Shown here: one piece after another, positions 1-64,000 of the stretch
Position numbering within the stretch: position 1 is the first letter of the stretch
How the letters are laid out: every line of letters begins with the position of its first letter
The notes under the pieces: generated by a model
Seen by the model: the letters and a program-made list of their open reading frames with translations, nothing else
Databases searched by the model: none
What the model was told of the DNA's origin: nothing
Program-made: the position numbers and the translations under genes
Source of the DNA: Candidatus Portnoybacteria bacterium
Lineage (GTDB): Bacteria > Patescibacteriota > Minisyncoccia > Portnoybacterales > GWB1-42-6
NCBI GenBank assembly: GCA_028688325.1
Contig: JAQTYI010000002.1
Span: 161,284 to 225,283, forward strand
Direction of reading: 5' to 3'
Length of the DNA: 64,000 nt

Positions 1-447
1 CCATCTATTAATTGTTTCTTTAACCGCTGGCTGACCGCGCGGACCGCGTCGGCCCGCGGCAAAACATATTTAACGATAATTTTTCGCAAATCTCTGTATT
101 TTTCAAAACCGTGAACTTGGATTTCCAAGCCAACCCCGAATTCTTCAGCCAGCATTAAGCCAAGCAAAGATAGATAATACTGGTCTTGCGCCGTTATCGC
201 CTTGATTGCTCCTTTGTTAAGCAATATTTTGGCTGTTTTATAAATATTAAAAAACTGCGTTATTTTGTTGCCGCCGCCAGAGCCGTAAACCTTTACTTTT
301 TCCGATAATTCGATCTTTTCTTTTTTTACACTTGGCACTATGATCGTATATTCTTCAACTAAATTACCATAGTCAATAGCTCTCCGCGCTAAAGCGGAAT
401 TTTTGTCCAGAATCGAAGCGTCCAACCCCAAAGATAATATTTTCATA
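1..447 (-). CDS. Glycosyltransferase (GT4-like N-terminal domain), partial; C-terminus lies beyond the window edge
   Basis: Minus-strand reading frame begins at ATG (445-447) and runs to the window edge; translation MKILSLGLDASILDKNSALARRAIDYGNLVEEYTIIVPSVKKEKIELSEKVKVYGSGGG... resembles the N-terminal Rossmann half of GT4/GT1-family glycosyltransferases. Starts immediately after the stop of the radical SAM gene, so likely same operon. Not in the ORF track because it is truncated. Confidence 0.55.
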
Positions 448-1899
448 CTATTGACTGACAAATTTCTTGGCTAATTTATATTCTACGGGCCAAGCAAAAA
501 ATTTTAATTTCCAGCGCAGCTGGCAGATAAGAATAAATCCCAGCTTCAACAGCTTTTGCGCCTTGACGGAAGAACCCAGCGCCGATTTTATGCCGTGCGC
601 GCCAAAGCGCACGAAGGCCTCCGTCGATTCCACAAAATCCTTATCTTCTTTTTTCACCCAGGGAAAATTTTCCACGGACAAATAATTAATTTCGTTACGC
701 GACAATTCCGCCCATTCTTCCAGCGATTGCGGTTCTTTCCAGCCGCTGGCCACGCATTCATCATACAATTCCGAACCGGGATAAGGCCGGAACGCCTGCG
801 GGCCAAGTATCTGGATCTTGGGGCTCAATTTTATCAGTTTATCGATCAAATTCAAGGTCTCCATCATTTCCGAGCGCGCCTCGCCGGGCAACCCGATCAT
901 AAATGAGTATTGCGGAATTATGCCGTGACGCAAAGCGGCTTTGGCGGAAATTATCACATCTTCCGGATTTATGTCTTTTTTCATTTTTTTGAGCAGCCGC
1001 GGGCAGCCCGACTCGGCGCCGAAAGACAAAAGATAGCAGCCGCTTTTCTTCAGCTTGGCCATAAAATCATCGTCTATCATTCCCTCGCGAATATAGTTGG
1101 CGCGCACGGTCGTCTCCCAAGGAATTACCAAATCGTTTTTTATCATACCATCTATAATGGCTCTGGCGCGCGCCATATCCACAAAAAAATTTTCGTCCCA
1201 AAAACGCAGGGGCTTGCCGGCAAAATACGGCTTGCTTTTGATTATACGCAAGTCCTCCAGCACTTGCTGGGCGGTTCTTGGCCGCCAGGAATTTTTCAAA
1301 ATTGCGTTGATGCAAAAGGAACAGCGGTGCGGACAGCCCCGCGAGGTGAGTGAAGGGATCAAAGTCAGCCGCTCCAAAATTTCCCGCGGTACCAATTCCC
1401 AATCAAACAGCGGCATTTGGGCGGGGTCGTGAAGCGCGCGGGCCTTATTTGAAAATATCCGGCCCCTCTCTTTATAAACCGCGCCGGCCACTTCGCTGAT
1501 TTTTTTTCCGCTGGCAATTTCCAAGATCGTCTCTTCCCCCTCGCCCACCGCCACAATGTCTATCAGGCCGCTTTTTATGGTCTGTTCCGGAAAAAAAGTC
1601 GGATGCGGCCCACCCCAGATTATTTTGCACTCCGGATTAAGCTCCCTGATTATTTTGGATATCTCCAATGCCTGGCCGACCTGCATAGTCATCACCGAAA
1701 AAGCCGCCGCGCCGCTCTTGGGAACTTCCGTTTTTAAGCGCTCCAAAAAATTCGGCTGTCTGGCTCCGTCCAGTATTTCCATGGGCACGCCCTTGCTTTT
1801 CAAATACGAAGCCATGCTTAACAGTCCGACCGACAATGAAGTGTCGTAAACGGCTTTGGCGATATTGAAGGGCGGATTGATTAATAGAATCTTGTTCAT
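448..1899 (-). CDS. B12-binding domain radical SAM protein (class B radical SAM, probable methyltransferase-type)
   Basis: 483 aa; N-terminal cobalamin-binding-like Rossmann region followed by canonical CxxxCxxC radical SAM motif (SRGCPHRCSFCIN). Confidence 0.85.
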   Translation of the reverse strand: MNKILLINPPFNIAKAVYDTSLSVGLLSMASYLKSKGVPMEILDGARQPNFLERLKTEVPKSGAAAFSVMTMQVGQALEISKIIRELNPECKIIWGGPHPTFFPEQTIKSGLIDIVAVGEGEETILEIASGKKISEVAGAVYKERGRIFSNKARALHDPAQMPLFDWELVPREILERLTLIPSLTSRGCPHRCSFCINAILKNSWRPRTAQQVLEDLRIIKSKPYFAGKPLRFWDENFFVDMARARAIIDGMIKNDLVIPWETTVRANYIREGMIDDDFMAKLKKSGCYLLSFGAESGCPRLLKKMKKDINPEDVIISAKAALRHGIIPQYSFMIGLPGEARSEMMETLNLIDKLIKLSPKIQILGPQAFRPYPGSELYDECVASGWKEPQSLEEWAELSRNEINYLSVENFPWVKKEDKDFVESTEAFVRFGAHGIKSALGSSVKAQKLLKLGFILICQLRWKLKFFAWPVEYKLAKKFVSQ

Positions 1900-2009
1900 A
1901 ATTTCTAATTATTCTAATTTTTAATTGACCTAATCAAATTCCAATGTCTAATTTCTAACCTCCGCCATTGGGCATTGATTAGAAATTGGGTTAATTAGGA
2001 ATTAGAAAT
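1900..2009. repeat. AT-rich imperfect palindromic word-repeat intergenic element (ttctaatt/aattagaa words; copy 1 of a family, see also 19737-19850)
   Basis: Sequence ttctaattattctaatttttaattgacctaat...ccaatgtctaat...attagaaattgggttaattaggaattagaaatt; closely homologous to 19737-19850 over about 110 bp; arms are inverted repeats of each other. Confidence 0.7.
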
Positions 2010-3191
2010 TTAAATACTCTTTATCACCTCCACCGTTTCTGCCACCAACTTTTTCCATTTAAATTTTTCCAGCGTCTTTTTGCCATTTTGGATGAATTTT
2101 TCCCGCAAGGCCTCGTCGTTCAAAAGCGTTTTGACGGCCGTTATCCAAGCTTTTTGGTCGTTATATGGCACGAGCAACCCGTTTTCCCCGCTTTGAACGA
2201 CTTCCGCGTTGCCGCCGATGGATGTAGCGATAACCGGCAAACCGACGGCCATGGCGTTGAGCACAGAATGGGGCAAGCCCTCATAGTTGGTATTTAAAAC
2301 GAATATCGTGGAGCGGCTGAAAATCTTATGGCTCTCCGGCTCGCTCACCCGGCCGCGAAATTTAACATTTTGCTCGATGCTCAATTTCCGCGCCTGCTCT
2401 TTCAAGGATTCCATTTCGGGCCCGTCGCCCAGCACCTCAAAAATGATATCGGGAATCTCTTTTTTCAGCTCAGCGACGACATCAAGCATCACCCCTACGC
2501 CTTTCCAAGGCATGAGGCGCCCCGCAAAGACCAAAGTTGGCGCCATCGGCCTGGTCTTTTGCGGCAGCTCGCCGAAAAAATCCACCGCGTTATAGATAAC
2601 GCGGATATTTTTTTCCGCCGCGCCGATCGCTTTGGCGATACCGGCGATGAAATTGCTTACCGCAATGACCCTGTCGGCGCCGGCCAGTATCTTCGCCCGC
2701 CGTTTTTTCATTTTCTCTATCCGGCGGCCGTATTTTTTATTCTGGAAATCGACAATATAATCTTTGATCCAACCGCACGCCGAGGCCGTCTCCCAAGCGC
2801 TGTCGCCGGCAAAGCGGATGATGTATTTTTTGCCGGTAAGTTTTTTTATCAGATAAGCGAAATAACCCACACTGTAAGTATCGGTGGCATAAATAATATC
2901 GCACCGGCCGGACAGGCGCCACATCCGCCAAAAATACGAGATCTTGGAGCAAGGCGATTGCCTGCTTATCCGCCAAACCATGCCTTCACGCTTTTCCTGT
3001 TCGCTCAAAGCCGTGTCCGAATAAGTGATGACTTTAATGTCCATACCGGCCTTTTTCAGGGCTCCGGGCAATTCCGTCAGCAAAGTGGCCGGGCCACCCA
3101 GGTCCGGAGGATAAATGCCAGTGGCGATCAAAATTTTTACCTGTCCGTTATGTTTGCCGGTCATAAACCATTTCTTTCGGCTTGAAAACAA
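2010..3191 (-). CDS. Glycosyltransferase family 4 (GT1/GT4 superfamily)
   Basis: 393 aa; typical GT4 architecture with C-terminal EX7E-like region (NTNYEGLPHSVLNAMAVGLPVIATSIGGNAEVV). True start may be the internal Met (MTGKHNGQVKILIATG...). Confidence 0.85.
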   Translation of the reverse strand: MFSSRKKWFMTGKHNGQVKILIATGIYPPDLGGPATLLTELPGALKKAGMDIKVITYSDTALSEQEKREGMVWRISRQSPCSKISYFWRMWRLSGRCDIIYATDTYSVGYFAYLIKKLTGKKYIIRFAGDSAWETASACGWIKDYIVDFQNKKYGRRIEKMKKRRAKILAGADRVIAVSNFIAGIAKAIGAAEKNIRVIYNAVDFFGELPQKTRPMAPTLVFAGRLMPWKGVGVMLDVVAELKKEIPDIIFEVLGDGPEMESLKEQARKLSIEQNVKFRGRVSEPESHKIFSRSTIFVLNTNYEGLPHSVLNAMAVGLPVIATSIGGNAEVVQSGENGLLVPYNDQKAWITAVKTLLNDEALREKFIQNGKKTLEKFKWKKLVAETVEVIKSI

Positions 3192-3582
3192 AAGCCCCGT
3201 AGGCGATGAAATTCCATATCGCTATCAGCGCGGCCGCGAAAACTTGCGCCAACAGATACCAAATGCCGAAAATATCCACCAAAAGGTACATCAGGCCCGT
3301 ATTGGCCGTTAAGCTTATCAAAGCGACCAAGAGATAAACGGCCATCTGTTTTTTCATCATTCCCCGGCTCTTGTCCTGAAAGGTCCATAATTTCTGCAGA
3401 AAAAAACTGACGAAAAAGGCCACGACAAAAGACGCGGCGGCCGAAAACAGATACCAGACCCCCAACCAGTCGGTAAAAACAAAAAGCAGCGCCAAGTTAA
3501 CGCCGGTGGCGGTGCCGCCGGCGATCAGATATCTTAATATTTTTTTTCTTTTGGCCAGTTGTTCCTTCAAAAAATCCATCAT
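3148..3582 (-). CDS. GtrA-family membrane protein (polysaccharide synthesis/translocation accessory)
   Basis: 144 aa, 4 predicted TM helices; N-terminal motif LRYLIAGGTATGVNLALLFVFTDWLG characteristic of GtrA-like proteins. Overlaps the downstream GT by 44 nt. Confidence 0.7.
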   Translation of the reverse strand: MMDFLKEQLAKRKKILRYLIAGGTATGVNLALLFVFTDWLGVWYLFSAAASFVVAFFVSFFLQKLWTFQDKSRGMMKKQMAVYLLVALISLTANTGLMYLLVDIFGIWYLLAQVFAAALIAIWNFIAYGAFVFKPKEMVYDRQT

Positions 3583-4739
3583 AAAGTTAACTGTGTGAAT
3601 GTTTCTTTCATCTGCGCGGCGATTTTATTCCAGCTGTATTGTTCCTGAACCAGCACTCTGCCGTTGATGATGAGCTTGGAATGCAAGGCGTGGTCGGCCA
3701 GCAATAGATTTATTTTTTCCGCTATGCTTTGGGAGTCCGAAACCTCGCAAAAAAGACCGGTTGGCGCTTGCCCCGAGTTTACCGAGGGATCGCGTAAAAA
3801 ATCCGGTATGCCGCCGACTTTTGTGCCGATTATCGGCACGCCCGCGGCCATGGCTTCCAAAAAAACATTGCCCAGCCCCTCGGCCAGCGACGGCCGGACA
3901 AATACATCGGCAATCGCCAAAAATTGCGGCACTTTATCGTGGGGCACATCGCCTAAAAATAATACCCTGTCGTTTAATCCCGAATTTTTAACCCGCGCCT
4001 TTAATTCCCGTTCCAGCGAACCGCTTCCCAAAATCAACAATTTAACCTCGGCCGGCAAATGCGACATCGCTTTGATCAGGTCGGCAATGCCATTTTTTTC
4101 CACCAGGCGCGAAACCGTGACAATAACTTTTTCTTGAATGGTTATACCCAGGCGCGATCTTAATTCCTGCTTGTTGCCGCCCGGCGTCTGAAATTTATTT
4201 ATATCCACGCCGTTCGGTACGATGGCTATTTGGCTTTTGGCGCCGTGCGCCAGCGCGAATTCCTTGAGATACCGGCTGATAGCCGTGATGAGATCGGCGC
4301 TAACGAACATTTTTTTATAATACGGCCCGAGCCATAAAGCGCGGGAAGCGATATGTTCGGGAGTGTCTCCTTCCTGCAAGGTTAAAACATACGGCACGCT
4401 CTTTAACTTATTTTTAAAAAATAGCGCGGCCAAACCGCCAAAAGACGCCATGATGGCCCAAGCGATATCGTACGGCTCCTGCCGGTGCAATTTTTCGGCC
4501 AGCGCCGCTCCGCGCCAAGGCAATAAAAATTTATCCAGTTTTCCCCAACCCCAACCCGCGCGATAGACATTAATTTTGCCCACTTTCTCCTGCTTGGGCA
4601 AATTCCTTTTTATCCGCGCGCAGATGAGGTCAAAAACAAAATCGCCGCCGAGCCGATCGGTAATTTCTTTAACCGCTATCTCAGCGCCCCCTATTAAAGG
4701 CAGATAAGCAGTGGAAAATATTAAAATTCTCTTTATCAT
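3579..4739 (-). CDS. Glycosyltransferase family 4
   Basis: 386 aa; GT4 Rossmann folds, C-terminal EAMAAGVPIIGTKVGGIPDFL motif; 4-nt overlap with the GtrA gene. Confidence 0.85.
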   Translation of the reverse strand: MIKRILIFSTAYLPLIGGAEIAVKEITDRLGGDFVFDLICARIKRNLPKQEKVGKINVYRAGWGWGKLDKFLLPWRGAALAEKLHRQEPYDIAWAIMASFGGLAALFFKNKLKSVPYVLTLQEGDTPEHIASRALWLGPYYKKMFVSADLITAISRYLKEFALAHGAKSQIAIVPNGVDINKFQTPGGNKQELRSRLGITIQEKVIVTVSRLVEKNGIADLIKAMSHLPAEVKLLILGSGSLERELKARVKNSGLNDRVLFLGDVPHDKVPQFLAIADVFVRPSLAEGLGNVFLEAMAAGVPIIGTKVGGIPDFLRDPSVNSGQAPTGLFCEVSDSQSIAEKINLLLADHALHSKLIINGRVLVQEQYSWNKIAAQMKETFTQLTL

Positions 4740-4913
4740 AAAGATAATTATAATTTTGATTCTCGCCCGCCGATTAGCAAAAGACCGGCAACAGAAAACC
4801 CAGCACTCTCTCGTTGCCTTTTATTTATCTGATTATCGCACAAATAGGACAAAATATCAAATAAAAAACAGGCCTGTAAAGAGCCCATTTTTTGCCATTT
4901 TTTAATAAAATTT

Positions 4914-6728
4914 TTACTCCAAACCTATCTCTTTTTTGTATTCCGCGAGCCACTCCAGCAAATTTATCGTCGGCTCCCAGCCCAAAAGCTCTTTGGCCAA
5001 GGAATTATCCGCTAATGTTTCTTTGGGCTCGATCCTGGGTGAAATATTTATTCTTGGTCCGCCGATGATTCCGGCTATTTGATTGACGCTATGATTGCTT
5101 CCCCGGCCGATATTTATCACTTCGCCCTTGCCGACATTGGAGCTGTTGGCCGCCAAGATATTGGCGCGCACCACATCGGCAACGCCGGTAAAATCGCGCT
5201 TCTGCTCGCCGTCGCCCACTATGGTCATCGGCTTTCCCGCCAAGCGCTGCCTGACAAATATTCCCAATACCAAAGTATAAGCCCCTTCCAAGGGCTGGCG
5301 CCGGCCGTAAACATTGAAATAACGCAAGGCGACCGTCGGCAGGCCGTAGAGCTCGGAAAATAGCCGGCAATATTGTTCGCCCATATGCTTTTGCATGGCG
5401 TAAGGGCTCATGGGATTGGTCGGCATATCTTCGCGCAAAGGCATTTTTTCCTGGTCGCCGTAAGCGGAAGAAGAAGCGGAGTAGATGACTTTTTTCACTT
5501 TTGCGTCACGGCTGGCGACCAAAACATTCAAAGTGCCGTTTAAATTGACATCATTGGAGCCGACCGGATCCTGGATCGACGGCTGCACGCGGGGCCTCGC
5601 CGCCAAATGAAAAACATAATCCACGCCTTCAAACAGCGGCTTGATGGCATTTAGATTCCTGATGTCCTCTTGATAAAGCTTGGCTCCGGGATTCAGATAT
5701 TCGCGCTTGCCGGCTGAAAGATCATCTATCACAATAACCTCATTGCCCCGACTGACCAGTTCGTCAACCAGATGAGAGCCGATAAAACCCGCGCCGCCCG
5801 TCACCAGGCATTTGGCCGATCTCTTTTTTTGAGACGGAACGGGAAACAGCGAGCGATTCAAAGCGTCGTTAAATACCTCCTCTCCATAAACTCCGGACAG
5901 CAAGTCCAGGTCTTTTTTGCTCGAAATCAGCAAATCAATATTCTTATTTTTAACGCTTTCCAAAACATCTTTTCCCAGAGAGTCGCCGACCATCTCTTCG
6001 TAGAATTTATGAAAAGCCGCAAAATCCTTGATAAAACAGTGGCCGCCCGCCCCCCGGCCGCTTTTGTGGATCGGGTCCAGATGCGTCCGGCCGATGCGCC
6101 AATCAGCCGCCATCGCGTCCCTGACCACTTCCCAGCGAGCGCCGGATTTGGCGACAAGATCAAAAAACATATTTATAAAAACCACTTTAAAATAGAACCA
6201 GTTATTGCCGCCATATTTTATTAGCTCCGCTTCGCGTGAAGAACACACCAAAGAATACGGGGCATAAGGCAAAACTTTCATCGCTTCTTGAGCTGCCCGG
6301 CGAAAATCGGAATTATCTATCGGCAGACCGATAATGTTGCGTTGGGGATTGGCGGAGTCATGGGCAGCTGTGGCTTCAGTTAAAAATTCGGGCGAATGCA
6401 GAACAAAAATACCGGGATTTTCCTCCTGGATCTTTTCGGTAGCACCGGGCAGAACGGTCGACTTGATGACCGCGATCTTTCCCCGCCCGATCTTCTTTAT
6501 CACTTGCCGCAAAATAGCATCGTCAAAACCCCGAGGAGTGGTGGGCGTGGGCACGGCGATAAAAACAATATCGCACTCGCTTATGCCGTGACCATTCCGG
6601 ACATAAGGCTCTTCCAGAGCGTAACGGACAATATCAAAACCGCGCCGTTCGAAATCGTCGGCGTAGCTTTTACCTATCCATCCCTGGCCGATAAACCCTA
6701 TTTTTTTGTTCAAATTTTGCCCGTTCAT
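4914..6728 (-). CDS. Fusion protein: truncated UDP-glucose/GDP-mannose dehydrogenase-like N-terminal + central domain fused to NAD-dependent sugar epimerase/dehydratase (SDR)
   Basis: 604 aa. Residues 1-~290 carry GxGxxG (IGFIGQGWIGKS) and the catalytic-Cys motif GGHCFIKD of nucleotide-sugar dehydrogenases but lack the C-terminal UDP-binding domain. Residues ~300-604 are an extended SDR ([17 protein letters not shown]; YAMQK catalytic YxxxK) as in UDP-glucose/glucuronate 4-epimerases. Confidence 0.8.
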   Translation of the reverse strand: MNGQNLNKKIGFIGQGWIGKSYADDFERRGFDIVRYALEEPYVRNGHGISECDIVFIAVPTPTTPRGFDDAILRQVIKKIGRGKIAVIKSTVLPGATEKIQEENPGIFVLHSPEFLTEATAAHDSANPQRNIIGLPIDNSDFRRAAQEAMKVLPYAPYSLVCSSREAELIKYGGNNWFYFKVVFINMFFDLVAKSGARWEVVRDAMAADWRIGRTHLDPIHKSGRGAGGHCFIKDFAAFHKFYEEMVGDSLGKDVLESVKNKNIDLLISSKKDLDLLSGVYGEEVFNDALNRSLFPVPSQKKRSAKCLVTGGAGFIGSHLVDELVSRGNEVIVIDDLSAGKREYLNPGAKLYQEDIRNLNAIKPLFEGVDYVFHLAARPRVQPSIQDPVGSNDVNLNGTLNVLVASRDAKVKKVIYSASSSAYGDQEKMPLREDMPTNPMSPYAMQKHMGEQYCRLFSELYGLPTVALRYFNVYGRRQPLEGAYTLVLGIFVRQRLAGKPMTIVGDGEQKRDFTGVADVVRANILAANSSNVGKGEVINIGRGSNHSVNQIAGIIGGPRINISPRIEPKETLADNSLAKELLGWEPTINLLEWLAEYKKEIGLE

Positions 6729-6895
6729 CGCCGTAGAAATTATTATGCCGCAAAAAAGTTATTACTGATTTATTATCCTATATATAAATTGTCGAAAAGT
6801 CAATTAGGAAGACAAAAAAACCGCTGTTCTGCGCGGCTTACTATTTATCTTGCAAGAACTGGCTTTTTGACGCTTTTTACCCTAAAATATCGATA

Positions 6896-7100
6896 TGCGT
6901 AAAATCCTCTATATCATCACTCAATCGGAGCCGGGACGGCGCGTCGCCCCGCTAAAGCGGGACTCCCTAAAACCCCTCGGTTTTAGTATTTCCGCCAAGG
7001 GGGCGCTTCGCTCCCCCGCCACCCCCTCTGCGCGTCGCCAAAACAACTGATATCGCTTCACTCATATGAAAAAAATCATCTATATCATCACTCAATCGGA
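6896..7100 (+). other. Duplicated gene start (imperfect ~32-bp direct repeat) separated by a GC-rich ~130-bp insert; first copy gives a 25-codon truncated ORF
   Basis: atgcgtaaaatcctctatatcatcactcaatcggagc (6896-6932) vs atgaaaaaaatcatctatatcatcactcaatcggagc (7066-7102): MRKILYIITQSE / MKKIIYIITQSE. Intervening 6934-7065 is GC-rich (cgggacggcgcgtcgccccgctaaagcggg...gcgcgtcgccaaaac) unlike its surroundings. Confidence 0.6.
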
Positions 7101-8229
7101 GCTCGGCGGCGCGCAGGAAAATGTGCTTGATTTGGCCGCGGGACTGAGGGAAAAATACGATGTTTTGGTGGCGGCCGGGCCGGACGGCGGCGGCAAGCTT
7201 TTTAAGCAACTGGCCGACAATAAGATCAGCTTCCAGGAACTCAAGTGGCTCCGCCGCAGCGCGGCCAATCCATTTGCCGACATCGCGGGGCTGGTTGAAA
7301 TTTTCTCACTCTTGCTCAAGGAGCGCCCCGATGTTATCCATCTGCACAGCTCCAAAGCGGGCTTTTTGGGCTCGCTGGCCGGCAAGCTCGCCGGCGTCAA
7401 AGTTGTTTATACTGTCCATGGCGCGGTTTTTGAAGCGTCCTTTTCCGGGCTCGCCAGAAAATTTTTCCTGTATCTGGAAAAATTCAGCGCCCCGTTTAAA
7501 GATAAAATCATCTGCGTTTCTGCCAACGATAAAAAGCTTTGGCTAAAATACAATGCCGCTCCGGAAACCAAGTTGGCGATAGTTTACAACGGCATCGACC
7601 TTAAAACGGCTTTTTTACCCAAAGCAGAGGCGAAAGAATATCTGGCCAGCCAAAGCGCCAACTTTTTTGAAGCACTGCGCGGCTCAAACGAAAAATTAAG
7701 AATCGTCGGCACGGTTGCCAATTTCTTTCCGGAGAAGGGGTTGCCTTATCTTATCGAAGCAGCCGATGTCCTTATCAATAAAAAACAAATAAAAAATATT
7801 ATTTTTGCGATAATGGGCGAAGGGCCCCAGCGACTTCTGCTTAAAGAGATGCTGGAAGAGCGCGGATTAGCTGATAAGTTCATACTGCTTGGAACGGTTG
7901 CCAATCCTTTTAAATATTTAAAGGCCTTCGATGTTTTCACGCAACCGTCAACAAAAGAAGGATTGCCCTACGCCATTTTATGGGCCATGGCCGCGGAATT
8001 GCCGATTGTCGCCTCGCATGTCGGCGGCATTCCCGAAATGGTGAAAAACGGCGATAACGGCTTCTTGATTTTCCCGCGCGATACCGATACATTGGCCGAA
8101 AAGATCCTTGAGTTGCTGAGCAATCACGCGCTAAGCCAAAAATTCACCTTCAACTCCCGGCAAAAGATCAGGGAATTTTCCCTGGATAAAATGATAGCGG
8201 CCACGGAAAAGATATATCTGGAAAAATAA
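7066..8229 (+). CDS. Glycosyltransferase family 4
   Basis: 387 aa; GT4 motifs (EGLPYAILWAMAAELPIVASHVGGIPEMV). One of only three plus-strand genes in the window. Confidence 0.85.
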   Translation: MKKIIYIITQSELGGAQENVLDLAAGLREKYDVLVAAGPDGGGKLFKQLADNKISFQELKWLRRSAANPFADIAGLVEIFSLLLKERPDVIHLHSSKAGFLGSLAGKLAGVKVVYTVHGAVFEASFSGLARKFFLYLEKFSAPFKDKIICVSANDKKLWLKYNAAPETKLAIVYNGIDLKTAFLPKAEAKEYLASQSANFFEALRGSNEKLRIVGTVANFFPEKGLPYLIEAADVLINKKQIKNIIFAIMGEGPQRLLLKEMLEERGLADKFILLGTVANPFKYLKAFDVFTQPSTKEGLPYAILWAMAAELPIVASHVGGIPEMVKNGDNGFLIFPRDTDTLAEKILELLSNHALSQKFTFNSRQKIREFSLDKMIAATEKIYLEK

Positions 8230-8235
8230 CTGAAA

Positions 8236-8268
8236 CAAAAAACCACCTTACTCGAAGGTGTTTTTTTG
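8236..8268 (+). terminator. Rho-independent terminator after the plus-strand GT gene
   Basis: caccttactcgaaggtg hairpin followed by ttttttt, 7 nt after the stop codon. Confidence 0.65.
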
Positions 8269-8344
8269 TTTAATTCCCGAACCTCAATTTCAAATTTCCA
8301 ATAAAATCCCAAATCTCAATTATCAATTATCAATTATCAAAAAA
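8265..8344. repeat. AT-rich word-repeat intergenic element (caattatcaat words)
   Basis: ccaataaaatcccaaatctcaattatcaattatcaattatcaa; shares words with 10958-11118, 13189-13297 and 20380-20573. Confidence 0.55.
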
Positions 8345-8716
8345 TTATTTCGACTTATTGATAATCGAGGAAAAGATAAAAACAAGCTCTTGGCGTTCTT
8401 TCCATAGGGTCCGGCAATCTTGCTGATTTAATGGACAAGCTTTAGCTATCATTCTTAACCAATGCATTGTTTCTTTGGCCTCTTTCCGAGAAATCGCAAG
8501 CTTATGTTTGAAATCTTTTTTAGATTCGCCGGCATCCGCTTCCGTATAGTTTGCGCCGATACTCGTCCCCGATCTGACTATTTGGCCGATCAAAGGCCTC
8601 GTTACTTCGTCTTTTTTTATTAATCGGGCAAATTCAATAATATTTTCACCCAATAAAGCGGTTCTTTCCAAAAGGTCATATTTTTTGTTATTGGAAATTG
8701 GGATTTTATTTGACAT
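8345..8716 (-). CDS. Four-helix-bundle protein (23S rRNA intervening-sequence protein family)
   Basis: 123 aa; family motifs SGTSIGANYTEADAGESKKDFKHKLAISRKEAKETMHWLRM. Confidence 0.8.
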   Translation of the reverse strand: MSNKIPISNNKKYDLLERTALLGENIIEFARLIKKDEVTRPLIGQIVRSGTSIGANYTEADAGESKKDFKHKLAISRKEAKETMHWLRMIAKACPLNQQDCRTLWKERQELVFIFSSIINKSK

Positions 8717-8738
8717 TAAGATTTAGTCATTGGTCATT

Positions 8739-11057
8739 TCAGAGCCCCAGCCCCTTGATAAACTGCTCGCTTTGACTCTGATAGCTCGGATTAATTTGGA
8801 TCGCCTGCAGGGCCAGTTCCTTGGCTTTCTGCTTATCGCCCATTTGGGCGTAAACCGCCGCCAAACTGGCGTAAGGAGCCGCGTCGCCGGATGCCAATTT
8901 TATCCATTCCTGGTGAAGCGCGATGATGCGCGGCCAATCGCTGGTGCGCTTATAAGCACTGATCAGTTGCTTAATCTCCGTCAGCCCATATGCCCGGCCC
9001 AGCTCCTTGGCTTTTTTAATTTCCGCCTCGCCCAAATCTTTTTGACCGACGCCAATGGCAATCACGCCGTAATTCCAATGCGATAAAGACACTCTGTCGT
9101 TCAACTCCACCGCACGCTTGAATTGCGCCAAAGCATCGGCTGGCCGGCCCTGGTACATCTTTATTTGGCCGGTATAAAAATAAAGCTCTTGCCGAGTGGG
9201 ACTTAATTCCAAAGCTTTTTGCAACAGCGCATCGGCTTGCGCTAAATAATCGTTATCCGACGCGGCCGACGACAAATAAACGCTAGTCAGCATCATCATA
9301 AACCGCACATTCAGCGGTTCCTGCCCCAGGGCCCCGTTCATGCCGTCGATCGCCAATTTTGTAAACTTCTTCTTGACATCCGCCGGAATGTTGCTGTTCT
9401 GCGATAATTGCAAAGCCGCATCCTGGACGCGCATAGCGATTTCCGGCAAACCGTATGTGCCGATATCAAAAGACGCCTTAAATTGCGCCAGCGATTCATC
9501 CGCCTTGCCTTGCTGTAAAGTTTGCAAAGCGCCTATGCCTTCCATACTGGCCAGGCCCGGCTTTATGTTCACGAAATAAAGCGCGAACGCCAGAATCAGA
9601 ACCGTCGTAACTTTAAAAAAGAAATTCGGTCTTACCGGCTGAATATTAAGATTTTCCGCAGAAGGTTTCACGCTTAAAAAAACAATGAAAGCCATTATGG
9701 AATAAAACATCAGAAGCGTCACCTGCGTGTCGAACACAAAAACATTCTGAATGCCATAGGTCAACAAAACCACCGAAAAAATGGCCGCGGTAAAATAAGT
9801 TATTTTCCCTTGCCGCCAAGCCGACCATAAATACCAGAAAGCTAAAAAGATCACCGCCAAATAAGCCGCCATTCCCAGCAGGCCCGTGTTGACCAAAATA
9901 TCCAAATAAGCGTTATGCGAACGATCAAACCACGACTCCACCGGATAAAGATCGGGGTTATAAAATTGGTTAAAAACGACATAATAATTTTCCGGCCCCC
10001 AGCCAAAAAGCGGTTTTCCCAAAAAGCCCCGCCAACTCATTTGCCACGCCATTAAGCGCGTTTGGGCGGTTGTTTCGGCCAAGTTGATATGGGTAATCCG
10101 GCTCAAAGTCGGGCTATTTTGAACAAAAGCGGAATCACGGCTTAGAAAAATAAAACCGCCGACCAAGAACAGACCGATAAAAACCGCCAGAAGGTATCTT
10201 TTTAATCTTTCCGGCCGCGCAAAAGGCAGGATCGCCAGGTCTTTTTGGCGAGCAAAGATAAAAAATATAAACAGGCCCAGAACCCCGGCTCCAAAAGCCA
10301 CCAACGCGCCTCTGGTCTGGGTTTCATACATAACAAACAGATTTACCACTATCGCCAAACCGTAGAAAAGACGCCAGCCGGTTGATCTTTTTTCCAGCAT
10401 CAGCCAGAGGGCGAATAAAGCGTTAAAAAGCATATAGCCGGCCAAAAAAGAAGCGTTGCCGATGGTACCATCCAAACGCGCGCCGCCGCTGGAAGTAAAA
10501 ATGCCAGCCAGCTGTCCCAAGCCGTAAAACGCTTCTATAACGCTGGCTAAAATCGAAAAATCGAAAAATTTGTGCCAGTCCTTCTGGGTTTTGAAAATAT
10601 TAGCCGCCACGAATAAAAATCCCAGATAATGCAAGAGCGATATTACGCCGGCCATGCGCTCGTAGTTTGACCAGAAGCTGTGATATGTGTTCACTCCGAA
10701 AATCGAGCTCAATATCATCACCACAAAATATGCCGTCAGTGCTTTAAAAAGCCAGGATGAGCGGGGTCGGTAGTCGGGATTTTTTAATGCCAAAAACAGA
10801 TATAACGCGAGAATGATTTCCACAATTATTTGGAAAGACGCTTGTTTGGGGAAAATATACGGGAAAATAAAACTTCCGCCGATAAGCAAGGGCATAAAAA
10901 GACAAGCGAAAAGACCGGCTTTGATGGTTGAAACGAGCCAATTTGACTGATAGCTTTTAACCGATTTTGACATAATTTTATAAATTTCTAATTGATTACA
11001 CAAAATCCCAATGCCCAAAACCAAAACCCAAATAAAATCACGAATCTCAAATCTCAA
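8739..11057 (-). CDS. O-antigen ligase family (Wzy_C/PglL/WaaL-like) polytopic membrane protein with C-terminal TPR-repeat domain
   Basis: 772 aa; about 12 TM helices; Wzy_C signatures TQTRGALVAFGAG, FGWGPENY, DRSHNAYLDILVNTGLLG; C-terminal ~270 aa TPR-like repeats. Confidence 0.75.
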   Translation of the reverse strand: MRFEIRDFIWVLVLGIGILCNQLEIYKIMSKSVKSYQSNWLVSTIKAGLFACLFMPLLIGGSFIFPYIFPKQASFQIIVEIILALYLFLALKNPDYRPRSSWLFKALTAYFVVMILSSIFGVNTYHSFWSNYERMAGVISLLHYLGFLFVAANIFKTQKDWHKFFDFSILASVIEAFYGLGQLAGIFTSSGGARLDGTIGNASFLAGYMLFNALFALWLMLEKRSTGWRLFYGLAIVVNLFVMYETQTRGALVAFGAGVLGLFIFFIFARQKDLAILPFARPERLKRYLLAVFIGLFLVGGFIFLSRDSAFVQNSPTLSRITHINLAETTAQTRLMAWQMSWRGFLGKPLFGWGPENYYVVFNQFYNPDLYPVESWFDRSHNAYLDILVNTGLLGMAAYLAVIFLAFWYLWSAWRQGKITYFTAAIFSVVLLTYGIQNVFVFDTQVTLLMFYSIMAFIVFLSVKPSAENLNIQPVRPNFFFKVTTVLILAFALYFVNIKPGLASMEGIGALQTLQQGKADESLAQFKASFDIGTYGLPEIAMRVQDAALQLSQNSNIPADVKKKFTKLAIDGMNGALGQEPLNVRFMMMLTSVYLSSAASDNDYLAQADALLQKALELSPTRQELYFYTGQIKMYQGRPADALAQFKRAVELNDRVSLSHWNYGVIAIGVGQKDLGEAEIKKAKELGRAYGLTEIKQLISAYKRTSDWPRIIALHQEWIKLASGDAAPYASLAAVYAQMGDKQKAKELALQAIQINPSYQSQSEQFIKGLGL

Positions 11058-11118
11058 ATTATTAAAGATTTGGGGTTGGGATTTTATTGGAAATTTGTCA
11101 TTGGGATTTGCTTGAAAA
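10958..11118. repeat. AT-rich palindromic intergenic element (aaatcccaa / ttgggattt words)
   Basis: aaaatcccaatgcccaaaaccaaaacccaaataaaatc ... gatttggggttgggattttattggaaatttgtcattgggattt: inverted arms. Confidence 0.55.
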
Positions 11119-13188
11119 TTATTTTATCTGTTCCCAATACCGCCTAACTTCCTCACCCATTTTACCATCAATCTTTTGCGCTTGTGAAATGATTTCCTGC
11201 GCTTTGGCCTGTTGCCCCGATAAAGAATAGCCGGCCGCCAAGACCAGATAGGCGTCTTTTTTATTCGGCCTCAGCTCTTTAGCTCGGTTGCCCAAGTCAA
11301 TGGCCATGCTCATCCGGCCACGGTCTTGGGTCGAAAAATAAAGATCCAACCAGGCCAGCGCAAGATAATTCCCGGCTTGGTCGGGCGAGCGCTCAATCCC
11401 TTTTGCCAGCGCCGCGGCGGCGATATTATAAAAGTCCTCATTTTGCGCCAAAGCCGGGTTTTGATTGATTTTATCAATATAGTCCAAAGAGGCCTGATAT
11501 GCAATCTCGGCGGAACCGAATGCGCCCAGATCAAGCGCATCTTTCAGCAGAGGCGCCTCAAGGGCGGCATTTTCCGCGGGCAATGACAATATCTGGTTGG
11601 CCCGGTAGGCGGCCAGGAGAGGTTTGAAATTAAAAGAGTAAACGGCCGTTAGCAAATAGCCGACAACCAATAGCAAAATAATTTTTTTAAAAACACTCCA
11701 CTCGCCGCCGCGAGAAATCTCCCGCCGGCAAGGAAATATCACGCAGTCGGACTGCGTGATATTGACGATAAATGCCAGAACGAAAAACAGCATTAGATAA
11801 GAAACAAAGGAATCAAAAATAAAAAAATTCTGGACCAGATACGCGGCCAGGAGAGACAAAAAAATGACAGAAAATAAAAACGCCTTTTTTTTATTTTCTG
11901 TCATCCCGGACTCGATCCGGGATCCAGGAGCATGGATTCCGGCTTTCGCCGGAATGACAACCCTAATTAATTCATAGCTTACTATAATAAAAATACCCAA
12001 ATACGCCAACAATCCCAGCCAACCCGTTGCCACGCCGTAATCAAAAATAAAATTGTGTGCGCGGTCAGTTGCGTAGGCCTCAAATTCCGCCAGGCGCGGC
12101 GATAGATATCGGCCCGTGGCCGCCTCGAAATTTTCCGGACCAAAACCCAAAATCGGCTTGGTTTGCCAGGCCCGCCAAGCGCCTTGCCAAAGAAGCAAGC
12201 GGCTTTGGGTCGTGGCATCGCTCAGGGAAAAATGGGTTAAGCGATACAGAGTTGAATTATTTTTTACCAGGTCGTTGCCGCGGAAAAGAAACAAAGAAAT
12301 AATCAAAACAAAAATAATGGCCAAAAACACCCAGCTTGTTTTTTTTGTCATCCCGAATTTATTTTGGGATTTCCTGTCACTGGATCCTGAAACAAGTTTA
12401 GGACGACAAACTTCTTGATTAAATAAAAAAATAATTATCCCCGCCGCCAGCCCCAGCCACGCGCCGCGCGTGCCGGACAATAATAAGCTTATGGTTAATA
12501 GCAAAGAACTAATAGCAAAAAACCATTTTCGCCACCCGGCCGACGCAAAAAATAAATAACCGGCTAAAAAAAGATTAAGCAAGGCATAGCCGGCAAAAAA
12601 GCCCGCGTTGCCGATAAGACCAAAGACCCGGCCATTTGCCGGCAAAAGAATACCCCAGCCCCCCAGGCGCTGAATAAGGGCTGTGAGGGCGATAAATACG
12701 GCCACTGCCACTGAAATTCCCGCTAATTTAACCCAATCTTGCTGCCCCTTAAAAACGGCGGATAACATTAAAAACCAAGCAACAAAATGCGCTAAACCCC
12801 AAACTCCGCCTCCCCGCTCCAAACTACCCCAAAAACTATTGTAAAAATCTAAGCCAAAAATGGCAGAGAGAAGGTTGATGGCGAAAAAAACCAATACCGC
12901 GCCCGCAACGCTGGTAAACCAACTTGTGTAGCGGGCAGGCCTGGATTCCGGCTCTCCGCTCACGCTTCGGCCGAAATGACAAAATGTTTTGGGATATTTT
13001 AGCGCCAGATAAAGATAGAGCGCCGCGGCGATCTCCACCAAAATCCTGAACGCGAAAACTTTTGGCGCGGTATAAGGAAAAATAAAAGAAGCGCTGGCAA
13101 AAAGCGGCGCGGCCAGGCAAGCAGCCAGTAAAATTTTTATCAACCCGAAAATTTTATTATCTGTCTTAGAAAAATCTGAAATTTTCAA
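11119..13188 (-). CDS. O-antigen ligase family (Wzy_C/PglL-like) membrane protein with C-terminal TPR domain; paralog of 8739-11057 carrying three in-frame palindromic-element insertions
   Basis: 689 aa; SGTRGAWLGLAAG, GFGPENF, DRAHNFIFDYGVATGWLG motifs; TPR-like tail. Three extra peptide segments relative to the paralog coincide with palindromic-element copies at 11899-11960, 12346-12392 and 12938-12983. Confidence 0.75.
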   Translation of the reverse strand: MKISDFSKTDNKIFGLIKILLAACLAAPLFASASFIFPYTAPKVFAFRILVEIAAALYLYLALKYPKTFCHFGRSVSGEPESRPARYTSWFTSVAGAVLVFFAINLLSAIFGLDFYNSFWGSLERGGGVWGLAHFVAWFLMLSAVFKGQQDWVKLAGISVAVAVFIALTALIQRLGGWGILLPANGRVFGLIGNAGFFAGYALLNLFLAGYLFFASAGWRKWFFAISSLLLTISLLLSGTRGAWLGLAAGIIIFLFNQEVCRPKLVSGSSDRKSQNKFGMTKKTSWVFLAIIFVLIISLFLFRGNDLVKNNSTLYRLTHFSLSDATTQSRLLLWQGAWRAWQTKPILGFGPENFEAATGRYLSPRLAEFEAYATDRAHNFIFDYGVATGWLGLLAYLGIFIIVSYELIRVVIPAKAGIHAPGSRIESGMTENKKKAFLFSVIFLSLLAAYLVQNFFIFDSFVSYLMLFFVLAFIVNITQSDCVIFPCRREISRGGEWSVFKKIILLLVVGYLLTAVYSFNFKPLLAAYRANQILSLPAENAALEAPLLKDALDLGAFGSAEIAYQASLDYIDKINQNPALAQNEDFYNIAAAALAKGIERSPDQAGNYLALAWLDLYFSTQDRGRMSMAIDLGNRAKELRPNKKDAYLVLAAGYSLSGQQAKAQEIISQAQKIDGKMGEEVRRYWEQIK
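11899..11960. mobile_element. Miniature palindromic element (TGTCATCCCGG...CCGGAATGACAA family) inserted in-frame in a CDS
   Basis: tgtcatcccggactcgatccgggatccaggagcatggattccggctttcgccggaatgacaa; translated in the host ORF as VIPAKAGIHAPGSRIESGMTE; absent from the paralog. Confidence 0.7.
12346..12392. mobile_element. Degenerate copy of the TGTCATCCCG element, in-frame in the CDS
   Basis: ttgtcatcccgaatttattttgggatttcctgtcactggatcctga; host translation ...SGSSDRKSQNKFGMTKKT... Confidence 0.5.
12938..12983. mobile_element. Partial copy (right half) of the palindromic element, in-frame in the CDS
   Basis: ctggattccggctctccgctcacgcttcggccgaaatgacaaaa; host translation CHFGRSVSGEPESRP. Confidence 0.5.
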
Positions 13189-13297
13189 TTTTCAATGATC
13201 AATTATCAATGAATTTTCAATGATTAAATTTTCAATTGATAATTTGAAAATTGGTGATTGATTGAAAATTGTAAATTGATAATTGAAAATTACTTTA
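13189..13297. repeat. AT-rich ~110-bp imperfect palindrome built of ttttcaat / caattatcaat words, centred on caattg
   Basis: aattttcaatgatcaattatcaatgaattttcaatgattaaattttcaattgataatttgaaaattggtgattgattgaaaattgtaaattgataattgaaaatt; left and right arms are reverse complements with a few mismatches. Confidence 0.7.
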
Positions 13298-13990
13298 TTA
13301 CTGCTTCGCTTCCAACTCCGCCAAGTCCGCTTTGGCGGCCGCGTTATCGGGCAATAGACGCACCAACTCCTTGTACCACTGGATAGCTTTATTCGTTTGG
13401 TTCGTATCCCGGAAATAACCGGCCAGCGGACCGATCAGATTGGCATTATCGGGAAATTTTTGCAAGGCCTCCAGCATCGTGGTTTCATACATCGCTTCTT
13501 GCCCGGGCAAACGATAGCGGTAGATATCCGCCATCATTAAATAAAAATTAATATCGTTCGGTTCATTGGCAATAGCTATCTTTATCATTTCCAGCCCTTT
13601 TTGCGGCTGGTTCAAAAAATTAGCGTAGAGATCCGCCAAATTGACGAACGGCGGCGAACTTTTAGGCCGAAGCTGCGCCGCATATTGCCAAACATCCCGC
13701 GCGCCTTCATAATCGCCCACACCTTTTTTCAATATCCCCAAAAAAAGCCAACCGGTAAAATCCTCCTGATCGGCCCGCAAGCGGACCAAAGCTTTATTAA
13801 AATTTTCCTGATAGATTCGCGCTTCTCCAGCGGAGAGATTTTTATCTTTTATTTCAAAAATTAATAATTTTTCCGGAGTCAAAACAGCTTCTTTTTTAAA
13901 AATATATCCTTGTTGATAGGCGAAAAAAACGCCGGCAGATAAAACTAATGCGGTCATGACGCCACAAATAATATAATATTTTTTAGACAT
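13298..13990 (-). CDS. Membrane-anchored TPR-repeat protein
   Basis: ORF-track frame 13298-14125; the first 45 codons overlap a palindromic-element copy, so the likely start is the internal Met (MSKKYYIICGVMTALVLSAGVFFAY...) at 13990. One N-terminal TM helix, then TPR-like repeats. Confidence 0.55.
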   Translation of the reverse strand: MSKKYYIICGVMTALVLSAGVFFAYQQGYIFKKEAVLTPEKLLIFEIKDKNLSAGEARIYQENFNKALVRLRADQEDFTGWLFLGILKKGVGDYEGARDVWQYAAQLRPKSSPPFVNLADLYANFLNQPQKGLEMIKIAIANEPNDINFYLMMADIYRYRLPGQEAMYETTMLEALQKFPDNANLIGPLAGYFRDTNQTNKAIQWYKELVRLLPDNAAAKADLAELEAKQ

Positions 13991-14009
13991 AATAAAAATT
14001 ATGCCATAC

Positions 14010-14072
14010 CGGATTAAATCCGGCATCCAGGCCCTAAATTCTGGATCCCGCGGCAAGCCCGGGATGACAAAA
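14010..14072. mobile_element. Palindromic element copy (TGTCATCCCGGGCTTGCC... family), reverse orientation
   Basis: gccggattaaatccggcatccaggccctaaattctggatcccgcggcaagcccgggatgacaaaaa. Confidence 0.6.
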
Positions 14073-14209
14073 AATGAATAATTACTTAACGGTATTCTAT
14101 CAAATTTTTCCCAAAAAGAAAACACCCAAAGCCCGAAGGCAAAGGGTGTTCTCTTTTTTCCCGCGGCTAAGTCACAAGCAAAGCCGAAGGAATTTTCTCA
14201 TTTAAGAGA

Positions 14210-17200
14210 TTATTTGCTCAAGGTTTGAGCCGTCAGGTTGGAAGAAGGCAAACCTGAAACCAGGTAGCCGTTCGTCCAATCAGTTATAGACGAACCAACC
14301 GGCGTCGTATCATGGCTGGCGCTTGAAACATCAGACCAGATGAAGTCGTCGCTGGCGTCCAACTCAGCATTGTCAAAGGTCACCATACCAGCGCTCATAG
14401 ATGTCGGAGCTGCGGCATCACCCATCAAGTAGGTGGTAACCGAAGCGCCCGAACCGGCACCGGCAATAGTTCCTCGCAACGCAAAGGTGCGAGAAGTGCC
14501 GGCGGAAACGGTTCTGGTAGTGGTCGCTGTGCCCCAAGTCGCGGCCGCAGCATAGGTATAGATGTCAATGACACCGCCCATGTCCGCGTAGAACTGAGTG
14601 TTCGTGGTCGTCGCGTTTAGGGTGACTTGAGCCGACTCTGTTATATCCACCAAGGTAATATCCTTAATGGACAAATGTGCGCCGAGAACCGATTGGCTGG
14701 TAGTCGCGATCGTGAAGGTGAACTTGACCAAGTCAATGTCGCCCTTGGCATCAGCGGACACTTTGAATCTATACAAATCCATAGTGCCGTTAGTCAAAGT
14801 GTTGGTGTCCAACGCGACCGTGGAAACGGTCGGGACTGACTTGTAGATGTAAGCCGAGGTCTGCGCCGTGGTCGAGCTGTAGTTAGCAATTGACGCACCC
14901 GATGACTGGCCAGTACCCATGTTATATGTGGTGCTGGTTGAGCCATAGTAGTCAATCGCAATCTGATGGCCCGCATCCGCCACGGTGTTCGTGGTGAGGA
15001 TAGGCGCGATATCGGCCTTAATGGTAACGATCTTGTCAACATTCGGTGCAAGGACCAACGCCGGCGACAGAGTAAAGGTGGTTGACGCATTGTTGGTCAA
15101 GCCAACCGCATCGCCCGTGCCTAGCGTACCGCTAGCCAATAATGTCGCTCCGTCGTAGATATAAACTTTAGACAAATCGTTCGCTGAAGAGCTGGCATTT
15201 GTCAAAGCCAACATGACTTTAGTCACATTTATCTGTTCGGCGGTGGCCTTAAACTTCAACACGGTCATGGTATTGCCCGTGGTGTTACCCGCGATCAACT
15301 TGCCAGTCGGGGTTGAAGAATCCAGAACCACGCTGTATTGGCCGCCAGCCGCGATGGTCATCGCTTGGCCCGCCTGCGCCACGGTCACACCAGTGGCCGT
15401 AATGGTCAAAGTGGTGGAAACGCCGGTCGCTGTAATGGTCGGAGAGGCCTTCAAGCCCCAAGCATGGGTGCTGGTTGAGCCGGTCGTCGCGTTGCCCGCG
15501 ATATTGCCTTTCAGAGCGAGGGTCTTGGAAGTTCCCTTCGGAATTATCACGCCGGCGCTGTCCAAGGTAATAGTCGTCTGATTAGCCGCGTCGGCTGTGC
15601 CAGCCAAAGTGGTCACATTGCTACCGGTGTTTAGAGCGGTCGTGCCATCCCACAATTGCAAAGTGGAGATGTCGGTCGCTACGCCAGCCGCGCCGATGGT
15701 GTCTTGAACTTCAACCACAGTCACTTTGACATCTTCGCCGGAGGCGGTGGCGTCAAAGAGTAAATTGGCAAAAGTGTAGCCAACAATGCCGCGGATAACT
15801 TCTTGGGCCACCGGGGTGCCGGAAACCGAAACCACTAACGAGCCGCCCTTGACAGTCATGGTGTTGCCAGTAACTTGGGTGGCCGGAGTGGCGGTAATGG
15901 AATTGCCGGTCGTGCCGCCGGTGATGCTGGTAATCTTGTCACCCGGGGTATTGAAGCCCACCGCGATGGTGCCATCGTTGGTCAGCGTGGTCGCTAAATT
16001 ACCCTTGACAAGAACCTGGGTCGTGCCAACCGGGAAAGTAACAGTGCCGGTAAAGGTGGCTTTTGACTCGCCCGCGCTGGCATAAGCTGCATCAACCGGA
16101 CCAGCTAAAATAGTACCGTCGGCTTTAGTCAGGGTCATGTTGGTAATATTGCCAACACCCAAAGAAGAAGTGGCGATTTTCAAGATCATGCTCGCCACAT
16201 TGATTGGTTCGCCCGCGACAACAAAGTCGAAGGAGCCCAACAAAACGCCGGTCGCGCCTTTGGTAATGTTGGCGGCCGGAGCGCCGGTTGAACTCTTGTC
16301 AATGCGCAGAGAGCCGGTGCCGACGGTGATGTCATTGGCATTGAAGACCGGGTTGCCAGCCGTATTCCACGGGTATGTGGTGTTGGCATCCGGAGTCAAA
16401 TAATAACCATAGACATTACCCTTGATAACCACATCTGTCGTGCGATAAATATCGAACGAGATGGTTCTGGCTGAACCGCTCAAGATATTACCTTTGACGG
16501 TAAATTCTTTGGACAAACCCTTGGCAATAGTAATGCCAGCGGTGCCAAAAGAAGCGGTGAAATACTTACCGTCGGAAGAAACCGTTGTGGCATAGTTGGT
16601 CGTGCCATCAGAAACCACAACGCTCCCTAAGTCCGAAGACGCGGCCGAGCCGGACTGGTTAAACCGGATAGAGGTTATAGTCAGGTCTTCAATTGAACCA
16701 GCCGTGAATTTGACGCCGGAGAAATTGAAGTCGTTCGTGCCGACTTCCTTATTAGTGGAAGTGGCTGCATTCAACGAACCGGAAGCGACAGTGTAGCTGC
16801 CGATGCTCAAGGTTTCGTTGATGGTTTGGCTGTTGCCGGTTATCGGCAACACGCCGCTAACAGTAGCGGTGGTTTCCACCGAGACCAAAGCCAAATTAGC
16901 GGTCTGTCCGGCCGCGCTCTGCGAGGTGGACGGCATGTTGGCCGCTAAAGTGTAATACTTGGTAGTATTGGCCGGAATGGTAAAGGACTCCCGAACGGTG
17001 ATCTGGTGATCAGCATTCAAGGTTTGATTTAAGCCGATCTGAAGATTGGTCGTGTTATCAATCAAAGCGACTGAAGACAAGGCCGTATCAGCCGCTAAAC
17101 CGGTCCGCTGCGCTTTGATAGCCGTGACCGTAACATCGGTCGCGCCGGCCGTTAAAGCAAATTTTGTGAACGGAACGCGGGCCGCCTTCAAAGGCGCAAT

Positions 17201-17779
17201 ACCGGCCGCCGGAGTGTCAGAAGCCAAAGAAACCGTTACGGTTCCGGCCACACCCGGGGTGACAGTGGTTGAAGGAGAAGCAGAAGTTCCGCCAGTGATA
17301 TCAGCACCTGGGGTGTAGACATCGCGGTCAGTGGTATTTATCTGGTAAACAGAATCCCAATCATAACCGGCGGCGGTGAACGCTTCGGCGGTCATGTTGA
17401 CCCACTGTTTCGAACCGTTATCGCTGTTTGGAACCGGAACCAGGGAATAAACTTTAGGATCGCCGACGGCTCTCACTAAAGTAGAAGTCGTGAACTGGTC
17501 CATTTGCGCTTGAGTCACGGTCTTTATTCTGCTCCAGCTCAAGTGTTGATAACTGTTGAAAACGGACGGGCTCAAGACCAATCTTTTGAAGTTCTTGGCA
17601 CCCATGTATTTCACAATATAAACATCAAGAGTATTGGCAACTCTGATGGTGTCGCCTTCAAGAATGCCGGCAACAGCAGCGGAAGCAGCCAAAGGAGCCA
17701 AGGCCGCAACGCCAGACAACCACAAGATAGTGGTCACGCTGGTTGAAACGGAAATGACTTTTTTGAATGTTTTACTCAT
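14210..17779 (-). CDS. Large secreted Thr/Ser/Gly/Ala-rich repeat protein (candidate S-layer/surface adhesin-like protein)
   Basis: 1189 aa; N-terminal signal peptide (MSKTFKKVISVSTSVTTILWLSGVAALAPLAASAA); remainder low-complexity beta-rich repeated modules dominated by T, S, G, A, V; no enzymatic motifs. Confidence 0.7.
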   Translation of the reverse strand: MSKTFKKVISVSTSVTTILWLSGVAALAPLAASAAVAGILEGDTIRVANTLDVYIVKYMGAKNFKRLVLSPSVFNSYQHLSWSRIKTVTQAQMDQFTTSTLVRAVGDPKVYSLVPVPNSDNGSKQWVNMTAEAFTAAGYDWDSVYQINTTDRDVYTPGADITGGTSASPSTTVTPGVAGTVTVSLASDTPAAGIAPLKAARVPFTKFALTAGATDVTVTAIKAQRTGLAADTALSSVALIDNTTNLQIGLNQTLNADHQITVRESFTIPANTTKYYTLAANMPSTSQSAAGQTANLALVSVETTATVSGVLPITGNSQTINETLSIGSYTVASGSLNAATSTNKEVGTNDFNFSGVKFTAGSIEDLTITSIRFNQSGSAASSDLGSVVVSDGTTNYATTVSSDGKYFTASFGTAGITIAKGLSKEFTVKGNILSGSARTISFDIYRTTDVVIKGNVYGYYLTPDANTTYPWNTAGNPVFNANDITVGTGSLRIDKSSTGAPAANITKGATGVLLGSFDFVVAGEPINVASMILKIATSSLGVGNITNMTLTKADGTILAGPVDAAYASAGESKATFTGTVTFPVGTTQVLVKGNLATTLTNDGTIAVGFNTPGDKITSITGGTTGNSITATPATQVTGNTMTVKGGSLVVSVSGTPVAQEVIRGIVGYTFANLLFDATASGEDVKVTVVEVQDTIGAAGVATDISTLQLWDGTTALNTGSNVTTLAGTADAANQTTITLDSAGVIIPKGTSKTLALKGNIAGNATTGSTSTHAWGLKASPTITATGVSTTLTITATGVTVAQAGQAMTIAAGGQYSVVLDSSTPTGKLIAGNTTGNTMTVLKFKATAEQINVTKVMLALTNASSSANDLSKVYIYDGATLLASGTLGTGDAVGLTNNASTTFTLSPALVLAPNVDKIVTIKADIAPILTTNTVADAGHQIAIDYYGSTSTTYNMGTGQSSGASIANYSSTTAQTSAYIYKSVPTVSTVALDTNTLTNGTMDLYRFKVSADAKGDIDLVKFTFTIATTSQSVLGAHLSIKDITLVDITESAQVTLNATTTNTQFYADMGGVIDIYTYAAAATWGTATTTRTVSAGTSRTFALRGTIAGAGSGASVTTYLMGDAAAPTSMSAGMVTFDNAELDASDDFIWSDVSSASHDTTPVGSSITDWTNGYLVSGLPSSNLTAQTLSK

Positions 17780-18590
17780 TTTTAATTTCGTATTTGATCC
17801 GCCAATTAAATTTCTTTAATTGACAAGATCTATTTTCAATTCGTTCGGTTATTTTTTTCCTTGCGAGAATTCCGATGGCTTGCGCCTTGGAATTGCACCC
17901 CCGCGCTTTTTCTCGTATCACCGAATAAGCGATATGATTTTTCTGCTCCGCGTTAATATCCGCGTAGCAGATCCGCGTTTTAAGGCGCGGCATAAAGCGA
18001 GGTGTCCTCGAGGTTTAATCTGCCACCCCCCTTTTTATTCATTCCGCTACGTCCCGTAAACAAGACATTCGCGCAATGGGGGCCAAGTAATAAATAACCT
18101 CTGAATTGATTTTTTAATGATTTTTTGTTTTTTTTGTTTCAAAAAGCCACTCGGAAACGAAACTCAAAACATCTGAGGAATTTCAACCTCAAATGCTTGA
18201 CGACCTGCAGTTCCCTTCCGTGCCCCAAACCGGGCCTAATCCCGTTAGAAATTATTGAATAATCTTCTTAGCTCTTTAGCTTGCGCTTATTTATACGGAT
18301 AAGCCAGGTGCCGCCAAGCGATTACGCGATAATTTCTAACGGGACAAATCCCTTGTTTAAGACAAAAAATGGTCTTTTTTTCTATATAACGATTATATAA
18401 AATAACTACCCTTATAGTCAACCCCATTGGAAATTCATCCAAATATAGCTTTTATTCCGAATATAAGCCGGCGGCGGCTTCGCTTTTTCCGCTTATAATG
18501 CCGCAATTTTGGCTGAATTTCCAATGGAGCAGATCAGAACGACCTGCGGATAAACAATTCTTTTTTTTCTCTAAATAAGCCGATTTTTGT
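17780..18590 (-). promoter_or_regulatory. Long non-coding leader/promoter region upstream of the large surface-protein gene, with internal inverted and direct repeats
   Basis: 810 bp without ORFs >60 aa; a 17-bp inverted repeat cccgttagaaattattg / cgataatttctaacggg (18240-18350) encloses ~70 nt; three copies of TCCGCGT in 17925-17975; candidate structured 5' UTR. Confidence 0.4.
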
Positions 18591-19640
18591 CTATTTGGCC
18601 GATTCGGTCGTGGTTGCCGTCCCTTTAACCTCCGGAGTGGCCGCATCTTGCGTCATTTTATCGGTGCCAAAATCAATGGATTTGGCTGCCTTAAGCAAAT
18701 CCAGCGCCCCTGCCAAGTCACCCTTCCCCAGAAGGCCTTTCGCCCCATTTAGCAAATCCAAACTTTGCTCAAACTGGTTTATCAGCACGGCTCTTATCGG
18801 CAAGTTATCGGCAAGTTTATCGGCAAGTTTATCGGCAAGTTTTTGTTCTTTTGCCGATATTTGCTTTCTGGTGTACTCAATTTCGGATATTAACTTTTCG
18901 GCTATCTCCCGCGTGGTCGTAACATTCTTGTCTGAAATATTCAAAATCATCATCTCCAATGCCGCAATATTCGTTTCGTCGGCCGCCTTGGTCGCATCGG
19001 CCAGTTTGGCGGTCAATCCCGGCTTAATATCGCCCGCCAAGTTTTCTTTGGCCGCGGCCAGTGTTTTGCCAATCTGGGAGGATTTATCGCTAACCATCTT
19101 AGCGGCAGCCAGAGCTCTTTGCGGTTCGGCCCTGGTTCCTTCTTTTACTATAACCAATTGGTTTTGCATGCTCTCGGCCACCTGAGACATTTTTTCCGCT
19201 TTTTGATCAGCCGAGTCGTTGCTATTGGCCACATCGGTCAATTCCTGCAAGCGCGCATCGGCCAGCTGGGTCTGCAGTTTTAAACGGCTGTCGCCCGATA
19301 AAGATGCCGAGACCCTGGCTCTTTCCACGGCTAATTTAACCGGATACAGAGGGCTTCCGGGCATGGCCTGCCCGGCGGCCCAAACCGATAGCGTGCCCCC
19401 GCCGACAACCACCATTGCCGCCACCGCCAAACTATGAGCCCAATTGAAAGACGACTGCTGAATATTGCCCCAAAAAGCGAAAAGCTCTCTTAAAACAAAC
19501 GCATCCCTGTTCAAAAGGTTCTTTTTTCTGTCCATTTCCAAACGGAAAGCCAGGCGTGCGCGGCAAGACAAAACCCACTCCTCGGTGGGCTTGATTTCTT
19601 TGAGCGCTTGAATTTTAGAAATGAGTTGTTTTTCGTCCAT
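18591..19640 (-). CDS. DUF5667-like membrane protein (putative anti-sigma/sigma-associated partner) with internal (KLAD)x3 tandem repeat
   Basis: 349 aa; N-terminal domain and single TM (NWAHSLAVAAMVVVGGGTLSVWAAG) followed by PGSPLYPVKLAVERARV, as in DUF5667 proteins downstream of ECF-like sigma factors; 12-bp tandem repeat aaacttgccgat x3.9 at 18795-18845. Confidence 0.55.
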   Translation of the reverse strand: MDEKQLISKIQALKEIKPTEEWVLSCRARLAFRLEMDRKKNLLNRDAFVLRELFAFWGNIQQSSFNWAHSLAVAAMVVVGGGTLSVWAAGQAMPGSPLYPVKLAVERARVSASLSGDSRLKLQTQLADARLQELTDVANSNDSADQKAEKMSQVAESMQNQLVIVKEGTRAEPQRALAAAKMVSDKSSQIGKTLAAAKENLAGDIKPGLTAKLADATKAADETNIAALEMMILNISDKNVTTTREIAEKLISEIEYTRKQISAKEQKLADKLADKLADNLPIRAVLINQFEQSLDLLNGAKGLLGKGDLAGALDLLKAAKSIDFGTDKMTQDAATPEVKGTATTTESAK

Positions 19641-19848
19641 TACTAAATAAGACGAAAAAACAGCAAAAGTATTACAGCTATCTTAGAATTCCCGTGTTTA
19701 TACCATAAAATCAACCCGACCGAGATGTAAAATGCAAATTTCTAATTGTTCTAATTTCTAATTGACCTAATTAATGGCCAATGTCTAATGTTTAAATTTT
19801 AGAAATTGGGATTTGATTAGAAATTAGGTTAATTAGGTAATTAGAAAT
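19641..19848. repeat. AT-rich palindromic word-repeat element (copy 2 of the ttctaatt/aattagaa family)
   Basis: aaatttctaattgttctaatttctaattgacctaattaatggccaatgtctaatgtttaaattttagaaattgggatttgattagaaattaggttaattaggtaattagaaattt; about 85% identical to 1900-2009. Confidence 0.7.
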
Positions 19849-20379
19849 TTATTTTAAAACTTCCTTTAAGCTGCTCAACGCCCTAGACAACAAAGTCCTA
19901 ACCGTTCCCTCCCTTTTATCCAATATCTGGGCTATTTCCTTTATCTCCAGCTCGTCCAGATAGCGCCAAATGATGACTTCGCGATAATCGTCGCTCAACC
20001 GGCTTAAGGCCGTTTTCACCGCATCCATATCCAACGACACGGCCGCCGCCTCGCCGGGCCCGTCTTTTTTATCGGCAATCGTTTTATCGACAATCTCATC
20101 CAGCGACAATGGCGAGCGGTCTTTTTGCCGATAAAAATCAGTTATCAAATTACGCGCCACTTGATAAAAGAAGGCACGCGGATTTTTTAACTGCCGGTTG
20201 CCGGTTGCCGGTTGCCGATTGCCGATATATTGCCACGATTTCAAAAACACCTCCGAGGTCAAATCCTGCGCCTGTTCTTGCGAGCCGACGCGAAAATAAA
20301 TATAGCGGTAAATTTTCCCGACATGCGCGTCATAAAGCTCCAAAAATTGTTGTTCATTGATTTGACTCTGATTGTCCAT
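19849..20379 (-). CDS. RNA polymerase sigma factor, sigma-70 family (ECF-like), containing a tandem heptamer repeat in the coding sequence
   Basis: 176 aa; region 2 (YRYIYFRVGSQEQAQDLTSEVFLKSW) and region 4 (DYREVIIWRYLDELEIKEIAQILDKREGTVRTLLSRAL). 7-bp units (ccggcaa/tcggcaa) x5 at 20196-20230 encode GNRQPATGNRQ. Confidence 0.85.
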   Translation of the reverse strand: MDNQSQINEQQFLELYDAHVGKIYRYIYFRVGSQEQAQDLTSEVFLKSWQYIGNRQPATGNRQLKNPRAFFYQVARNLITDFYRQKDRSPLSLDEIVDKTIADKKDGPGEAAAVSLDMDAVKTALSRLSDDYREVIIWRYLDELEIKEIAQILDKREGTVRTLLSRALSSLKEVLK

Positions 20380-20573
20380 GTTTCCAAAATTTGCTGCAAA
20401 TTAGCTTAAATAAAGTTTTCAATTTTCAATGCTCAATTTTTCACCCTTCGGGTGACCACCCGTAGGGTGGCAATCAATTATCAAATTTTCATTGAACATT
20501 GGTAATTGAAAATTCATTGATAATTGGAAATTGATAATTTTTAATCTATATAGTTATGCAAAAATAGTGGTTG
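20380..20573. repeat. AT-rich word-repeat element containing two short GC hairpins
   Basis: ttttcaattttcaatgctcaatttttcacccttcgggtgaccacccgtagggtggcaatcaattatcaaattttcattgaacattggtaattgaaaattcattgataattggaaattgataattt; hairpins cacccttcgggtg and ccacccgtagggtgg; may also act as the GalU terminator. Confidence 0.6.
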
Positions 20574-21443
20574 TTATAGCCATAGTTTCTTCATAAACTT
20601 ACCCAAATCCTTTTTCAACTCCGGCCGGTCCATCGCGTAAATCAGATTGGCTTTCAAATAATTCAACGGGTCTCCGGTCGTCAACCATTGGCCGCCTTTG
20701 ACCGGCTTAGCCATAAAAACCCCGCCTTGTTTGACATAAGCCCTGATAGCGTCCACGATCCAAAGCTCGTTGTTTTTTCCCAAAGCGGTTTTCTTTAAAA
20801 TATTGACGATATCCTGATTCAAAATCATCCGCCCGAAATCCGCCAAACACGAAGGCGCCTGGCCCAGAGGCGGTTTTTCAACGATATCTTCTATTTGCAT
20901 CGTGCCCTTTTTCAGCTTTATTATACCGTATCGGGAGACCTCGCTGGCAGCCACTTTCTGGACGCCGATCATCAGATTGCCGTATTTGCCGTAATCGTCA
21001 ATCATTTGTTTTGTGAAAGAAACCTTTGATTTGACCAAGTCGTCGCCCCAGGCGAATATGAACGGCTCATTATCCACCAGGGTAGCGGCGGACAAAACCG
21101 GCGTGCCGTTGCCATAAGGCCCTTTTTGGCGCACATAGATAAAATTCGCCAATTCGGATATCTTTTTTACCCGCTCGCGCAAGGTTTCTTTACCTGCTTT
21201 TTTCAATTCATCCATTAACGCCCAGTTATGGTCAAAGTGGTCTTCTAACGGCTTTTTATCCCATTTTGTGACCAAAATTATATCTTCGATACCCGCGGCT
21301 ACCAGTTCTTCAATAACAAGCTGAATTATGGGCTTATCCACGATGGGCAGCATTTCCTTTGGCATGGCCTTGGTTGCCGGCAAAAGCCGGGTTCCGGAAC
21401 CCGCCACCGCCACGATCGCTTTTTTAATCAGCTTCTTTTTCAT
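20574..21443 (-). CDS. galU: UTP--glucose-1-phosphate uridylyltransferase
   Basis: 289 aa; nucleotidyltransferase N-terminus AIVAVAGSGTRLLPATKAMPKEMLPIVDKPIIQLVIEE typical of GalU. Confidence 0.9.
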   Translation of the reverse strand: MKKKLIKKAIVAVAGSGTRLLPATKAMPKEMLPIVDKPIIQLVIEELVAAGIEDIILVTKWDKKPLEDHFDHNWALMDELKKAGKETLRERVKKISELANFIYVRQKGPYGNGTPVLSAATLVDNEPFIFAWGDDLVKSKVSFTKQMIDDYGKYGNLMIGVQKVAASEVSRYGIIKLKKGTMQIEDIVEKPPLGQAPSCLADFGRMILNQDIVNILKKTALGKNNELWIVDAIRAYVKQGGVFMAKPVKGGQWLTTGDPLNYLKANLIYAMDRPELKKDLGKFMKKLWL

Positions 21444-21475
21444 ATTTTTTATCGGAAATCTTATTGCCGATAAGC

Positions 21476-22126
21476 TTATTTCACGGAATACTCAGTGGCC
21501 TTTTTTTCTCCGCTCTTTTTTATCAAGCCGGCTCTGGCCATACCAGCAAGCTCGTTGCGCAATGTGCGTTCGGATATGTCATTTTTAAAAAGGGGAGACA
21601 AATCAGATATTTTTAGAGGAGCGTTTTTGTCCAGCGCCGCGAGTATCTTTGACCGGCGGCCGCTTGAATTTACTTGAGCGGAAGCGGCTGGCTTTTGAGA
21701 AGAACGCCTTTCGGGCGCTTTAATATTGTGCGACACAATATTATTTCTTTTTCCCGGCTCCCCGGCGGCGCCCCGTTCGCCCGCTTTCAACCTAAAAACA
21801 ACCTCCTGCTGCAATTTATGGTATTCAAAATCGAGTATCGTCCAATTTATCGGCTTGACCCAGTTTTGCGCTTTGGCTATCTCAAAATATATTTTCAGGC
21901 GGTCGATGTTTTTCTCAATCGGGATGAAAATTCCTTGCGCCAAATCACCCGCTATCCGGTTGCCAAGCTCGCGCAACTGGCCGGACAGAACTTCTCTTTG
22001 AGGAAAACCGTCTGTTATCCGATAAATCGCTAAACTTAAATTCAGAGCCCTCCGTGAAAATTCACGGCTCTTCATAAGTATTATTTTATTATGTCTATGA
22101 TAACCCTCAAGGGCATCTCGGGTCAA
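21476..22126 (-). CDS. Divergent four-helix-bundle-like N-terminal domain fused to a C-terminal winged-helix-like domain; function unknown
   Basis: 216 aa; N-terminus ALNLSLAIYRITDGFPQREVLSGQLRELGNRIAGDLAQG follows the four-helix-bundle pattern (FP..E...L.sQlrRa..si..NIAEG) in diverged form; C-terminal 70 aa (ILAALDKNAPLKISDLSPLF...LIKKSGEKKATEYSV) look like a wHTH. Start may be the internal MKSREF. Confidence 0.45.
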   Translation of the reverse strand: MTRDALEGYHRHNKIILMKSREFSRRALNLSLAIYRITDGFPQREVLSGQLRELGNRIAGDLAQGIFIPIEKNIDRLKIYFEIAKAQNWVKPINWTILDFEYHKLQQEVVFRLKAGERGAAGEPGKRNNIVSHNIKAPERRSSQKPAASAQVNSSGRRSKILAALDKNAPLKISDLSPLFKNDISERTLRNELAGMARAGLIKKSGEKKATEYSVK

Positions 22127-22355
22127 TGAAAAACGAAAAAACGGCCCGCGGCGAGCAAGTCGTTTCTTCGTTTTGATGAAACAATTGATTCTTCGTATCG
22201 TTTTTTATAATATTCGGATATTCTCCCGATTTTAATCTTTTCCGCCAATCCCCGTTCTTTTTATTCCAAGATATTGTGCGACATTATATTTTATGCTTCG
22301 CCTTTATCGTTTGTGAAACAAAAAATAAAATTAACGGCATCGCCTGTCGTTAATT

Positions 22356-23306
22356 TTATTTTTTCAAACTTTTTCGCTTTACAATTTTACTGAAATATTC
22401 GATGGTCTTTGAAATCCCCTCTTCCAACTCAATCTTCGGTTGCCAACCGAGTTCTTGACGGGCCAAAGATATGTCGGGCTGGCGCTGCTTGGGATCGTCT
22501 TGCGGCAAGGGCTTGTAAGTAATCTTACTTTTGGAACCGGTTAGTTCAATGATTTTCTCCGCCAATTCTTTTATGGTGAATTCTTCGGGGTTACCTATAT
22601 TCACCGGCCCGGCAAACGCGTCCGGCGATTCCATCAGCAAAACCAACCCTCTTATCATATCTTCAATATAGCAAAAACTTCTGGTCTGGCCGCCATCGCC
22701 ATAGATTGTTATGTCTTGCTCCCGCAAGGCCTGCACGATGAAATTGGAAACCACCCGGCCGTCATCCGCTGCCATGCCCGGCCCGTAGGTATTAAAAATG
22801 CGCGCCACTTTTATTTTCACTCCTCGCTCCCGGCGATGGTCAAAAAACAGCGTTTCCGCGCACCGCTTCCCCTCATCATAGCAGCTGCGCGGACCGATGG
22901 GGTTTACATTGCCCCAATAGCTTTCCGGCTGCGGATGAATGACCGGGTCGCCGTAGACCTCGGAAGTTGACGCTTGCAAAATCCGGCAATCAAGTTTTTC
23001 AGCCAAATTCAAAGAGCTTAACGCGCCCAGGATATTGGTTTCAACGGTCTTGATGGGATTTTTCTGGTACCAGATCGGCGAAGCAGGACAGGCCAAATTG
23101 TAAATTCCGTTGACCTTAAAAAAATAGGGCTTCTCCACATCGCCCTTGACCAGCATGAATTTTTTATCGGCCGATAAATGCTTAATATTGCCTTTTGAGC
23201 CGCTGAAAAAATTATCAAAACAGATAACCTCGTCTCCTCTTTTCAGCAAATATTCGCACAAATTGGAACCGATAAATCCGGCCCCGCCAGTGACAAGTAT
23301 TTTCAT
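22356..23306 (-). CDS. uxs: UDP-glucuronate decarboxylase (UDP-xylose synthase), SDR family
   Basis: 316 aa; [39 protein letters not shown] (YxxxK), NTYGPGM: hallmark UXS/ArnA-decarboxylase-type motifs. Confidence 0.85.
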
Positions 23307-24052
23307 AAATTTATCATAATTTCCTTCATCAGCTCTTTTATTTTGTCCTCTCCCGCCAAACCGATGCCACCTTGTTTATCAACCAAAACCAATCCTAAAA
23401 CTTTGCCCTCTATATTGCCCAGCGCCGCGCCGTTGGCCAGAGACGAATCGGTAAAGGTAAATGATGTTCCGGGCGTCAATGTTTTGACAAAGCCAAGGTT
23501 TACGAATCTGGAAAAGTTGCCGCCGGCCTTAGATGCGCCCGCCAAAAAAACTTTCTCGCCGAGGCGCAAATTGCCGCTATCCCCGAAATCCACCACTGGT
23601 AAATTATTGGCGTCGATTTTAAGCAGGGCCAGGTTCTTGATTTTATCTTGCTTTATCAGCTGCGCTTCATATTGTTTGTCGCCGCGCACCACTAAAATCT
23701 TTGAGCCCTTGGGCGCGCTGAAATTGGCCGTGGCGATAAGCCCGTCGCCGGTCAGGATAAAACCGGAATTGGCTATGGGTTTGGCGCCTGCCAGCACCGC
23801 CACAGTGGCGTTGCCGACTTTATCAACGGCTTCCTGATAAGCGGTTCCCTGGGAAATATAAACTCTTTCGGTCTTGTTGATTATCGTTGTGGCGTCGCTC
23901 ACATTGTAAAGCCAAGCAACTTTGTTGAAAGGCGAAAAGTTTGTTACCCACGGCAAAAACGCCCGGCTGAAAAAAACGCCGCCGGTTCCGCCGACCAAGA
24001 ACACTAAAAGCCAGAAGCCGATTATTTTTTTATAGTTGATTTTCTTAGGCAT
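23303..24052 (-). CDS. Membrane-anchored HtrA/DegP-like trypsin-fold protein lacking the catalytic triad and PDZ domains (pseudo-protease)
   Basis: 249 aa; N-terminal TM; aligns to the S1C protease domain ([15 protein letters not shown] ~ GSGFIIS.DGYILTNNHVV; [15 protein letters not shown] ~ DLALLKI; [22 protein letters not shown] ~ TDAAINPGNSGGPLvN), but H, D and S positions read F/N/A. Confidence 0.55.
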
Positions 24053-24093
24053 TGTATCTTATGTTTTCAAGCTGCTCGGGCGCGGTCTTTTGG

Positions 24094-24119
24094 CTGCTTT
24101 TCTGCTGACAGAAAAGCAG
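24094..24119 (-). terminator. Hairpin immediately downstream of clpB (putative terminator; no clear U-tract)
   Basis: ctgcttttct gctgac agaaaagcag; 10-bp perfect stem 12 nt past the clpB stop. Confidence 0.4.
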
Positions 24120-24130
24120 CAGATAAATAT

Positions 24131-26740
24131 TTACTTAATAACTATTCCCTTCTCATCCGCGTCAATCGCGACAGGAGCTTCCTCGCCGATCTCCCCGGCC
24201 AGAATCTTTTTGGCAATAGCATCCAAGATCACCTGCTGTATCAAGCGCTTCAAGGGGCGGGCGCCGTAGTTGGGATCATAACCCTTATCGGCCAGGAATT
24301 TCCTGGCGCGCCCGGAAACCTTTATTTTTATTTTCTTGGCCGCCAATCGTTTTTGCACCAGACCCAACTGCAAATCCACTATCTGCGCCAAATTCTCTTT
24401 AGTCAAGCTGTCAAACACGATTTTCTCATCCACGCGGTTCAAAAATTCCGGCTTGAAATTCTGGCGCAGCGATTCCAGCACTTTATTTTTCATCGCCTGC
24501 TGCTCGCGCTTAACCGGTTCATCGCCCGAAAAGCCGAGGGTGAAGCTTTTCACTATCTCGTTGCCGATATTTGAAGTCATTATAATAATGGTGTTTTTAA
24601 AATTCACCACCCGCCCCTTGCTGTCGGTCAGGCGGCCGTCGTCCAGAATTTGCAACATCATATTGAAAACTTCCGGATGCGCTTTTTCTATCTCGTCAAA
24701 AAGCACCACGCTGTAGGGGCGGCGGCGTATGGCTTCGGTCAGCTGCCCACCTTCTTCAAAGCCAACATATCCGGGCGGAGAGCCCACCATGCGCGAAACG
24801 GAATGGCGTTCCATATATTCGGACATATCTAAACGCACGATGGCATTTTCATCGTTGAACATAAATTCGGCCAAGGCCTTGGCCAACTCTGTTTTTCCAA
24901 CACCGGTAGGTCCCAAAAAAATGAAAGAACCGATGGGCCGCTTTTCTTCCGAGACCCCGGCCCGGGCGCGGCGCACCGCGTTGGCAATGGCGGCAATCGC
25001 CTCTTCCTGATCCACTATGCGCTTGTGCAATTCATCTTCCATGCGTGTGAGCTTTTGCATTTCTCCTTCCAGCATCTTCTGCACAGGAATACCCGTCCAG
25101 CGAGCCACGACACGCGCAATTTCCGATTCGCCTATTTCTTCCTTAAGAAGGGGTTTATCTTTTTGAAAATCAACCAGCTTTTTTTGAGTGGCCTTCATAA
25201 GTTTTTCCTGATCGGGTATCTTGCCGTATCTTATTTCCGCCACTTTTTCCAGATTTCCTTCGCGCGAAGCGATATCCGCCTCTTGTTTCAGCGCATCTAT
25301 TTTTTTCTTGGCTTCGCTTATTTTCACTATCAGTTCGTGTTCGTTCTTCCAGCGAAGCTCGGCCTCTTTGGATTTTTCCTTGAGGTCGGCCAGTTGTTTT
25401 TCCACCTGGCGGAGCTTGGAGCGCGCATCTTTTGATTTTTCCTTTTTTAATGCCTGCTTTTCTATCTCCAATTGAATAATTTTTCTTTTTTGCTGATCCA
25501 GCTCGGTAGGCATGCTGTCTATCTCCAAGCGCAAAGCACTGGCCGCCTCGTCTATAAGGTCGACGGCTTTATCCGGCAAAAATCTGTCGGAAATATAACG
25601 CGAACTCAAATTGGCTGCCGCGATTATTGCCCCGTCGGTGATGCGCACGCCGTGGTGCACTTCGTATTTTTCTTTCAAACCGCGCAAAATGGCGATAGTG
25701 TCTTTAATATTGGGTTCGGACACGAACACCTGCTGGAACCGGCGAGCCAGAGCCGGATCGCGCTCGATATATTTTTGGTATTCCTTCAACGAAGTGGCTC
25801 CGATGGCCCGCAATTCGCCCCGCGCCAGCGCCGGCTTTAGTAAATTAGAAGCATCGATCGCGCCTTCAGCCGCGCCCGCTCCAACCAGTGTGTGCAGCTC
25901 GTCGATGAATAAAATATATTTGCCGGCCGAGCGGTCGACTTCCTTGAGCACCGCTTTTATCCTGTCTTCAAATTCTCCGCGAAATTTCGTGCCAGCCACC
26001 AAGGCCCCCAAATCCATAGAGATAAGTTCCTTATTTTTCAAGGACTCCGGCACATCGCCGCTCACGATGCGCTGCGCCAAGCCCTCAACGATGGCGGTTT
26101 TTCCAACACCCGCTTCGCCGATAAGCACGGGGTTGTTCTTAGTGCGGCGGCTCAACACCTGCATCACGCGCCTGATTTCTTCGTCGCGGCCAATGACCGG
26201 ATCCAATTTTTCCTTGCGCGCCAAGTCCGTTAAATTGCGCGCGTATTTTTCCAGCACCTGATATTTACTTTCCGGCTCCACATCCGTTACTTTCTGGCCG
26301 CCCCGCACCGTATCCAAAATGGCCAGCACATTGCTTTTTTCAACATTAAAACTTTTAAAAAGCTCCCTGGAGCGGCTGGGAATATCCAAAACGGCCAAAA
26401 GCAAGTGTTCAACCGAAACATATTCGTCGCCCAATCCATGGGCTTCGCGGCTGGCCTGGTTAACGAGCCGCCCCAGCTCCGGGCTCAACATCACCTGGCC
26501 GAAAGGCACCTCGCCCAATATCCTGGGCAATTTAGTAATTTCTTTTTCCAATTCCGTTTCCAAAAATGATAGGCCGACTTCCAGTTTTTCCAGCAAGGTT
26601 TTAACTATCCCGCCTTCCTGCAAAATCAAAGCCAGCGCCAGATGCAGGATGTCTATCTGGGTTTGTCCGCGCTCACTGGCAAAATTATGCGCCTCGCGCA
26701 AGGCCTCCTGGGCTTTAATTGTGAATTTGTCTATTTGCAT
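24131..26740 (-). CDS. clpB: ATP-dependent chaperone ClpB (Clp/Hsp100 disaggregase)
   Basis: 869 aa; Clp N-domain repeats, two AAA+ modules ([15 protein letters not shown]; [15 protein letters not shown]), long coiled-coil M-domain between NBD1 and NBD2. Confidence 0.95.
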
Positions 26741-26829
26741 AATACCCTACGAATTTACCAATTTTTACAAATATTACTAATAGGAACTAATATTCGTAAA
26801 CTTAGTAAAAAATTCGTAATTTAGTAGGG
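26741..26829 (-). promoter_or_regulatory. clpB upstream region with repeated ATTCGTAA-type motifs (candidate stress-regulator operator)
   Basis: ccctacgaatttacc ... ctaatattcgtaaacttagtaaaaaattcgtaatttagtaggg; three TTCGTAA cores, two as a direct repeat attcgtaa(a/t)(c/t)ttagta spaced ~20 bp; outer inverted repeat ccctacgaattt / aaattcgta...taggg. Confidence 0.35.
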
Positions 26830-27216
26830 TTAATTTTTATTTTTCCGATAGTTTTCAATCGCCGCTCTCAATCCCTCAACCGCCAAACCAGCGCAATGCG
26901 TTTTAATCGGCGGCAAAGAACCGAGCGATTTTGCCACATCGGTATACTCAATTTTCAGCGCCTGCTCCAGCACCTTGCCCTTGGCCAGCTCCGTTATCAT
27001 GGAAGAAGTCGCGATGGCCGCCACACAGCCCAATGTTTCAAACTTAATGTCTTTGATAATTTCTTGTTTTTTTGAATTTTTGCCGACCTTAATATAGATA
27101 TTCATCATATCGCCGCAAACGGGATTCCCAACTTCGCCCACGCCGTCGGGATTTGGCATCTTACCCATATTACTGGGTTTTTGAAAATGCTTGATTACTT
27201 CTTTGGAATATAACAT
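26830..27216 (-). CDS. iscU: Fe-S cluster assembly scaffold protein, NifU/IscU N-terminal type
   Basis: 128 aa; three conserved Cys in GNPVCGDMMNIYIKV, FETLGCVAAIATSSM, PPIKTHCAGLAVEGL. Confidence 0.85.
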   Translation of the reverse strand: MLYSKEVIKHFQKPSNMGKMPNPDGVGEVGNPVCGDMMNIYIKVGKNSKKQEIIKDIKFETLGCVAAIATSSMITELAKGKVLEQALKIEYTDVAKSLGSLPPIKTHCAGLAVEGLRAAIENYRKNKN

Positions 27217-27252
27217 AGATTTTAATTTAAAATGACAATGTAAAATTCAAAA

Positions 27253-27435
27253 TTATTTTTTTGGCCGATAAGCGCAAACAACTATATCCACGGGCTCTAT
27301 GCCTCTAAAATAATCGCAGATAGAAACATTTTTAACCGCGCATTTATGTTTTTTTGTATTTTCCTTTTTATTCCAAGGACATTCATTCTGGTTCCAGAAA
27401 ATTTTCTTCGGATCAGTCGTCAAATCAATATCCAT
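27253..27435 (-). CDS. Small Cys-containing protein (60 aa) between the cysteine desulfurase and scaffold genes; function unknown
   Basis: 4 Cys (C19, C32, C39, C54); strong SD (AAAGGGGG) 5 nt upstream of the ATG; packed between nifS-like and iscU-like genes, so probably co-transcribed. Confidence 0.4.
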   Translation of the reverse strand: MDIDLTTDPKKIFWNQNECPWNKKENTKKHKCAVKNVSICDYFRGIEPVDIVVCAYRPKK

Positions 27436-27550
27436 ATTCGCCCCCTTTAATTTAAAAATTTTACACTTTTAACTGTCATTTTGATATTTACATTTTTTAA
27501 ATTTTTAATTTGGAAAAACAATATTTTTGCAAAATTAACCAAGTCATAAA

Positions 27551-28807
27551 CTAGCAACCAATACTCTTTAACAACTTACTCTTCCTATCATTTACTCCGC
27601 CGGTAATGCCGCGCAATCGGCCGATGACACCGGGCAAAACTTCAAGCACGCGGTCAATATCTTTTTCTTCCGTAAACCGACCAAGGGAAAATCTGATGGA
27701 ACTATGCGCTTCCAAGTGCTCCAGGCCCAGTGCCAGCAAAACATGCGATGGCTCAAGCGCCCGCGAAGCGCAGGCCGAACCGGTGGAAACGGCAATACCT
27801 TCCAGATCCAGCGCGATTAAAATCGCTTCGCCTTCCGCTTTGGCAAATCTGAAGTTGGCATTGTTGGGCAAACGATTCTCGCGTGAACCGTTTAAAACCG
27901 CGCCTTCAATTTTTAATACGCCGCCAATCAACTTGTCGCGCAATTGTTTGATTTTTTCGTTATCTTTTTGCCGCTCGCCGATCAGTTCAATGGCCGCGCC
28001 AAGGCCCACAATTCCCGGAGTGTTATGGGTGCCTGAGCGCATCTTAAATTCCTGCTCTCCCCCATGTAAATATTTGGTAAAGACCGAGCCCTGTTTAACA
28101 AACATCGCGCCGATTCCTTTGGGTCCGTAAAATTTATGGGCCGACAATGTCAAAAAGTCCACGCCCAGTTTTTGTACATTGCAGTCCAAATAATTAACCG
28201 CCTGCACAGCGTCGGTATGAAAATATATTTTATTTGCCCGATCTTTATTTAACTTTTTTAATAATTCGCCGATGGCGGCAATTGGTTGCACAGAACCGAT
28301 TTCATTGTTGGCATACATTACAGAGACCAAAACAGTGTTTGGTTTAATGGCTTCGGCCAGCTCCGCCGGATCCACGATACCTTCCCGGCTGACCGTTAAA
28401 AACGACGCCTCGGCCAAGCCCTCTTTAACCAAAAACTCTATGGAATCCGAAACGCTTTCATGTTCAATTTTAGTGGAAATAATATGAATTTTGCTCGCCT
28501 CGTCTTTGCCTTGGCGAAGCGGGCCGCCAACCGCTTGCGCCAGTTTTTTATTCAAACCGAAGCCCTTGATAATGGCGTTATTGCCCTCGGTCGCGCCGCC
28601 CGTAAAAATGACTTCTTTTTCTTCGCAGCCCAAAAAATTGGCCACTTGGTTTCGCGCCAAAATCACTCCTTGTTGCGCGTCCTGGCCGAATTGATGAAGC
28701 GAGGAAGCATTGCCAAATTTAACGCTAAAATACGGCTCCATGGCCTCAAAAACATTGGGGTCAACCGGCGTTGTGGCGGCATAATCAAGATAGATTTTTT
28801 TACTCAT
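27551..28807 (-). CDS. iscS: Cysteine desulfurase (NifS/IscS, class V aminotransferase)
   Basis: 418 aa; PLP-lysine motif SAHKFYGPKGIGAMFV; C-terminal active-site Cys loop (STGSACAS). Confidence 0.9.
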   Translation of the reverse strand: MSKKIYLDYAATTPVDPNVFEAMEPYFSVKFGNASSLHQFGQDAQQGVILARNQVANFLGCEEKEVIFTGGATEGNNAIIKGFGLNKKLAQAVGGPLRQGKDEASKIHIISTKIEHESVSDSIEFLVKEGLAEASFLTVSREGIVDPAELAEAIKPNTVLVSVMYANNEIGSVQPIAAIGELLKKLNKDRANKIYFHTDAVQAVNYLDCNVQKLGVDFLTLSAHKFYGPKGIGAMFVKQGSVFTKYLHGGEQEFKMRSGTHNTPGIVGLGAAIELIGERQKDNEKIKQLRDKLIGGVLKIEGAVLNGSRENRLPNNANFRFAKAEGEAILIALDLEGIAVSTGSACASRALEPSHVLLALGLEHLEAHSSIRFSLGRFTEEKDIDRVLEVLPGVIGRLRGITGGVNDRKSKLLKSIGC

Positions 28808-28947
28808 AGTATAATTTTAACACCTTACATTTTAACGCAAAATCGCTTGTCAGTCAATTTAAATAATGTTAGAATGTCTTTATTAAACTTAAATTAAAAA
28901 TTTAAAGGTCGAGCTTAACAATAAAGTTAAATTATATCTATATATCT

Positions 28948-29466
28948 ATGAAAAAACTAATCATCAAATTTGTCTCTTTATTCGTTGCTTTGTCGTTTTT
29001 GGCCATGCCGGTCCTGGCAGCCGAAACAACAGGCGCCAACAAAACCCCAAAACCAACCACGGCTTCAACCGCAAAGGTAAGGGCCGAAAACGCCAAAATA
29101 GAAAGGGAGACAAAAAAAGCAGCCCTTAAGGCCTATAATAATGCCTTAAACGCCGCCCGCAAAACTTATACCGAGGCGATAAAAACAGCCAATCAAAATT
29201 ATAACAGCGCGGTAAGAACAATTAATGAGGCCTATAAAACAACGGTTAAAAGCGCGCAAACAACATTAAAAGACGCGACAAAAGCCGCTAAAGAAAAAAA
29301 TGATGCGGCAGCCAGAAAGACCGCTAACCAGGCCTACAAAGACGCGATCGGCGCGGCCCAACAAAAAAGAAAAGATGCCCTGAAATCAGCCATTGAAACA
29401 ATGAAGAACGCCAAAAAAACCGCCTTGGAGGCATTCAATAACGCCAAAAACAGCTTGAAAAAATAA
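28948..29466 (+). CDS. Secreted Ala/Lys-rich helical-repeat protein
   Basis: 172 aa; signal peptide MKKLIIKFVSLFVALSFLAMPVLAAE; body of ~11-residue amphipathic repeats (AxKxYNxAxxxA...). One of three plus-strand genes. Confidence 0.55.
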   Translation: MKKLIIKFVSLFVALSFLAMPVLAAETTGANKTPKPTTASTAKVRAENAKIERETKKAALKAYNNALNAARKTYTEAIKTANQNYNSAVRTINEAYKTTVKSAQTTLKDATKAAKEKNDAAARKTANQAYKDAIGAAQQKRKDALKSAIETMKNAKKTALEAFNNAKNSLKK

Positions 29467-29477
29467 ATTCCCTTTAT

Positions 29478-29546
29478 AAAAATCACCCCGCAAAATGCCC
29501 GCTTCGCTTTCGCGAAGGCGAGGCGAGCGGGGTGATTTTTATAAAG
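29478..29546. terminator. Long bidirectional hairpin between convergent genes
   Basis: tttataaaaatcaccccgc ... gcggggtgatttttataaa: 19-bp perfect stem flanking a GC-rich loop (gcttcgctttcgcgaaggcgagg); A/T runs on both sides. Confidence 0.65.
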
Positions 29547-29557
29547 CGGAAGATTGC

Positions 29558-31327
29558 TCAATTTTTCCGGCCTGACAGACGATAAATTTCCACCGGAATC
29601 TCTTTTCCCTTAACATTAACTTTGTCCAAATATGGGCAATTAAATTTATCCGCCACTTTATCGCGGGTAAACCGGCTCACAATAATGTTTGTACCATATT
29701 CTTTATTTAATCCCTCAAGGCGGGCCGCCAGATTAACATTATCGCCGATCACCGTATAGTTGAAACGGGTTGACGATCCCATATTTCCCACCAGCATCTG
29801 GCCGGAATTTATTCCAATGCCGATATTAAGATCCGGCAAACCGCGGCGCAGCCAATCGCCCTTTAAAACAGTTAACCGCTCAATCATTTTTAGCGCCGCG
29901 TCGCAGGCCAAAAAAGCGTGGTCGGGAATCTCGCGCGGCGCTCCCCAAAAAGCCATGATGGCGTCCCCGATGAATTTATCCAGCACGCCGCCCGACTTTA
30001 AAATTATTTCGGTCATGGCGGTAAAATATTCGTTCAACAAGGACACCATTATTTCCGGATCAGTTTTTTCCGACAAAGAAGTAAAGCCACGAATATCGGA
30101 AAAAAGAACCGTCATCTCCTTTTTTTGGCCGCCCAGCTTCAGTTTGGCCGGATCCTGAATAATTTGTTCTATAACGCCGGGTTCAAGATAAAACTGGAAG
30201 CTTTTACGCAAATAATCCTTTTCCCGGCTTTCGGCCAAATAGTTAAAAACCAAAACAACCATCAAAGAAGCGAAAAAAGCCAGCGTCGGATGCGTTAAAT
30301 TAAAAATTATTCCCCGCTCAAAAAATAATAAAGCCGCACCCAGATAAATCAGCCAAAAAAATAAACCGGCCGCCAGCGCCACCCAGATTTTTTTAAAAAA
30401 ATAAAAGCTTAACGCGTTAAAAAGACACAGCGCAAAAATAACCGGCCAAACCCCGGCCGCGCCAATTTCACGAAGATAGCGCCGGTTTAAAATCGTATCC
30501 AGGGCGTTGGCATGAATTTCAATGCCGGCCATGGCCCTGCCCAAAGAGAAAGGCGTCATTTGCGCGTCATGCAAATCCGCGCTGGTCGCGCCCACTAACA
30601 CAATTTTATCTTTCAAGGCCTCGGCCGGAGTTTGGCCGGAAAAAATATCAACGAAGGAAACTGTTTTAAAAGAACCAGGCAGGCCGACATAATTTATCCT
30701 CAAAGATTGGCCGGCCCCGGCAATAACTTCGGACGCCTTGGGTCCGCCGGCCAGCTCGCTCAAAGACAAAGACAGGGCCGGAATTTGCCTGCCGCTAAAA
30801 TTTATAAAAACAGGCAAACGCCGCACCAGGCCGTCATCATCGGACAAAACATTAACATGCGCTTGCTTGGCGGCATTGTCTAAAAAAACTTTTAACGGCT
30901 CAATTAAGTTGGCGGCCGCTGCCGGCTGATTTTTTTTAATTTCCAACGGCTGGCCCTCCAACGGTAAAACCACTTTAAGGCGCCTCAAAGCATTGCTGAA
31001 GCTCTGATCGTCCGGCGCGCCAAATTTTGACGGTTCGCTGAAAATGACATCGTAGCCGACCGCCTTGGGAGCGGCTAAAGCCAAATTATTTAAAAACTGG
31101 GCGTGCACCGCGCGCGGCCATGGCCACTGCCCGATAGCAGCCAAACTTTTATCATCAATAGCCGCCAGTAAAATTTCGCCGGATGGCTGGCGCTTCAAAA
31201 AAAGCTTATCATTGAGCTTAGCCTGCCAGGTGCCAAAAATTCCTAGCCAAAAAGCAACGCCAAAAAATAAAGCGACAAACAAGCTTAAAAAAACGCTGAT
31301 TAAAAATCTTTTGAGCCGAGGCGTCAT
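29558..31327 (-). CDS. CHASE2 sensor domain-containing class III adenylate/guanylate cyclase
   Basis: 589 aa; N-terminal TM + periplasmic CHASE2-like region + TM bundle; C-terminal cyclase homology domain (LFSDIRGFTSLSE...DKFIGDAIMAFWGAP...IGINSGQMLVGNMG). Confidence 0.85.
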   Translation of the reverse strand: MTPRLKRFLISVFLSLFVALFFGVAFWLGIFGTWQAKLNDKLFLKRQPSGEILLAAIDDKSLAAIGQWPWPRAVHAQFLNNLALAAPKAVGYDVIFSEPSKFGAPDDQSFSNALRRLKVVLPLEGQPLEIKKNQPAAAANLIEPLKVFLDNAAKQAHVNVLSDDDGLVRRLPVFINFSGRQIPALSLSLSELAGGPKASEVIAGAGQSLRINYVGLPGSFKTVSFVDIFSGQTPAEALKDKIVLVGATSADLHDAQMTPFSLGRAMAGIEIHANALDTILNRRYLREIGAAGVWPVIFALCLFNALSFYFFKKIWVALAAGLFFWLIYLGAALLFFERGIIFNLTHPTLAFFASLMVVLVFNYLAESREKDYLRKSFQFYLEPGVIEQIIQDPAKLKLGGQKKEMTVLFSDIRGFTSLSEKTDPEIMVSLLNEYFTAMTEIILKSGGVLDKFIGDAIMAFWGAPREIPDHAFLACDAALKMIERLTVLKGDWLRRGLPDLNIGIGINSGQMLVGNMGSSTRFNYTVIGDNVNLAARLEGLNKEYGTNIIVSRFTRDKVADKFNCPYLDKVNVKGKEIPVEIYRLSGRKN

Positions 31328-32553
31328 TTTGGCTTGTAAACATTAAAGGCCTTTGGCAAAACAACTTTTTGTCCTTCACAATCAACGGAGATATCATAGA
31401 CCTCCGGCGCGATATCCGCGCCCAATGTTCCCTCCAAAACAGCGACGCTGACTAATTTCATATTCTGCAAGGCGCGAGAACCTAAAAACGCCTGGCAACC
31501 TGAAGAAAAACCGGCGCCATTAATGGTTAAACGGGCATATTGATAACCATTACCCGGCGCGGCGACCGGCGACACGCCGATTATAGCTAATCTTTGTTTA
31601 ATGTCCAACGAAGAAACCGGAGCGGGTTTTGGCGCCCTGGTTGGCTTGTTTGAAACGACAGGACTAACGCTGGCTGACGGCGCGGCCGAAGTTGAAACAG
31701 ACGGCTGTGCGTCAGCCGATTTATTTTTTAACAGGTCTTTTTTTAAAGTTGTTTTAATATTCAGCAAAACAACCGCCGGCAGAATTTCTTTAAGCTGACT
31801 CCGGGAAATGCTGTTGCCAAAATTTGCCAGCGCTCCGTCAATTTTTTTATCATTCTTTAAATTTTCCTGATACCATGGTTGCTGCAAGTCCTGCGGAGCA
31901 ATGGTTTGCGGCGCCAATGGTTTTTGCGCGGAAGGCAAATCAGCGCTGTCTATCTGGACAAAATTGCCCGCCTCAATGTCCGTTTGGCCGCCGGGCAAGG
32001 CCTGGCCGGTCTGGCTATCGATCGCCGCCACCGAAATCTTGCTGTCTAAAACGCTCACTTTTGTCTGATTATTGAGCCGGGAGACATTAAACACCGTCCC
32101 CCTCACCACCGCCACCGTGTTTGAGGTCCTAACTTCATATTCATTGGCAACATCCAACAAACGCTGCACGCGCGACCATAAATTGCCGCTGTTTAAATAA
32201 AGCTTAATTTTAATATTTTGCTTCAAGGACTGGTAATCGTTCAGATCAACCGAAGTGGCGCCGTTCAAGCGCGCCACGCTGCCGCTGGAAAAAATAATAT
32301 TGGCCTGGCCGTCAGCCAAGGTCTCCACCTTGGCGCCTTTGGCGATTTCCTGGCTGGCCGGCGCGGTTAAAACCTTTTCTTGCCCCTCCATGGTTATTTT
32401 GGCCTGGCCTTGGATTACTTCCACCACCACGCTGTCGTTGGCCAAAACCTCCAATGCGCCAAACGACAAATTTTTATTGTTCAAAAAAAGGGCTGCTCCG
32501 GCTACCGATAAAATCAGAATCGCGATACCGGCTAATAAAATTATTTTTTTCAT
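31324..32553 (-). CDS. FecR-domain secreted protein (partner of the CHASE2 cyclase), C-terminal Ig-like domain
   Basis: 409 aa; signal/TM anchor; FecR-like beta-sandwich (NTVAVVRGTVFNVS); 4-nt overlap with the cyclase gene. Confidence 0.6.
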   Translation of the reverse strand: MKKIILLAGIAILILSVAGAALFLNNKNLSFGALEVLANDSVVVEVIQGQAKITMEGQEKVLTAPASQEIAKGAKVETLADGQANIIFSSGSVARLNGATSVDLNDYQSLKQNIKIKLYLNSGNLWSRVQRLLDVANEYEVRTSNTVAVVRGTVFNVSRLNNQTKVSVLDSKISVAAIDSQTGQALPGGQTDIEAGNFVQIDSADLPSAQKPLAPQTIAPQDLQQPWYQENLKNDKKIDGALANFGNSISRSQLKEILPAVVLLNIKTTLKKDLLKNKSADAQPSVSTSAAPSASVSPVVSNKPTRAPKPAPVSSLDIKQRLAIIGVSPVAAPGNGYQYARLTINGAGFSSGCQAFLGSRALQNMKLVSVAVLEGTLGADIAPEVYDISVDCEGQKVVLPKAFNVYKPK

Positions 32554-32588
32554 ATCAAAAATTTATTATTAAATTATAATCCAAATTA

Positions 32589-33311
32589 TTAAATAAACTT
32601 GCTTATCAACAAAATAAATCCCACGCCAAGCAGCATCATAAAACCGTTTTTCCAATTATGCTCTTTGTGGGTAAGGGGCACCAGGTCCGAAGCGCTGATA
32701 TAAATAAAAGCTCCGGCCGCGCCCGCCAGCAGCAGGCCCAGAGTTTGGCCGGCCAGCTGAGCTGTAAAAAAATACGCCAGCATAGCGCCAAGCGGCGTGG
32801 CCAACGCCACAAGCCAAGAAAAAAATAACGCCTTGCTTTGGGAAAAACGCCCGCCCAGCAATAGAACATAAAGGCAGCTGCCTTCGGAAATTTTATGGAA
32901 GACGATCGCCAAAGAAGCCAAAAGGCCGACATTAAAACCGGCCTGGAACGCGATGCCGATTGTTAGCCCGTCAATTAACGAATGGAAGCCGATGCCAAAA
33001 AGTCCCATGTGTCCAAGCGAGTGTGTTTCGCAACCCTCTTCGTAGCAGGCATGAATTATTATCACCTGTTCTATCAGATAGAAAAAAATTATCGCGCCCA
33101 GCGCCCCGTACGGCCAAAGCGCCGTTGTTTGCGCGGCTTCGGGCAGCAAATGCAAAAAAGCGTTGGCCATTAAAACTCCCACCGCAAAACTCACAAATAA
33201 AACCAAGCTTTTTTTAGCCCGAGCGCCAAAAAAATAAACCAGATAAACGCCGCCCATAGCCGCCAAACCGGCGACGAAACTGTAGATTAAAATACTTAAA
33301 AAAATATTCAT
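32589..33311 (-). CDS. ZIP-family metal cation transporter (ZupT-like)
   Basis: 240 aa, 8 TM; His-rich ZIP motifs (HSLIDGLTIGIAFQAG; HKISEG; HNWKNG). Confidence 0.8.
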   Translation of the reverse strand: MNIFLSILIYSFVAGLAAMGGVYLVYFFGARAKKSLVLFVSFAVGVLMANAFLHLLPEAAQTTALWPYGALGAIIFFYLIEQVIIIHACYEEGCETHSLGHMGLFGIGFHSLIDGLTIGIAFQAGFNVGLLASLAIVFHKISEGSCLYVLLLGGRFSQSKALFFSWLVALATPLGAMLAYFFTAQLAGQTLGLLLAGAAGAFIYISASDLVPLTHKEHNWKNGFMMLLGVGFILLISKFI

Positions 33312-34171
33312 AATCCTTGTTTTTCGACCAATATCGCCGCGCCGAGCGCCCCGCCGAATTGACCGAGTTCACTCAATAAAATTTGCGTTTTTTTGGCAGC
33401 CGGCGAAACAACGAATTTGTCAACGCCTTCTTCAATGCCCGGCCAAAGCATTCCGGCGGTCGCGCTTATTCCCCCATTTATGATTATGGCTTCGGGATCA
33501 AAAATATTGATGATATTGGCGATGCCTACCCCCAAATTTTTGCCCAGATGAGTAAAAGCCGCCTCCGCTTTTTTGTCGCCGCCGCGCCGCCTTTGTTCCG
33601 CTTCGGCCGAACCGACGCCCAAAATATTTTTAATGAATTTATTGGCGCCCAATTCCTCCCAGCCGGTATATTTTTCCATATCCATTATCATATGCCCCGC
33701 TTCGCCGGCCGCGCCGTGTGAACCGGCCACAATCTGCCCGTTTATCATAAAAGCTCCGCCGATACCCGAACCCAGCGTCAGATAAAAAACATTCTTCATA
33801 TTTTTAGCCAAACCGGCTTCTTTCTCCGCCAGTAAAAAACAATGCGCATCGTGCTCGATTTTTAGCCGATGACCGCGGAACCTTCCTTCCAGCAATTCCT
33901 TGACGGGCTGGCCGTTCAAATATTTGATATTGGGGCTGTTCAGCATTATTTTACGCTCCAAGTCCATAGCCCCGGCCAAACCAAAACCCACGCCGCCGAT
34001 TTCCTCGTGGCCGAGTCCGGCAATGAGCTCTGTATGCATTTTTATCAGCGCCAGCAATAAATTTTCCAGATCGCCCGGCAAGTCGCGAACGCCGCTTTTT
34101 ATTATCTGGCGATCCCTGGCCAGCACGGCTTTGATGCTGGACGCACCGATGTCGAAACCGATGTAATACAT
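33308..34171 (-). CDS. ROK-family sugar kinase (glucokinase-like)
   Basis: 287 aa; MYYIGFDIGASSIKAV (ATPase N-motif), GSGIGGAFMINGQIVAG..GEAGHM typical of ROK kinases. Confidence 0.8.
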   Translation of the reverse strand: MYYIGFDIGASSIKAVLARDRQIIKSGVRDLPGDLENLLLALIKMHTELIAGLGHEEIGGVGFGLAGAMDLERKIMLNSPNIKYLNGQPVKELLEGRFRGHRLKIEHDAHCFLLAEKEAGLAKNMKNVFYLTLGSGIGGAFMINGQIVAGSHGAAGEAGHMIMDMEKYTGWEELGANKFIKNILGVGSAEAEQRRRGGDKKAEAAFTHLGKNLGVGIANIINIFDPEAIIINGGISATAGMLWPGIEEGVDKFVVSPAAKKTQILLSELGQFGGALGAAILVEKQGL

Positions 34172-34300
34172 AAAAATGTCTAAATCCTAATGTCTAATGA
34201 CAAATGGAAATCTTAATGCCAAACGCAAAATTTAGAGGCATTGGTCATTTCATTAAACATTAGTCATTGGAGCTTTGGCATTAATAATAAAATTATTCGA
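34172..34300. repeat. AT-rich palindromic word-repeat element (aatgtctaatg / cattagtcatt words)
   Basis: atgtctaaatcctaatgtctaatgacaaatggaaatcttaatgccaaa ... tttagaggcattggtcatttcattaaacattagtcattggagctttggcattaa; arms inverted; shares the ccaatgtctaat word with the elements at 1900 and 19737. Confidence 0.6.
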
Positions 34301-35275
34301 TTAATAATTTATCAGCTCCTTAACTCTGTCCCAATATTCCGGGTGCCCCTGCTGCTTTAAATAATACCACCATTCCGCTCCCCAAAAATAGTACTCCGAA
34401 AATCCCGTCTGGCGAGCATAATCGATCGTCGCGTTAAATTCGGGCAAGGGCATAAGATTTAGCTGCTCGGAAACGGGAATTTCATAAATTTGCTTATGCG
34501 TCCATGGCTCGCCTTGCAATTCGATGACCATAAACGGCTTTTGCCGGCCCACGAACAAGCGCGCCAATCTTTCTTTGACACGGAAAAAGCTCGGTGGGAT
34601 CGGATATTTGTAAGAACCCAAATACTGATTCCAAACCCAGCGATACATTGTTGTGCCGAAAATATCGGCCCGGCCGGCGGCCGGCACCCAAATACTGAGT
34701 TCACCGCTATCCGTGATAACTATGGGCCGGGCGTCTAGTTTTTTGACTAACGCTATTTCCTTATCCAGAAATTGCGCATCCGATTTGGGGCATTCGCCAA
34801 AAGGCAAAAACGGCTCGTTTTCCACTTGCCAAGCAGCAATAGACGAATTACCTTTATACCGATTAACCGTGGCTTCAATATATTTTAAAAGCATATTTTG
34901 CCTGTTATTGGCGGCCCAATCGGGAATATGGCATTCGGGCCAGCGCGGCAGCTTAGATCCCACGGCCATAATTATCCGCACCTTGCGCTTTTGGGCCTCT
35001 GCGACCTGCCAATCAAGTTTGGAATAATCGAATTTTCCCTCTTGCGGCTCAACTTCGGTCCAATGCGCCACCAGCCGAATTTTTCTGACCTTTAGATCGT
35101 CCAAAATTTCCGTAAAGGCCTTTTGCCAATCAAGCCCGAGTTTTATCGCAAAATCGTCATCGAAAGTCGCGGCCCAAACGATTTTCCTGTTTGGGTCAGC
35201 GGTCTGCCGACCCAAAAATGCCAAGCCCGCGGTCGACAGCAGAACAATTATTAAAAATATGTAGCGTTTTTTCAT
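34301..35275 (-). CDS. Secreted glycoside hydrolase, clan GH-A-like (GH5/GH113-type TIM barrel)
   Basis: 324 aa; signal peptide; WQVENEP (acid/base NEP motif of clan GH-A) and later conserved E/W-rich strands. Family assignment uncertain. Confidence 0.45.
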   Translation of the reverse strand: MKKRYIFLIIVLLSTAGLAFLGRQTADPNRKIVWAATFDDDFAIKLGLDWQKAFTEILDDLKVRKIRLVAHWTEVEPQEGKFDYSKLDWQVAEAQKRKVRIIMAVGSKLPRWPECHIPDWAANNRQNMLLKYIEATVNRYKGNSSIAAWQVENEPFLPFGECPKSDAQFLDKEIALVKKLDARPIVITDSGELSIWVPAAGRADIFGTTMYRWVWNQYLGSYKYPIPPSFFRVKERLARLFVGRQKPFMVIELQGEPWTHKQIYEIPVSEQLNLMPLPEFNATIDYARQTGFSEYYFWGAEWWYYLKQQGHPEYWDRVKELINY

Positions 35276-35402
35276 ACCAGGCAGTGAAAATTCGATTGAA
35301 TAAATTTATTTTTTACCAAGCCAAGCAATAATTATTAAAAAGGATTACTCGTAAAAATGATACCATCGGACTGAAATACCCCATCGAATTTCTACTGCCT
35401 GG

Positions 35403-36302
35403 TTATAAAGCTATCAAAGCCAAGCCCAAACAGATGAAAAATATCGCTGCGATCTTTTGCGCGATAATCGCCCCGTTCAGCTTTTCGCGCAAAATATTGG
35501 GGAATTTACTGGAAAGCAAGATCGTCAGAAAAAATAAAAATGCGTATTCCGAACCCTGCAAAGCGTTAACCAGAGAAACATTGCCTTTGGCGATAGCCAA
35601 GCTGATGAAAAAAGAACCCAGCCCCGCCACAATCTTGCTGCCCAGCATCAGAAAATCAACGCCGGCCGAAGCCTCGCGCGCCGAGCCGAAAATCGTCTTG
35701 CGCCAAGCAGGATTGAGCAAAATGACCAGCGCCGCCAGAACCAGCCCCATACGCGACCAAACAAAACCAGTGATAAAATCCTGGTAAATAAAAAGATGTT
35801 TCAGCATCACGAAATACGCCGCGTGCAAAATTATGGTCAGAGCAAAAAACCACCAGCCCTTGAGGCGCTCCCGAAAACCATCTTTGCCCTTTTCAAGAGA
35901 GATCAAAAAACCGCCCAGCGTTAAGACAAGAAAAGCCGCTAACTGCATCTTTCCCAATTCTTCTCCCAAAAATAAATACGAAAAAAATAAAACGAATATC
36001 GGCGTGAGCCCGCCGAAAAATGACGCTGTGCGCGAGGCCTCGTTGATATCCAAAGCATGATAAAAAGACCATAACGAGCCGAAAAAGACCAGACCAGTCA
36101 ATAAATCAAAAGCTATCCAGCCCCAACCCGGCCAATGCAGGCCGAAAGGCGCCAATATAAAAGTTATAATACTGAAGAGGCACACCCAAAAAGTGAAGAC
36201 CAGGGGTTTGGTGGTAGCGCGCTGGCGCAGCAAGAATTTATTGCTGACGGTAGTCAGAGAGTACAGAAAATAACCGAGTACGGCAAAAATTATCCAAGTC
36301 AT
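35403..36302 (-). CDS. DMT-superfamily (EamA-like) permease
   Basis: 299 aa, ~10 TM helices in two EamA-like halves. Confidence 0.6.
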   Translation of the reverse strand: MTWIIFAVLGYFLYSLTTVSNKFLLRQRATTKPLVFTFWVCLFSIITFILAPFGLHWPGWGWIAFDLLTGLVFFGSLWSFYHALDINEASRTASFFGGLTPIFVLFFSYLFLGEELGKMQLAAFLVLTLGGFLISLEKGKDGFRERLKGWWFFALTIILHAAYFVMLKHLFIYQDFITGFVWSRMGLVLAALVILLNPAWRKTIFGSAREASAGVDFLMLGSKIVAGLGSFFISLAIAKGNVSLVNALQGSEYAFLFFLTILLSSKFPNILREKLNGAIIAQKIAAIFFICLGLALIAL

Positions 36303-37495
36303 ATGATCAATTTATTTTCTTTACATATTTTAGCATATTCCAGGGCGCTGGGCCGAACCTTGCGTTCCAGATTTTTATAATCTATCTCCACCAACCCAAA
36401 CCGCGGCCAAAAACCCTTGTCCCACTCGAAATTATCCAGCAGCGACCAATAAAAATATCCGCGCACATCCGCGCCGCCGTCCATCGCTTTTTTCATTGCT
36501 TTAATGTATTCTTTGATGAAATTACCCCGCCTGTCATCTTTGGCGTCGGCGATGCCATTTTCCAGAACATAAAGAGGTTTTTCGTAACGGCCGGCATCTT
36601 TTAAAACTTCACTAAATCCTTTCGCATCTATAGGCCAGCCCATATCCGAATATTCCTTGGCCTCCCCATCTGATTTATAGTAATTGATGCCGATAAAATC
36701 CTGGTGTTGCCTGATGGAATTTAAAAAGAAAAAATTGTAGACATAATTTTTGATACCCGCGCCAAAACCGGTAAAATGCATCATATTTTGCGCCACGCCG
36801 ATTTGCGCGGCCGGATGCATTTTTTTCATGGATCCGTAAACGGCGATATGCGCTCGCGACAAGTGATGGTTGGCGCACAAATATTTGATCAACGATTTTT
36901 TTCCCGGCGGCCAGATGCCTTTAAAATAACTATGGCCCGCGTAAACATTGGTTTCATTCAAGGTTATCCAAAACTTCACTTCGCCGCCCAGCGTTTCAGC
37001 CATTTTATCTGCGTAGCGCGCAAAATATCCGATGGTTTTTTTATTTTTCCAACCGCCAATATCGCGAATCCATAGCGGCAAGGTCCAATGCCACAGCGTC
37101 ACAAACGGCTCCATTCCCTTCTCGCGCAAGGATTTTATAACTTCTCGATAATGCTCAATTTCTTTTTCATCAAATTTCCCCTCTTCCGGCTCGATGCGGC
37201 TCCATTCAATGGAAAAACGGTGGGCGTTATGGCCCAGCGATTTGGCAATATCAAAATCTTCGTTGAAACGATTGTAATGATCGCAGGCCCCGCCCGAAAT
37301 ATAATTTTCTTCCTGCAAGGGATTGGGATAGCTTTTCAAAATAAAATCCGGCCAGGCCTTTTGACTGGCGTTTCGCGCGAGGCGCTCTGCGTTTTTCTTT
37401 TCCCACTCGCTCCAATCATTGATATTGCCGCCCTCAACCTGATGGGAGCTCGTCGCCGCACCCCATAAAAATCTTTTGGGAAATTTCAGTTCCAT
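36299..37495 (-). CDS. Glycoside hydrolase family 1 (beta-glucosidase/beta-galactosidase)
   Basis: 398 aa; GH1 acid/base TLNETN and nucleophile VLENGIA (I/TENG) motifs, plus FLWGAATSSHQVEG N-terminal signature. Confidence 0.85.
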   Translation of the reverse strand: MELKFPKRFLWGAATSSHQVEGGNINDWSEWEKKNAERLARNASQKAWPDFILKSYPNPLQEENYISGGACDHYNRFNEDFDIAKSLGHNAHRFSIEWSRIEPEEGKFDEKEIEHYREVIKSLREKGMEPFVTLWHWTLPLWIRDIGGWKNKKTIGYFARYADKMAETLGGEVKFWITLNETNVYAGHSYFKGIWPPGKKSLIKYLCANHHLSRAHIAVYGSMKKMHPAAQIGVAQNMMHFTGFGAGIKNYVYNFFFLNSIRQHQDFIGINYYKSDGEAKEYSDMGWPIDAKGFSEVLKDAGRYEKPLYVLENGIADAKDDRRGNFIKEYIKAMKKAMDGGADVRGYFYWSLLDNFEWDKGFWPRFGLVEIDYKNLERKVRPSALEYAKICKENKLII

Positions 37496-37512
37496 ATATT
37501 TACATTATACCA

Positions 37513-38559
37513 TTATTCCATTAAAGCCACCTGTCCGTCGGTTTGCAAATACACTTGCTTTTCTTCAAAATTAAATTGTTTCGTAGTGCCGTTAATTTTT
37601 AAGATAACGGCCAAGCCCCGCCTAACCGTTTCGCTGAAATACTGGTCAAAAACGAAATTGCCGAGCGAATAATATATTTTCTTGCTCTGATATTCTTCCG
37701 CGTTCTGAATTACATGAGGATGCGAACCAATGACCAAATCCGCGCCCGCGTCGATAAATTCATGCGCCAAGTTTTTTATGGCGCTATTGGCCTCACCGTC
37801 ATATTCTGTTCCCCAATGCGTGTATACTATAACGACATTCGCCCGTACTTTAATTTTTTTTATTTCTTCAACTGTTGCCGCCTGTTCGCTCGCCGTGTTG
37901 CCGATAAATTGATTATAATTTACAAAAGCAATTTTTACGCCTTTTATGTTTTTTACGACACTTTTTATATTTGGCAAAACCGAACTCGGTCCGGCGGGCT
38001 CGCCAAAATACTCCACGCCTGCGCCGCTTAGATATTGCTTGGTCGCGTCCAGTCCCGCTTGGTTAAAATTTAAAATATGGTTATTGCCCAAGCTAACCAG
38101 CCGGATGTTATTATTGAATAAAGCGATAGCTAAACTTCGGTCAAAAGTAAAAATATAATTGTTGGGGTTGCCCGGCAAGCTGCTAATGCTGACGGACCGG
38201 TTATCGGTTATTGGGCCTTCTAAATTTGCGACAACAAGGTCGTGGCCGGCCAGTAGATCGGTTATCTTGGCAAAAATAAAATCATTGCCGTTCTTTGCGG
38301 CCGCCTGCCGGATAGAACGGTCGAACATCAAATCTCCCAAAAATAGAAGCTTTATTTCTTCGGCCGAAGCCGCGGACGGCTCAGCCGACGGACCGGCCGG
38401 AGCCCCAATGGCCACCGGCTTGTCTTCTTTAAAATAAAAAAAAGCCGCGCCAAGCTGCGGCCTTAATATCAATATAGCGCCGGCTGCCGCGATAAACAGC
38501 CCGCAAATAAATATCCGTAAAAACTTTATATCGCCGAATAAAATTTTTATCCTATCCAT
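37513..38559 (-). CDS. CapA-family metallophosphoesterase (poly-gamma-glutamate synthesis/capsule-associated family)
   Basis: 348 aa; TM anchor; GDLMFDRSIRQ, VVANLEGPITD, VYTHWGTEY, VIGSHPHVIQ: calcineurin-like/CapA motifs. Confidence 0.8.
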   Translation of the reverse strand: MDRIKILFGDIKFLRIFICGLFIAAAGAILILRPQLGAAFFYFKEDKPVAIGAPAGPSAEPSAASAEEIKLLFLGDLMFDRSIRQAAAKNGNDFIFAKITDLLAGHDLVVANLEGPITDNRSVSISSLPGNPNNYIFTFDRSLAIALFNNNIRLVSLGNNHILNFNQAGLDATKQYLSGAGVEYFGEPAGPSSVLPNIKSVVKNIKGVKIAFVNYNQFIGNTASEQAATVEEIKKIKVRANVVIVYTHWGTEYDGEANSAIKNLAHEFIDAGADLVIGSHPHVIQNAEEYQSKKIYYSLGNFVFDQYFSETVRRGLAVILKINGTTKQFNFEEKQVYLQTDGQVALME

Positions 38560-38562
38560 TTT

Positions 38563-38961
38563 TTATTCGCTTGTCCGGCCGTCAAATTCCGGCGAGTCGG
38601 TTTCTGCCTTCGCCTTGGTGGCGCGGACAACGCCGTCTTTATGATGGGCCGGAGAATAGATAGTATAAAGTTTCAGGTCATCGGTCTCGGAAACATTGAT
38701 GACATTATGCTGGGCGCCCGCCGGAACAACAATGGCCGAGCCGTCCGCCAAGTCGTATTCGTTGCCGTCGATAATGCATTTGCCCTGACCCTTCTCAAAC
38801 CTAAAAAATTGGTCGTTATCAGTATGAACTTCCATGCCTATTTCCTCTTTGGGCTTTAGACACATCAGCACCAGCTGGCTGTGCTTGCCAGTATATAAGA
38901 CCTGGCGGAAATTGGCATTTCCCAAGGCCGCTTTTTCAATATTGTCAAAAAATCCGTGCAT
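38563..38961 (-). CDS. Cupin-domain protein
   Basis: 132 aa; cupin beta-barrel with metal-site His residues (MEVHTDNDQFFRFEKGQGK...PAGAQHNV). Confidence 0.55.
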   Translation of the reverse strand: MHGFFDNIEKAALGNANFRQVLYTGKHSQLVLMCLKPKEEIGMEVHTDNDQFFRFEKGQGKCIIDGNEYDLADGSAIVVPAGAQHNVINVSETDDLKLYTIYSPAHHKDGVVRATKAKAETDSPEFDGRTSE

Positions 38962-38989
38962 AGGTTTTTATTATTATATTATTAGTACT

Positions 38990-39027
38990 TTGTCATCCCG
39001 GGCTTGACCCGGGATCCAGGCCCTCCC
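38990..39027. mobile_element. Palindromic element copy (left half)
   Basis: ttgtcatcccgggcttgacccgggatccaggccctcc. Confidence 0.6.
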
Positions 39028-39136
39028 CGCATTTGTTGTATGCCTTCGTGGAAACAGCAAACAAGCATTATCATCTTAATGATAACACTCTCTCTAAAAA
39101 AGATAAATCTGCAATTAAACCGGTCAAAAATAAAAC

Positions 39137-40588
39137 CTATTTTCCCAGATCCAAAATTTCATCGATTTTAATCTGTTTAACAAAATCCGGCACATGGCTC
39201 ACCAATATCATCACGCCTTCGTATTTATCCAGCGCCTGGGCAATCATGGGTAAATGGCGGAAGTTAATATGGTTTGTCGGTTCGTCCAAAATTAACAAGC
39301 CCGGCTCTTGCAAAACAAGCTGGGCAAAAGCCACCAAACCCTTTTGCCCTTCAGATAAGCTTCCCACTTTTGATTTCATCAATTCGCTGTTTATCAAAAA
39401 ACCGGCGGCCGGTGAACGCAGATCGTGGTCGTTGTCGCCCTTCATAACGGAAGAAAGCGACTCATAAACCGTATGCTCGAAATTAAGCGTGGAAAAATCC
39501 TGGCGGTAGTAGCCGATGGAAGTACCGGGCGCGATCTCGATTCCCTTGGCCGTTCCCCGCGCCAGCGATTCCAAAAAAGTGCTTTTGCCGATGCCGTTTG
39601 GCCCGGCCAGCAGCAGATGCTCTTTTTTTCTCATCGAAACGGCGCAGGGGCGCGTCACGAGCTTGTGGTTTTTAAAAGCCGTATACGAAGATATTTTGAC
39701 TATCTCGCCCGACAAGTTCGGCTGGCTCGGAATGACAAAAGGCCGGATAGTTTTATCTTCCCGACGGACATCCACTTTTTCTTCCTCCAGTTCCTCGGCT
39801 TTGTCGCGCATGCGTTTGGCCAAAAGACGCATCCGGCCTCCCTTGTTGGCAAAAAAATTGGCCTTGTCCTTGTTTTCCTGGATTTCTTTGGCCAGTTGCG
39901 CGTTTTTCATCTCTTCTTTTTCTATCCGAACGGCGATCTGGCTCACCGCGTCAAAATAGTCGCCCACATATTGCTCTATCTTATGAGTGAAAACATCCAG
40001 ATACAAAACCCCGCCGGTGAAAGAATTCAAAAAATCGGCGTCATGGGAAATAACGATGCAGGTTTTTTTGTAATCTATCAAAAACCGCGTCAGATGCGCG
40101 ATGCCTTCTTTATCCAAATTGTTGGTCGGCTCATCCAGCAACAGCAGATCCGGGTCTTGGATAAGCGCCGAGGCCAAAAGCAACCGCGCTTGCTGGCCAC
40201 CTGAAAATGATTTGACCGCCTTATCCAGCGGCGCGTGGAGATTCACCACTTTCAAAATTTCCTCTATCCGCAGATCCAGATCATATTTTTTTTCCTTGAA
40301 ACATTCGGCAAAAAATTCCCGCACGGTCAGTTTCATCTGGTCGCGCGCGATAACTTGGCGCGCCAGAGCCACCGCCGGTTTCTGCTCCATATTTATCTGG
40401 CCGCCCTCCGGTTTCTCTTCACCGGTTATTAGATGGAAAAGCGTGCTTTTACCCGAGCCGTTTTGCCCCATCAAGGTAAGCTTCGCTCCGCGCCGCACCG
40501 AAAAAACGACTTCATCCAATATGGGTTTTTGCGGGCCGTAGCCGAAAGACACCTTGTCGAATCTTAATAGCATTCCGTTTTGCGCCAT
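39137..40588 (-). CDS. ABC-F family ATPase (two tandem ABC domains, no TMD)
   Basis: 483 aa; two Walker A (GQNGSGKST; GPNGIGKST), two signature/Walker B (LSGGQQARL...LLLDEPTN; LSEGQKGLV...LILDEPTN) sets with an inter-domain linker. Confidence 0.8.
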   Translation of the reverse strand: MAQNGMLLRFDKVSFGYGPQKPILDEVVFSVRRGAKLTLMGQNGSGKSTLFHLITGEEKPEGGQINMEQKPAVALARQVIARDQMKLTVREFFAECFKEKKYDLDLRIEEILKVVNLHAPLDKAVKSFSGGQQARLLLASALIQDPDLLLLDEPTNNLDKEGIAHLTRFLIDYKKTCIVISHDADFLNSFTGGVLYLDVFTHKIEQYVGDYFDAVSQIAVRIEKEEMKNAQLAKEIQENKDKANFFANKGGRMRLLAKRMRDKAEELEEEKVDVRREDKTIRPFVIPSQPNLSGEIVKISSYTAFKNHKLVTRPCAVSMRKKEHLLLAGPNGIGKSTFLESLARGTAKGIEIAPGTSIGYYRQDFSTLNFEHTVYESLSSVMKGDNDHDLRSPAAGFLINSELMKSKVGSLSEGQKGLVAFAQLVLQEPGLLILDEPTNHINFRHLPMIAQALDKYEGVMILVSHVPDFVKQIKIDEILDLGK

Positions 40589-40683
40589 AAATATAAAAAT
40601 AAGAGCCCTGGACGGACTCTGTAAACCGATAATTCACTCTACCCTATTTTACGGAAAATAGCTAATCCCGTGCTTATTCCCCG

Positions 40684-41235
40684 CTATTTTGCCTTATATA
40701 TTCCCGCGTGGCCAGGAATTATCCAGTCGGCCGACTCTAAAACAATCTTCCTGCTCTCTTTTAATTTTTCCTTATCCGAAGCATAAATATCTTCCTCGGG
40801 AAGATCCTTTTCCCAAAAAACATCCCCGCAAACAGCGACAACGCCGTCAGCCGTTTTGACTAAAAAAGTTAAGGCATCATAACTGTGCCCCGGCGTTTTT
40901 ATTATTCTGATATTCTCGCTGAATTGCTCCTGATAGTCCCGAACGGTATTTCTATCCCATAACCCATAATATTCCAAGGTTTTTGCTTCCGGAAACATCC
41001 CGATATTTCTGTAATGGTCAATGTGGGAATGGGTTAAAAAAACGGCGGTTATATCACTAATACTCAATCCCCCTTCTTTCAATTTATCAACCAGCATTTT
41101 TTGGTTTTCCAAAACACCCGGGTCAACGACAATCTTATTATCCCCGTCTTTTATCAACGAAATCGTCGCGCAGATTTTTTCTTCCCCCGAGTCCGCTGAT
41201 GTATAACCCTCTATTAAAACTTTGACCTCAACCAT
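40684..41235 (-). CDS. MBL-fold metallo-hydrolase
   Basis: 183 aa; HSHIDH (HxHxDH) and TPGHS motifs. Confidence 0.75.
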   Translation of the reverse strand: MVEVKVLIEGYTSADSGEEKICATISLIKDGDNKIVVDPGVLENQKMLVDKLKEGGLSISDITAVFLTHSHIDHYRNIGMFPEAKTLEYYGLWDRNTVRDYQEQFSENIRIIKTPGHSYDALTFLVKTADGVVAVCGDVFWEKDLPEEDIYASDKEKLKESRKIVLESADWIIPGHAGIYKAK

Positions 41236-41316
41236 AAAATTTAATTATACCTGATAACTTTTTTATTTTCCTCGAAATGAAGAGCTTTTTTAATACTCAA
41301 ATATTTTTTACTAAAA

Positions 41317-41955
41317 TTATCCTTTTACAAAGGGCACAAAAACGAAACCCGGATACTCAATTTTTTTAAATTCATTACCGTTGATTTTGGTTTCTTCAAT
41401 AAGCGAGTCCCGGCCGGGATAGATCATTTTTCCGCCCACTTTCAATTGCGCCCGCCACGCGGCCGGCACTTCATCCAGTGACGCGGCGGCAATGATTTTG
41501 TCTATGCTTTCCTGCTGGGCCAGGTCCGCCACGCCCAAAGAAGCATCGCCGCATTCGGAAACAATGCGCCCGGCCAGCGCCGGATATTTTTTTATGTTCT
41601 CCCCGCTGAATTCGCAAAGTTCCGGCAAAATTTCGGCGGTGTAAACCTTGCCGGCCGCTCCCGCAAGATGCGCCAGAAGCGTCGCCTGCCAACCAGAGCC
41701 GGAGCCCACATCAAAAATAATGTCCCCTTCCTGCGCGCCCAAATGCTCAAGCATAAATGCCACGGTTGAGGGCTGCGAGATGGTTTGGCCAAAACCGATG
41801 GGCAAGGGCTCGTCAAAATAGGCCGCATTTTTCATTTCTTCCGGCACAAAATCACGCCGGTCAACTGCTTCAAATGCGGCAATAACCCCGGCGGACTTTA
41901 AAGCTCCTTCGTTTTTTAAAAAATCCGTCAATTCTTTTTTTTGCTTCATTTTCAT
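41317..41955 (-). CDS. pcm: Protein-L-isoaspartate O-methyltransferase
   Basis: 212 aa; SAM-binding DVGSGSGWQATLLAHLAG; QTISQPSTVAFMLE upstream motif typical of PCMT. Confidence 0.85.
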   Translation of the reverse strand: MKMKQKKELTDFLKNEGALKSAGVIAAFEAVDRRDFVPEEMKNAAYFDEPLPIGFGQTISQPSTVAFMLEHLGAQEGDIIFDVGSGSGWQATLLAHLAGAAGKVYTAEILPELCEFSGENIKKYPALAGRIVSECGDASLGVADLAQQESIDKIIAAASLDEVPAAWRAQLKVGGKMIYPGRDSLIEETKINGNEFKKIEYPGFVFVPFVKG

Positions 41956-42024
41956 TTTTCTGCTCCCAAGCTCTGCGCCTTCGGCGTTTTTATTATTCTG
42001 ACATTAATTTTATTTTTTATTTTG

Positions 42025-42095
42025 TTCCGAGACAGGGATTCGAACCCCGATTAACGGCTTCAAAGGCCGCTGTCCTACCATTAGACGATCTCGGA
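42025..42095 (-). tRNA. tRNA-Gln (anticodon TTG), no encoded CCA
   Basis: Minus-strand cloverleaf: acceptor uuccgag/cucggaa, T-arm cggggTTCGAATccctg, anticodon stem gcggc/gccgt with loop cTTTGaa. Ends +/-1 nt uncertain. Confidence 0.6.
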
Positions 42096-42110
42096 ATGTT
42101 TCACCGAATA

Positions 42111-42138
42111 TCCCGCCGAAGAGGCGGGAATGACAAGT
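42111..42138. mobile_element. Fragment of the palindromic element (right end)
   Basis: cccgccgaagaggcgggaatgacaag. Confidence 0.4.
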
Positions 42139-42176
42139 TTGGCATTTCTGTTTTTTACTCGTCCGCTCTGCCGTTT

Positions 42177-43088
42177 TTACGCCTTCAAATATCTGCGAAT
42201 CGCGATTAAGCTGGAAACGCCGCCCAAAACGATGCCGATGCCGAAAAGCAACAAAATAAATTGCCAAAAATTGGTTTGGTAGAAAAACAGCAGGTCCACT
42301 TCGGGCAAGAAGTTGGTAATCTTGGGCGAAATAAAATAAAGGATGGGGAAAATAACGATAATCGTCGTCATGGCCGAAGCAATGCCATACAGCACCCCCT
42401 CAACCACGAACGGCCCGCGAATAAACCAGTTGTCCGCGCCTACAAAGCGCATCACGGAAATCTCTTCGCGCCAAGTGTACATCGTCAAGCGCACGGTGTT
42501 GAAAGTAACCAACAGCGCCAGCAGCCCCAAAAACAACGAAATGACAAACCCGCCCATCTGAATGTTTCCGGTCAGGCGCGTTAAGCGGCCGATTATGTCT
42601 TTATTTTGTTTATAATTTATCTTATCGATTATTCCTTGGAATCTGTCCTGCGACAAATAATCGGAAATCGCTTCATATTGAGAGGCCTGATTGGCTTTGA
42701 TGTTCAAGCTCGCCTCCAGTGGATTTTGATCCAGCTCCTGCAAGCTCCGCAGTAAAACCTGGTTATTTTTATGCAGTTCCTGGAACCTTTTCAACGCTTC
42801 GCCTTGCGAAACATAGTCCACGCTTTTGACCTCCGGCAAAGCGACCAGTTCCTGGCGCACCGACAAAACTTTCGCCTCTTCCGTATCTTTGTTGAAATAT
42901 ACGCTCACATCCACCCGGTTTTGCAAATTCGCCACCACCGCCTGCGTCATAACATTAAAAAGCGTGAGTCCGGCGATAACAAAAAGCGCCAGAATCATCA
43001 CGGCCACCGTGGCGGCGCTCAGCCAGTAGTTTCTAACGAAACTCTGCCAGCCGGATTTAACGATGCGGAACAGGGTTGTTTTGAACAT
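42177..43088 (-). CDS. ftsX: Cell-division ABC transporter permease FtsX
   Basis: 303 aa; N-terminal TM, large extracellular loop, three C-terminal TMs; immediately downstream of ftsE. Confidence 0.85.
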   Translation of the reverse strand: MFKTTLFRIVKSGWQSFVRNYWLSAATVAVMILALFVIAGLTLFNVMTQAVVANLQNRVDVSVYFNKDTEEAKVLSVRQELVALPEVKSVDYVSQGEALKRFQELHKNNQVLLRSLQELDQNPLEASLNIKANQASQYEAISDYLSQDRFQGIIDKINYKQNKDIIGRLTRLTGNIQMGGFVISLFLGLLALLVTFNTVRLTMYTWREEISVMRFVGADNWFIRGPFVVEGVLYGIASAMTTIIVIFPILYFISPKITNFLPEVDLLFFYQTNFWQFILLLFGIGIVLGGVSSLIAIRRYLKA

Positions 43089-43107
43089 AAAAATTAACTT
43101 TTGATTT

Positions 43108-43258
43108 CTCCGCCCATACGAAAAATTTTGTTATAAATTCGCGATGAGCCAAGCGTCTAAAATTGCCAGTGGGACGAGGGAGCGGAGCGAACCGAGTTGT
43201 CCGCGGCAATTTTAGCGAGGCGAATCCGAATTTATCAAAATTTTATCGTCGGGCGGCG
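43108..43258 (-). repeat. ~151-bp element, copy 1 (100% identical to 44050-44200), just upstream of ftsX; contains promoter-like hexamers and a 9-bp-stem hairpin
   Basis: tctccgcccatacgaaaaattttgttataaattcgcgatgagccaagcgtctaaaattgccagtgggacgagggagcggagcgaaccgagttgtccgcggcaattttagcgaggcgaatccgaatttatcaaaattttatcgtcgggcgg. In minus orientation it reads TTGATA-N18-TAAAAT then the aaaattgcc...ggcaatttt hairpin, ending ~20 nt before the ftsX ATG. Confidence 0.75.
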
Positions 43259-43270
43259 GTTTTTTCCGCC

Positions 43271-43298
43271 GCTTTTTTGCCGCCAAAAAAGCGGCAAA
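43271..43298. terminator. Perfect 12-bp-arm hairpin between ftsE and ftsX
   Basis: gccgcttttttg ccgc caaaaaagcggc. Confidence 0.5.
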
Positions 43299-43303
43299 TT
43301 TGA

Positions 43304-43335
43304 TTCTGGATCCCGGGTCAAGCCCGGGATGACAA
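43304..43335. mobile_element. Palindromic element copy (right half)
   Basis: tctggatcccgggtcaagcccgggatgacaattgg. Confidence 0.6.
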
Positions 43336-43349
43336 TTGGTGTTATTATT

Positions 43350-44027
43350 TTATAATATATACCGTCCATTCGCTTCATCCCTTATCACCCTTCCTTTATC
43401 CAAGGTTATCACGCGCCGGCCCAGGTTATTTATTATTTCGCGGTCGTGCGTGGCCAGAATTATCGTCGTGCCAAGCTCATTTATCTTTTGCAGCAAACGA
43501 ACGATATCCCAGGAATTGAGCAAATCCAGATTTCCCGTGGGCTCATCGGCTAAAATAACGGACGGACGATGAATGAGCGCGCGAGCAATGGCCACGCGTT
43601 GTTTTTCGCCGCCGGAAAGCTGATGCGGAAATTGATTTAATTTATCCACCAATCCCACCAGCTCCAAAAGCTGGGGCACATCCTGTTTTATCTCCTTGTC
43701 CGTGGCGCCAGCCACTTCCATGGCGAAAGCTACATTCTCATAAGCCGTCCTGTCCGAAAGCAAACGAAAATCCTGAAACACCATGCCGATCTTGCGGCGC
43801 AATTTCGGCATATCTTTTTCCTTCACCAAGTGGATATTCTGTTTATCTAAAAAAAGTTTGCCTTTGCTCGGCTTTTCTTCGCCGATAAGCAATTTAAGCA
43901 AGGTTGATTTACCCGCGCCAGACGGCCCGGCCAAAGAAACGAATTCTTTGGCTTTAATCGTCAAATCGATGTTATTTAACGCAGTGCAGCCGTCGTAAAT
44001 TTTGGAGATTTTTTGGAAAACTATCAT
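43350..44027 (-). CDS. ftsE: Cell-division ATP-binding protein FtsE
   Basis: 225 aa; Walker A GPSGAGKST, signature LSGGEKQRVAIARAL, Walker B ILADEPTGNLD. Confidence 0.9.
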   Translation of the reverse strand: MIVFQKISKIYDGCTALNNIDLTIKAKEFVSLAGPSGAGKSTLLKLLIGEEKPSKGKLFLDKQNIHLVKEKDMPKLRRKIGMVFQDFRLLSDRTAYENVAFAMEVAGATDKEIKQDVPQLLELVGLVDKLNQFPHQLSGGEKQRVAIARALIHRPSVILADEPTGNLDLLNSWDIVRLLQKINELGTTIILATHDREIINNLGRRVITLDKGRVIRDEANGRYIL

Positions 44028-44049
44028 GTATATCTAATTATACCTCATT

Positions 44050-44200
44050 TTCTCCGCCCATACGAAAAATTTTGTTATAAATTCGCGATGAGCCAAGCGT
44101 CTAAAATTGCCAGTGGGACGAGGGAGCGGAGCGAACCGAGTTGTCCGCGGCAATTTTAGCGAGGCGAATCCGAATTTATCAAAATTTTATCGTCGGGCGG
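44050..44200 (-). repeat. ~151-bp element, copy 2 (identical to 43108-43258), just upstream of ftsE
   Basis: Identical over the full length; ends ~22 nt before the ftsE ATG. Confidence 0.75.
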
Positions 44201-44210
44201 GAACTCTTTT

Positions 44211-44238
44211 GCTACTTTTCTGATTACAGAAAAGTAGA
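44211..44238 (-). terminator. Hairpin downstream of prfB sharing the core TTTTCTG-N6-CAGAAAAG with the clpB hairpin
   Basis: ctacttttctg attaca gaaaagtag. Confidence 0.4.
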
Positions 44239-44245
44239 TGAATAT

Positions 44246-45353
44246 TTATTTTAATCTAATCTCTGAATCTATAAATTCATCTAATTTCCCATCCAGCACT
44301 TCATCCGGCTCCTTTGATTCTACGCCCGTGCGCAGGTCTTTGACAAGTTTATAGGGATGCAAAACATAATTTCGTATCTGGCCGCCCCACTCCGCCGTGC
44401 CTTCCCCGCTTTGAATGCCCGAACGCAAGCCCGCAATTTCCTTCTCTTTCTTTTGGATTTCCAGCAGATACAGCTTACTCACCAGAATTTTCATCGCCTG
44501 CTCTTTGTTGGCGCTTTGCGAGCGCTCGCTTTGGGCCGCCACGGCAATGCCGGTGGGAATATGCGTTATGCGCACCGCGGTTTCCACCTTGTTCACATTC
44601 TGCCCACCCGGGCCCGAAGAGCGAAAAGTGTCTATTCGCAACTCTTCCGGTTTTATCTGCACATCGGCCGCGCCTTCCATTTCCGGCATCACCTCAACCA
44701 GCGCGAAAGAGGTATGGCGCAAATTGTTAGCGTTGAACGGCGATAAGCGCACCAGCCGGTGCACACCGCTCTCGTTTTTTAAAAATCCGTAGGCATACGG
44801 GGCGCGAAATTCCAGTGTGGCATTTTTTATGCCCGCTTCTTGGCCTTCGTGGATATGCAAAGTTTTGACATTGAACCCGGCGCGTTCGCCGTATCGCTGA
44901 TACATCCTTAGCAGCATCTGCGCCCAGTCCTGCGCTTCTGTTCCGCCCGCGCCACTATAAATAGACAATATCGCGTTGTTTCTGGCGTACGGAAAAGCGA
45001 AAAAAGTTTTTTTCTCTTCCTGCGCGACAATTTTTTCCAGATCCCCAAATTCTTTGGCCAGTTTTTTGGTTTTTGTTTCGTCTTCTTCGCCCTGATATTC
45101 CGCCACTTCCATTGCCAGCAATTGTGCGGCAGTTTCGATTTCTTCCCACTTGGCGTGATTTTCTTTAAGCTCCGCCAATTCCTGGCTTAACTTACCCGCC
45201 CGCTCGTGATCCTGCCAAAAATTGACATCTTCCATCTGCTTTTCTATTCCCGCAATCTTGTGTTTTTGCGCGACCAAGTCAAAGGCAGTCCTTGATCTTT
45301 TGGATCCGGTCGGTTAATGCCTCCAATTGTTTTTTGAAATTGATGGTTTCCAT
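44246..45353 (-). CDS. prfB: Peptide chain release factor 2, with programmed +1 ribosomal frameshift site
   Basis: Main frame 343 aa with the RF2-specific SPF motif and GGQ (SGPGGQNVNK). Upstream ORF0 METINFKKQLEALTDRIQKIKDCL ends in CTT TGA C (stop at 45279-45281), preceded by an AAGGA SD-like element; +1 shift joins it to ...DLVAQKHKIAGIEKQ... Confidence 0.85.
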
Positions 45354-45480
45354 AATTTTAAAAAATATGCCCTGAGCAAGTGAAGCGAGTCGAAGGGCTA
45401 TCTTCTGCTTCACCCCGTCAAATTTTACGCGGAGCCGATGGTCGGAATTGAACCGTGGCTGAAGTTTATCCCGCACCTTT

Positions 45481-45555
45481 TGGAGCCGAGGAGAGGATTT
45501 GAACCTCCAGCCTACGGTTTACGATACCGTTGCTCTACCGTTGAGCTACCTCGGC
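45481..45555 (-). tRNA. tRNA-Thr (anticodon CGT), CCA encoded
   Basis: GCCGAGGTAGCTCAACGGTAGAGCAACGGTATCGTAAACCGTAGGCTGGAGGTTCAAATCCTCTCCTCGGCTCCA on the minus strand; anticodon loop aTCGTaa. Confidence 0.85.
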
Positions 45556-45697
45556 ATCAAAAGGTGCGGGACGAGCGAAGCGTTTGCCTTATTACTGCTT
45601 GTCCCGTGGTCGCCGCAGGCGACTTTACGGGAAGCTACTCCGGCTCCGGCGGGGTAAAATATTGCCCATTTTTCTCCCTCACTTTATCATTTTTTAC

Positions 45698-45725
45698 AAA
45701 AAAAGAAAAGGGCCAAAGAGCCCCT
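45698..45725. terminator. Bidirectional terminator-like hairpin with flanking A/T runs
   Basis: aaaagggccaaagagcccctttttt. Confidence 0.5.
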
Positions 45726-45896
45726 TTTTTAACTATTCTTAAGCGGGCGAAGGGAGTCGACCTCGGCTCTCATCGCCCCGCAATTGCGGACTCCTCGGCC
45801 TGGCCACCGCCTCGCAATTTTATCTGTTGATAAAATTTCTCCGGCGTTCAATTCCCCGCGCGAGCCAAGCAGTTGGCTCGCGCCTATTTATATATC

Positions 45897-45970
45897 TGGA
45901 GCGGGTGAAGGGAATCGAACCCTCGTCTCAACCTTGGGAAGGTCGCGTTCTGCCATTGAACCACACCCGC
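45897..45970 (-). tRNA. tRNA-Gly (anticodon CCC), CCA encoded
   Basis: GCGGGTGTGGTTCAATGGCAGAACGCGACCTTCCCAAGGTTGAGACGAGGGTTCGATTCCCTTCACCCGCTCCA on the minus strand; near-identical in architecture to canonical bacterial tRNA-Gly(CCC). Confidence 0.85.
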
Positions 45971-46018
45971 AAAATTTAACAGGGTGAAAAACAAATATAA
46001 TGCAGGAAAAGACATCCT

Positions 46019-46060
46019 TTATAAATACTACAGTATACTAGTATACTGTAGTATTTATAA
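46019..46060. promoter_or_regulatory. 42-bp perfect AT-rich palindrome upstream of tRNA-Gly / downstream of ftsB
   Basis: ttataaatactacagtatactagtatactgtagtatttataa (centre actagt). Confidence 0.5.
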
Positions 46061-46075
46061 GCCCTGCGTGCATCT

Positions 46076-46486
46076 TCATCGTTTAAATAAAAATTTCCAC
46101 CATTTCACCGGATTATTGTTCTTGGCCGGTTCGCTGGGTTGCGGTGTTTGATTGGAATTATTTTGCTCAGCAGCACCCGGCTGGTCGGCTGAAACATCAG
46201 GCACAATGACTACACTCTCCCCTTCTTTTTTCAAATTCAGCTTGTCTTTGGCCTCTTTTTCCAAATACGCCTGGCTGTTAAAATAACTTAGCAATTGGTC
46301 CAGTTCCTGCCCCTTTTTATCCATCTTGTCTATCTCGGCTTTAAGCGCGCCAATTTCCTGGTCCATCTGGCGCCTTTTATAAAACGCTTTGACCAGAACT
46401 AAGCTCAGCCAAGTAAAAGCCAGCAGCAGCAAAAAAAGAAAGGCCCGGGAAGTGAGAAGTTTTTTTAGCTTGTTTTCTGGCATCAA
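46076..46486 (-). CDS. ftsB: Septum formation initiator family protein (FtsB/DivIC-like)
   Basis: 136 aa; N-terminal TM then coiled coil (MDQEIGALKAEIDKMDKKGQELDQLLSYFNSQAYLEKEAKDKLNLKKEGE), C-terminal Pro/Gln-rich tail. Confidence 0.65.
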   Translation of the reverse strand: MMPENKLKKLLTSRAFLFLLLLAFTWLSLVLVKAFYKRRQMDQEIGALKAEIDKMDKKGQELDQLLSYFNSQAYLEKEAKDKLNLKKEGESVVIVPDVSADQPGAAEQNNSNQTPQPSEPAKNNNPVKWWKFLFKR

Positions 46487-46695
46487 TTTGCTAAAATGAA
46501 TATATGGATTTCACGCGCCGCTCAAAAGGAGCCAAACTTTTCTTAATTATTGCCACGGCTATCGTGGTCTTCAGCATGCTCGCCTTCACCCTGGCGCCGC
46601 TGTTTTAAATAATAACAGAGCTGAACGATTTTTCAAATCCGCCATTGGGCGGTTTTTTTATTTCTCGCGCATACGAAAAATAACAATTAAATTTA

Positions 46696-46793
46696 TTGTC
46701 ATCCCGAACGCAGTGAGGGATCTCTCGCGTATGCGAGATTGTTGCGCGGGTCGCTTCGCTCCCGCGAGATCCCTCGTTTCACTCAGGATGACA
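46696..46793. mobile_element. Second palindromic element family (TTGTCATCC(C/T)GAACG.AGTGAGGGATC...GATCCCTCGTTTCACTCAGGATGACA), full copy
   Basis: ttgtcatcccgaacgcagtgagggatctctcgcgtatgcgagattgttgcgcgggtcgcttcgctcccgcgagatccctcgtttcactcaggatgacatt; perfect long terminal inverted repeats. Confidence 0.7.
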
Positions 46794-46808
46794 TTATTTT
46801 CAATAATG

Positions 46809-48605
46809 TCACTTTTTCAGCACCTTCAAAAACACTTCCTGCGGAATATTGACGCTTCCGCGGTCGCGCATTTTCTTTTTCCCTTTCTTCTGCTTATCCA
46901 ATAATTTATTTTTTCGCGTCACATCTCCGCCGTAAAGTTTGGCCGTAACATCTTTGCGCCGGGCGGCTAAGTCCTCGCGCGCCACGATCTTTCCGCCAAC
47001 CGCCGCCTGCAAGGCCACCGCAAACATCTGCGGCGGCAATATCTCTTTTAGCTTCTCAACGATAGCTCGGCCTTCGCCTGCGGCCTTGTGGCGCGGAATT
47101 ATGCGCGCGAACGCCTCAATGGGATCTTGCGCCACCAGAATATCCAAGCGCACCAAGTCATCCTTGCGCCAGCCCAAAAGCTCATAACCCATAGAAGCAT
47201 AGCCAGAAGTGGCGCTTTTTAATTTGTCATAAAAATCTACGATGATCTCCCGCAGCGGCGCCTCATAGGAAATCACCACGCGCTGCGCGCCAAGATACTG
47301 CGTGTCCAGATAAGCGCCACCGGTCGATTGCAACAACTTCATAATAACCCCCAGATATTCGCTGGGCCCGATTACTTCCAATTTGACCCAGGGCTCGCGA
47401 ATTTCGTCGATGACGCTGGGGTCGGGCAGCTTTTGCGGAGAATAAATAACAAGCTCCTCCCTGTTCTTTTTTTTCACCCGATAGACCACGCTGGGCGTTG
47501 TCACGATCAGATCCAGATTATATTCCCGGCGCAGGCGTTCGGAAACTATTTCCAAATGCAGCATGCCCAAAAATCCGCACTTAAATCCCCGTCCCAAAGC
47601 ATCGGAACTTTCTGGCTCAAAGACCAGTGCCGCGTCGCTCAGTTTCAGCTTGGACAGCGCGTCGCGAAGCTGGTTGTAATCCTGCGCCTCCTGCTTTTCC
47701 AGCACCGCCGGGTAAAAACTGGCAAAGACCATCGGCTTTGGTTCTTTGTATCCGGGCAGCTGTTCAACATCGAAAGAGCCGGTAACGGTCATTGTATCGC
47801 CAACGCGGCATAGCGCCACCTCTTTGAGGCCTGTGGCTATATATCCTATTTCGCCGGCGCGCAATTCCTCTGCCGCCTTTAACGCTGGCGTGAAAATGCC
47901 GACTTCTATCGCCTCAACTTTCGCACCGCTGGCCATAAACATTATTTTATCTCCGCGTTTGATCCGGCCGTCGACTATCCGGACATATGCTAAAACACCC
48001 TTATAAGCGTCGTAATTGGAATCAAAAACCAAGGCGCGAAAAGGCCTATCCGCATCGATCTTGGGCGGCGCCACTTTTTTTATCACCGTCTGCAGCAATT
48101 CTTCAACACCAACGCCTTCCTTGCCGGAAATTTTGTAAATTTGTGCGTTTTGGCCCAGCAGTTCTTTTATCTCGTCTTCCACCATCTCAACCCGCGCTCC
48201 CGGCAAATCAATTTTATTTATCGCCGGCACAATGGTTAAGCCCTGCTGCTGCGCCAGATACAGGTTTGCCAGGGTTTGCGCCTGCACACCCTTGGTCGCA
48301 TCCACCAGCAAAATAGCGCCTTCAACCGCGGCCAGAGAACGGGAAACCTCGTAAGAAAAATCCACATGCCCGGGAGTATCTATGAGATTGAGCATATAAT
48401 CCCGCCCTTCAAAGCGATAACTCATTCGCACCGGTTGGAGCTTGATGGTGATGCCGCGTTCCCGCTCCAGTTCCATGGTATCCAAAAATTGCTCCTTCAT
48501 CTTCCTTTTTTCGATGGTGCCGGTCAATTCCAAAAAACGGTCCGCCAAAGTGGATTTGCCATGGTCAATATGAGCTACGATGCAGAAGTTCCTGATGTTA
48601 TTCAT
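46809..48605 (-). CDS. lepA: Translation elongation factor 4 (LepA)
   Basis: 598 aa; N-terminus MNNIRNFCIVAHIDHGKSTLADRFLELTG, GTPase G-motifs, LepA-specific C-terminal domain. Confidence 0.95.
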   Translation of the reverse strand: MNNIRNFCIVAHIDHGKSTLADRFLELTGTIEKRKMKEQFLDTMELERERGITIKLQPVRMSYRFEGRDYMLNLIDTPGHVDFSYEVSRSLAAVEGAILLVDATKGVQAQTLANLYLAQQQGLTIVPAINKIDLPGARVEMVEDEIKELLGQNAQIYKISGKEGVGVEELLQTVIKKVAPPKIDADRPFRALVFDSNYDAYKGVLAYVRIVDGRIKRGDKIMFMASGAKVEAIEVGIFTPALKAAEELRAGEIGYIATGLKEVALCRVGDTMTVTGSFDVEQLPGYKEPKPMVFASFYPAVLEKQEAQDYNQLRDALSKLKLSDAALVFEPESSDALGRGFKCGFLGMLHLEIVSERLRREYNLDLIVTTPSVVYRVKKKNREELVIYSPQKLPDPSVIDEIREPWVKLEVIGPSEYLGVIMKLLQSTGGAYLDTQYLGAQRVVISYEAPLREIIVDFYDKLKSATSGYASMGYELLGWRKDDLVRLDILVAQDPIEAFARIIPRHKAAGEGRAIVEKLKEILPPQMFAVALQAAVGGKIVAREDLAARRKDVTAKLYGGDVTRKNKLLDKQKKGKKKMRDRGSVNIPQEVFLKVLKK

Positions 48606-48614
48606 TTTATTTCT

Positions 48615-48710
48615 TTACCCTGAGCTTGTCGAAGGGCTGATATTTTCCATTTTATCTTTACCCCGAGCGATTTATCCCGATAAGAATTGAGGGAAGTCGA
48701 GGGGCATAAA
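48615..48710. repeat. Third repeat family (CCCTGAGC..GTCGAAGGGC / GGGATAAATCGCTCGGG modules), intergenic copy
   Basis: ctttaccctgagcttgtcgaagggctg...cccgagcgatttatcccgataagaattgagggaagtcgagggg; reverse-complement match to 50790-50870 inside murJ; related module at 45340-45410. Confidence 0.55.
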
Positions 48711-48767
48711 CAAAAAATCGCCTTTTAGACGACTTTATTCTGGCACAGATCGGCTCTTTTTTCAACC

Positions 48768-49385
48768 TTAAATCAGGCCATCGAATTTATCATAAAAATC
48801 CCTGGCCGCTTGGACGATTTTTTCATCGCCCCGCATTTTCGCGACGAAAAGATTAACCTGGTCGATAAAATCAAAATCAAATCCGCCATCCACTAGAACC
48901 AGCGCGCGGGTCTTGTCGCTGGGCCTTTCAATAAAATATTTTTGCAAAAATCCGTGCCAGCGAACAATGTCTTTTTCGGGCAGGCCGAATTTCTTTTCTC
49001 CTTCCAAAACGCCGTCAAAAAATCCCGCCAATTCAGTCCAGCCACTGAACCGGTCATACAGCAATTCGTCCTGTAAAAATTTCAAAGAAACGCTCAAAAC
49101 ATGATGCGGCTCGATATAGAAAGGATGGTCTTTAAGCAAGCGATAAAAATTTCCCCACCTTTCATCCAGCAAAGAATGGAAATGCGCACCCGCGAAAAAA
49201 GAGTCCTCTTTGGCTATTTCTTCGATGCTCTTGCCGTCCTGATGGGTTTTCTCTCTGTCCAAGTTATCGTAATACCGGATATCGGGAAAACTTGTGCCGA
49301 CAAAAAATTCCTTCCGGTCTTTGCCGGAAAAATATTTGTCAAAAACTTTATTGGCCAAAACAATATGAGTGATGGGAGCGGCCAT
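48768..49385 (-). CDS. Hypothetical protein (possible metal-dependent hydrolase)
   Basis: 205 aa; no signal peptide; His-rich segments (ITHIVLANKVF; FFAGAHFHSLLDE) loosely resemble the N-terminal domain of the 1217-aa protein at 59476-63129; no confident family. Confidence 0.35.
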   Translation of the reverse strand: MAAPITHIVLANKVFDKYFSGKDRKEFFVGTSFPDIRYYDNLDREKTHQDGKSIEEIAKEDSFFAGAHFHSLLDERWGNFYRLLKDHPFYIEPHHVLSVSLKFLQDELLYDRFSGWTELAGFFDGVLEGEKKFGLPEKDIVRWHGFLQKYFIERPSDKTRALVLVDGGFDFDFIDQVNLFVAKMRGDEKIVQAARDFYDKFDGLI

Positions 49386-49388
49386 AAT

Positions 49389-51128
49389 TTAATCCTGGAT
49401 TATTTCTTTATCGGACGCCACTTGCTTGAACGGCAAGCGATTCTTCATGGCTTGCCAGAAAATCTGCATCTCGGGCGAGCGCAACAAGAGTCCCGCCAGA
49501 AAATAAATTATCAAGCCGGCTATCCCGGCAATGAACCCCTGCGCCAACAGCCCCAAAAGGGTGCGGGTATCAACAAATTTATCCATGAACAACAAAACCC
49601 GCCAGGCAACGACTCCCGTCAAAATAGACGCCGACAATATTTTTACTCCGCTGGCAAAAATTTCACCAAACAGCAAGCTGCTTACGCCGCTTTTTCCCGA
49701 ATCAGCGGGAAAGGCCCGGCCGGTTTTTCGCTCCAAAGACAGCCACAACAATACCATATTCAAAATGCCACCGAGCGCATAACCCAACGCTAACCCCGCC
49801 ACGCCCAACGAGAAAGAAAAATACCACGCCAAACCGATGCGCACGAAAGAGCTTAAAAATCCCAGCCAGAAAGGCGTCTTGGTGTCTTCCAGCGCAAAAA
49901 ATCCCCGCACCAGCAGCAAATTCAGCGCTTCGGCAAAAAGCCCGACGACTAAAAACTCCAGAGTGTTGATGGCCGAAATCGTGTTGGCCCAACTGAATCG
50001 GCCCGTACCTAAAATAACGCGGACAATTTGCGCGCGCAAAACGATGAATAACGCGCTGGCCGGAATTATCAAAAAAAGTATCTGCCGAAAAGTGCTGGAA
50101 AGTGTTTTGGCAAAAGCATTCTTATCCCCCGCCTTGGCGTCTCCGGCTAGCGCCGGAAAAGCCGCCATAGCGAGCGATCCAGCCAAGATTCCCAGGGGAA
50201 AGCTGTAAATATTGTAAGACAGGTCGAATATCGCCAAACTTCCGGCCGCCAGAGTTGAAGCCAAAATCGTTATCGCCAAAAAATTTATCTGCGCCACCGC
50301 CAAAGTCAAAATGCGCGGCACGGTCAATTTAGCCATACGCCTGGCCGCGCTGTCGGCCCAGTTGAATATCGGCCGGTATTTATAGCCCAAAGACAAAATT
50401 GACGGGATTTGAATCGCCATGTGCAAAAACGCTCCCAAAACAACGCCCCAAGCCAGGCCGTAGATGCCAAAACGCGGCACCAAAAATAGAATGCCGAAAA
50501 TTATGCCCAGATTATAAAATATGGGCGTCAAAGAAAATATCAGAAATTTTTTCACGCCCTGCAAGATTCCACCCCAAATGGAACTGGCGCCCAGCAATAT
50601 GGGGCTTAAAAACATTACTCGCGTCAGCGCAACCGTCAAATTCATTTTATCCGTGCCAAATCCCGGCGTGATAAGTTTTACAAAAAACGGCGCGAAGATA
50701 AAAAACACGGCGGCCACGACCATGAGGCCCAGGCCCAGAATATTCAAAACATTATTCACAAAATCCCAAACTTCCCGGCGGTTTTTAGACCCCTCGACTT
50801 CCCTCGCCTCAGCTCGGGATAAATCGCTCGGGGAATAATTATTATTGCCTAAGCTTGTCGAAGGCCTGTTCCACAACCCGATGAACACCGGAATAAACCC
50901 CGCCGAAAGCGCGCCCAGAACCAGCAAGTTATAAACCGTGTCGGGAATGCGGAAAGCCGCGTAATAAACATCCAGGGTATCGCCGGCGCCAAATTGCCCG
51001 GCCAGGAGCCGATCGCGCAACAAACCCAAAAAACGGCTGGCCAGAGAAGCCAGCGCCAAAACCAAAGCCGCGCTCGTTATGCTGCGCGATTGGCCGTTGA
51101 AAATTTTATCGGTCAAGAATTTAAACAT
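49389..51128 (-). CDS. murJ: Lipid II flippase MurJ (MviN family), carrying an in-frame repeat-element insertion
   Basis: 579 aa; MurJ N-terminus (SAALVLALASLASRFLGLLRDRLLAGQFGAGDTLDVYYAAFRIPD), ~14 TM. Segment ...RPSTSLGNNNYSPSDLSRAEAREVEGSKN... (50790-50870) is the translated third-family repeat. Confidence 0.85.
   Translation of the reverse strand: MFKFLTDKIFNGQSRSITSAALVLALASLASRFLGLLRDRLLAGQFGAGDTLDVYYAAFRIPDTVYNLLVLGALSAGFIPVFIGLWNRPSTSLGNNNYSPSDLSRAEAREVEGSKNRREVWDFVNNVLNILGLGLMVVAAVFFIFAPFFVKLITPGFGTDKMNLTVALTRVMFLSPILLGASSIWGGILQGVKKFLIFSLTPIFYNLGIIFGILFLVPRFGIYGLAWGVVLGAFLHMAIQIPSILSLGYKYRPIFNWADSAARRMAKLTVPRILTLAVAQINFLAITILASTLAAGSLAIFDLSYNIYSFPLGILAGSLAMAAFPALAGDAKAGDKNAFAKTLSSTFRQILFLIIPASALFIVLRAQIVRVILGTGRFSWANTISAINTLEFLVVGLFAEALNLLLVRGFFALEDTKTPFWLGFLSSFVRIGLAWYFSFSLGVAGLALGYALGGILNMVLLWLSLERKTGRAFPADSGKSGVSSLLFGEIFASGVKILSASILTGVVAWRVLLFMDKFVDTRTLLGLLAQGFIAGIAGLIIYFLAGLLLRSPEMQIFWQAMKNRLPFKQVASDKEIIQD
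50790..50870. mobile_element. Third-family repeat copy inserted in-frame in murJ
   Basis: cccctcgacttccctcgcctcagctcgggataaatcgctcggggaataattattattgcctaagcttgtcgaaggcctg; reverse complement of the 48615-48710 module. Confidence 0.6.
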
Positions 51129-51147
51129 CCTAATATTTTAACTCAAC

Positions 51148-51211
51148 TTGTCATCCTGAACGAAGTGAGGGATCTTTTATTTTTAGATTCTTCGCTTCGC
51201 TCAGAATGACA
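51148..51211. mobile_element. Second-family palindromic element, short copy
   Basis: ttgtcatcctgaacgaagtgagggatcttttatttttagattcttcgcttcgctcagaatgacaaa. Confidence 0.65.
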
Positions 51212-51275
51212 AACTATGTTCACTTACTCACACCTCAACCCTCTCATTTTATCACCAAATCCGCAAAAGATAAAA

Positions 51276-51306
51276 AAACGGGGCTTCGCATCGCGAAGCC
51301 CCAAAA
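51276..51306 (-). terminator. GC-rich rho-independent terminator downstream of the 51338-52057 gene
   Basis: Minus strand reads ggggcttcgcgatgcgaagcccc + ttttttt (10-bp stem). Confidence 0.65.
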
Positions 51307-51337
51307 GGGTACAAGAAAAAAGATACAAGAGTAAAAC

Positions 51338-52057
51338 TCAGGAAACCGCCTGGCGAGAACGCAAATTGTCGCTCGCATCGCCGGGACCGTTCCAACCGAC
51401 CCCGAACCCGGCGCCGCCCCAGTCGGCGCTCGGCACATGGCCATCGCCATAGCGCGAACCCGTGCACAGCGTCCAGTTGATGATATCCAGATGCTTGCCG
51501 GTTTCCTTGAAGAACTTGGGCTCATAGACAAGCCGCTCTTCCAGGGTGATGCCGGGGATGTTTTTTTGCTTAAGGTCGTTGGCGGAGAGATTTTTCAGCT
51601 CCTCGTCGGCTTCAACACGGTCGCGAACCCAAACGGCATAGGCGCCGTTTTTGGCCGAGCGGTCGGAGGTGACGATTTTATCCAGATCTTCGTCTGTATA
51701 TTTCCAACTCGGAAACAGCTGCGCGCACTTGTCGTAGAGACGCTGAGCGGTCATACCTGGGATCAGGATGAGCAGGCGGTCAAAGCCGGCTCGCTTGGCC
51801 GGAATGACCAAATCGGTGAAATCCGCCTCTATGCCGAAGACATCGCGGTAGAATGCTTGCCAGTCGGCGAGCAGGTCGAGGTACGGATTTGCGGCCGAAA
51901 ATATTTTCCGCACTTGCGCCGTTAGTTTTCCTTTGTTGCCGACCCAGCTTTCAGCCGTTTCAAAAGTCATGCCAGTTGGCACCCCCTGCACCAGAGCCGA
52001 AATGATATCCTTCATCTGGCCCGGTGTCATCGTTCGGACAGTCCGATTATTTTTCAT
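51338..52057 (-). CDS. Hypothetical protein encoded in a compositionally atypical (GC-rich) segment; probably horizontally acquired
   Basis: 239 aa; strong RBS (AAGGGAGG) before the ATG; GC visibly higher than neighbours (all six frames open: 51244-51531, 51216-51452 etc. are shadow ORFs); no recognisable domain. Confidence 0.5.
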   Translation of the reverse strand: MKNNRTVRTMTPGQMKDIISALVQGVPTGMTFETAESWVGNKGKLTAQVRKIFSAANPYLDLLADWQAFYRDVFGIEADFTDLVIPAKRAGFDRLLILIPGMTAQRLYDKCAQLFPSWKYTDEDLDKIVTSDRSAKNGAYAVWVRDRVEADEELKNLSANDLKQKNIPGITLEERLVYEPKFFKETGKHLDIINWTLCTGSRYGDGHVPSADWGGAGFGVGWNGPGDASDNLRSRQAVS

Positions 52058-52236
52058 CAGCAGTTCCTCCCTTTCTTGTTGTTAAGGAGCCATCTTTGGC
52101 TCTATTTGGCGCGTTATTGCGCCTTAAAAGCTGTATTATTAGTATACCACCACTCTCTTTATCTGTCAATAGTCAGCGGCAATGTCCACACACCGACATA
52201 AACCCAATAAACAAACAGGAATGTTAGTGGTATATA

Positions 52237-52902
52237 AGCGATAGCATAAATACCCACAACATTTGTATCATTCAAAATACCCGTGATTAACTGTTCTGCT
52301 TTATAAGATTGGTAAAATGCTTTTTCAAATGCAATTCATTGTCTATTTTTTCTATGATCCCGTATCTGACATAGGGCTTGATCTGAAAAAATTCCACCAA
52401 AAAATATATTTCGTCGATACAGTCAAACGGATGAATAAAAATACTTTTTTGAAATTCAAAAAATCCCAATTTTTTCAATTTGCTTCTCAAAGCATCCCTG
52501 GCCGGCTTTTGCCTCTCAGGGATATCAAAAAGGACTATTCGCCATTTTCCATCCCAACGCATAAATTTTATGCGCATTTTTTCCATATCATACCGTAAAA
52601 CTTTTTGCTTGCCCTTTTCCGTTAAAATCAAAGAGAATGTTCCGTCATTATTATTTTTTATGCTAACCAGCTTAGAATGATAAAGTTCTCTTATTTCTTC
52701 TTTGATTTTCTGATCATCGATATCCCTCCAGCCGCCTTTTAATTTTCCCAAAATTTTAAAATATCTTCCGGGACAACGATTCAATGCTAAAGCCGCTCCA
52801 GCCGTCAATAACAATAATATCTTTTTTTTATTTTGCGTTAAATTGCTCATAAAAACATTGGATCAAATGTCGCGGGTATTTGAGCGATAGCATAAATACC
52901 CA
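52237..52902. mobile_element. Putative small cassette bounded by 20-bp direct repeats (agcgatagcataaataccca) carrying one gene
   Basis: Direct repeats at 52238-52257 and 52883-52902 flank the 52287-52850 ORF exactly; interior is much more AT-rich than the adjacent GC-rich gene. Confidence 0.5.
52287..52850 (-). CDS. Small secreted/membrane-anchored protein with a PaaX-C/Cas2-like fold segment
   Basis: 187 aa; N-terminal hydrophobic segment; core DGKWRIVLFDIPERQKPARDALRSKLKKLGFFEFQKSIFIHPFD resembles the W.G.W..v.yDiPe..r..Rd.Lr..L...GF..lQ.Sv motif of the PaaX central (Cas2-like) domain family. No CRISPR array present. Confidence 0.4.
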   Translation of the reverse strand: MSNLTQNKKKILLLLTAGAALALNRCPGRYFKILGKLKGGWRDIDDQKIKEEIRELYHSKLVSIKNNNDGTFSLILTEKGKQKVLRYDMEKMRIKFMRWDGKWRIVLFDIPERQKPARDALRSKLKKLGFFEFQKSIFIHPFDCIDEIYFLVEFFQIKPYVRYGIIEKIDNELHLKKHFTNLIKQNS

Positions 52903-52935
52903 AATAATTATTAAAAAATTAAAATGAGTTGTTTA

Positions 52936-55740
52936 TTACTTTCCGAACGCCACGCCGTAGAATTTATCGGTCTTCAACTCCCCGCTAAATTTTATCTGCC
53001 GGCCGGAAATCTGCAAATCAGCCGGATATTGCCAATTGATTTTATAATCGGCCGGCAGATTCAGGATGCTTTCCAGACCGCTTGCTATGCTGCCGGACTG
53101 CTTTTGCGCCAGCAAGCTGTAAGTAAAATTCTGTTCCGCCAAGCTGAGTTTGAATGGCAGCAAATATTGATACGATATTTCCACGCTTTCGCCCGGGCTC
53201 ACATATGCCCAGTTGCCAAAAACGGTTTTGCCAGATTCTTCAAAAATTTGCGTGCCGGAATTTTGGTCAGTTTGCATATTGCCTTCCTCTTTGGCCACAT
53301 CCGGGTCGACGGCGAATTTTTGCGCGGCATAATCAATGGGTGCGCTATTTATTTCCAAGGTCTGACCCTGCGCTGAAATAAGCTTTGAGCCCAGCGGAAC
53401 ATAAACCCGCAAATAATCCGCGTTCACCTTGTTATACCAGTCATACTGGCTTTTGCCGCCGTTGTGCGCACGGACGATTTTTACGGTATCGATTATCGAG
53501 CCGTCCGTCTGAATATCCGCAGTATGATAAATTTTCTGGTCGATAACTCTGTCGGTCTTAAAGCCGTTGATATTGGTGTTGATGACGCTCAAATAATCTT
53601 TCTCGGTGGATAATATCTCTCCGGCCCAACCCTGGTCAACAAAAGTTTTTTCCAAAGAAGGATCGGTAAAATAAAACATCGTATGCTTTTGTGCCAGCGA
53701 ATCAACAAGCACTTGCATTATCTCCTGCCCTTTTTGCGGCCAGATTTGCCATAATTTTTCCAGAAACAGCGGCGCAAAATCCGCCAGGATCTTTTTGGGC
53801 TGATTTTGCTGCTTGTCATAATCGACTTCCACCTTGTATTGCGTCAGGTCCAAAAAGTTATTCTGATCCAGGATAATATTGTATTGCGGTAAATTTATAG
53901 GCCCTGTCAGCGCTAAGAGCCGTTCCACCACCGTCGGCGTCAAAGAAATCACGCCATCAACGGTCTGGCCGCCCGCTTTTTCATAAAAACCCATTATTTT
54001 CCTGGTCGAGGTCGGGAAATCCGCGAACCAGTTGGCGTCATGAGTCGACCAAGCCGTGGAAATTTTCTGGATGGGACCGGGCGGCACGACTTTATCATAA
54101 AGCTGGCCATCCAAATTGAATATCCCGTCGATGAACAGGTTCTTCATCCGGCCTTCATCCAAATCCACCACGCCATATGTGCCGATAAATCCCCCCGTGG
54201 GCCGGGCCTCGGAATTGTTCTGAAAGACCAGTAAATATTTTTTGGCGTGTTCATGGCCCAGCACCTCCAAAAATACATTACTCCAATTTTTCAGCTGGCC
54301 AGCAACCTCAAGCAAGGGATGCATTTTTTCTTTGAGCGACGCGATCTGCGGCGCCACATCGGCTGGCAAATCATTAATGTTGACCTTGGCCAAGCTGCTT
54401 CCGGCCGCAGCCAGGGCAATTTGCGCTTTTTCAATCTCACTTTGAGCTTCCGCTATCTTTTGCGTGAGCGAGGGACCGCTCGCGGAAAAATAATCTCCCA
54501 GATTTTGCACCAAAAATATATCGGCTATCTTGGCGAAGCTCCGACCGGCTTTGGCGAAATTTTCCCCTGTATCAACCAGCGCCGCGCCCGACCCGACAAC
54601 CGAACCGCCGGGCAGCTTTTCCAGAACATAAATTATCCCTCGCCCCATTTTATTCAGCTCTTGGTCTGCCGCCAAAAAATTCTGATAGGCGGTTTCAAAA
54701 TCAACGCCGGCAGCGGAGAAATTCAAACTGGAAGCGGAGTCCTTGGCCGCCAGCATGGATTTATAGGCCTGCAAAGCCGAACTCAGGATATTTTCCTTGG
54801 CCAAAAGCCCGCGGCCCGCCAACGACATGCCAAATATTACCAAATATATTATGAATCCCGCGCTCAAAAATCCGGCGCCGCGCCGCGCCGCGCCCCCGGC
54901 CCATTCTTGCGGCTCTTTTCTTTTACCGCTCCAAAATTTCCGGCTGCCGGAAATTAACGGCGCGATCTTTGCTTTATTTTGTTTTTGCCGCCACCTGGCC
55001 AGAAAATCAGATTGTTCAATTCCGTTATCGCTTAAAATAAATTCCGCGCCATCTTCAACCATGATCTCTTCTTTTCCTCCCTTTAAATTAAAAGGGGGCG
55101 GGACGGGATTATCTGCAATTTCGATATTTGATCCCGCTATCGCCATATCCGGTTCGGCCAACAATTCTTCCAGAATATCCGGCTCTTGTTTCGCCCACAG
55201 ATATTGCTCAATGTCGGCGATTTCCGGCAAATCGGCCACCGGCTCAAAAATATTTTCCGGCGCTTTAATATTTTCGACGCCGGCGCGCCAGATGTGATTT
55301 TTCAATAAATTATTTATGGCCTCTATTTCTTCCATTTTCGCCACGATGTCGGCGCGCTCGGGATGAGAAATTTCCAGCGGCTCAAAAATCGCGGTTTTTC
55401 CTTGTCGAAAACGCTTGAAAAGCTCCATTGTCCCGGTCGGATGCTCAACGACGCTTTTTATTTCCAAAGCAGATTTCTTTTTCCGCCCGCGTTTTTGCCT
55501 GATTATTTCTTTTTTAACCGCCAAAAAAACACCCGGCCTGGCCATTCTTAAGTCAACCACGCGACCAACGGAATTGCCTCCCACGATCATTTTCAGCGGC
55601 GCAAAACCGGCCAAGTCCTGTTCGGCTTTTTCCATACCAAAATCGCCATGATTGTTTATTCTTTTATGCCTCATGGAAATATCATATTGCGGTTTCATTA
55701 TACCACGCCGGCAATGTCTCTCAATCCACAAACAGCGCAA
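52936..55740 (-). CDS. DUF4012-like large membrane-anchored extracytoplasmic protein
   Basis: 934 aa (N-terminus probably over-extended; internal starts MEKAEQ / MELFKRF); TM segment (GFLSAGFIIYLVIFGMSLAG); core YLLVFQNNSEARPTGGFIGTYGVVDLDEGRM typical of DUF4012. Confidence 0.55.
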   Translation of the reverse strand: MRCLWIERHCRRGIMKPQYDISMRHKRINNHGDFGMEKAEQDLAGFAPLKMIVGGNSVGRVVDLRMARPGVFLAVKKEIIRQKRGRKKKSALEIKSVVEHPTGTMELFKRFRQGKTAIFEPLEISHPERADIVAKMEEIEAINNLLKNHIWRAGVENIKAPENIFEPVADLPEIADIEQYLWAKQEPDILEELLAEPDMAIAGSNIEIADNPVPPPFNLKGGKEEIMVEDGAEFILSDNGIEQSDFLARWRQKQNKAKIAPLISGSRKFWSGKRKEPQEWAGGAARRGAGFLSAGFIIYLVIFGMSLAGRGLLAKENILSSALQAYKSMLAAKDSASSLNFSAAGVDFETAYQNFLAADQELNKMGRGIIYVLEKLPGGSVVGSGAALVDTGENFAKAGRSFAKIADIFLVQNLGDYFSASGPSLTQKIAEAQSEIEKAQIALAAAGSSLAKVNINDLPADVAPQIASLKEKMHPLLEVAGQLKNWSNVFLEVLGHEHAKKYLLVFQNNSEARPTGGFIGTYGVVDLDEGRMKNLFIDGIFNLDGQLYDKVVPPGPIQKISTAWSTHDANWFADFPTSTRKIMGFYEKAGGQTVDGVISLTPTVVERLLALTGPINLPQYNIILDQNNFLDLTQYKVEVDYDKQQNQPKKILADFAPLFLEKLWQIWPQKGQEIMQVLVDSLAQKHTMFYFTDPSLEKTFVDQGWAGEILSTEKDYLSVINTNINGFKTDRVIDQKIYHTADIQTDGSIIDTVKIVRAHNGGKSQYDWYNKVNADYLRVYVPLGSKLISAQGQTLEINSAPIDYAAQKFAVDPDVAKEEGNMQTDQNSGTQIFEESGKTVFGNWAYVSPGESVEISYQYLLPFKLSLAEQNFTYSLLAQKQSGSIASGLESILNLPADYKINWQYPADLQISGRQIKFSGELKTDKFYGVAFGK

Positions 55741-55796
55741 TAAAAAAGACGGGCGGAGAATTTAAATTCCCGTCCGTCGCGTAAAGAACCGCTTGT

Positions 55797-55952
55797 CAAT
55801 ATGCCTTATCATTTTGCTTCTTATTCCGCCGCCTATTCAGCAAGAGAATAAGAATGGAGGCCAAAATGGCCGCCAAGATCATCGAAAGCGCCACGAACCA
55901 AACCGTGAAATCACCGATTGAAATGTAGGTGTGAAATTCATTGCCTGACATT
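55797..55952 (-). CDS. Small membrane protein (51 aa), not in the ORF track
   Basis: MSGNEFHTYISIGDFTVWFVALSMILAAILASILILLLNRRRNKKQNDKAY; strong SD GGAGGTG 5 nt upstream of the ATG; one TM helix + basic tail. Confidence 0.45.
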
Positions 55953-55965
55953 TTTCACCTCCCGC

Positions 55966-56334
55966 TTACGCCCATTGCAAGTGCGCCGGCCTTCCAATGG
56001 ATCTTATGAAGCTCAACGACCCGTTTTTCCGGCGCGCGTTGAATCGGATCTCGCCGTCGCTGCTCAATGATTCCTTGATCTCCTCGAATGTTTTCAGTTC
56101 GCGCTTTCCATCCTTATCTGAAACCCTTCCTGCCGCCAAGATCTTTCTCTCCCAGCCCCGGCGCAAATTATGTACGAACACGACTACCAGCTCCTCCGCC
56201 AATTCTTTGCCTATCCGGCGAAGCTCCTTTTGTTCTTTTGGGCTGAACATTTTCTTTGCGTCTTCGGCAGCATTCGGGCTGACATGGACCCGATAAACGC
56301 CCTTATCGCGATTGCTCCAAATCTTGATAATCAT
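55966..56334 (-). CDS. Hypothetical protein
   Basis: 122 aa, no recognised motif. Confidence 0.35.
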   Translation of the reverse strand: MIIKIWSNRDKGVYRVHVSPNAAEDAKKMFSPKEQKELRRIGKELAEELVVVFVHNLRRGWERKILAAGRVSDKDGKRELKTFEEIKESLSSDGEIRFNARRKNGSLSFIRSIGRPAHLQWA

Positions 56335-56386
56335 CGCTTCCTTCCTCCTATTTCAAGAACTTCTTGTCCGATTTTTGATGATACCG

Positions 56387-57541
56387 CTACAAAGCCCGGC
56401 CGTCAATGTTCGAATAGACCCCGGCAGTTTCTTCCGCCATCTTGCGCCAAGAGTATTTTTTGATTCGCTCAAAGCCCTGCGCGATGAGTTTTTGGCGTAA
56501 ATTTTCGTCGGTTAAAACTTCGTTGATCTTTTGCGCTATATCGCTGGGATTTTGCGCATCAAAATAATGCGTGGTTTCTCCCAGAATTTCAGGCAGACAA
56601 GTGGCGCTCGACGAGACTACCGGCGCGCCATAAGCCATGGCCTCAAGCGGCGGCAAGCCAAACCCTTCGCAAAGCGACGGAAAAACATACGCTTTGGCGT
56701 TTTGATACAAGGCTTCAAGCTCTTTATCGGGCACGAAGCCGGCAAAAACAACCCCGCCGCCAAAACATATTCCATCGCTGTCGCAATTTTCTTGTTTCAG
56801 TTTTTTATAAAAATAATCCTCGCCGCCGACCAGAACCAGTTCTAGCTCTACATAATTTTTATTCCGTAATATTTTAAAAGCTTCGGCCAGGCGCAGCAAG
56901 TTTTTATGCGGATAGGCATTGCCCACATAAAGCAAGTAAGGTTTTTTAATCTTATATTTTTCTAAAACTCCCCTGCTATCGGCCGTTGGTCCTTTGCTAT
57001 TATCTAAAATCGGCACTCCCTCATAAATTACTCTCACTTTTTCTTCGGGCGCGCCAAACGACCTGATAATGTCATCTTTCACAAATTGCGAAACCGCGAT
57101 GATCTTTTCAGCCCGCGCCAAAACCAAAGAAATCACGATTTTATAGCCGATGCTTTTAAAAAAATATTTAAACCGCCCGAATAACGAGTTCTTGGCGGTT
57201 GGGAATTTCTGCAATATCAAGTCGTGGATCGTCACGACATACGGCTTAAAATAGAGCACCGGCGCGTTAAAATGCGTAAAATGCATCAAGTCAATTTTTT
57301 GGGCATAAATTTTAAAAGGAAAAAATAGCTGCTCGACCAACGAATACCAGCGATAGTCAGCCAACACTTTTTTAAAACGCTGGTTTTTCGGCTGCCATGC
57401 CTTAAAATCAGCCCGCTGCAAAAAAACCGTGTAATCGTTTTGATCATCGTTTTTTTCCAGTTCTTCTATCAATTTTTGCGCATATCGGCCGAGCCCCTTG
57501 GCTTTGGGGCCGAAAAACCGCGCGTCGATGCCGATTCTCAT
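56387..57541 (-). CDS. Glycosyltransferase family 4
   Basis: 384 aa; GT4 motifs (EGFGLPPLEAMAYGAPVVSSSATCLPEILG). Confidence 0.85.
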   Translation of the reverse strand: MRIGIDARFFGPKAKGLGRYAQKLIEELEKNDDQNDYTVFLQRADFKAWQPKNQRFKKVLADYRWYSLVEQLFFPFKIYAQKIDLMHFTHFNAPVLYFKPYVVTIHDLILQKFPTAKNSLFGRFKYFFKSIGYKIVISLVLARAEKIIAVSQFVKDDIIRSFGAPEEKVRVIYEGVPILDNSKGPTADSRGVLEKYKIKKPYLLYVGNAYPHKNLLRLAEAFKILRNKNYVELELVLVGGEDYFYKKLKQENCDSDGICFGGGVVFAGFVPDKELEALYQNAKAYVFPSLCEGFGLPPLEAMAYGAPVVSSSATCLPEILGETTHYFDAQNPSDIAQKINEVLTDENLRQKLIAQGFERIKKYSWRKMAEETAGVYSNIDGRAL

Positions 57542-57553
57542 GGCTTTTAACTG

Positions 57554-58708
57554 TTAGCTTTTAGTTAAAAATTCCAGCGTCTCCTTTGCGCATTTATCCC
57601 AAGAAAAATTTTTCACGCGCTCCAAGCCATTGGCAATCAAATCGTTCTTTAAATTATCATCCCGTAAAACCTCTTTCATCGCCCAGGCGATTTCATCATA
57701 ATTATACGGATCAACCATCAAAGCGCTATCGCCCACCACTTCCGGAAAAGACGAGGTATGCGAAGTGATGGTTGGCACGCCACAAGCCATCGCTTCAAGC
57801 GGCGGAAAGCCGAATCCCTCAAAAAAACTCGGGTAAACAAAAAGCGACGCCAGGTTGAAAAGCCGGGGTTTATCCTGCGGTTCCACAAACCCTAAGAATT
57901 TTATGTCTTTGGCATAAGGCGATTTTTTGGCCGCCGCGAAGATCTCATCGCAAAGCCACCCTTTGCTGCCCGCCAGAACCAAAGTCGGCACCAAATTCAC
58001 GCAGTCCGACTGCGTGAATTTGGTGCGAAAAATATTATAGGCCTCAATAAGCCCAACCAGATTTTTTCTCGGCTCGATGGTGCCAAAATATAAGATGAAA
58101 CTTTCGGGCAGGCCGTATTTTTGCGCTACGCCTCGGCAGTTTTCGTTCGTTATTTTTTTAAATTCCCGACCGATGCCGGAATAAATAACTTTGATCTTTT
58201 CTTCCGGCGCGCCATATAGATCTATCAGGTCATTTTTGGTGGAGCCGGAAACGGCGATTATTTTTTGCGCTTCACGCGTTCGCGCCCGGGGCGCCAGCGA
58301 AGCGTGCCAAAATCGTTTGCGCCAAGAGAAAAATTCCGGGAAATATTCAAATGACAGATCGTGAAAAGTAATAACTTTTTTGCAATCCTTGCTCACTGGC
58401 GCCAATAAAAAATGCGGCGCGAAAAATACATCGCAGCCGCCCAGCAATTTGTCTATTTTGGGCAATCTAAAGAATTTCGCCGCCGGATCAAAAACAAAAC
58501 GGTTGGGAAGGTGAAATTTTTTTAACTCCACATTGGGCAACTTCAGCCAATCATTATTCAGCTCCGCCTGATTAAAGGCATTATAAAAAAGCTTGAATTT
58601 GATGCTTTCATCCAAAGATAAAAGACGGGACAGAAGATTTATGGTATATTCTTCTATCCCGCTGCGCGTTCCTTTTGCCAAAACTCTTAGGTCTATCCCG
58701 ATTGTCAT
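57554..58708 (-). CDS. Glycosyltransferase family 4 (paralog of 56387-57541)
   Basis: 384 aa; [30 protein letters not shown]. Confidence 0.85.
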
Positions 58709-58718
58709 AAAGTAAACT

Positions 58719-59309
58719 CTATTCGCTAAAATATTCCTTCCCCGTTTTTACAAAAAATCCGAAGATCAAACCGATGAAAAATCCGATCGCGACATTCTGC
58801 CAAATATCGCCGGAATTAGCAATGATAACCGGCTCCCCGCCGATAACAGAAAAAGGCACACCCCGGCCGGAGGTTGAGCTCAGCAGATTTGCCTTATCGC
58901 CCGCCACGCCGATTATGGCATAGCTTGCGGTTTTGGCCTCATCAATGCTGCCCGCCGAGAAACGCACCTCTACTGTCGCCGGTGAAATCTTCACGGCCTG
59001 GAATCTCCGGCTCAGGCCGGCCAGATTTTGGGAACCAGGATCCAAACCGGCGTTTTTATAGATCGCCTGCGCCATTTCCGGCGTCTTAAACCACCCCGCA
59101 ACCGCGCTGCCGAATTCGTCCGATGCCTTAAGCGCATAATAGCTGTCATATTTGTAATCAACGGCATTTTGCGTCCCCGCGCGGGAAATGGTCAAAGACA
59201 GCGACACGCTGAATTTATTCCCGCCTTGCCAGGTAAAAATCCCGGCAGCCAAGGCGACCAGCGCCGCAAACACCAAAATCCACTTATATTCTTCAAAATG
59301 TTTTTTCAT
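58719..59309 (-). CDS. Bitopic membrane protein with Wzz/PCP-like topology (N- and C-terminal TM, periplasmic middle); hypothetical
   Basis: Likely start MKKHFEEYKWILVFAALVALAAGIF (59309), not the upstream Met of the ORF-track frame; C-terminal TM IGFFIGLIFGFFV. Confidence 0.4.
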   Translation of the reverse strand: MKKHFEEYKWILVFAALVALAAGIFTWQGGNKFSVSLSLTISRAGTQNAVDYKYDSYYALKASDEFGSAVAGWFKTPEMAQAIYKNAGLDPGSQNLAGLSRRFQAVKISPATVEVRFSAGSIDEAKTASYAIIGVAGDKANLLSSTSGRGVPFSVIGGEPVIIANSGDIWQNVAIGFFIGLIFGFFVKTGKEYFSE

Positions 59310-59475
59310 GACTCTATTTATAATTATAATAATAGACCCGCCCCATACCTGAATTATACACAAAACCGGCAAAAATCAAAGCCCGCCGGCATCGCGCCAA
59401 ACGGGCCTTGGTAGCAGATAAATAAAACACAAACATCCTTACATACTTGAGAATGTAAGGATGTTTGTGTTTTAT

Positions 59476-62400
59476 TTATTCCACTGTCACATTTTCTTGC
59501 GTTACTGTCGCGCCGTCTTTAATGTCCAAAATTGGCCCATTATAATATAAATAGCTAGTCGTGTCGCGGCTGTATCCGCCATACTTGAATTTAATAAATT
59601 TCAAAGTTGCCTGGCTGCCGCCGGCAAATATAATATTTCTCCATTCGCCCCTTGCAAGATTCGGCTCGCTGACCAGACCGTCGTTGTTGGTGTCACCGCC
59701 TGAAGAATCATCCTTAAAAGATGTAAAAATAATTAAGGTGGAAGACGACTGGCCGTCAGCTACCAAATTTCCGTCAATTTTCAAGGATGGATAAAGCGGG
59801 CAGGCCGCCTTAATCACTGCACCCGGCTCAATGGTCAAAGTGGAACTGGCGGTTACTGTTGGATATTGTGTCCCGATATCAGACCGCAGAATGTAGACAA
59901 TTTCTCGCTGCCAAGTCGTATTTTTTGATAAAACCGTGCGCTCGCTGACATTAACGCCGTTGAAAGAGTTGTTAATCAAATTGTTGCCGGAAAAAACCGG
60001 ATAGGCGCTTTCCAGCCAAACAGCGAATTGAAAACCGGAAATATCATTTGACTCGATCGCCGGCCGGTTTTGATTTTCAATCCTTATCGCCGTGCCGGTA
60101 TTTGCCGAGTTTCTGAAGGTATTGTTTTTAACGATTGGTGCAGACGAGCCAGTAAGATATAAAGCGGTGTCGTTATCCAAAAATTGGGAATCGGACAAAG
60201 TCAAATCGGAGCCGGTTAGCTCCAGGCCGCGGCCTTGAATATTGCGGAAAATGCAGTTATTAATATCTACTTTGGCGCCGTTAACCGCAACCGCCGGAAA
60301 ATTATTGTTGAACGGCGATCGGTACCCGCCGTATTCAAAAGTTACAAAAGACAGCTCGGAATTCAAGGAATCAGGTGCAAAATACAATCCCGTTCCCCAG
60401 TCGCCCGCTTGCGGCGCGACGCTGTTTGAGGTGAATAAAATCGGATTACCGCTCGTGCCTACGGCTTTTACGGCCCCCTTAACATATAAGGAATAAAGGG
60501 TCGCGCTTAATGGCTTTATTGTCGCGCCGGGCTCAATGGTTAAAGTGGCGCCCGCCGACACCATGGGAGATGCCTCATTGGAAGAATATAAAACATAAGG
60601 AGAACCCGCCTTGCCCCAAACGGTATTTTTGGAAATAATCGTATTGTCTCTTACCATGCTGCCGGCGGAAACATTTAGAGCATCGTTTTGGGCATTCGGA
60701 GTGCCGCCGGCAGCCGAAGTGCCCCAGGCCAAAATAAAATCGGAATAAACGCTATTATAATTTATCCTTTCCAAGGAATTGCCATTATCATTGGTGCTCC
60801 TCCAGCTATTTGAATAATTAACTCTGTCAACTATGCTGCCGGCGGCGTTTTTTAGAATTAAATCGTTGCTTAAATTAGTCAAAGATAATGAAGCGGCGCC
60901 ATTTAGAGTTAAGCGAAGATGAGCTTGATCGGACGATGGGATTGCATAATAAGCACCGTCGTAAATTGATGGCGTGGAAGTGCTTTCTGTTCTGTCCGCC
61001 AATAACGCAAAACCGCCAGAAGCAATGACCGTTGAAGAACCGTTATGAATCGTATCGGCGATGACAACATGTTCGCGGCCGTCGGAAACAAATTTCCAGT
61101 TAGCCAAATCTATCGCTATCGGGGAACGATTGTACAGCTCGACATATTCGTAATAGCTGTCCGACCCGGGATTGGGGTCATACATTATCTCGTTAAAAAT
61201 TATCGGTTTTATCGAAACCGGCGCCTGAATTTCTTGCCAAACGCTCGCTTGGCCGGCTGAGTCAACCGCCCGGGCGCGGAAATAATAAACGATATTGTCG
61301 AGATTTGACTGAAAAGATTTTGAAGTGGTGATTGTGGCCATGGCCCAGCTCTGCCAGGCACCCTGTTCGCCTATTTTATATTGCACATCATAATAGCCGA
61401 TATCCGTTGATGAACTGCTCCAGTTTACAGTAAAATCTATATTCATCAGATCATAGCCGGAAAGATCAATGGTTGCTTCCGGCGCAAAATCAATTCTCCA
61501 AGAATATTCGGTTGAAGTGGCGTTGCGGTTGCCGGCCGCGTCCGCGGCTCCAACCTTAAAAGCATGGCTGCCTTCGGCCAAATTGATATATTCTTGCGGC
61601 GAGGAACAATCGGTTGAGCTCGCGTTATCCAACTGGCAGGAAAAAGTTGAATCGCTTTCCGAGGAATTGAATTCAAAAATCGCCGTTGTTGTAGATGCTA
61701 TGCTTTCCGGCTTAACCGTAATCATTGTTTCCGGCGCCGTAGTATCCGGCGTTGAAGTTGCGGTTGAAGTGGCTGTCGGCGACGAAGATAGTGTTGACGA
61801 AAAATTGGACCCGCCGCCGGAAACAGCAACGGAAGGACTCGGATCCGGCATTTGCGCCCGGCTTGGAACCATTTCTTCGATGATCGCAGACGGAATTTCG
61901 CTGTCCTGAGGCGTTGTTTCTTCAATTATCCCCCCTTCTGCTTTTTCCTGCGCCGCAACAGCGCTTGGCGGCAATTGCGCCGCAGCTTTTTCTTCGGCCA
62001 CAATCGTGTTTAACGGCAAAGACGCGGCCGGCGGCAACGATTCCGGCAATACCGGCAATACTGAATTTTTCGGCGCCTCGCCATCCCCGCCAACAGGCGG
62101 GGCCGCGCTCGGCGCCGCATCCACTATAACCCCAGCATACAGCGGCCCGACCTTTGTCAATGACTGATTGGCTTTGTCTTTTAATTTTTGCCACCAGCTT
62201 TTATTATCATATTCCCGCTTGGTCTTTTCCGCTTCATCAAAAAATAATTTCACCGCCCCCGCGCCATAAGATACGGCTTTGGGAGCAAGAAGAGAAAAAT
62301 AGTCGGAGTGGACAGATATTGTATTTGATAAATCCATTAAGTAATGGGTATCACCAAATTTAGATTTTTTATATATTACTAAACAAATTCTATTATCTCC

Positions 62401-63129
62401 AATCTCCTTCTCTATGCATTCATAATTTACACCGTCTTTTATCTTTTCGACTTTTTTTAAACCCAATAAGTAATTTTCCCTAATTGTGTCTCTACTCAAA
62501 AAATTATTACTTGAATAACTCGCCAAATCATCAAAAGCCATATTAATATCACTAATCACTACAGGTACCACATTAAAATTTATGGACGAGCTAATTTTGT
62601 CAACCGCCCATTTTTCATAAGGATCTCCCTCCGGATGCGCGTCCAATCGCGTATGTGCCGGCACAGTTGCATCTTCCAATAAATGTACCACATGTCCAAG
62701 CGCGAAAAATGCTTCTTGGTTATTGCCTTTTACATAGCTATCAATCGCCTTCTGCCAGGTCTGGTTTCCCCCGCTGAGTATAAAAGACGATAACGCTTGG
62801 TAATTAGGGCTTTTCGCCCAATTCTTGGAGTTCATCATACTGCCAAGGCCCATATCGCTTTCCGGATTATAAAAATGATTCAGCCAGCGCGGCGCTAAAT
62901 CTTCTTTTATGCTCCCTTGTTTTAACCATTCTATTTCTTCATTGCTCAATTTGCGGTCAAAATTGGCATTATAAATTTTAGCTACATTATCCGTTAAAGA
63001 CGGGTGCGTAATATCATCATTATACGAAAAAGCTCGGTTGCAAAACGCAACCGAGCCGGCAAATATTGTCGTTAAAATTAATAGAGCTAAAACTTCCTTT
63101 TTATTCGAGACCATCACCCTTGATGTCAT
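59476..63129 (-). CDS. Giant secreted multidomain protein: N-terminal zinc-dependent phospholipase C-like domain, Pro-rich linker, FN3/Ig-like region, lamin-tail domain (LTD) and C-terminal right-handed beta-helix repeats
   Basis: 1217 aa; signal peptide; HVVHLLEDATVPAHTR (PLC-like Zn-site); IIFNEIMYDPNPGSDSYYEYVELYN (LTD signature); repeated NNxF/N-rich parallel beta-helix turns (NNTFRNSANTGTAIRIENQ, SGNNLINNSFNGVNV). Confidence 0.7.
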   Translation of the reverse strand: MTSRVMVSNKKEVLALLILTTIFAGSVAFCNRAFSYNDDITHPSLTDNVAKIYNANFDRKLSNEEIEWLKQGSIKEDLAPRWLNHFYNPESDMGLGSMMNSKNWAKSPNYQALSSFILSGGNQTWQKAIDSYVKGNNQEAFFALGHVVHLLEDATVPAHTRLDAHPEGDPYEKWAVDKISSSINFNVVPVVISDINMAFDDLASYSSNNFLSRDTIRENYLLGLKKVEKIKDGVNYECIEKEIGDNRICLVIYKKSKFGDTHYLMDLSNTISVHSDYFSLLAPKAVSYGAGAVKLFFDEAEKTKREYDNKSWWQKLKDKANQSLTKVGPLYAGVIVDAAPSAAPPVGGDGEAPKNSVLPVLPESLPPAASLPLNTIVAEEKAAAQLPPSAVAAQEKAEGGIIEETTPQDSEIPSAIIEEMVPSRAQMPDPSPSVAVSGGGSNFSSTLSSSPTATSTATSTPDTTAPETMITVKPESIASTTTAIFEFNSSESDSTFSCQLDNASSTDCSSPQEYINLAEGSHAFKVGAADAAGNRNATSTEYSWRIDFAPEATIDLSGYDLMNIDFTVNWSSSSTDIGYYDVQYKIGEQGAWQSWAMATITTSKSFQSNLDNIVYYFRARAVDSAGQASVWQEIQAPVSIKPIIFNEIMYDPNPGSDSYYEYVELYNRSPIAIDLANWKFVSDGREHVVIADTIHNGSSTVIASGGFALLADRTESTSTPSIYDGAYYAIPSSDQAHLRLTLNGAASLSLTNLSNDLILKNAAGSIVDRVNYSNSWRSTNDNGNSLERINYNSVYSDFILAWGTSAAGGTPNAQNDALNVSAGSMVRDNTIISKNTVWGKAGSPYVLYSSNEASPMVSAGATLTIEPGATIKPLSATLYSLYVKGAVKAVGTSGNPILFTSNSVAPQAGDWGTGLYFAPDSLNSELSFVTFEYGGYRSPFNNNFPAVAVNGAKVDINNCIFRNIQGRGLELTGSDLTLSDSQFLDNDTALYLTGSSAPIVKNNTFRNSANTGTAIRIENQNRPAIESNDISGFQFAVWLESAYPVFSGNNLINNSFNGVNVSERTVLSKNTTWQREIVYILRSDIGTQYPTVTASSTLTIEPGAVIKAACPLYPSLKIDGNLVADGQSSSTLIIFTSFKDDSSGGDTNNDGLVSEPNLARGEWRNIIFAGGSQATLKFIKFKYGGYSRDTTSYLYYNGPILDIKDGATVTQENVTVE

Positions 63130-63214
63130 CCCGGGCTTGACCCGGGATCCATGCTCTGGATTCCCGCTTTCGCTCGCCTCGCTGGAGCTTCGGCGAAGCG
63201 GGCGGGAATGACAA
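63124..63214. mobile_element. Palindromic element, longest copy (first family)
   Basis: tgtcatcccgggcttgacccgggatccatgctctggattcccgctttcgctcgcctcgctggagcttcggcgaagcgggcgggaatgacaaa. Confidence 0.7.
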
Positions 63215-63241
63215 ATTTAGTTTTTTTGGTATTCCTCACTT

Positions 63242-63760
63242 TTACAAACTATCCATCTTCCAGTCACCATTGGCATCTTTAATAAAATTTATTGGATAGT
63301 TGGTATTTTTATTATTTTCTTTGTCTGCAAAATAATATTGTGCTATTGATTCATACATATAACTCTTATTTAGTTTATCTAAATATAATTCGGATAAACT
63401 AACAAATTTTTCTTCTTTATACGCTTTTTCTATAGATAATTTATTCTCATTATATTTTTCACCATCCTTCGCCAACTGCTCCAACGCCACCTCTAAATTA
63501 TTCGTCCTCAATGCCTCGCGGAATTTAGCATAGGTTTGTTCGGGTGTGATGCGCGTAGGCACATCTGCGTATCTGATCTGCGGATACAGCTTATTTAACT
63601 CCTCCTGCGAATAGTCCCGCCAAGGGAACTTATCACTGGACAAGCCCGCCTGGATTTTCAACTGCTTGGTCGGCCACCAGGCCTTATAAAAATAAAAACC
63701 GCCTAAAAAAGCGGCCAACATCACCAAAATTACCACTGCCCATATTATCTTTTTGTTCAT
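63242..63760 (-). CDS. Hypothetical membrane-anchored protein
   Basis: 172 aa; N-terminal TM (IIWAVVILVMLAAFLGGFYFY); no known motif. Confidence 0.45.
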   Translation of the reverse strand: MNKKIIWAVVILVMLAAFLGGFYFYKAWWPTKQLKIQAGLSSDKFPWRDYSQEELNKLYPQIRYADVPTRITPEQTYAKFREALRTNNLEVALEQLAKDGEKYNENKLSIEKAYKEEKFVSLSELYLDKLNKSYMYESIAQYYFADKENNKNTNYPINFIKDANGDWKMDSL

Positions 63761-63911
63761 ATTCTTATTTTTATTTTTGTTATTTTTTTAAAAAATAAAC
63801 CACCCCTTAAAAATAAGGGCTGGTTATGATTGGATTCTGTTTTTAGTATAAAAAACCCTGCCCAAACCGTCAAACCGCCTAATGTGGATAACTTTCCGGC
63901 CCCAACATAAA

Positions 63912-63943
63912 CTATTCTCAAATTCTTAAGAATTTGAGAATAG
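63912..63943. promoter_or_regulatory. 32-bp perfect palindrome
   Basis: ctattctcaaattcttaagaatttgagaatag. Confidence 0.45.
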
Positions 63944-64000
63944 ATATATAAATATTGGTTGCAAAAAAATAGAACGGCTATATGTTCTTATGCTTCCTTG

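What the first reader, a model, noticed from the sequence alone, without database searches (positions are those of the whole stretch)
1..17779. Candidate protein O-glycosylation system: glycan-assembly cluster + two PglL/WaaL-like (Wzy_C) TPR-tailed ligases + giant Thr-rich surface protein
Seen in sequence: a co-oriented block encodes a partial GT4, a B12-binding radical SAM enzyme, three further GT4s, GtrA and a dehydrogenase-epimerase fusion. Two tandem paralogous Wzy_C-domain polytopic proteins follow, each fused to a periplasmic TPR domain, then a TPR protein and an 1189-aa secreted Thr/Ser-rich repeat protein. Established knowledge: bacterial protein O-oligosaccharyltransferases (Neisseria PglL, Pseudomonas PilO, Paenibacillus WsfB) are Wzy_C-family enzymes that transfer undecaprenyl-linked glycans onto Ser/Thr/Tyr of pilins or S-layer proteins. 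Inference: this is a dedicated surface-protein O-glycosylation locus, with the TPR tails as substrate-recognition modules; the two ligases differ (one riddled with element insertions), suggesting sub-functionalisation or decay. The same locus is flanked upstream by an ECF sigma/anti-sigma pair and UDP-sugar supply genes (galU, uxs).
Basis: partly seen in the sequence, partly recalled or inferred. Interest (0 to 1): 0.75.

Follow-up and report, generated by a model that had tools for sequence, protein, structure and literature searches.

The report
Surface-protein locus with candidate glycan-attaching enzymes
In an uncultured ultra-small bacterium (Candidatus Portnoybacteria), the gene for a probable major surface-coat protein lies next to two membrane enzymes of the O-antigen-ligase type and a set of sugar-building genes, an arrangement that resembles known coat-protein glycosylation loci, although sequence alone cannot show whether the sugar goes onto the protein or onto the cell wall.

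Summary
The window is from a Candidatus Portnoybacteria (Patescibacteria) contig. The 1189-aa protein has a signal peptide, 16.5% Thr, no Cys and pI 4.9. It is modelled as a string of Ig-like domains. Relatives occur in at least 367 species genomes.

The closest precedent is the S-layer glycosylation clusters of Geobacillus and Paenibacillus, where the Wzy_C transferase has a fused or adjacent TPR. The O-glycosylation reading is therefore plausible but unproven.

- Across 80 loci the constant partner of the surface gene is the small TPR protein (71/80). Wzy_C genes are adjacent only in the clade whose surface protein carries a different N-terminal anchor-like module.
- That pattern fits equally well a wall glycopolymer that serves as the anchor.
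- No PglL_A motif, initiating transferase or exporter is in the window.

Verdict: partly supported, probably a new member of a known kind, moderate interest.

The parts
1..446 (-). First ~148 codons of a further GT4 glycosyltransferase; the gene runs off the window
   Evidence: On the identical short contig L008 the gene after the radical SAM gene is a 364-aa GT4
448..1899 (-). B12-binding radical SAM enzyme (class B). Probably modifies a sugar of the glycan; this role is inferred
   Evidence: Pfam B12-binding and Radical_SAM. No NCBIfam equivalog reached its cut-off. Conserved at the same position in L001
2010..3191 (-). GT4 glycosyltransferase
   Evidence: Pfam Glycos_transf_1 and Glyco_transf_4
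3148..3582 (-). GtrA-family small membrane protein
   Evidence: Pfam GtrA_DPMS_TM, E 2.6e-25. Fused to the neighbouring GT4 in L001
3579..4739 (-). GT4 glycosyltransferase
   Evidence: Pfam
4914..6728 (-). Fusion of a nucleotide-sugar dehydrogenase (N-terminal and central domains) with an SDR epimerase/dehydratase
   Evidence: Pfam UDPG_MGDP_dh_N, UDPG_MGDP_dh and Epimerase. Best NCBIfam similarities are TviC and GalE, both below cut-off. The fusion is also present in L001
7066..8229 (+). GT4 glycosyltransferase, transcribed divergently
   Evidence: Pfam. A GT4 in the opposite orientation occupies the same position in L001 and L007
8345..8716 (-). Four-helix-bundle protein (23S rRNA IVS protein family). 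Probably a lineage-specific insertion and not part of the system
   Evidence: Pfam 23S_rRNA_IVP and TIGR02436. Absent at this position in L001 and L007
8739..10973 (-). Wzy_C (WaaL-fold) transferase with 13 TM helices and a C-terminal outward-facing TPR solenoid (744 aa; the ORF extends to 11057)
11119..13188 (-). Paralogous Wzy_C transferase (689 aa) with a shorter helical tail. Carries four in-frame palindromic-element insertions in predicted cytoplasmic loops
   Evidence: Pfam Wzy_C. 29% identical to its neighbour. Aligned with the 626-aa and 703-aa orthologs, catalytic residues intact. Elements located; loop assignment
13298..13990 (-). Small membrane-anchored TPR protein (230 aa from Met46 of the ORF). 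It is the conserved partner of the surface-protein gene
   Evidence: Pfam TPRs. One N-terminal TM helix. Lies directly downstream of the big gene in 71 of 80 loci
13991..14209 (.). Intergenic stretch holding two palindromic elements
   Evidence: Repeat families D4, I5 and I11
14210..17779 (-). 1189-aa secreted Thr-rich protein. Layout: signal peptide, a ~125-aa N-terminal module, a short S/T/P/A linker, then a string of Ig-like beta-sandwich domains. Candidate S-layer or major surface protein
   Evidence: No Pfam or NCBIfam hit. AF2 model. Composition and pI. Family size. Foldseek matches Ig-domain arrays, including archaeal S-layers
17780..18590 (-). 810-nt non-coding region upstream of the surface-protein gene, with a near-consensus promoter-like site at 18421-18392
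   Evidence: No Rfam family reached its gathering score
18591..19640 (-). Single-pass membrane protein with an extracytoplasmic DUF5667 domain (anti-sigma-like)
   Evidence: Pfam DUF5667. TM helix. Conserved next to the sigma gene in L001, L006, L007 and L088
19849..20379 (-). ECF-type sigma factor
   Evidence: TIGR02937 at 98 bits, above its cut-off
20574..21443 (-). GalU-like UTP-glucose-1-phosphate uridylyltransferase
   Evidence: Pfam NTP_transferase. TIGR01099 at 274 bits, full length but below cut-off
21476..22126 (-). Putative winged-helix regulator. Homolog of the gene that directly precedes the surface-protein gene in most Parcubacteria
   Evidence: BLASTP E 7e-10 to L005:8453-9274. 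That cluster is present in 58 of 80 loci
22356..23306 (-). Extended SDR nucleotide-sugar enzyme. UXS-like by motif recall only; not confirmed by a curated model
   Evidence: Pfam GDP_Man_Dehyd and Epimerase. All NCBIfam hits are below cut-off

Best explanation
This is the surface-coat locus of a Portnoybacteria (Patescibacteria) cell that has taken in a glycan-transfer module.

Proposed pathway:
1. The GT4 enzymes, the dehydrogenase-epimerase fusion, GalU, the UXS-like enzyme and the B12-radical SAM enzyme build a glycan on a polyprenol carrier at the inner face of the membrane. The initiating transferase is encoded elsewhere in this genome.
2. After the glycan is flipped across the membrane, one or both WaaL-fold Wzy_C enzymes transfer it en bloc, outside the membrane.
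3. The acceptor is Ser/Thr (or Tyr) of the neighbouring 1189-aa surface protein as it emerges from the Sec channel.
4. The outward-facing TPR tails and the small membrane-anchored TPR protein hold the protein substrate.

This is how the S-layer glycosylation (slg) systems of Geobacillus stearothermophilus and Paenibacillus alvei are thought to work.

Shown here: gene content, the fold, the catalytic residues, the outward orientation of the TPR, conserved gene order within the clade, and the S-layer-like character of the protein.

Inferred: the donor, the acceptor, any role of the TPRs in substrate binding, and control by the ECF sigma factor.
For: Gene order is conserved:
- Surface gene, small TPR, Wzy_C, Wzy_C-TPR and the glycan genes lie in the same order, separated by short gaps.
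- The order holds in L001/L009 (65-69% identity), L007 (55%), L013, L058 and L010.
- At least seven further pairs of Wzy_C-TPR and big-protein homologs report the same longest-contig length. This is indirect evidence that they share a contig.
- In L088, where the surface protein is only 35% identical, it is followed by small TPR, a GT2, a PMT-family GT-C and a Wzy_C-TPR. PMT is a second enzyme family that contains protein O-glycosyltransferases.

The enzymes look active and face outward:
- R221, R306 and H353 are invariant. They correspond to WaaL R215/R288/H338 and PglL R224/R298/H349 (PMC3643930).
- A 13th TM helix puts the TPR on the catalytic, outer side.

Precedent exists for TPRs on protein glycan transferases:
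- WsfB is Wzy_C plus a C-terminal TPR. WsaB is preceded by the TPR protein WsaA. Both lie in clusters with nucleotide-sugar genes, GTs and galU, and in Geobacillus next to the S-layer gene (PMC2943079).
- The pilin transferase TfpW also has a periplasmic TPR (bioRxiv 10.1101/2020.04.19.049825).

The surface protein looks like an S-layer protein:
- Signal peptide, 16.5% Thr, no Cys, pI 4.9, Ig-like domain string.
- Relatives in at least 367 species genomes, at nearly constant length.
- Patescibacterial proteins of 1131-1274 aa have been predicted to form S-layers (supplement of bioRxiv 10.1101/2024.05.28.596244).
- Secreted proteins with PG-binding domains are among the most highly expressed genes in cultured Paceibacteria (PMC10936435).
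- That these published proteins belong to this family is likely but was not verified.
Against: - No feature tested separates a protein acceptor from a lipid or glycan acceptor.
- PglL_A (PF15864) did not hit either window protein and was not among the 25 most-matched families across 37 members.
- The window has no Bac_transf-type initiator, no Wzx and no Wzm/Wzt exporter.
- Thr-richness (12-17%) is family-wide. It does not track Wzy_C adjacency.
- In 50 of 50 loci whose surface protein has a PG_binding_1 N-terminus, no Wzy_C gene lies within 5-10 kb.
- Wzy_C-TPR relatives at 30-35% identity sit in Wzx/Bac_transf/TagF-like clusters without the surface protein.
- TPR domains are also typical of polysaccharide export and assembly scaffolds. 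This is established knowledge, and the point is referenced in PMC2943079 (its ref. 99).
- The clade-limited linkage is a single evolutionary event and cannot be counted as repeated evidence.
Confidence: 0.45

Rival explanations
1. The two Wzy_C enzymes are a polymerase/ligase pair for a cell-envelope glycopolymer, either a secondary wall polymer or a membrane-anchored lipoglycan. That polymer is the ligand for the surface protein's N-terminal module. The glycan genes sit beside the coat gene because coat and anchor are co-inherited, not because the coat protein is glycosylated.
For: - Wzy_C adjacency coincides exactly with replacement of the PG_binding_1 N-terminus by a different ~125-aa module. 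The count is 4 of 5 loci with that module against 0 of 50 with PG_binding_1, taking loci with at least 5 kb downstream.
- That module is a mobile unit. It is found in 1,863 cluster representatives of 156-2236 aa, at either end of the protein and in 1-3 copies, as expected of a wall-binding domain.
- It also occurs on a second secreted protein in L088 and L084.
- Distant Wzy_C-TPR homologs lie in Wzx/Bac_transf clusters. One is next to a TagF-like Glyphos_transf gene.
- From established knowledge (not tested here): Wzy_C-family enzymes in monoderms include the pneumococcal lipoteichoic acid ligase TacL and the teichuronic acid protein TuaE.
- S-layer anchor-domain swaps go together with changes in wall-polymer machinery (bioRxiv 10.1101/2025.04.02.646754).
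Against: - In monoderms, wall polymers are usually attached to peptidoglycan by LCP enzymes, not by Wzy_C ligases. No LCP gene was seen among the window genes examined.
- Both paralogs carry the His-containing ligase motif (DRxHN), so neither is clearly a Wzy-type polymerase.
- The small TPR protein partners the surface protein in 71 of 80 loci whatever the anchor type. This suggests TPR-protein contacts in this system.
- The PMT-family enzyme in L088 points towards protein modification.
Confidence: 0.35
2. The neighbourhood is a general envelope-polysaccharide or exopolysaccharide cluster that merely lies beside the surface-protein gene in this clade. It has no specific functional tie to that protein. 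The TPR tails act as scaffolds for polymer assembly or export.
For: - Wzy_C-TPR proteins are common in Patescibacteria, with 378 hits among the capped candidates. They are mostly found away from the surface gene.
- The window contains a second, separate glycan cluster at 52936-58708.
- CPR genomes are compact, so envelope genes often end up adjacent.
Against: - The order surface gene, TPR, Wzy_C, Wzy_C-TPR, with short intergenic gaps on one strand, is kept down to 55% identity. A related arrangement is kept at 35% identity of the surface protein.
- The linked Wzy_C-TPR proteins form a distinct group (51-100% identity). It is separated from the other Patescibacterial homologs (36% or less) apart from one intermediate at 44%.
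- The glycan genes appear to have been inserted into an otherwise conserved core of regulator, surface gene and TPR.
Confidence: 0.15

Closest known systems
S-layer glycosylation (slg) clusters of Geobacillus stearothermophilus NRS 2004/3a and Paenibacillus alvei CCM 2051T, with transferases WsaB and WsfB (PMC2943079)
   Same: - A monoderm envelope.
- A Wzy_C-domain transferase with a TPR that is either fused (WsfB) or encoded just upstream (WsaA before WsaB).
- A cluster with glycosyltransferases, nucleotide-sugar genes and galU.
- A position beside the surface-layer structural gene.
- A Ser/Thr/Tyr-rich secreted target.
   Different: - This locus has two tandem Wzy_C paralogs.
- No Wzm/Wzt ABC exporter is in the window.
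- No WsaP/WsfP-type initiating transferase is in the window. One is present in the orthologous cluster L001.
- The cluster includes a B12-radical SAM enzyme and GtrA.
- Neither the S-layer nature of the target nor its glycosylation has been shown.
- Direct sequence comparison with WsaB and WsfB was not possible with these tools.
PglL/PilO(TfpO) O-oligosaccharyltransferases of Neisseria, Pseudomonas and Acinetobacter (PMC3643930)
   Same: - The Wzy_C domain.
- Conserved Arg/Arg/His at closely similar positions: R221/R306/H353 here against R224/R298/H349 in PglL.
- The gene often lies next to its target protein gene.
   Different: - No PglL_A (PF15864) motif hit in the two window proteins, and the family was not among the 25 most matched across 37 members. 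Wzy_C_2 appears only weakly, in L088.
- The host is a monoderm.
- The enzyme has a 13th TM helix and a ~270-aa TPR solenoid.
- The neighbouring candidate target is a large Ig-domain protein, not a pilin.
WaaL O-antigen ligase (Cupriavidus metallidurans, PDB 7tpg/7tpj)
   Different: - Only 14% sequence identity, and no hit in a sequence search of the PDB.
- None of the window genes examined is a lipid A-core or LPS gene.
- An extra TM helix and a TPR domain are present.
- The acceptor cannot be lipid A-core in a Patescibacterium.
TPR-bearing protein glycosyltransferases of other folds: TfpW pilin arabinosyl-transferase (bioRxiv 10.1101/2020.04.19.049825), and the eukaryotic TMTC and OGT enzymes (recalled from knowledge)
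   Same: A polytopic or soluble glycosyltransferase is joined to a TPR array on the same side as the active site. The TPR is thought to hold the protein substrate. The TPR part of the model matches the OGT and SPY TPR domains best.
   Different: The catalytic folds and the donors differ. The resemblance lies in architecture only.
Pneumococcal lipoteichoic acid ligase TacL and the teichuronic acid protein TuaE (recalled from knowledge, not tested)
   Same: Wzy_C-family enzymes acting on envelope glycopolymers in monoderm bacteria. They are the model for the main rival explanation.
   Different: No TPR tail is known in either. They are not linked to a surface-protein gene. No curated model for them matched here.

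Membership tests
Wzy_C / WaaL-fold transferase superfamily | Match to Pfam PF04932 above the gathering score | tested here: met
   72.8 and 63.9 bits against a cut-off of 31.7. All 37 aligned family members match
Wzy_C / WaaL-fold transferase superfamily | WaaL-like polytopic fold with a large outward-facing catalytic loop | tested here: met
Wzy_C / WaaL-fold transferase superfamily | Conserved Arg, Arg and His equivalent to E. coli WaaL R215, R288 and H338 | tested here: met
   R221, R306 and H353 are invariant in 37 sequences and present in the 689-aa paralog. Residue equivalence follows PMC3643930
PglL-type protein O-oligosaccharyltransferase | PglL_A motif (Pfam PF15864) flanking Wzy_C | tested here: not met
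   No hit at E<=0.01 for either window protein. No hit at E<=1 for the 744-aa protein, and not among the 25 families matched by most of the 37 members
PglL-type protein O-oligosaccharyltransferase | Gene adjacent to a plausible target glycoprotein and outside an LPS locus | tested here: met
   The genes lie 1-3 kb downstream of the secreted Thr-rich protein. No LPS genes were identified among the window genes examined
PglL-type protein O-oligosaccharyltransferase | Transfer of a lipid-linked glycan to Ser/Thr of a protein | not testable with these tools
   Needs glycoproteomics or an in vitro or heterologous transfer assay
WaaL lipid A-core O-antigen ligase | Acts in an LPS pathway: diderm host with lipid A-core genes | tested here: not met
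   The organism is Candidatus Portnoybacteria. The few CPR organisms described are monoderm (PMC8871954). No curated WaaL model matches
S-layer glycosylation (slg) cluster | Wzy_C transferase with a fused or adjacent TPR protein | tested here: met
   compared with the description in PMC2943079
S-layer glycosylation (slg) cluster | Glycosyltransferases and nucleotide-sugar genes in the same locus | tested here: met
   Three complete GT4 genes and one partial, the dehydrogenase-epimerase fusion, GalU and a UXS-like SDR
S-layer glycosylation (slg) cluster | Initiating polyprenol-phosphate sugar-1-phosphate transferase (WsaP/WsfP type, Bac_transf) | tested here: not met
   No homolog anywhere in the 64-kb window. 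A Bac_transf gene is present inside the orthologous cluster in L001
S-layer glycosylation (slg) cluster | Glycan exporter (Wzm/Wzt ABC transporter) in the cluster | tested here: not met
   None found in the cluster. The window holds only GtrA and a MurJ gene at 49389-51128. The cluster continues beyond the window start, so the test is incomplete
S-layer glycosylation (slg) cluster | Neighbouring gene encodes the S-layer protein | tested here: inconclusive
   The composition, signal peptide, Ig-domain string, constant length and wide conservation all fit. Lattice formation and abundance were not shown. The link to published Patescibacterial S-layer predictions was not verified at sequence level

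The most novel reading that the evidence does not exclude
The Wzy_C-TPR proteins would be a Patescibacteria-wide class of protein O-oligosaccharyltransferases. Their fused, outward-facing TPR solenoid would capture Ig-domain surface proteins. In the Portnoybacteria clade a specialised tandem pair would decorate the S-layer protein, under ECF-sigma control, with a glycan that contains a sugar modified by the B12-radical SAM enzyme. This would be the first glycosylated S-layer system defined in the candidate phyla radiation. The small TPR protein would be its universal assembly partner.
Probability: 0.25. Interest if true: 0.65.

Novelty: new member of a known kind. Interest (0 to 1): 0.45.

Why it matters
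Patescibacteria are a large share of bacterial diversity. They live attached to other cells, and their envelope is almost unstudied.

- This work points to a concrete candidate for their surface coat. The protein family has nearly constant length, relatives in at least 367 species genomes, and a constant small TPR partner.
- It also identifies one clade in which glycan-transfer genes have been recruited into that locus.
- If the coat is glycosylated, the glycan would be the outermost layer that meets hosts and phages. The system would extend the Firmicute S-layer glycosylation model to a very distant phylum.
- If instead the glycan is the anchor for a new wall-binding module, the locus would document a coupled swap of anchor and ligand.

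Either outcome can be tested with existing enrichment cultures.

Tried and rejected
- A sequence search of the PDB with the membrane part alone found nothing. Only fold comparison found WaaL.
- BLASTP between the small TPR protein and the TPR tail of the ligase showed no specific similarity. A shared origin of the two TPR units is therefore not supported.
- The 1217-aa protein at 59476-63129 is not a paralog of the surface protein.
- Rfam found no known RNA in the 810-nt upstream region.
- I looked for an S/T-rich linker conserved across the family as a candidate glycosylation site. Such linkers exist in the window protein and in L007, but they vary and are not conserved.
- I tried to tie the family to the published Patescibacterial S-layer predictions by accession. 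Lengths and architecture fit, but no accession match could be made.
- Literature searches found no description of Wzy_C-TPR proteins in Patescibacteria.
- I rejected 'decay' of the second ligase, for the reasons given in the report.
- I rejected the canonical WaaL role, because there is no LPS context.

Full report
**What is there**

The window comes from a Candidatus Portnoybacteria (Patescibacteria) assembly. The 772-aa ORF is 100% identical over 744 aa to a deposited "O-antigen ligase family protein" on a 788,852-bp contig. Read in the direction of transcription on the minus strand, the region has three parts.

Upstream genes:
- A UXS-like SDR (22356-23306).
- A putative winged-helix protein (21476-22126).
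- GalU (20574-21443).
- An ECF sigma factor (19849-20379).
- A single-pass DUF5667 membrane protein (18591-19640).
- An 810-nt non-coding stretch.

Surface protein and transferases:
- The 1189-aa protein (14210-17779).
- A small TPR protein (13298-13990).
- A Wzy_C protein (11119-13188).
- A Wzy_C-TPR protein (8739-10973).
- A four-helix-bundle gene (8345-8716).

Glycan block:
- A divergent GT4 (7066-8229, + strand).
- The dehydrogenase-epimerase fusion (4914-6728).
- GT4 (3579-4739), GtrA (3148-3582) and GT4 (2010-3191).
- A B12-radical SAM enzyme (448-1899).
- The start of another GT4 (1-446).

Domain assignments rest on Pfam and NCBIfam. The exceptions are the strand of one GT4, the intervening four-helix gene, two ORF starts, and the absence of a detectable TPR model in the second ligase.

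**The two Wzy_C enzymes**

A 37-sequence alignment gave a confident AlphaFold model of the 744-aa protein (pLDDT 89, pTM 0.84). The model has a helical membrane domain followed by a helical-repeat (TPR) domain at residues 491-741.

- The invariant residues of the family are R221-G222, R306, G324/G326/N329 and D350-R351-H353. These are the counterparts of E. coli WaaL R215/R288/H338 and Neisseria PglL R224/R298/H349, which are known to be needed for activity (PMC3643930).
- Hydrophobic segments and the K+R counts of the loops give an N-terminus inside the cell. The 80-residue catalytic loop is outside. After the 12-helix core comes a 13th helix (452-470), which puts the TPR tail outside, on the catalytic side.
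- PglL_A (PF15864), the motif built to separate protein transferases from WaaL, gave no hit in either window protein. It was also not among the 25 most-matched families across the 37 members.

**The "riddled" paralog**

I aligned the 689-aa protein with its orthologs in L001 (626 aa) and L007 (703 aa).

- It has four lineage-specific insertions, at about residues 70-90, 258-280, 409-431 and 478-486.
- At the DNA level three of the four contain copies of short palindromic elements scattered through the window, mostly between genes. Two carry the core TGTCATCCCGG...CCGGGATCCA and one carries a different palindrome. The fourth (about 12940) holds a more diverged copy.
- All four insertions fall in predicted cytoplasmic loops.
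- The catalytic residues and reading frame are intact. The ortholog in L007 carries different insertions at other loop positions.
- Both paralogs occur as a pair in L001, L007, L013, L058 and L010, so the duplication is old and both copies have been kept.

This argues for division of labour rather than decay.

**The surface protein**

- It has a Sec-type signal peptide, which I read directly from the sequence (hydrophobic core ending in ASA).
- It contains 16.5% Thr, against 3-4% for other proteins in the window. It has no Cys, and its predicted pI is 4.9.
- The model has an N-terminal alpha/beta module (residues about 40-160, low confidence), a disordered S/T/P/A linker (164-177), and then a string of beta-sandwich domains.
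- Fold matches are generic Ig-domain arrays, among them archaeal S-layer proteins.
- No Pfam or NCBIfam model matches it.
- The family is large and strikingly uniform in length, at about 1150-1220 aa. A pattern scan confirmed relatives in 367 stretches from species-representative genomes, across many Parcubacteria lineages.
- A preprint that predicts S-layer lattices lists Patescibacterial S-layer proteins of 1131-1274 aa (bioRxiv 10.1101/2024.05.28.596244).
- Cultured Paceibacteria express secreted proteins with peptidoglycan-binding domains among their top transcripts (PMC10936435).

These published proteins very probably belong to the same family, but I could not verify this by sequence.

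**Neighbourhood analysis**

I compared 80 loci from different species.

- The small TPR gene lies directly downstream of the surface gene in 71 of 80 loci.
- A roughly 265-aa winged-helix gene lies directly upstream in 58 of 80. Its homolog in the window is the 216-aa gene at 21476-22126.
- Wzy_C genes lie within 10 kb in only 5 of 80 loci.
- The loci divide by the N-terminal module of the surface protein. With PG_binding_1, 0 of 50 loci have Wzy_C nearby. With the window's module, 4 of 5 do, counting loci with at least 5 kb downstream. The same clade has the ECF sigma and DUF5667 pair upstream.
- The window's N-terminal module is itself a widespread mobile unit. It hits 1,863 cluster representatives in proteins of 156-2236 aa, at either end and in 1-3 copies. 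That is the behaviour of a surface-anchoring domain.
- In the more distant L088 the order is surface gene, two small genes, small TPR, GT2, a PMT-family GT-C, then Wzy_C-TPR. A PMT-like gene also lies near the surface gene in L079.
- Wzy_C-TPR homologs at 30-35% identity in other Patescibacteria sit in clusters with Bac_transf, Wzx-like and, in one case, TagF-like genes, without the surface protein.
- The homologs at 51-100% identity probably correspond to the surface-gene-linked group.

**Interpretation**

The core module is regulator, surface protein and small TPR protein. In the Portnoybacteria clade it has been expanded on one side by GalU and the sigma/anti-sigma pair. On the other side it has been expanded by the Wzy_C pair and the glycan genes.

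Known biology offers a close model in the slg clusters. There the predicted S-layer O-oligosaccharyltransferase has a Wzy_C domain and a TPR that is either fused (WsfB) or encoded just upstream (WsaA before WsaB). The cluster lies with nucleotide-sugar genes and GTs, and in Geobacillus next to the S-layer gene (PMC2943079). On that basis I take protein O-glycosylation as the single most likely function, at a confidence of about 0.45.

The main rival, at about 0.35, is that the enzymes make a wall or membrane glycopolymer that the new N-terminal module binds. The exact coincidence of Wzy_C adjacency with the anchor-module swap is what this rival predicts. Thr-richness gives no discrimination, because it is family-wide.

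The window lacks an initiating transferase and an exporter. This is neutral between the two readings, because L001 has Bac_transf inside the cluster.

A canonical WaaL role is excluded by context.

**Novelty and score**

What is new is the host phylum, the tandem 13-helix TPR-tailed pair, and the link to a very widespread candidate coat protein. I found no paper describing Wzy_C-TPR proteins or surface-protein glycosylation in Patescibacteria. Without any evidence on the acceptor, this is a moderately interesting and well-posed hypothesis rather than a discovery.

Noticed in passing
window 11119-13188 (elements at about 11739-11764, 11899-11959, 12346-12372, 12918-12981); other copies at 14002-14082, 38991, 43325, 46697, 46784, 51149, 63124: Short palindromic elements lie mostly between genes, but several are inserted in frame in one Wzy_C gene. 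Most share the core TGTCATCCCGG...CCGGGATCCA; the one at 11739-11764 is a different palindrome. Each insertion adds 9-22 aa, and all four are in predicted cytoplasmic loops. The ortholog in L007 has different insertions at other loops. This resembles Rickettsia palindromic elements, here in a CPR genome.
   Followed up: partly
window 17255-17674 (residues 36-175 of the 1189-aa protein): A ~125-aa module with no Pfam model hits 1,863 cluster representatives. It occurs in proteins of 156-2236 aa, at the N- or C-terminus, and in 1-3 tandem copies. In this protein family it takes the place of PG_binding_1. It is probably an undescribed cell-surface anchoring domain.
   Followed up: partly
window 13298-13990 and 80 related loci (L009-L088): A small membrane-anchored TPR protein follows the surface-protein gene in 71 of 80 species, whether or not any glycosylation gene is near. 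A winged-helix gene precedes the surface gene in 58 of 80. This three-gene module often lies near FtsK/RecA and ribosomal L10/L12 genes. The role of the TPR partner is unknown.
   Followed up: partly
window 17780-18590: An unusually long (810-nt) non-coding region lies upstream of the surface-protein gene. It has an 11/12 match to a sigma-70 promoter at 18421-18392, which implies a ~610-nt leader, and an inverted repeat at 18240-18344. No Rfam family matches.
   Followed up: partly
L088 13898-21614; L079 14004-15743: In a distant Portnoybacteria genome the surface gene is followed by small TPR, a GT2, a PMT-family GT-C and a single Wzy_C-TPR. A PMT-like gene also lies near the surface gene in a Liptonbacteria genome. 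Different glycan-transfer enzymes have been recruited to the same position.
   Followed up: partly
window 448-1899: A B12-binding radical SAM enzyme is conserved inside the glycan block, here and in L001. Its best similarities (HpnJ and PhpK-type methyltransferases) are far below their cut-offs. It may make an unusual C-modified sugar.
   Followed up: no
window 59476-63129: A 1217-aa secreted protein combines Zn-dependent phospholipase C, lamin-tail and beta-helix/NosD domains. Relatives lie just downstream of the surface gene and TPR pair in other Parcubacteria (for example L068).
   Followed up: partly
window 52936-58708: A second, separate glycan-related cluster: a 934-aa DUF4012 protein and two GT4 glycosyltransferases. 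A MurJ flippase gene lies at 49389-51128.
   Followed up: no
L089 4782-10172 and L005 10001-17475: A large LCAT-domain protein lies beside a Wzy_C-TPR gene in one genome and beside the surface gene and TPR pair in another. This is a weak second link between the two modules.
   Followed up: no

Follow-up and report, generated by a model that had tools for sequence, protein, structure and literature searches.

Correia/CREE of Neisseria, ERIC/IRU of enterobacteria, RUP of pneumococcus, and RPE of Rickettsia are transcribed palindromic MITE-like repeats. They resemble the elements described here in being imperfect palindromes of 100-150 bp that lie at gene junctions, are co-transcribed, and are present or absent at orthologous sites, and they differ in having defined termini and, in the case of Correia, a TA duplication. 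Correia hairpins are cut by RNase III, and mRNA stability is altered. To our knowledge, none of these repeats is built of heptamers or carries a four-helix-bundle (4HB) gene, and each is limited to one genus or family.

ORF-containing 23S rRNA IVS are known from Leptospira, Coxiella, and Xanthomonas, in which a long terminal-repeat stem holds an S23p (PF05635) ORF in its loop (PMC4990558). The IVS of Coxiella, which RNase III excises, combines a 28-bp terminal stem with an S23p ORF and, ahead of the ATG, tandem heptamers whose number varies between strains (PMC4990558). Heptamers also occur outside rRNA. Cyanobacterial STRR are described in PMC2670836 and PMC4692102 (citing Mazel 1990) as 7-bp hairpins between genes, while the GGGAATC heptamers of Xanthomonas form convergent, stem-loop-capable pairs, with 70-75 arrays per genome (PMC4692102). 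Here we analysed the window, a single stretch of 64,000 nucleotides from a Candidatus Portnoybacteria bacterium that is syntenic with Patescibacteria MAGs.

Heptamer palindromes in the window

A sequence-only reading of this DNA had reported seven intergenic palindromes. Its ranges were the gaps between maximal ORFs, and the actual elements were smaller: the gap 19641-19848 contained an element at 19737-19848, the rest being a promoter/leader stretch kept in relatives, and the gaps 20380-20573 and 10958-11118 contained elements at about 20405-20548 and about 10975-11118. The features were as follows.

1900-2009, no strand: ORF-less heptamer palindrome, family A (TTCTAAT words)
8272-8344, minus strand: 3'-side arm of the 4HB unit (element 8265); arrays TTGATAA x3 and GGGATTTTATTGGAAATTTGAAATTGAGG
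8345-8716, minus strand: 4HB protein gene, 123 aa; PF05635 (23S_rRNA_IVP), TIGR02436, Avd-like
8686-8745, minus strand: 5'-side arm of the 4HB unit; z 5.1
10975-11118, no strand: ORF-less palindrome, family C (AAATCCCAA / GGGATTTTATTGGAAATTTG words)
13175-13297, no strand: ORF-less palindrome, family B (TTTTCAA / CAATTAT words); 56-nt arms, 77% complementary
19737-19848, no strand: ORF-less palindrome, family A; abuts the stop codon (19849-19851) of an ECF sigma-factor gene
20405-20548, no strand: ORF-less palindrome, family B; two nested GC mini-hairpins in one arm
26741-26829, no strand: eighth AT-rich palindrome (ACGAATT / TACTAAT words, period about 9); fold z -4.85
34172-34300, no strand: ORF-less palindrome, family D (AATGTCTAATG / TGACAAA words)

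The window thus holds one complete 4HB unit (8272-8745) and six ORF-less elements, or seven with 26741. The elements were 80-210 bp long with 17-32% GC. AT-rich heptamer arrays with a 7-base period were present in all seven gaps (pooled z 12.1), and period-7 arrays were called by TRF. Lag-7 self-identity was 0.45-0.61 in 7/7 elements compared to 0.31 expected, and 0.29 in 11 other intergenic regions. With up to one mismatch allowed, AATTTCTAAT occurred 33 times (15.0 ± 3.9 expected), and AATTTTCAAT occurred 44 times (26.1 ± 4.6 expected); 0 of 100 shuffles reached either count. Word matches changed strand in the middle of each element. The small shared word set described earlier is real, and this vocabulary is better termed degenerate tandem heptamers.

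Dyad symmetry was assessed by folding the gene-sense strand as RNA and comparing it with 200 dinucleotide shuffles. Four elements were strong hairpins (z -3 to -5.7): 1900 (z -4.5, with 0/200 shuffles folding as well), 13175 (z -3.0, 1/200), 19730 (z -5.05, 0/200), and 20400 (z -5.7, 0/200). Two were weak, 34172 (z -1.95, 3/200) and 10975 (z -1.75, 14/200), and 8265 had no dyad alone (z -0.8, 45/200). The claim that left and right arms are reverse complements in all seven accordingly stood for the four strong and two weak cases and failed for 8265. This element was also flanked by convergent genes, contrary to the statement that all seven lie between co-directional minus-strand genes.

The flanking genes were housekeeping or envelope genes. 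Element 1900 spanned its entire gap, with the GT gene's stop codon (2010-2012) at one end and the radical-SAM ATG (1897-1899) at the other, and element 13175-13297 began 3 nt past the stop codon of gene 13298-14125. Element 10975-11118 contained an inverted repeat (11009-11039 / 11080-11110), had arms like those of 4HB units, and retained a mini-ORF, ATGACAAATTTCCAATAA. The two GC hairpins reported in one copy were located at 20442-20454 and 20456-20470 and coincided with a gap in the alignment to element 13189. Palindrome 26741-26829 had a palindrome score of 100, and a search for its relatives found none. The sequence-only reading had missed the 7-base period, the 4HB gene within the palindrome, the rRNA IVS parallel, and palindrome 26741-26829.

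Rfam 15 at the gathering threshold matched three tRNAs only, with no match at E ≤ 1 in positions 1-36000. The window contained no rRNA, and every element lay between protein-coding genes. A gene for a transposase, reverse transcriptase, integrase, or RNase III (rnc) was not found within the 64 kb.

A palindrome enclosing a four-helix-bundle gene

Element 8265 belongs, as one of two arms, to a larger palindrome, whose partner arm is 8686-8745 and whose loop holds the 4HB gene. The partner arm includes the 4HB start codon and about the first 10 codons (ATGTCAAATAAAATCCCAATTTCCAATAAC = MSNKIPISNN). Positions 8293-8320 pair with 8690-8717 (28 nt, 82% complementary), 370 bp apart across the gene, and the long-range stem was predicted in both the MFE and centroid folds of unit 8272-8745. 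The gene ranked 2 of 50 window genes for complementarity between its 5' and 3' flanks. Its protein matched Pfam PF05635 with 58.3 bits (cut-off 33.8), TIGR02436 with E = 2e-21, and PDB 2RLD with E = 2e-12, and 2121 homologs were found. Nearly all of the 120 homologs listed began with M[STP]N[KQ].., and the N-termini of 4HB homologs are translated arm words.

The architecture was also found in other genomes. All 23 4HB genes examined, from CPR, Nitrospirae, cyanobacteria, Bacteroidota, Chloroflexota, and Spirochaetota, were flanked by heptamer arrays; the word varied case by case, and the two flanking arrays were complementary in most. Arm complementarity was significant in 9/9 metagenomic or MAG units (z 2.7-14), and heptamer arrays were present on the flanks of 10/10 plasmid-borne 4HB genes (z up to 24), from Nostoc, Anabaena, Planktothrix, Pseudanabaena, Gloeocapsa, Euhalothece, Bernardetia, Chlorohelix, and Treponema; four more cases were scored by eye. 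In all cases found, the only ORF between such arms was the 4HB gene.

The 8-mers of arm 8272-8344 were shared with the 4HB arms of other genomes at 47% (shuffle mean 20.2/66, about 31%), and those of element 10975-11118 at 45% (61 compared to 28.6 ± 6.0). Such an excess was limited to family C (8265 with 8686, and 10958), and no significant excess was found when families A, B, and D were tested. The tie of families A, B, and D to the 4HB unit is one of architecture, not of sequence.

Copies and turnover in relatives

Elements 1900 and 19737 were 83-88% identical, in agreement with the roughly 85% given before, and 1900 was 87% identical to an element in L017. Over 115 nt, element 19737 had 92% identity with a copy in a different MAG (L009) whose other DNA was unalignable with the window, and was nearer to this copy than to the window's own second copy (83%); syntenic proteins were 67-82% identical. 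Two copies in L007 were 96% identical, and copies at unrelated loci shared 83-96% identity over 105-213 nt. Element 13175-13297 was 74-76% identical to elements in L023 and L028, and 34172-34300 was 65-70% similar to elements in L009 and L022.

Family A was found in about 20 MAGs with differing phylum labels (as deposited) at up to 92% identity, and an exact 22-mer with conserved flanks occurred in 20 real loci, in MAGs of 37-56% GC. Across about 20 copies, the ends AAATTTCTAATT... / ...AATTAGAAATTT were conserved as terminal inverted repeats (identity 0.79-0.91, compared to a median of 0.52 for the interior). Most copies were still self-complementary despite divergent interiors, and a conserved G.T asymmetry was inherited among them. 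Orientation relative to the flanking genes was mixed (7 sense, 10 antisense), which fits a palindrome or selfish insert and lends no support to an RNA role tied to one strand. In L002, L005, L009, and L021, family A was nested in the loop of GTCATCCTGA-type hairpins.

The sigma-factor junction (19737) was compared across 11 syntenic relatives and held family A, family B, two other families, or, in five of them, no element. The junction before the sigma gene (20405-20548 site) was elementless in most relatives and empty (30-55 bp) in L013, L027, and L031-L036. At the junction of element 1900, syntenic relatives L102-L105 carried a 4HB unit instead, 89% identical to the one that sits at a different junction in the window. 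L047 had a 4HB unit just upstream of a sigma homolog, an adjacency that does not imply junction orthology. AT-rich palindromes numbered 1.55 per 10 kb in close relatives compared to 0.06-0.10 in distant loci, and gene order around the elements was the same in relatives with and without them. The multi-copy, cross-genome sharing and the gain, loss, and replacement at orthologous junctions support the earlier suggestion of a distinct class of palindromic repeat.

Discussion

We consider it probable (about 0.6) that the seven gaps hold one class of mobile, IVS-like or STRR-like palindromic insertions with inverted degenerate-heptamer arms, in gene-bearing and ORF-less forms. In the gene-bearing form, the arms flank a PF05635 Avd-like gene in the same design as ORF-containing 23S rRNA IVS. 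The likeness to IVS extends to heptamers immediately before the ATG, short ORF-less versions, and suspicion of being mobile or selfish DNA (PMC4990558). Unlike IVS, the elements lie between protein-coding genes and not in 23S rRNA helices 25 or 45, and their arms are long heptamer arrays with a partly coding 5' arm. An ORF in the loop is found in unit 8272-8745 only, the other six being ORF-less.

With cyanobacterial STRR the elements share tandem 7-nt units in intergenic DNA, present in 7/7, and the capacity to form hairpins between genes; the plasmid-borne 4HB genes of Nostoc, Anabaena, and Planktothrix are all flanked by STRR-like arrays. Unlike STRR, the window comes from a CPR host outside the heterocystous cyanobacteria, and its AT-rich words (AATTTCT, TTTTCAA, AAATCCC) differ from the three heptanucleotides of Calothrix; nor are STRR known to have been described as arms of a gene-bearing unit. 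The Xanthomonas GGGAATC repeats are likewise intergenic inverted heptamer arrays, and their length varies between close relatives, but they are G-rich with quadruplex potential, use one word per genome, and have no reported gene link or cross-phylum sharing (PMC4692102). REPIN / RAYT (PMC3116915) are comparable in that the repeats form hairpins, are non-autonomous, and go with one gene family, with no target duplication, whereas REP are short GC-rich palindromes whose associated gene is an HUH tyrosine transposase. Membership in this group was rejected, since the elements are AT-rich heptamer arrays of 80-210 bp, and no HUH transposase or RAYT was seen in the window.

Classical MITEs, that is, IS deletion derivatives moved by a DDE or HUH/RAYT-type transposase that acts in trans from another genomic locus, would share the multi-copy, AT-rich, intergenic character and the 100-210 bp length of the elements, the conservation of terminal inverted repeats over the interior, and the nested insertions (GC mini-hairpins in 20405-20548, family A in hairpin loops). 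We regard such an origin as unlikely, because no target-site duplication or other direct repeat, and no consistent flanking motif, was found at about 20 family A junctions, no cognate autonomous IS with a transposase was present within the 64-kb window, the heptamer array makes up the whole arm and not only its tip, and no ORF other than the 4HB gene was ever found between such arms. The arrays could also have been made in place, with slippage expanding heptamers, selection for a hairpin (terminator or mRNA stabiliser) keeping the arms complementary, and mutational or compositional convergence producing the same words in different genomes without movement. According to PMC4679880 and PMC4692102, which cite Mrazek 2007, heptamers are the commonest long bacterial simple-sequence repeats, with slippage as their proposed source; Coxiella strains differ in heptamer copy number (PMC4990558), and family A interiors are divergent yet mostly self-complementary. 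Against this rather improbable history stand the high identity of copies at unrelated loci and between otherwise unalignable MAGs, the exact 22-mer with its flanks even in hosts of 55-56% GC, the inherited G.T asymmetry, and the fact that close relatives have different families at one junction.

A host-selected terminator, or a terminator plus promoter module at an operon junction, was another function proposed for these elements. They directly follow stop codons, show an A-tract, stem, T-tract symmetry (AAATTT...AAATTT), and contain -35/-10-like words (TTGAAA, TTGACC, GATAAT) that lift the regional promoter-like count to 44 compared to 27.8 ± 5.2 expected. As a necessary function, this is not supported, given the relatives that do without an element before or after the sigma gene, and transcription punctuation in general seems unlikely as well. 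The stems are A-U rich and lack G-C pairs, and a terminator scan of 1-20000 flagged no element, so the elements were rejected as intrinsic terminators. Canonical GC-stem and T-run terminators occur elsewhere in the window (e.g., 8233-8271 and 29468-29551), a conserved promoter-like motif, TGTAAT..CGTCATCTTTA, lies outside element 19737, and element 1900 leaves no space for a promoter or ribosome-binding site. Imperfect palindromes of 80-140 bp right after stop codons of co-directional genes also recall integron attC sites, one after each cassette gene, recombined by an integron integrase. The chance of this is negligible, and attC identity was rejected: the elements contain no RYYYAAC / GTTRRRY cores, the window has no integrase, and the conserved order of housekeeping and envelope genes shows no cassette turnover.

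As mobile insertions, the elements would be horizontally transferred DNA, active now or recently, that enters the short space separating a stop codon from the promoter of the next gene. In two or more reading frames the A/T-rich arms carry stop codons, so that an intruding ORF usually ends within a few codons, which would help explain why elements are tolerated at such sites. They would be co-transcribed with the upstream gene and form AU-rich RNA duplexes of 35-50 bp. Excision by RNase III has been demonstrated for IVS, and by analogy RNase III would probably cleave these long AU hairpins too, cutting or destabilising the junction transcript. Where the arms enclose the 4HB gene, its start codon would also be hidden or exposed by the stem. 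Slippage and arm-to-arm correction may change heptamer word and number fast. Among element-encoded factors, the 4HB protein is the sole candidate for mobilisation. The elements might also act as nucleoid-protein binding arrays, as suggested earlier; a dedicated binding protein is conceivable given the link to a small Avd-like protein.

The palindrome enclosing the 4HB gene ties long-unexplained bacterial heptamer repeats to that gene family. More tentatively, and with some doubt, the heptamer arrays of many phyla, STRR, Xanthomonas GGGAATC pairs, ORF-bearing IVS stems, and CPR palindromes might all be arms or relics of one widespread selfish class whose sole gene is the Avd-like 4HB gene, with a protein that recognises or propagates the arrays without a transposase and with ORF-less copies as non-autonomous derivatives crossing phyla. 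If this is true, a possible route would be for the 4HB protein to bring in a reverse transcriptase in trans, in the way that Avd does in diversity-generating retroelements.

Setting of the window

The window has a GC content of ~46%, and its minus strand carries nearly all genes. These encode envelope polysaccharide enzymes and housekeeping proteins (ClpB, NifS/NifU, LepA, FtsE/FtsX, MurJ and a peptide chain release factor with PCRF and RF-1 domains), together with three tRNAs. Genes for transposase, integrase, reverse transcriptase and RNase III were all absent from the 64 kb. CPR genomes are tiny and gene-dense. The window was syntenic with Patescibacteria (CPR) MAG contigs, with amino-acid identities of 68% for the sigma factor and 76% for GalU in locus L013, and of 81% for the radical-SAM enzyme and 67% for the glycosyltransferase in loci L102-L105. 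An exact-protein look-up of the sigma factor returned no record.

Heptamer periodicity and dyad symmetry

The intervals picked out by the sequence-only reading are the gaps separating maximal ORFs. The gene-sense strand of each was folded and compared with 200 dinucleotide shuffles.

Elements of the window, named by start coordinate, with family and fold z
1900, family A, z -4.5
8265 (with 8686), family C, z -0.8 when 8265 was folded alone
10958, family C, folded as 10975-11118, z -1.75
13189, family B, folded as 13175-13297, z -3.0
19641/19737, family A, folded as 19730-19848, z -5.05
20380/20405, family B, folded as 20400-20545, z -5.7
34172, family D, z -1.95

Thus the dyad symmetry proposed for all seven was strong in four, weak in 34172 and 10958, and absent from 8265 alone. 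An eighth palindrome, 26741-26829, had been overlooked. The shared vocabulary of short words is real and reflects a heptamer periodicity: lag-7 self-identity was 0.45-0.61 in 7/7 elements compared to 0.31 expected (pooled z 12.1), period-7 arrays were detected by TRF, and the lag-7 test showed no such periodicity in 11 other intergenic regions. Word enrichment was also found, with 33 occurrences of AATTTCTAAT (15 expected) and 44 of AATTTTCAAT (26 expected) at <=1 mismatch; both 10-mers were concentrated in the elements and switched strand at each element centre. Elements 1900 and 19737, described as ~85% identical, measured 83-88%. The two GC hairpins reported in 20380-20573 are present and have no counterpart in the related element 13189, where the alignment shows a gap; the mini-hairpin pattern CACCCNNNNGGGTG, whose loop length was off, gave 0 matches in the window and only unrelated matches in the compared loci. 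The statement that all elements lie between co-directional genes does not hold for 8265, whose neighbours are convergent.

Rfam yielded only tRNAs at the gathering threshold, with no match at E <= 1 over 1-36000, and a scan for terminator and promoter consensus sequences was uninformative for the elements. The stem base of element 1900 joins the upstream stop codon to the downstream ATG with no spacer and no Shine-Dalgarno sequence; this apposition makes translational coupling, an idea raised for STRR hairpins, worth considering.

A four-helix-bundle gene between complementary arms

The array at 8293-8320 pairs with 8690-8717 across the gene 8345-8716 (28 nt, 82% complementary), and this partner arm rules out 8265 as a one-armed element. 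The gene encodes a four-helix-bundle (4HB) protein matching PF05635, "23S rRNA intervening-sequence protein" (58 bits, cut-off 33.8), and TIGR02436, and related to PDB 2RLD. Its start codon and first ten codons (ATGTCAAATAAAATCCCAATTTCCAATAAC) consist of arm words. When the 474-nt unit was folded, the long-range stem including the AUG was closed in both the minimum-energy and centroid structures. The complementarity of its 5' and 3' flanks ranked second among 50 window genes (z 4.7; median 0.6). The top rank (z 6.3) belonged to 52287-52850, which encodes a PaaX central Cas2-like domain and has GAGCGATAGCATAAATACCC-type repeats on both sides (52230-52290 and 52851-52935).

The search for 4HB homologs gave 2121 matches at E <= 1e-5. 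The 120 listed were 59-99% identical to the window protein, with sources including Moranbacteria, Uhrbacteria, Nitrospirae and Ignavibacteria, and nearly all of these carried the N-terminus M[STP]N[KQ][IVA][QSP]N.N.KK, which is a translated heptamer arm. In eight further independent units with flanks, the ATG-spanning region paired with the post-stop region (8/8, z 2.7-14), and several had the reverse complement of ATGTCAAATAAAAT downstream. The words themselves vary: a second, divergent 4HB gene on a Nitrospirae contig is flanked by heptamers of a very different kind (AGCAYAG arrays and then their complement), and the 4HB genes of loci L005 and L047 each have heptamer words of their own.

When a plasmid collection was searched with the 4HB protein by tblastn, Nostocales predominated among the matches. 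Tandem heptamers flanked 10/10 of the genes inspected (from Nostoc flagelliforme, N. punctiforme, Anabaena cylindrica, Planktothrix, Pseudanabaena, Gloeocapsa, Euhalothece, Bernardetia, Chlorohelix and Treponema), and most of these genes had complementary arrays on their two sides; the N. punctiforme gene has AATTCGC x4 upstream and GCGAATT x4 downstream (z 24). In total, heptamer arrays flanked 23/23 4HB genes examined.

Five of the plasmid units (L121, L123, L126, L127 and L128, from Anabaena, Chlorohelix, Planktothrix, Pseudanabaena and Gloeocapsa) were located beside or within defence loci: between cas2 and cas1, next to cas1, between helicase and DNA methylase genes, and between DUF1156 and Swt1 HEPN genes. 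This agrees with the 23S_rRNA_IVP genes described in cas loci (PMC3936711).

The gene-bearing unit also appears to move. In L102-L105, a unit whose protein is 89% identical to that of the window lies between orthologs of the glycosyltransferase 2010-3191 and the radical-SAM gene 448-1899, a junction occupied in the window by the ORF-less element 1900; the window's own unit is 6 kb away at another junction. In L045-L047, a 4HB unit is directly upstream of a sigma homolog (47-48% identical), where the window has an ORF-less family B element, although this is only a candidate counterpart of the same junction. Element 10958 resembles two 4HB-unit arms joined without an ORF and retains ATGACAAATTTCCAATAA and GGGATTTTATTGGAAATTTG. 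It and both arms of 8345-8716 shared 45-57% of 8-mers with 4HB arms of other genomes, far above shuffles, whereas families A, B and D showed no such excess. The tie of these three families to the 4HB unit rests on architecture, occupation of the same junctions and the word variation among 4HB units.

Sharing of family A between genomes

Contigs representing one genome per species contained 21 matches to a 22-base pattern taken from family A (1900/19737). In 20 of these the element was of the same kind, with conserved outer arms (AAATTTCTAATT..TCTAATTTCTAATTGACCTAAT ... GATTAGAAATTAGGTTAATTAGGAATTAGAAATT) and variable interiors made of complementary heptamer-like words; the remaining match (L012), with dissimilar surroundings, was a chance one. 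The host MAGs, labelled as deposited, were assigned to Patescibacteria, Saccharibacteria, Berkelbacteria, Jorgensenbacteria, Omnitrophota and Bdellovibrionales, with GC contents from 37% to 56%. Element 19737 was 92% identical to the L009 copy over 115 nt, exceeding its identity to the sister copy in the window, and the identity between two L007 copies located 2 kb from each other was 96%. Beyond the element and other small repeats, the family A loci did not align with each other.

A G.T asymmetry is conserved among the copies, and the strand with the G.T pairs folded better in 19/22. Orientation relative to neighbouring genes was mixed (7 vs 10), which rules out both an mRNA-sense and a replication-strand rule. 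Most copies start at the upstream stop codon or within a few bases of it, partly because the family A words hold stop codons (TAA and TAG) in two or more frames and end most entering ORFs within a few codons. Neither target-site duplications nor a consistent insertion motif were visible around the copies. The pattern had 0 matches in 2.9 million viral contigs, and a DNA search of plasmid and phage records with element 19737 also gave 0 matches, although the BLAST low-complexity filter may mask some.

Turnover at orthologous junctions

Searching metagenome contigs with the sigma factor recovered 16 syntenic loci (67-82% identity).

Sequence immediately following the sigma stop codon
Window and L013: family A element, the two interiors differing strongly
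L023, L028 and L037: TTTTCAA-type element (family B)
L022: TGACAAA-type element, into which the sigma ORF extends by ten codons
L031: CAATNAT-type element
L027, L029, L032, L033 and L034: element absent

On the upstream side of the sigma gene, family B with its GC hairpins is found in the window and other heptamer palindromes in four relatives; in most relatives the gap is 30-55 bp. AT-rich palindromes of >=70 bp occurred at 1.55 per 10 kb in close relatives compared to 0.06-0.10 in distant loci, one group of which is more AT-rich. The junction variation and the palindrome rates indicate that the elements are dispensable, enriched in the lineage, and repeatedly gained, lost or replaced.

In L028 and L037, the gap 3' of the sigma gene contains family B plus nested GC-rich palindromes (CCTCCCCTCCTTAGTCAAGGAGGGG... 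and GGAATTACGAAAC...GTTTCGTAATTC) that are absent from L023, so that repeat types stack at one junction. Outside the palindrome, 19641-19736 and the corresponding gaps of L013 and L022-L037 contain TGTAAT(A/C)..N~17..CGTCATCTTTAnnnATG, conserved 5' of the DUF5667 gene in all relatives and resembling a promoter of the extended -10 type followed by a leader that lacks a Shine-Dalgarno sequence.

Other palindromes and repeats

The minus-strand region 17780-18590 is an 810-nt gene-free stretch, strongly structured (z -9.4) and syntenic, with blocks nearly invariant in L022, L023, L027 and L029. It contains a near-consensus promoter (TTGACT-18-TATAAT, 18421..18392); Rfam had no match down to the loose limit of E <= 1, and a conserved ORF was lacking. 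The region may encode an ncRNA of a new kind or, for the 1189-aa gene, a structured leader of ~600 nt. A ~105-nt hairpin (TCCCGTTAGAAATTAT...ATAATTTCTAACGGGA) is present at 18240-18344 and 18424-18527, in L023 (6838-6937) and in L029 (1703-1803). It is inserted in the conserved non-coding region of the window and L023, and the same site in L022, L027 and L029 is cleanly empty (AAGGGAT|TTAGGCCC). This hairpin is a second kind of mobile palindrome.

Hairpin repeats of the form GTCATCCTGAACGAAGTGAGGGATC ... GATTCTTCGCTTCGCTCAGAATGAC were found at 46686-46804 and 51148-51212. In four other MAG loci (L002, L005, L009 and L021), family A lies inside the loop of such a repeat; the palindromes are thus nested. 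Both sides of ftsE carry a duplicated structured element of ~150 bp (43100-43250 and 44050-44200; fold z -7 and -8). The short repeat CCCCGAGCGATTTATCCCG... occurs at 48657-48705, at 50790-50833 (reverse) and in L005 (3031-3079, 91-92%), with one copy within the murJ ORF.

Discussion

The data show the architecture of the elements, its general occurrence around 4HB genes, the presence of related copies in different genomes, and turnover at junctions. We infer that these are insertion elements, mobile or spread horizontally, which are tolerated near stop codons. The closest parallel is the Coxiella IVS, a selfish element of 428 nt that has an S23p ORF and whose ends form a 28-bp stem. Two or three tandem heptamers (GACAGAT, strain-variable) precede the ATG, and RNase III excises the element; an older idea holds that its ORF might serve mobility (PMC4990558). 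The elements have the structure of an ORF-type IVS but not its location. In CPR bacteria, 23S_rRNA_IVP ORFs are found in insertions within 16S and 23S rRNA (PMC11270868); such ORFs also lie within cas operons (PMC3936711). PF05635 shares homology with Avd, a protein of diversity-generating retroelements (PMC10053308).

On the repeat side, cyanobacterial STRRs are 7-bp repeats forming intergenic hairpins of unexplained function (PMC2670836), Xanthomonas genomes each contain 70-75 convergent pairs of GGGAATC arrays (PMC4692102), and TAACTGA repeats, for which no mechanism of transfer is known, are common to Beggiatoaceae, cyanobacteria and Bacteroidetes (PMC4679880). Our literature search found no paper joining 4HB genes to heptamer arrays generally, beyond the remark on the Coxiella IVS, and no description of MITE-like repeats in CPR bacteria, which does not in itself prove novelty in either case. 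The elements lack the target duplication that defines MITEs, and likewise the defining features of REPINs, intrinsic terminators, any Rfam family and integron attC sites, the last of which were rejected as an explanation.

If transcribed, the elements would form long AU duplexes that, by analogy with IVS stems, RNase III would cut, separating or destabilising transcripts at the junctions. Cleavage or folding of the stem would control access to the 4HB start codon, and the arrays would drift by slippage, with arm-to-arm correction. The elements at operon junctions may cut or insulate transcripts, and the arms may explain the presence of 4HB genes within cas and restriction operons. For annotation, the arms lengthen predicted ORFs, whose products then gain spurious residues at the N- or C-terminus (MSNKIPISNN; the sigma ORF of L022).

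For CPR bacteria, these data identify a family of horizontally shared non-coding DNA at operon junctions. Heptamer repeats (STRR since 1990, GGGAATC in Xanthomonas, TAACTGA in Beggiatoa) are widespread and unexplained, and so is the S23p/four-helix-bundle family (rRNA IVS ORFs and Avd relatives). If every 4HB gene lies between complementary heptamer arrays, the two puzzles would become one question, namely whether the 4HB protein binds, protects or spreads the arrays.

Follow-up and report, generated by a model that had tools for sequence, protein, structure and literature searches.

Palindromic elements that lie in frame inside genes have been described from Rickettsia, where the Rickettsia palindromic elements (RPEs) of Ogata et al. 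2000, 2002 measure about 100-150 bp (PMC10969869). A separate and more recent body of work concerns the Ssn-related motifs (SRMs), hairpin-forming palindromes of 20-50 nt that a non-palindromic 5' flank orients and that are bound and cut, strand-specifically, as single-stranded DNA by small single-domain GIY-YIG nucleases (cd10448 type) called Ssn, whose genes the motif often flanks (PMC11893778, Nat Commun 2025). That work defines the SRM, which includes the dRS3 repeats and the Neisseria Transformation Sequence, NTS, given as CGTCATTCCCGCGMAVGCGGGAATCYRG. It demonstrates the cutting of single-stranded DNA by Ssn, not transposition, and reports that NTS repeats cluster beside membrane-protein genes and modulate transformation (PMC11893778). 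In N. meningitidis only 2% of the NTS copies fall within genes, and the paper makes no mention of Patescibacteria or RPEs (PMC11893778).

Here we describe a locus at which these two lines of research meet. The window, by which we mean the whole 64-kb stretch of DNA analysed, comes from a bacterium of the candidate phyla radiation (CPR) and contains a gene for a membrane protein of the WaaL/Wzy_C type. We consider it likely that this is a functional protein of a Parcubacteria (CPR) bacterium in which each of three short inter-helix loops has received a miniature palindromic element. In-frame insertion by RPEs and the pairing of SRMs with Ssn were already known, and our data support the view that the inserts in the host ligase repeat the Rickettsia-type behaviour. 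The identity of the hairpin module as an SRM is the new point beyond the earlier note on this DNA. The features concerned are collected in the table.

Table. Host gene, neighbouring paralog, in-frame inserts and intergenic element copies in the window (R1, covariance model of the hairpin module; SRM pattern, published Ssn-related motif pattern)
Feature	Position	Strand	Description
Host gene	11119..13188	-	WaaL/Wzy_C-fold polytopic membrane protein with C-terminal TPR-like helical domain; 689 aa, ORF intact
Neighbouring paralog	8739..11057	-	Wzy_C with TPR repeats; 772 aa; 30% identity to host gene; served as outgroup
Insert C	11899..11959	.	Intact 61-nt inverted pair of hairpin modules; on - strand reads VIPAKAGIHAPGSRIESGMT; loop between helices 380-411 and 431-454
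Insert B	12346..12408	.	Decayed 63-nt inverted pair, GTCATCCYGAA...TTCAGGATC module subfamily; - strand reads CRPKLVSGSSDRKSQNKFGMT; loop between helices 241-260 and 272-301
Insert A	12938..12983	-	Single decayed module, long loop; reads CHFGRSVSGEPESRP; loop between helices 41-64 and 93-110
Intergenic inverted pair	14001..14070	.	Upstream of TPR gene; R1 14041-14070 E 1.5e-5; 14001-14030 E 0.014
Intergenic single module	38990..39019	+	TTGTCATCCCGGGCTTGACCCGGGATCCAG; R1 E 8.9e-9; SRM pattern matched; no overlapping ORF
Intergenic single module	43306..43335	-	Between ftsE and ftsX; 100% identical to 38990 copy; SRM pattern and R1 matched
Intergenic 97-nt inverted pair	46696..46794	.	CHPERSEGS-type subfamily, just 3' of gene 46809..48605; R1 E 5e-6, 3e-5; fold z -4.3
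Intergenic 63-nt inverted pair	51148..51212	.	R1 E 3e-6, 5e-5; fold z -5.3
Intergenic 90-nt inverted pair	63123..63214	.	R1 E 6e-8, 1.5e-6; fold z -4.6

The host protein matches the Pfam domain Wzy_C (PF04932) with E 1.9e-17 and 63.9 bits against a gathering cut-off of 31.7. Its AlphaFold model has a mean pLDDT of 91 and a pTM of 0.92, and the best Foldseek match of this model is WaaL (7tpg_B; E 1.1e-6, target TM-score 0.62). Every family-invariant residue is retained, the invariant Arg, Asp, and His lying in the large conserved TM9-TM10 loop. At E<=1e-90 the gene has 58 orthologs (those with names are Portnoybacteria or Parcubacteria), and the synteny of the ligase locus is conserved across seven loci. 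To our knowledge, CPR bacteria have no classical LPS.

The element belongs to a repeat family that is strongly enriched in the window. Its terminal 11-mers, TGTCATCCCGG and CCGGAATGACA, occur 9 and 11 times where 0.70 and 0.95 occurrences are expected, about 12-fold above shuffles, and 0/100 shuffles reach either count. The published SRM pattern, HGTCWYN(0-2)YYVSBRHN(0-5)WNVSBRGN(0-2)RNCYNB, has 6 matches in the 64 kb against a mean of 0.13 in 100 dinucleotide-preserving shuffles (about 46-fold); among these are the two halves of insert C and three intergenic copies, those at 38991, 43306, and 63124. With R1, the covariance model of the roughly 30-nt hairpin module, 13 modules are found in the window at E<=0.014, three in the host gene and the remainder intergenic. 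At least six copies of the palindromic element lie between genes of the window, and three of its nine loci are within one coding sequence. The paralog, on the other hand, shows no R1 match and no element copies under the covariance model. A scan against Rfam at gathering thresholds returned three tRNAs only and nothing for the elements.

Candidates that did not withstand inspection are 39727-39737, which is native ABC-F sequence, and an SRM-pattern match inside a 1189-aa gene (17238-17264), which is without covariance-model support; 51751-51808 (VIPAKRAGF...PGMT), likewise without such support, is at most a possible copy. Two gene boundaries also deserve a remark. The real start of the TPR gene near the pair at 14001..14070 is an internal ATG near 13990 (in L125 the gene is predicted at 230 aa), and the 5' end of the listed ORF 59476..63129 overlaps the pair at 63123..63214 by 6 bases.

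The module itself reads 5'-TGTCATYCC-stem-loop-stem-GGRATCCAG over about 30 nt, and an element contains either a single module or two in inverted orientation. In a doublet the inversion extends to the entire module, and the termini read TGTCATYCC...GGRATGACA. The TGTCAT is invariant 5' of the stem and gives the module its orientation. Intact copies fold as single-stranded DNA with z scores of -4.3 to -5.3. Perfect stems of at least 8 bp occur in 123/155 distinct loose-pattern matches from many phyla, the pattern itself having imposed only about 5 pairs, and the 8-bp stem covaries with both-side changes at 5/8 pairs in an alignment that had been selected for stems. By sequence and predicted fold, the module is an SRM of the NTS/dRS3 type. 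Its reading frames carry no sign of elements built for translation, since the number of open frames (2-4/6) is not clearly above the 1.6-2.9 expected from shuffles. The flanks, rich in T on the 5' side and in A on the 3' side, show no consistent direct repeat; most in-frame copies have a length of 1 mod 3, as would be expected with a 2-bp target-site duplication, a pattern that is suggestive but has exceptions.

The gene content around modules elsewhere bears on the mobilizing agent. Plasmids of Sphingomonas and Sphingobium contain the module with 100% identity over 26 nt, and an Ssn-type GIY-YIG gene with flanking modules is present in Sphingobium and in an uncultured gammaproteobacterial contig (L080). 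Modules also adjoin Ssn-type genes in two further contigs, L057 (Omnitrophota) and L024 (Methylotenera), and a metagenome-assembled genome of the CPR group Wildermuthbacteria has six of them around an Ssn-type gene (8001-8300 of L126) in an SRM-ssn-SRM arrangement. All in all, GIY-YIG genes flanked by or adjoining modules were found in six unrelated loci, one of them CPR, and a small GIY-YIG gene of the ssn type is the only gene that we saw between such termini elsewhere. The GIY-YIG genes of L122 and L012 were discarded as evidence for Ssn, being UPF0213-like or truncated and having no adjacent modules. Within the 64-kb window and the ortholog loci, neither a GIY-YIG/ssn gene (by motif, phmmer, and a purpose-built HMM) nor a transposase was found, and ten proteins encoded in the part of the window that bears elements gave only housekeeping functions in a Pfam scan.

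The insertions could be real and yet owe their mobility to an agent other than Ssn, either a Y1 transposase (IS200/IS605 or RAYT-like) acting on REPIN-like doublets or recombination between copies. The doublet of two inverted hairpins is the same architecture as that of REPINs, the window is without an ssn gene, and what Ssn has been demonstrated to do is cut single-stranded DNA rather than transpose (PMC11893778). However, none of the copies in the window has a visible Y1 transposase or RAYT next to it, REPs have a GTAG head where the conserved 5' head here reads GTCAT, and the GIY-YIG genes at the six loci point toward Ssn. We regard a non-Ssn agent as possible but doubtful.

The three inserts of the host gene differ in their state of preservation, and none of them interrupts the 689-codon frame. 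The earlier note had described a 689-aa ORF carrying three element-related segments with the frame unbroken in all, and this description holds. Both halves of insert C (11899-11927, + strand, and 11932-11959, - strand) match R1 with E 1e-8 and 3e-8, and the insert folds as single-stranded DNA at -18.3 kcal/mol (z -4.6). Insert A matches R1 over 12941-12982 (E 2.8e-4) and does not match the strict SRM pattern; its fold has a z of +0.35. A relic of a partner module of insert A may run 3' to about 12915 (PARYTSWFTS; compare ortholog P0004), and P0004 and P0026 share the left junction and the module of insert A and have kept the full pair. Insert B spans TGTCATCCC...GGACGACA with termini TGTCATCC/GGACGACA. 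Its position had been recognized correctly but its end had been placed too early, at 12392, whereas the complete decayed inverted pair, with the peptide that it encodes, continues to 12408. The halves of insert B match R1 weakly (E 0.12 and 0.16), do not match the strict SRM pattern, and fold no better than shuffles (z -0.46). Over its full length, however, insert B gives a 62-nt alignment to positions 627-688 of L096, the core of an element from a Rickettsia endosymbiont, with a score that 0/500 shuffles reach.

Alignments of the orthologs indicate that these segments are insertions rather than ancestral sequence. At sites A, B, and C, minimal orthologs have loops of 5, 12 (12-13), and 2 residues, compared with 23, 27, and 24 in the query, and in the alignments and neighbor-joining (NJ) tree such minimal loops at all three sites are found in the closest orthologs (P0003, P0005, P0007, P0011, and P0016) as well as in the basal ones. 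The paralog is less useful in this respect. The inserts are absent from it, as had been claimed, and its loops are minimal overall, but at site B its own loop is of similar length and it is therefore a poor reference there; it is the ortholog alignments that show the insertion at that site. In other orthologs the same loops are filled by different element types, in different frames and at different codon positions; at site C, for instance, the query and P0002 carry a VIPAKAGI-type insert and P0006 carries one of the CHSERS type. The same 2070-nt gene, inserts included, is present in an independent ENA assembly of 99.5% identity.

The opposite reading would make the loop segments an assembly artefact or else low-complexity sequence of ancestral or convergent origin. 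It can draw on the weak match of insert B to the module model and on the sharing of sites A and C by some orthologs that are not sisters. It conflicts with the DNA-level matches of inserts C and A to intergenic copies (E 1e-8 to 3e-4), with the full-length alignment of insert B to the Rickettsia element, with the minimal loops of the basal and nearest orthologs, and with the agreement of the independent assembly. For inserts C and A it is already refuted, and as a whole we find it scarcely credible; neither the ancestral nor the artefact scenario, both raised in the earlier note, survives these comparisons. In a rough NJ tree the orthologs that share sites A and C do not group as one clade; gains, precise losses, or recombination could each be behind this, and the sequences cannot tell them apart.

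The idea that the host gene is decaying, which had also been put forward, fares no better. Three to four insertions in one gene are what might be expected of a pseudogene gathering junk, and four of the nine substitutions between the two strains are non-synonymous. On the other side, the ORF is intact over all 689 codons, the invariant residues are all present, five of the nine substitutions are synonymous (and none of the nine lies in an insert), and orthologs with still more inserts have intact genes as well, in a locus whose synteny extends over seven loci. Disorder in the model is, moreover, limited to the inserts at a mean pLDDT of 91. This explanation is very improbable and in our opinion largely refuted already.

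The structural model also shows where the protein accommodates the additions. Its only low-pLDDT coils are residues 70-92, 261-271, 412-430, and 481-498, and inserts A, B, and C coincide with low-pLDDT coils between helices (pLDDT 54-55 for A and 58-63 for C). The proposal that the protein tolerates the segments in loops is thereby borne out. Loop D of the host gene contains a separate 13-bp hairpin, distinct from inserts A-C.

The ligase orthologs act as a repeated sink for such inserts. Across five distinct syntenic loci, 11/23 modules at E<=0.01 lie in the ligase ortholog, 12/23 are intergenic, and none (0) is in other coding sequence. P0002, which is 57% identical to the query, carries a module at the codon of insert C with its stem changed on both arms (CCGGC/GCCGG vs CCCGC/GCGGG), and it also keeps the 13-bp hairpin of loop D with a compensatory change from A:T to T:A. 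Simple neutral decay accounts less well for the retention of insert C and of the loop-D hairpin at 57% identity than selection acting on the hairpin, or repeated insertion, would.

In-gene hairpins might be kept by selection for a role at the DNA or RNA level instead of being passive passengers. One possibility is that Ssn cuts at them and that they thereby gate the recombination or transformation of this surface-glycan locus, as NTS do around Neisseria genes; another is that they are structures that pause transcription or translation. The fold of insert C, which is as good as that of the intergenic copies (z -4.6), the two conserved hairpins in P0002, the 11/23 share of the ligase orthologs, and the clustering of Neisseria NTS by membrane-protein genes with their effect on transformation (PMC11893778) all speak for such a role. 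The structure of inserts A and B is lost, however, the nearest orthologs do without any insert, the window holds no ssn gene, and independent insertion of copies from different subfamilies would explain the differing stems of the orthologs just as well. We therefore judge selection on the hairpins to be unlikely.

Our preferred explanation remains the insertion of a miniature element into permissive loops of a functional protein. The element would spread genome-wide, probably via single-stranded intermediates and with the help of a nuclease or recombinase that we infer to be encoded elsewhere. Insertions into genes would presumably be mostly purged by selection, and the copies that survive would be those that lengthen the gene by a multiple of three bases, are free of stops in frame, and landed in a permissive loop. 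The short loops of the ligase, which are predicted to be cytoplasmic from the WaaL topology and the positive-inside rule, may be unusually permissive, and for that reason the gene and its orthologs would have collected inserts repeatedly. Afterward the DNA hairpin would decay, as seems to have happened to A and B, while the peptide, rich in Gly, Ser, Pro, Lys, and Arg, would persist as a disordered linker; insert C has so far kept its hairpin pair intact. The inserts themselves are probably neutral passengers.

In-frame palindromic insertions have been treated as a peculiarity of Rickettsia, and they are found here in CPR bacteria and, in passing checks, in a DPANN archaeon and other bacteria. 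In-frame modules also occur in a Parcubacteria TGT, a Patescibacteria PrmC, a Nanoarchaeota DNA methylase, and a proteobacterial TruB. Two literatures are thereby joined, because the unit from which the inserts are made is the hairpin that Ssn single-strand nucleases were recently found to target. The SRM unit makes up at least one of the curated RPE families, RPE4, and this provides a candidate for the mobilizing activity behind RPEs. On the practical side, the inserts offer a natural map of insertion-tolerant sites in a WaaL-type membrane protein, and annotators should be aware that VIPAKAGIQ, CHSREGGNP, and RLRGNDK peptides in proteins from metagenome-assembled genomes are element-derived. 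Our literature searches on the characteristic insert peptides found nothing, and those on CPR combined with MITE gave no relevant paper. A more daring thought is that SRM doublets are protein-coding palindromes of a single pan-prokaryotic class, which owes its spread to Ssn-type GIY-YIG nucleases and has its most familiar branch in the RPEs, and that the CPR ligase hairpins (insert C and loop D) are maintained as single-strand cleavage or structure sites controlling recombination, transformation, or expression of the locus. If true, it would explain why orthologs of the ligase keep acquiring and retaining hairpins, but we consider it a long shot.

How, then, does the locus compare with the described systems? 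With WaaL/Wzy_C proteins (PF04932; PDB 7TPG), the host shares the Pfam domain, the fold, and the conserved TM9-TM10 loop with its Arg, Asp, and His; it differs by an additional C-terminal transmembrane helix and TPR-like domain and by loops enlarged by mobile-element relics. With SRM/NTS/dRS3 repeats, the window elements share the GTCAT head, the ATTCC/ATCCC-stem-loop-GGAAT/GGGAT hairpin, and the C after the palindrome. Their modules, however, mostly come in closely spaced inverted pairs 61-97 nt long; of the nine loci, three are read in frame within one coding sequence, and the window has no ssn gene.

Like REP/REPIN sequences and MITEs, the elements are short, non-autonomous, and non-coding, with terminal inverted symmetry, hairpin doublets, and many intergenic copies. 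They differ in having no RAYT or IS parent in the window and no clear target-site duplication. For a MITE, an autonomous IS parent with the same termini would be expected, and no transposase is present in the window. The head is GTCAT where that of REPs is GTAG, and REPs are extragenic almost by definition, whereas the window elements persist in frame inside a gene.

The RPEs offer a further parallel. Both types are palindromic and lie in frame in intact genes, contributing peptides where the fold tolerates them. An in-frame element in IleS of a Rickettsia endosymbiont, which served as a positive control and matches the curated RPE4 model with E 9e-8, is bounded by two modules, and the same Rickettsia locus has another element with a core to which insert B can be aligned over 62 nt. 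On the other hand, the window elements measure 61-97 nt compared with about 150 bp for RPEs, their host is a CPR bacterium, and in frame they cluster within a single gene family, whereas RPEs are spread over many genes. The curated RPE models (e.g., TIGR01045 RPE1 and TIGR03777 RPE4) gave no match at E<=10 to the host, eight orthologs, or the isolated insert peptides. The analogy with RPEs drawn in the earlier note consequently stands for the in-frame behavior but not for membership of a named RPE family. Because the same modules build the in-frame RPE4 element of Rickettsia IleS, it even extends to the sequence relatedness of the modules: what the window displays is RPE-like behavior by a related element.

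The O-antigen-ligase gene at 11119..13188 (minus strand) holds three segments derived from a small palindromic element, all of them where the earlier note had put them; that observation is confirmed here, with corrected boundaries for the second segment, insert B. Taken together, our results support the insertion of hairpin doublets of the Ssn-related motif (SRM)/Neisseria Transformation Sequence (NTS) type, in frame, into loops that tolerate them, in an intact WaaL-like protein of a CPR bacterium.

The element belongs to a family dispersed over the window. The word TGTCATCCCGG (at most one mismatch) occurs 9 times against 0.70 expected and CCGGAATGACA 11 times against 0.95 expected, counts that no shuffle reached. 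Repeat finding relates 11899-11932 to copies at 14002, 38991, 43301, and 63124, and 12345-12372 to copies at 46696 and 51148. Side-by-side comparison of all copies reveals the unit to be a module of ~30 nt, TGTCAT(C/T)CC-stem-loop-stem-GG(A/G)ATCCAG, which is found singly or in two closely spaced inverted copies that together span 61-97 nt, with the outer ends TGTCAT...ATGACA. A covariance model of this module (R1), built with an 8-bp stem from 60 aligned modules of the window and other genomes, was run over the window with filters off and returned 13 modules with E<=0.014, listed in the table together with in-frame modules found inside genuine housekeeping genes of other genomes.

Modules found by R1 in the window, and in-frame SRM module(s) in genes of other genomes
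Feature	Position	Context	Evidence
Pair (insert C)	11898-11960	within ligase gene	R1
Single (insert A)	12941-12982	within ligase gene	R1, E 2.8e-4
Pair	14001-14070	intergenic	R1
Single	38990-39019	intergenic	R1
Single	43306-43335	intergenic	R1
Pair	46696-46794	intergenic	R1
Pair	51148-51212	intergenic	R1
Pair	63123-63214	intergenic	R1
In-frame SRM module(s)	locus L026, 6950-7038	tRNA-guanine transglycosylase (TGT), Parcubacteria MAG	
In-frame SRM module(s)	locus L115, 2364-2391	PrmC, Patescibacteria MAG	
In-frame SRM module(s)	locus L039, 1508-1535	N6/N4 DNA methylase, Nanoarchaeota MAG	
In-frame SRM module(s)	locus L042, 1689-1767	TruB, Pseudomonadota (proteobacterial) MAG	

Insert B gives two weak R1 matches (E 0.12 and 0.16), adjacent and inverted. 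It is a decayed but complete pair at 12346-12408 (TGTCATCCC...GGACGACA), and it aligns over all 62 nt with the core of an element from a Rickettsia-endosymbiont locus, with a score reached by 0 of 500 shuffles; the end at 12392 proposed earlier is therefore too short. Folded as single-stranded DNA, insert C (z -4.6) resembles the intergenic copies (-4.3 to -5.3), and for inserts A and B the fold does not surpass that of shuffles. Insert C is thus intact, and inserts A and B are relics. Predicted peptides across the insert junctions include VIPAKAGIHAPGSR, SQNKFGMTK, and SVSGEPESR.

Two further places in the window recall the module. At 51751-51808, within the ORF 51338..52057 (a 239-aa protein), the peptide VIPAKRAGFDRLLILIPGMT and its DNA (GTCATTCCGGCCAAGCGAGCCGG...GGTATGAC) resemble an old in-frame doublet, for which the covariance model gives no support. 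Directly upstream of tRNA-Gln (42024-42095, minus strand) lies a weak module-like hairpin, TGTCATTCCCGCCTCTTCGGCGGGATATTC (42104-42136, R1 E 1.5).

Could the extra segments be ancestral, or introduced by assembly? A homolog search with the ligase returned 112 relatives which, where named, belong to Candidatus Portnoybacteria or the Parcubacteria group. In most orthologs the loops at sites A, B, and C measure 5, 12-13, and 2 residues, versus 23, 27, and 24 in the query. On a rough neighbor-joining (NJ) tree of ungapped columns, minimal loops are found in the query's nearest relatives (P0003, P0005, P0007, P0011, and P0016), in the basal orthologs, and in the neighboring paralog, although the latter has its own longer loop at site B and hence is a poor reference there. 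A codon-level comparison of six syntenic orthologs makes the empty sites directly visible, and the segments are accordingly not ancestral. An independent ENA assembly of the locus (L125), 99.5% identical, holds a ligase gene of the same length, which excludes an assembly artefact as the source of the inserts; the nine substitutions between the two (five synonymous, four non-synonymous) all lie outside the inserts.

The host protein itself appears sound. Its 689 codons run without interruption, and the Wzy_C/O-antigen-ligase domain is recognized by Pfam at E 1.9e-17, exceeding the curated cut-off. An AlphaFold model based on an 82-sequence alignment (mean pLDDT 91, pTM 0.92) has the WaaL O-antigen ligase 7TPG as its closest structure (E 1.1e-6), and its C-terminal domain is matched by TPR proteins in the structural search. 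A WaaL-type loop, large and conserved, connects TM9 with TM10 (residues 302-379) and carries the invariant residues R330, D375, and H378. The suggestion that the gene may be decaying finds no support, as every family-invariant residue is retained and the frame is unbroken. Its counterpart, that the inserts are tolerated in loops, agrees well with the model, where the only low-confidence coils are residues ~70-92, 261-271, and 412-430, which are inserts A, B, and C, and residues 481-498, a further variable loop. Judging from helix parity, the WaaL-type TM9-TM10 loop, and the Lys/Arg content of the loops, all four are probably cytoplasmic, opposite the conserved catalytic side.

Orthologs of this ligase collect inserts as well. 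The gene of P0002, the 57%-identical ortholog, has one element at site C; that of P0006 has three doublets and, in triplicate, another small palindrome, CCCCCTTTTTAAAGGGGG, encoding PLFKGG; and in P0004 and P0026 a doublet occupies site A. Since a single loop may hold differing element subfamilies, frames, and codon positions in different orthologs, several of these insertions were independent events. Non-sister orthologs of the rough NJ tree also have sites A and C occupied in common, a pattern compatible with common descent followed by precise loss, with recombination, and with re-insertion at a target. Across the five distinct loci holding any module, the ligase ortholog accounts for 11 of the 23 modules with E<=0.01 and intergenic DNA for the other 12, with none in other coding sequence; the ligase makes up ~10% of the sequence examined. 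The CCCCCTTTTTAAAGGGGG family, absent from the window, occupies loops of many ligase orthologs and reads in frame as PLFKGG(L/R)GG (L002 10206, 10464, and 11731; L001 833; and 1480 in the syntenic locus L130).

The account best supported by these data is survivorship: the elements would spread, genic insertions would generally be lost, and the genic copies that survive would be those that keep the frame, are free of stops, and sit in permissive loops. Open-frame enrichment of the elements is not detectable, which fits survivorship rather than design. Simple neutral decay, on the other hand, sits badly with two observations. For the intact insert C, the 57%-identical ortholog shows an equivalent at that very codon, with both stem arms changed. 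In addition, the fourth variable loop contains a perfect 13-bp hairpin (11738-11766, AATATCACGCAGT-ccg-ACTGCGTGATATT, encoding ITQSDCVIF; single-stranded fold z -7.6), conserved in the same ortholog with a compensatory A:T to T:A change. Selection keeping the hairpins could explain both, and we grant it a minority share of the probability; repeated insertion could do so too. Survivorship nonetheless remains our preferred account. The 13-bp hairpin is not an SRM module; in the ortholog (L001), the fourth loop ends in SRNDE, resembling a decayed module end.

The module belongs to a published class, the SRMs. The NTS, CGTCATTCCCGCGMAVGCGGGAATCYRG, contains the dRS3 repeat ATTCCC-N8-GGGAAT, and SRMs are a broader class of hairpins that are bound and cut only as single-stranded DNA by small single-domain GIY-YIG nucleases, Ssn, whose genes typically have SRMs on both sides (PMC11893778). 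In N. meningitidis only 2% of NTS lie within genes, and the SRM-rich genomes include Rickettsia; that paper mentions neither Rickettsia palindromic elements (RPEs) nor Patescibacteria (PMC11893778). The window contains 6 matches to the published degenerate SRM pattern, versus 0.13 expected, both halves of insert C among them. A pattern scan over one genome per species gave at least 120 loci; among the matches listed are Alpha-, Beta-, and Gammaproteobacteria, Nitrospirota, Omnitrophota, Planctomycetota, many CPR lineages, a Nanoarchaeota MAG, Coxiellaceae, cultured Bradyrhizobium strains, and a Rickettsia endosymbiont. Stems of 8 bp or more without a mismatch occur in 123 of 155 distinct loose matches, the pattern itself imposing only ~5 pairs.

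Small Pfam-confirmed GIY-YIG ORFs lie beside or between modules at several scanned loci. On a Sphingobium plasmid, a 79-aa GIY-YIG gene is flanked by modules 92% identical to the window's, and Sphingomonas and Sphingobium plasmids carry stretches 100% identical to a window module over 26 nt. In Candidatus Wildermuthbacteria, the gene of an annotated Ssn-type protein (P0169, locus L126) is surrounded by six modules, which shows that CPR bacteria, too, can have the SRM-ssn-SRM arrangement. The window itself holds neither a GIY-YIG gene nor a transposase. By association, the enzyme moving the elements may be of the Ssn type, for which cutting, but not transposition, has been shown (PMC11893778). 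At two loci (L080 1616-2032 and L024 6147-6476), stop-to-stop ORFs of Ssn-type genes run upstream into the flanking module and so start with module peptides (VIPAQAGIQKH-MTYYVYIL and CHSRVGGNLGKVN-MLPCVYIM), a likely cause of mis-called start codons in annotations.

Other repeats share the window. Two 152-nt copies of another MITE-like element (43105-43256 and 44049-44200), 100% identical and with terminal inverted repeats of ~30 nt (CCGCCCGACGATAAAATTTTGATAAATTCG...), lie upstream of ftsE and ftsX, respectively. AT-rich intergenic spacers (1900-2015, 8280-8346, 11035-11121, 13180-13303, 19725-19826, and 20413-20558) are made up of degenerate short repeats (TTGAAAATTGATAATTG, AAATTGGGATTT), partly as long imperfect palindromes, and are found repeatedly between glycan-cluster genes. 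A 123-aa ORF (8345-8716, minus strand) separates a glycosyltransferase gene from the ligase paralog. The syntenic locus L130 has, at a different position (8730-9095), a 121-aa four-helix-bundle gene of the '23S rRNA intervening sequence protein' type (PF05635); should the 123-aa ORF prove to be of this type, it would itself be mobile.

The earlier note had likened the inserts to RPEs, palindromic elements of ~150 bp that fall into ten families and enter Rickettsia genes with the frame preserved (PMC10969869, a review). In a Rickettsia endosymbiont of Polydrusus tereticollis (L096 862-4272), the isoleucyl-tRNA synthetase gene contains two palindromic elements, in frame and delimited by SRM modules. 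The curated RPE4 model TIGR03777 matches one of the two (E 9e-8, above cut-off) exactly between and over both modules, which makes at least RPE4 an SRM-module doublet; additional doublets lie within the same 8 kb. The window's elements are shorter than RPEs, and their peptides match none of the curated RPE models. The likeness consequently holds for the in-frame behavior and the related module, and not for membership of a named family: we read the inserts as RPE-like behavior of a related element. What this comparison adds is a link from the RPEs of Rickettsia to SRM hairpins and to Ssn nucleases.
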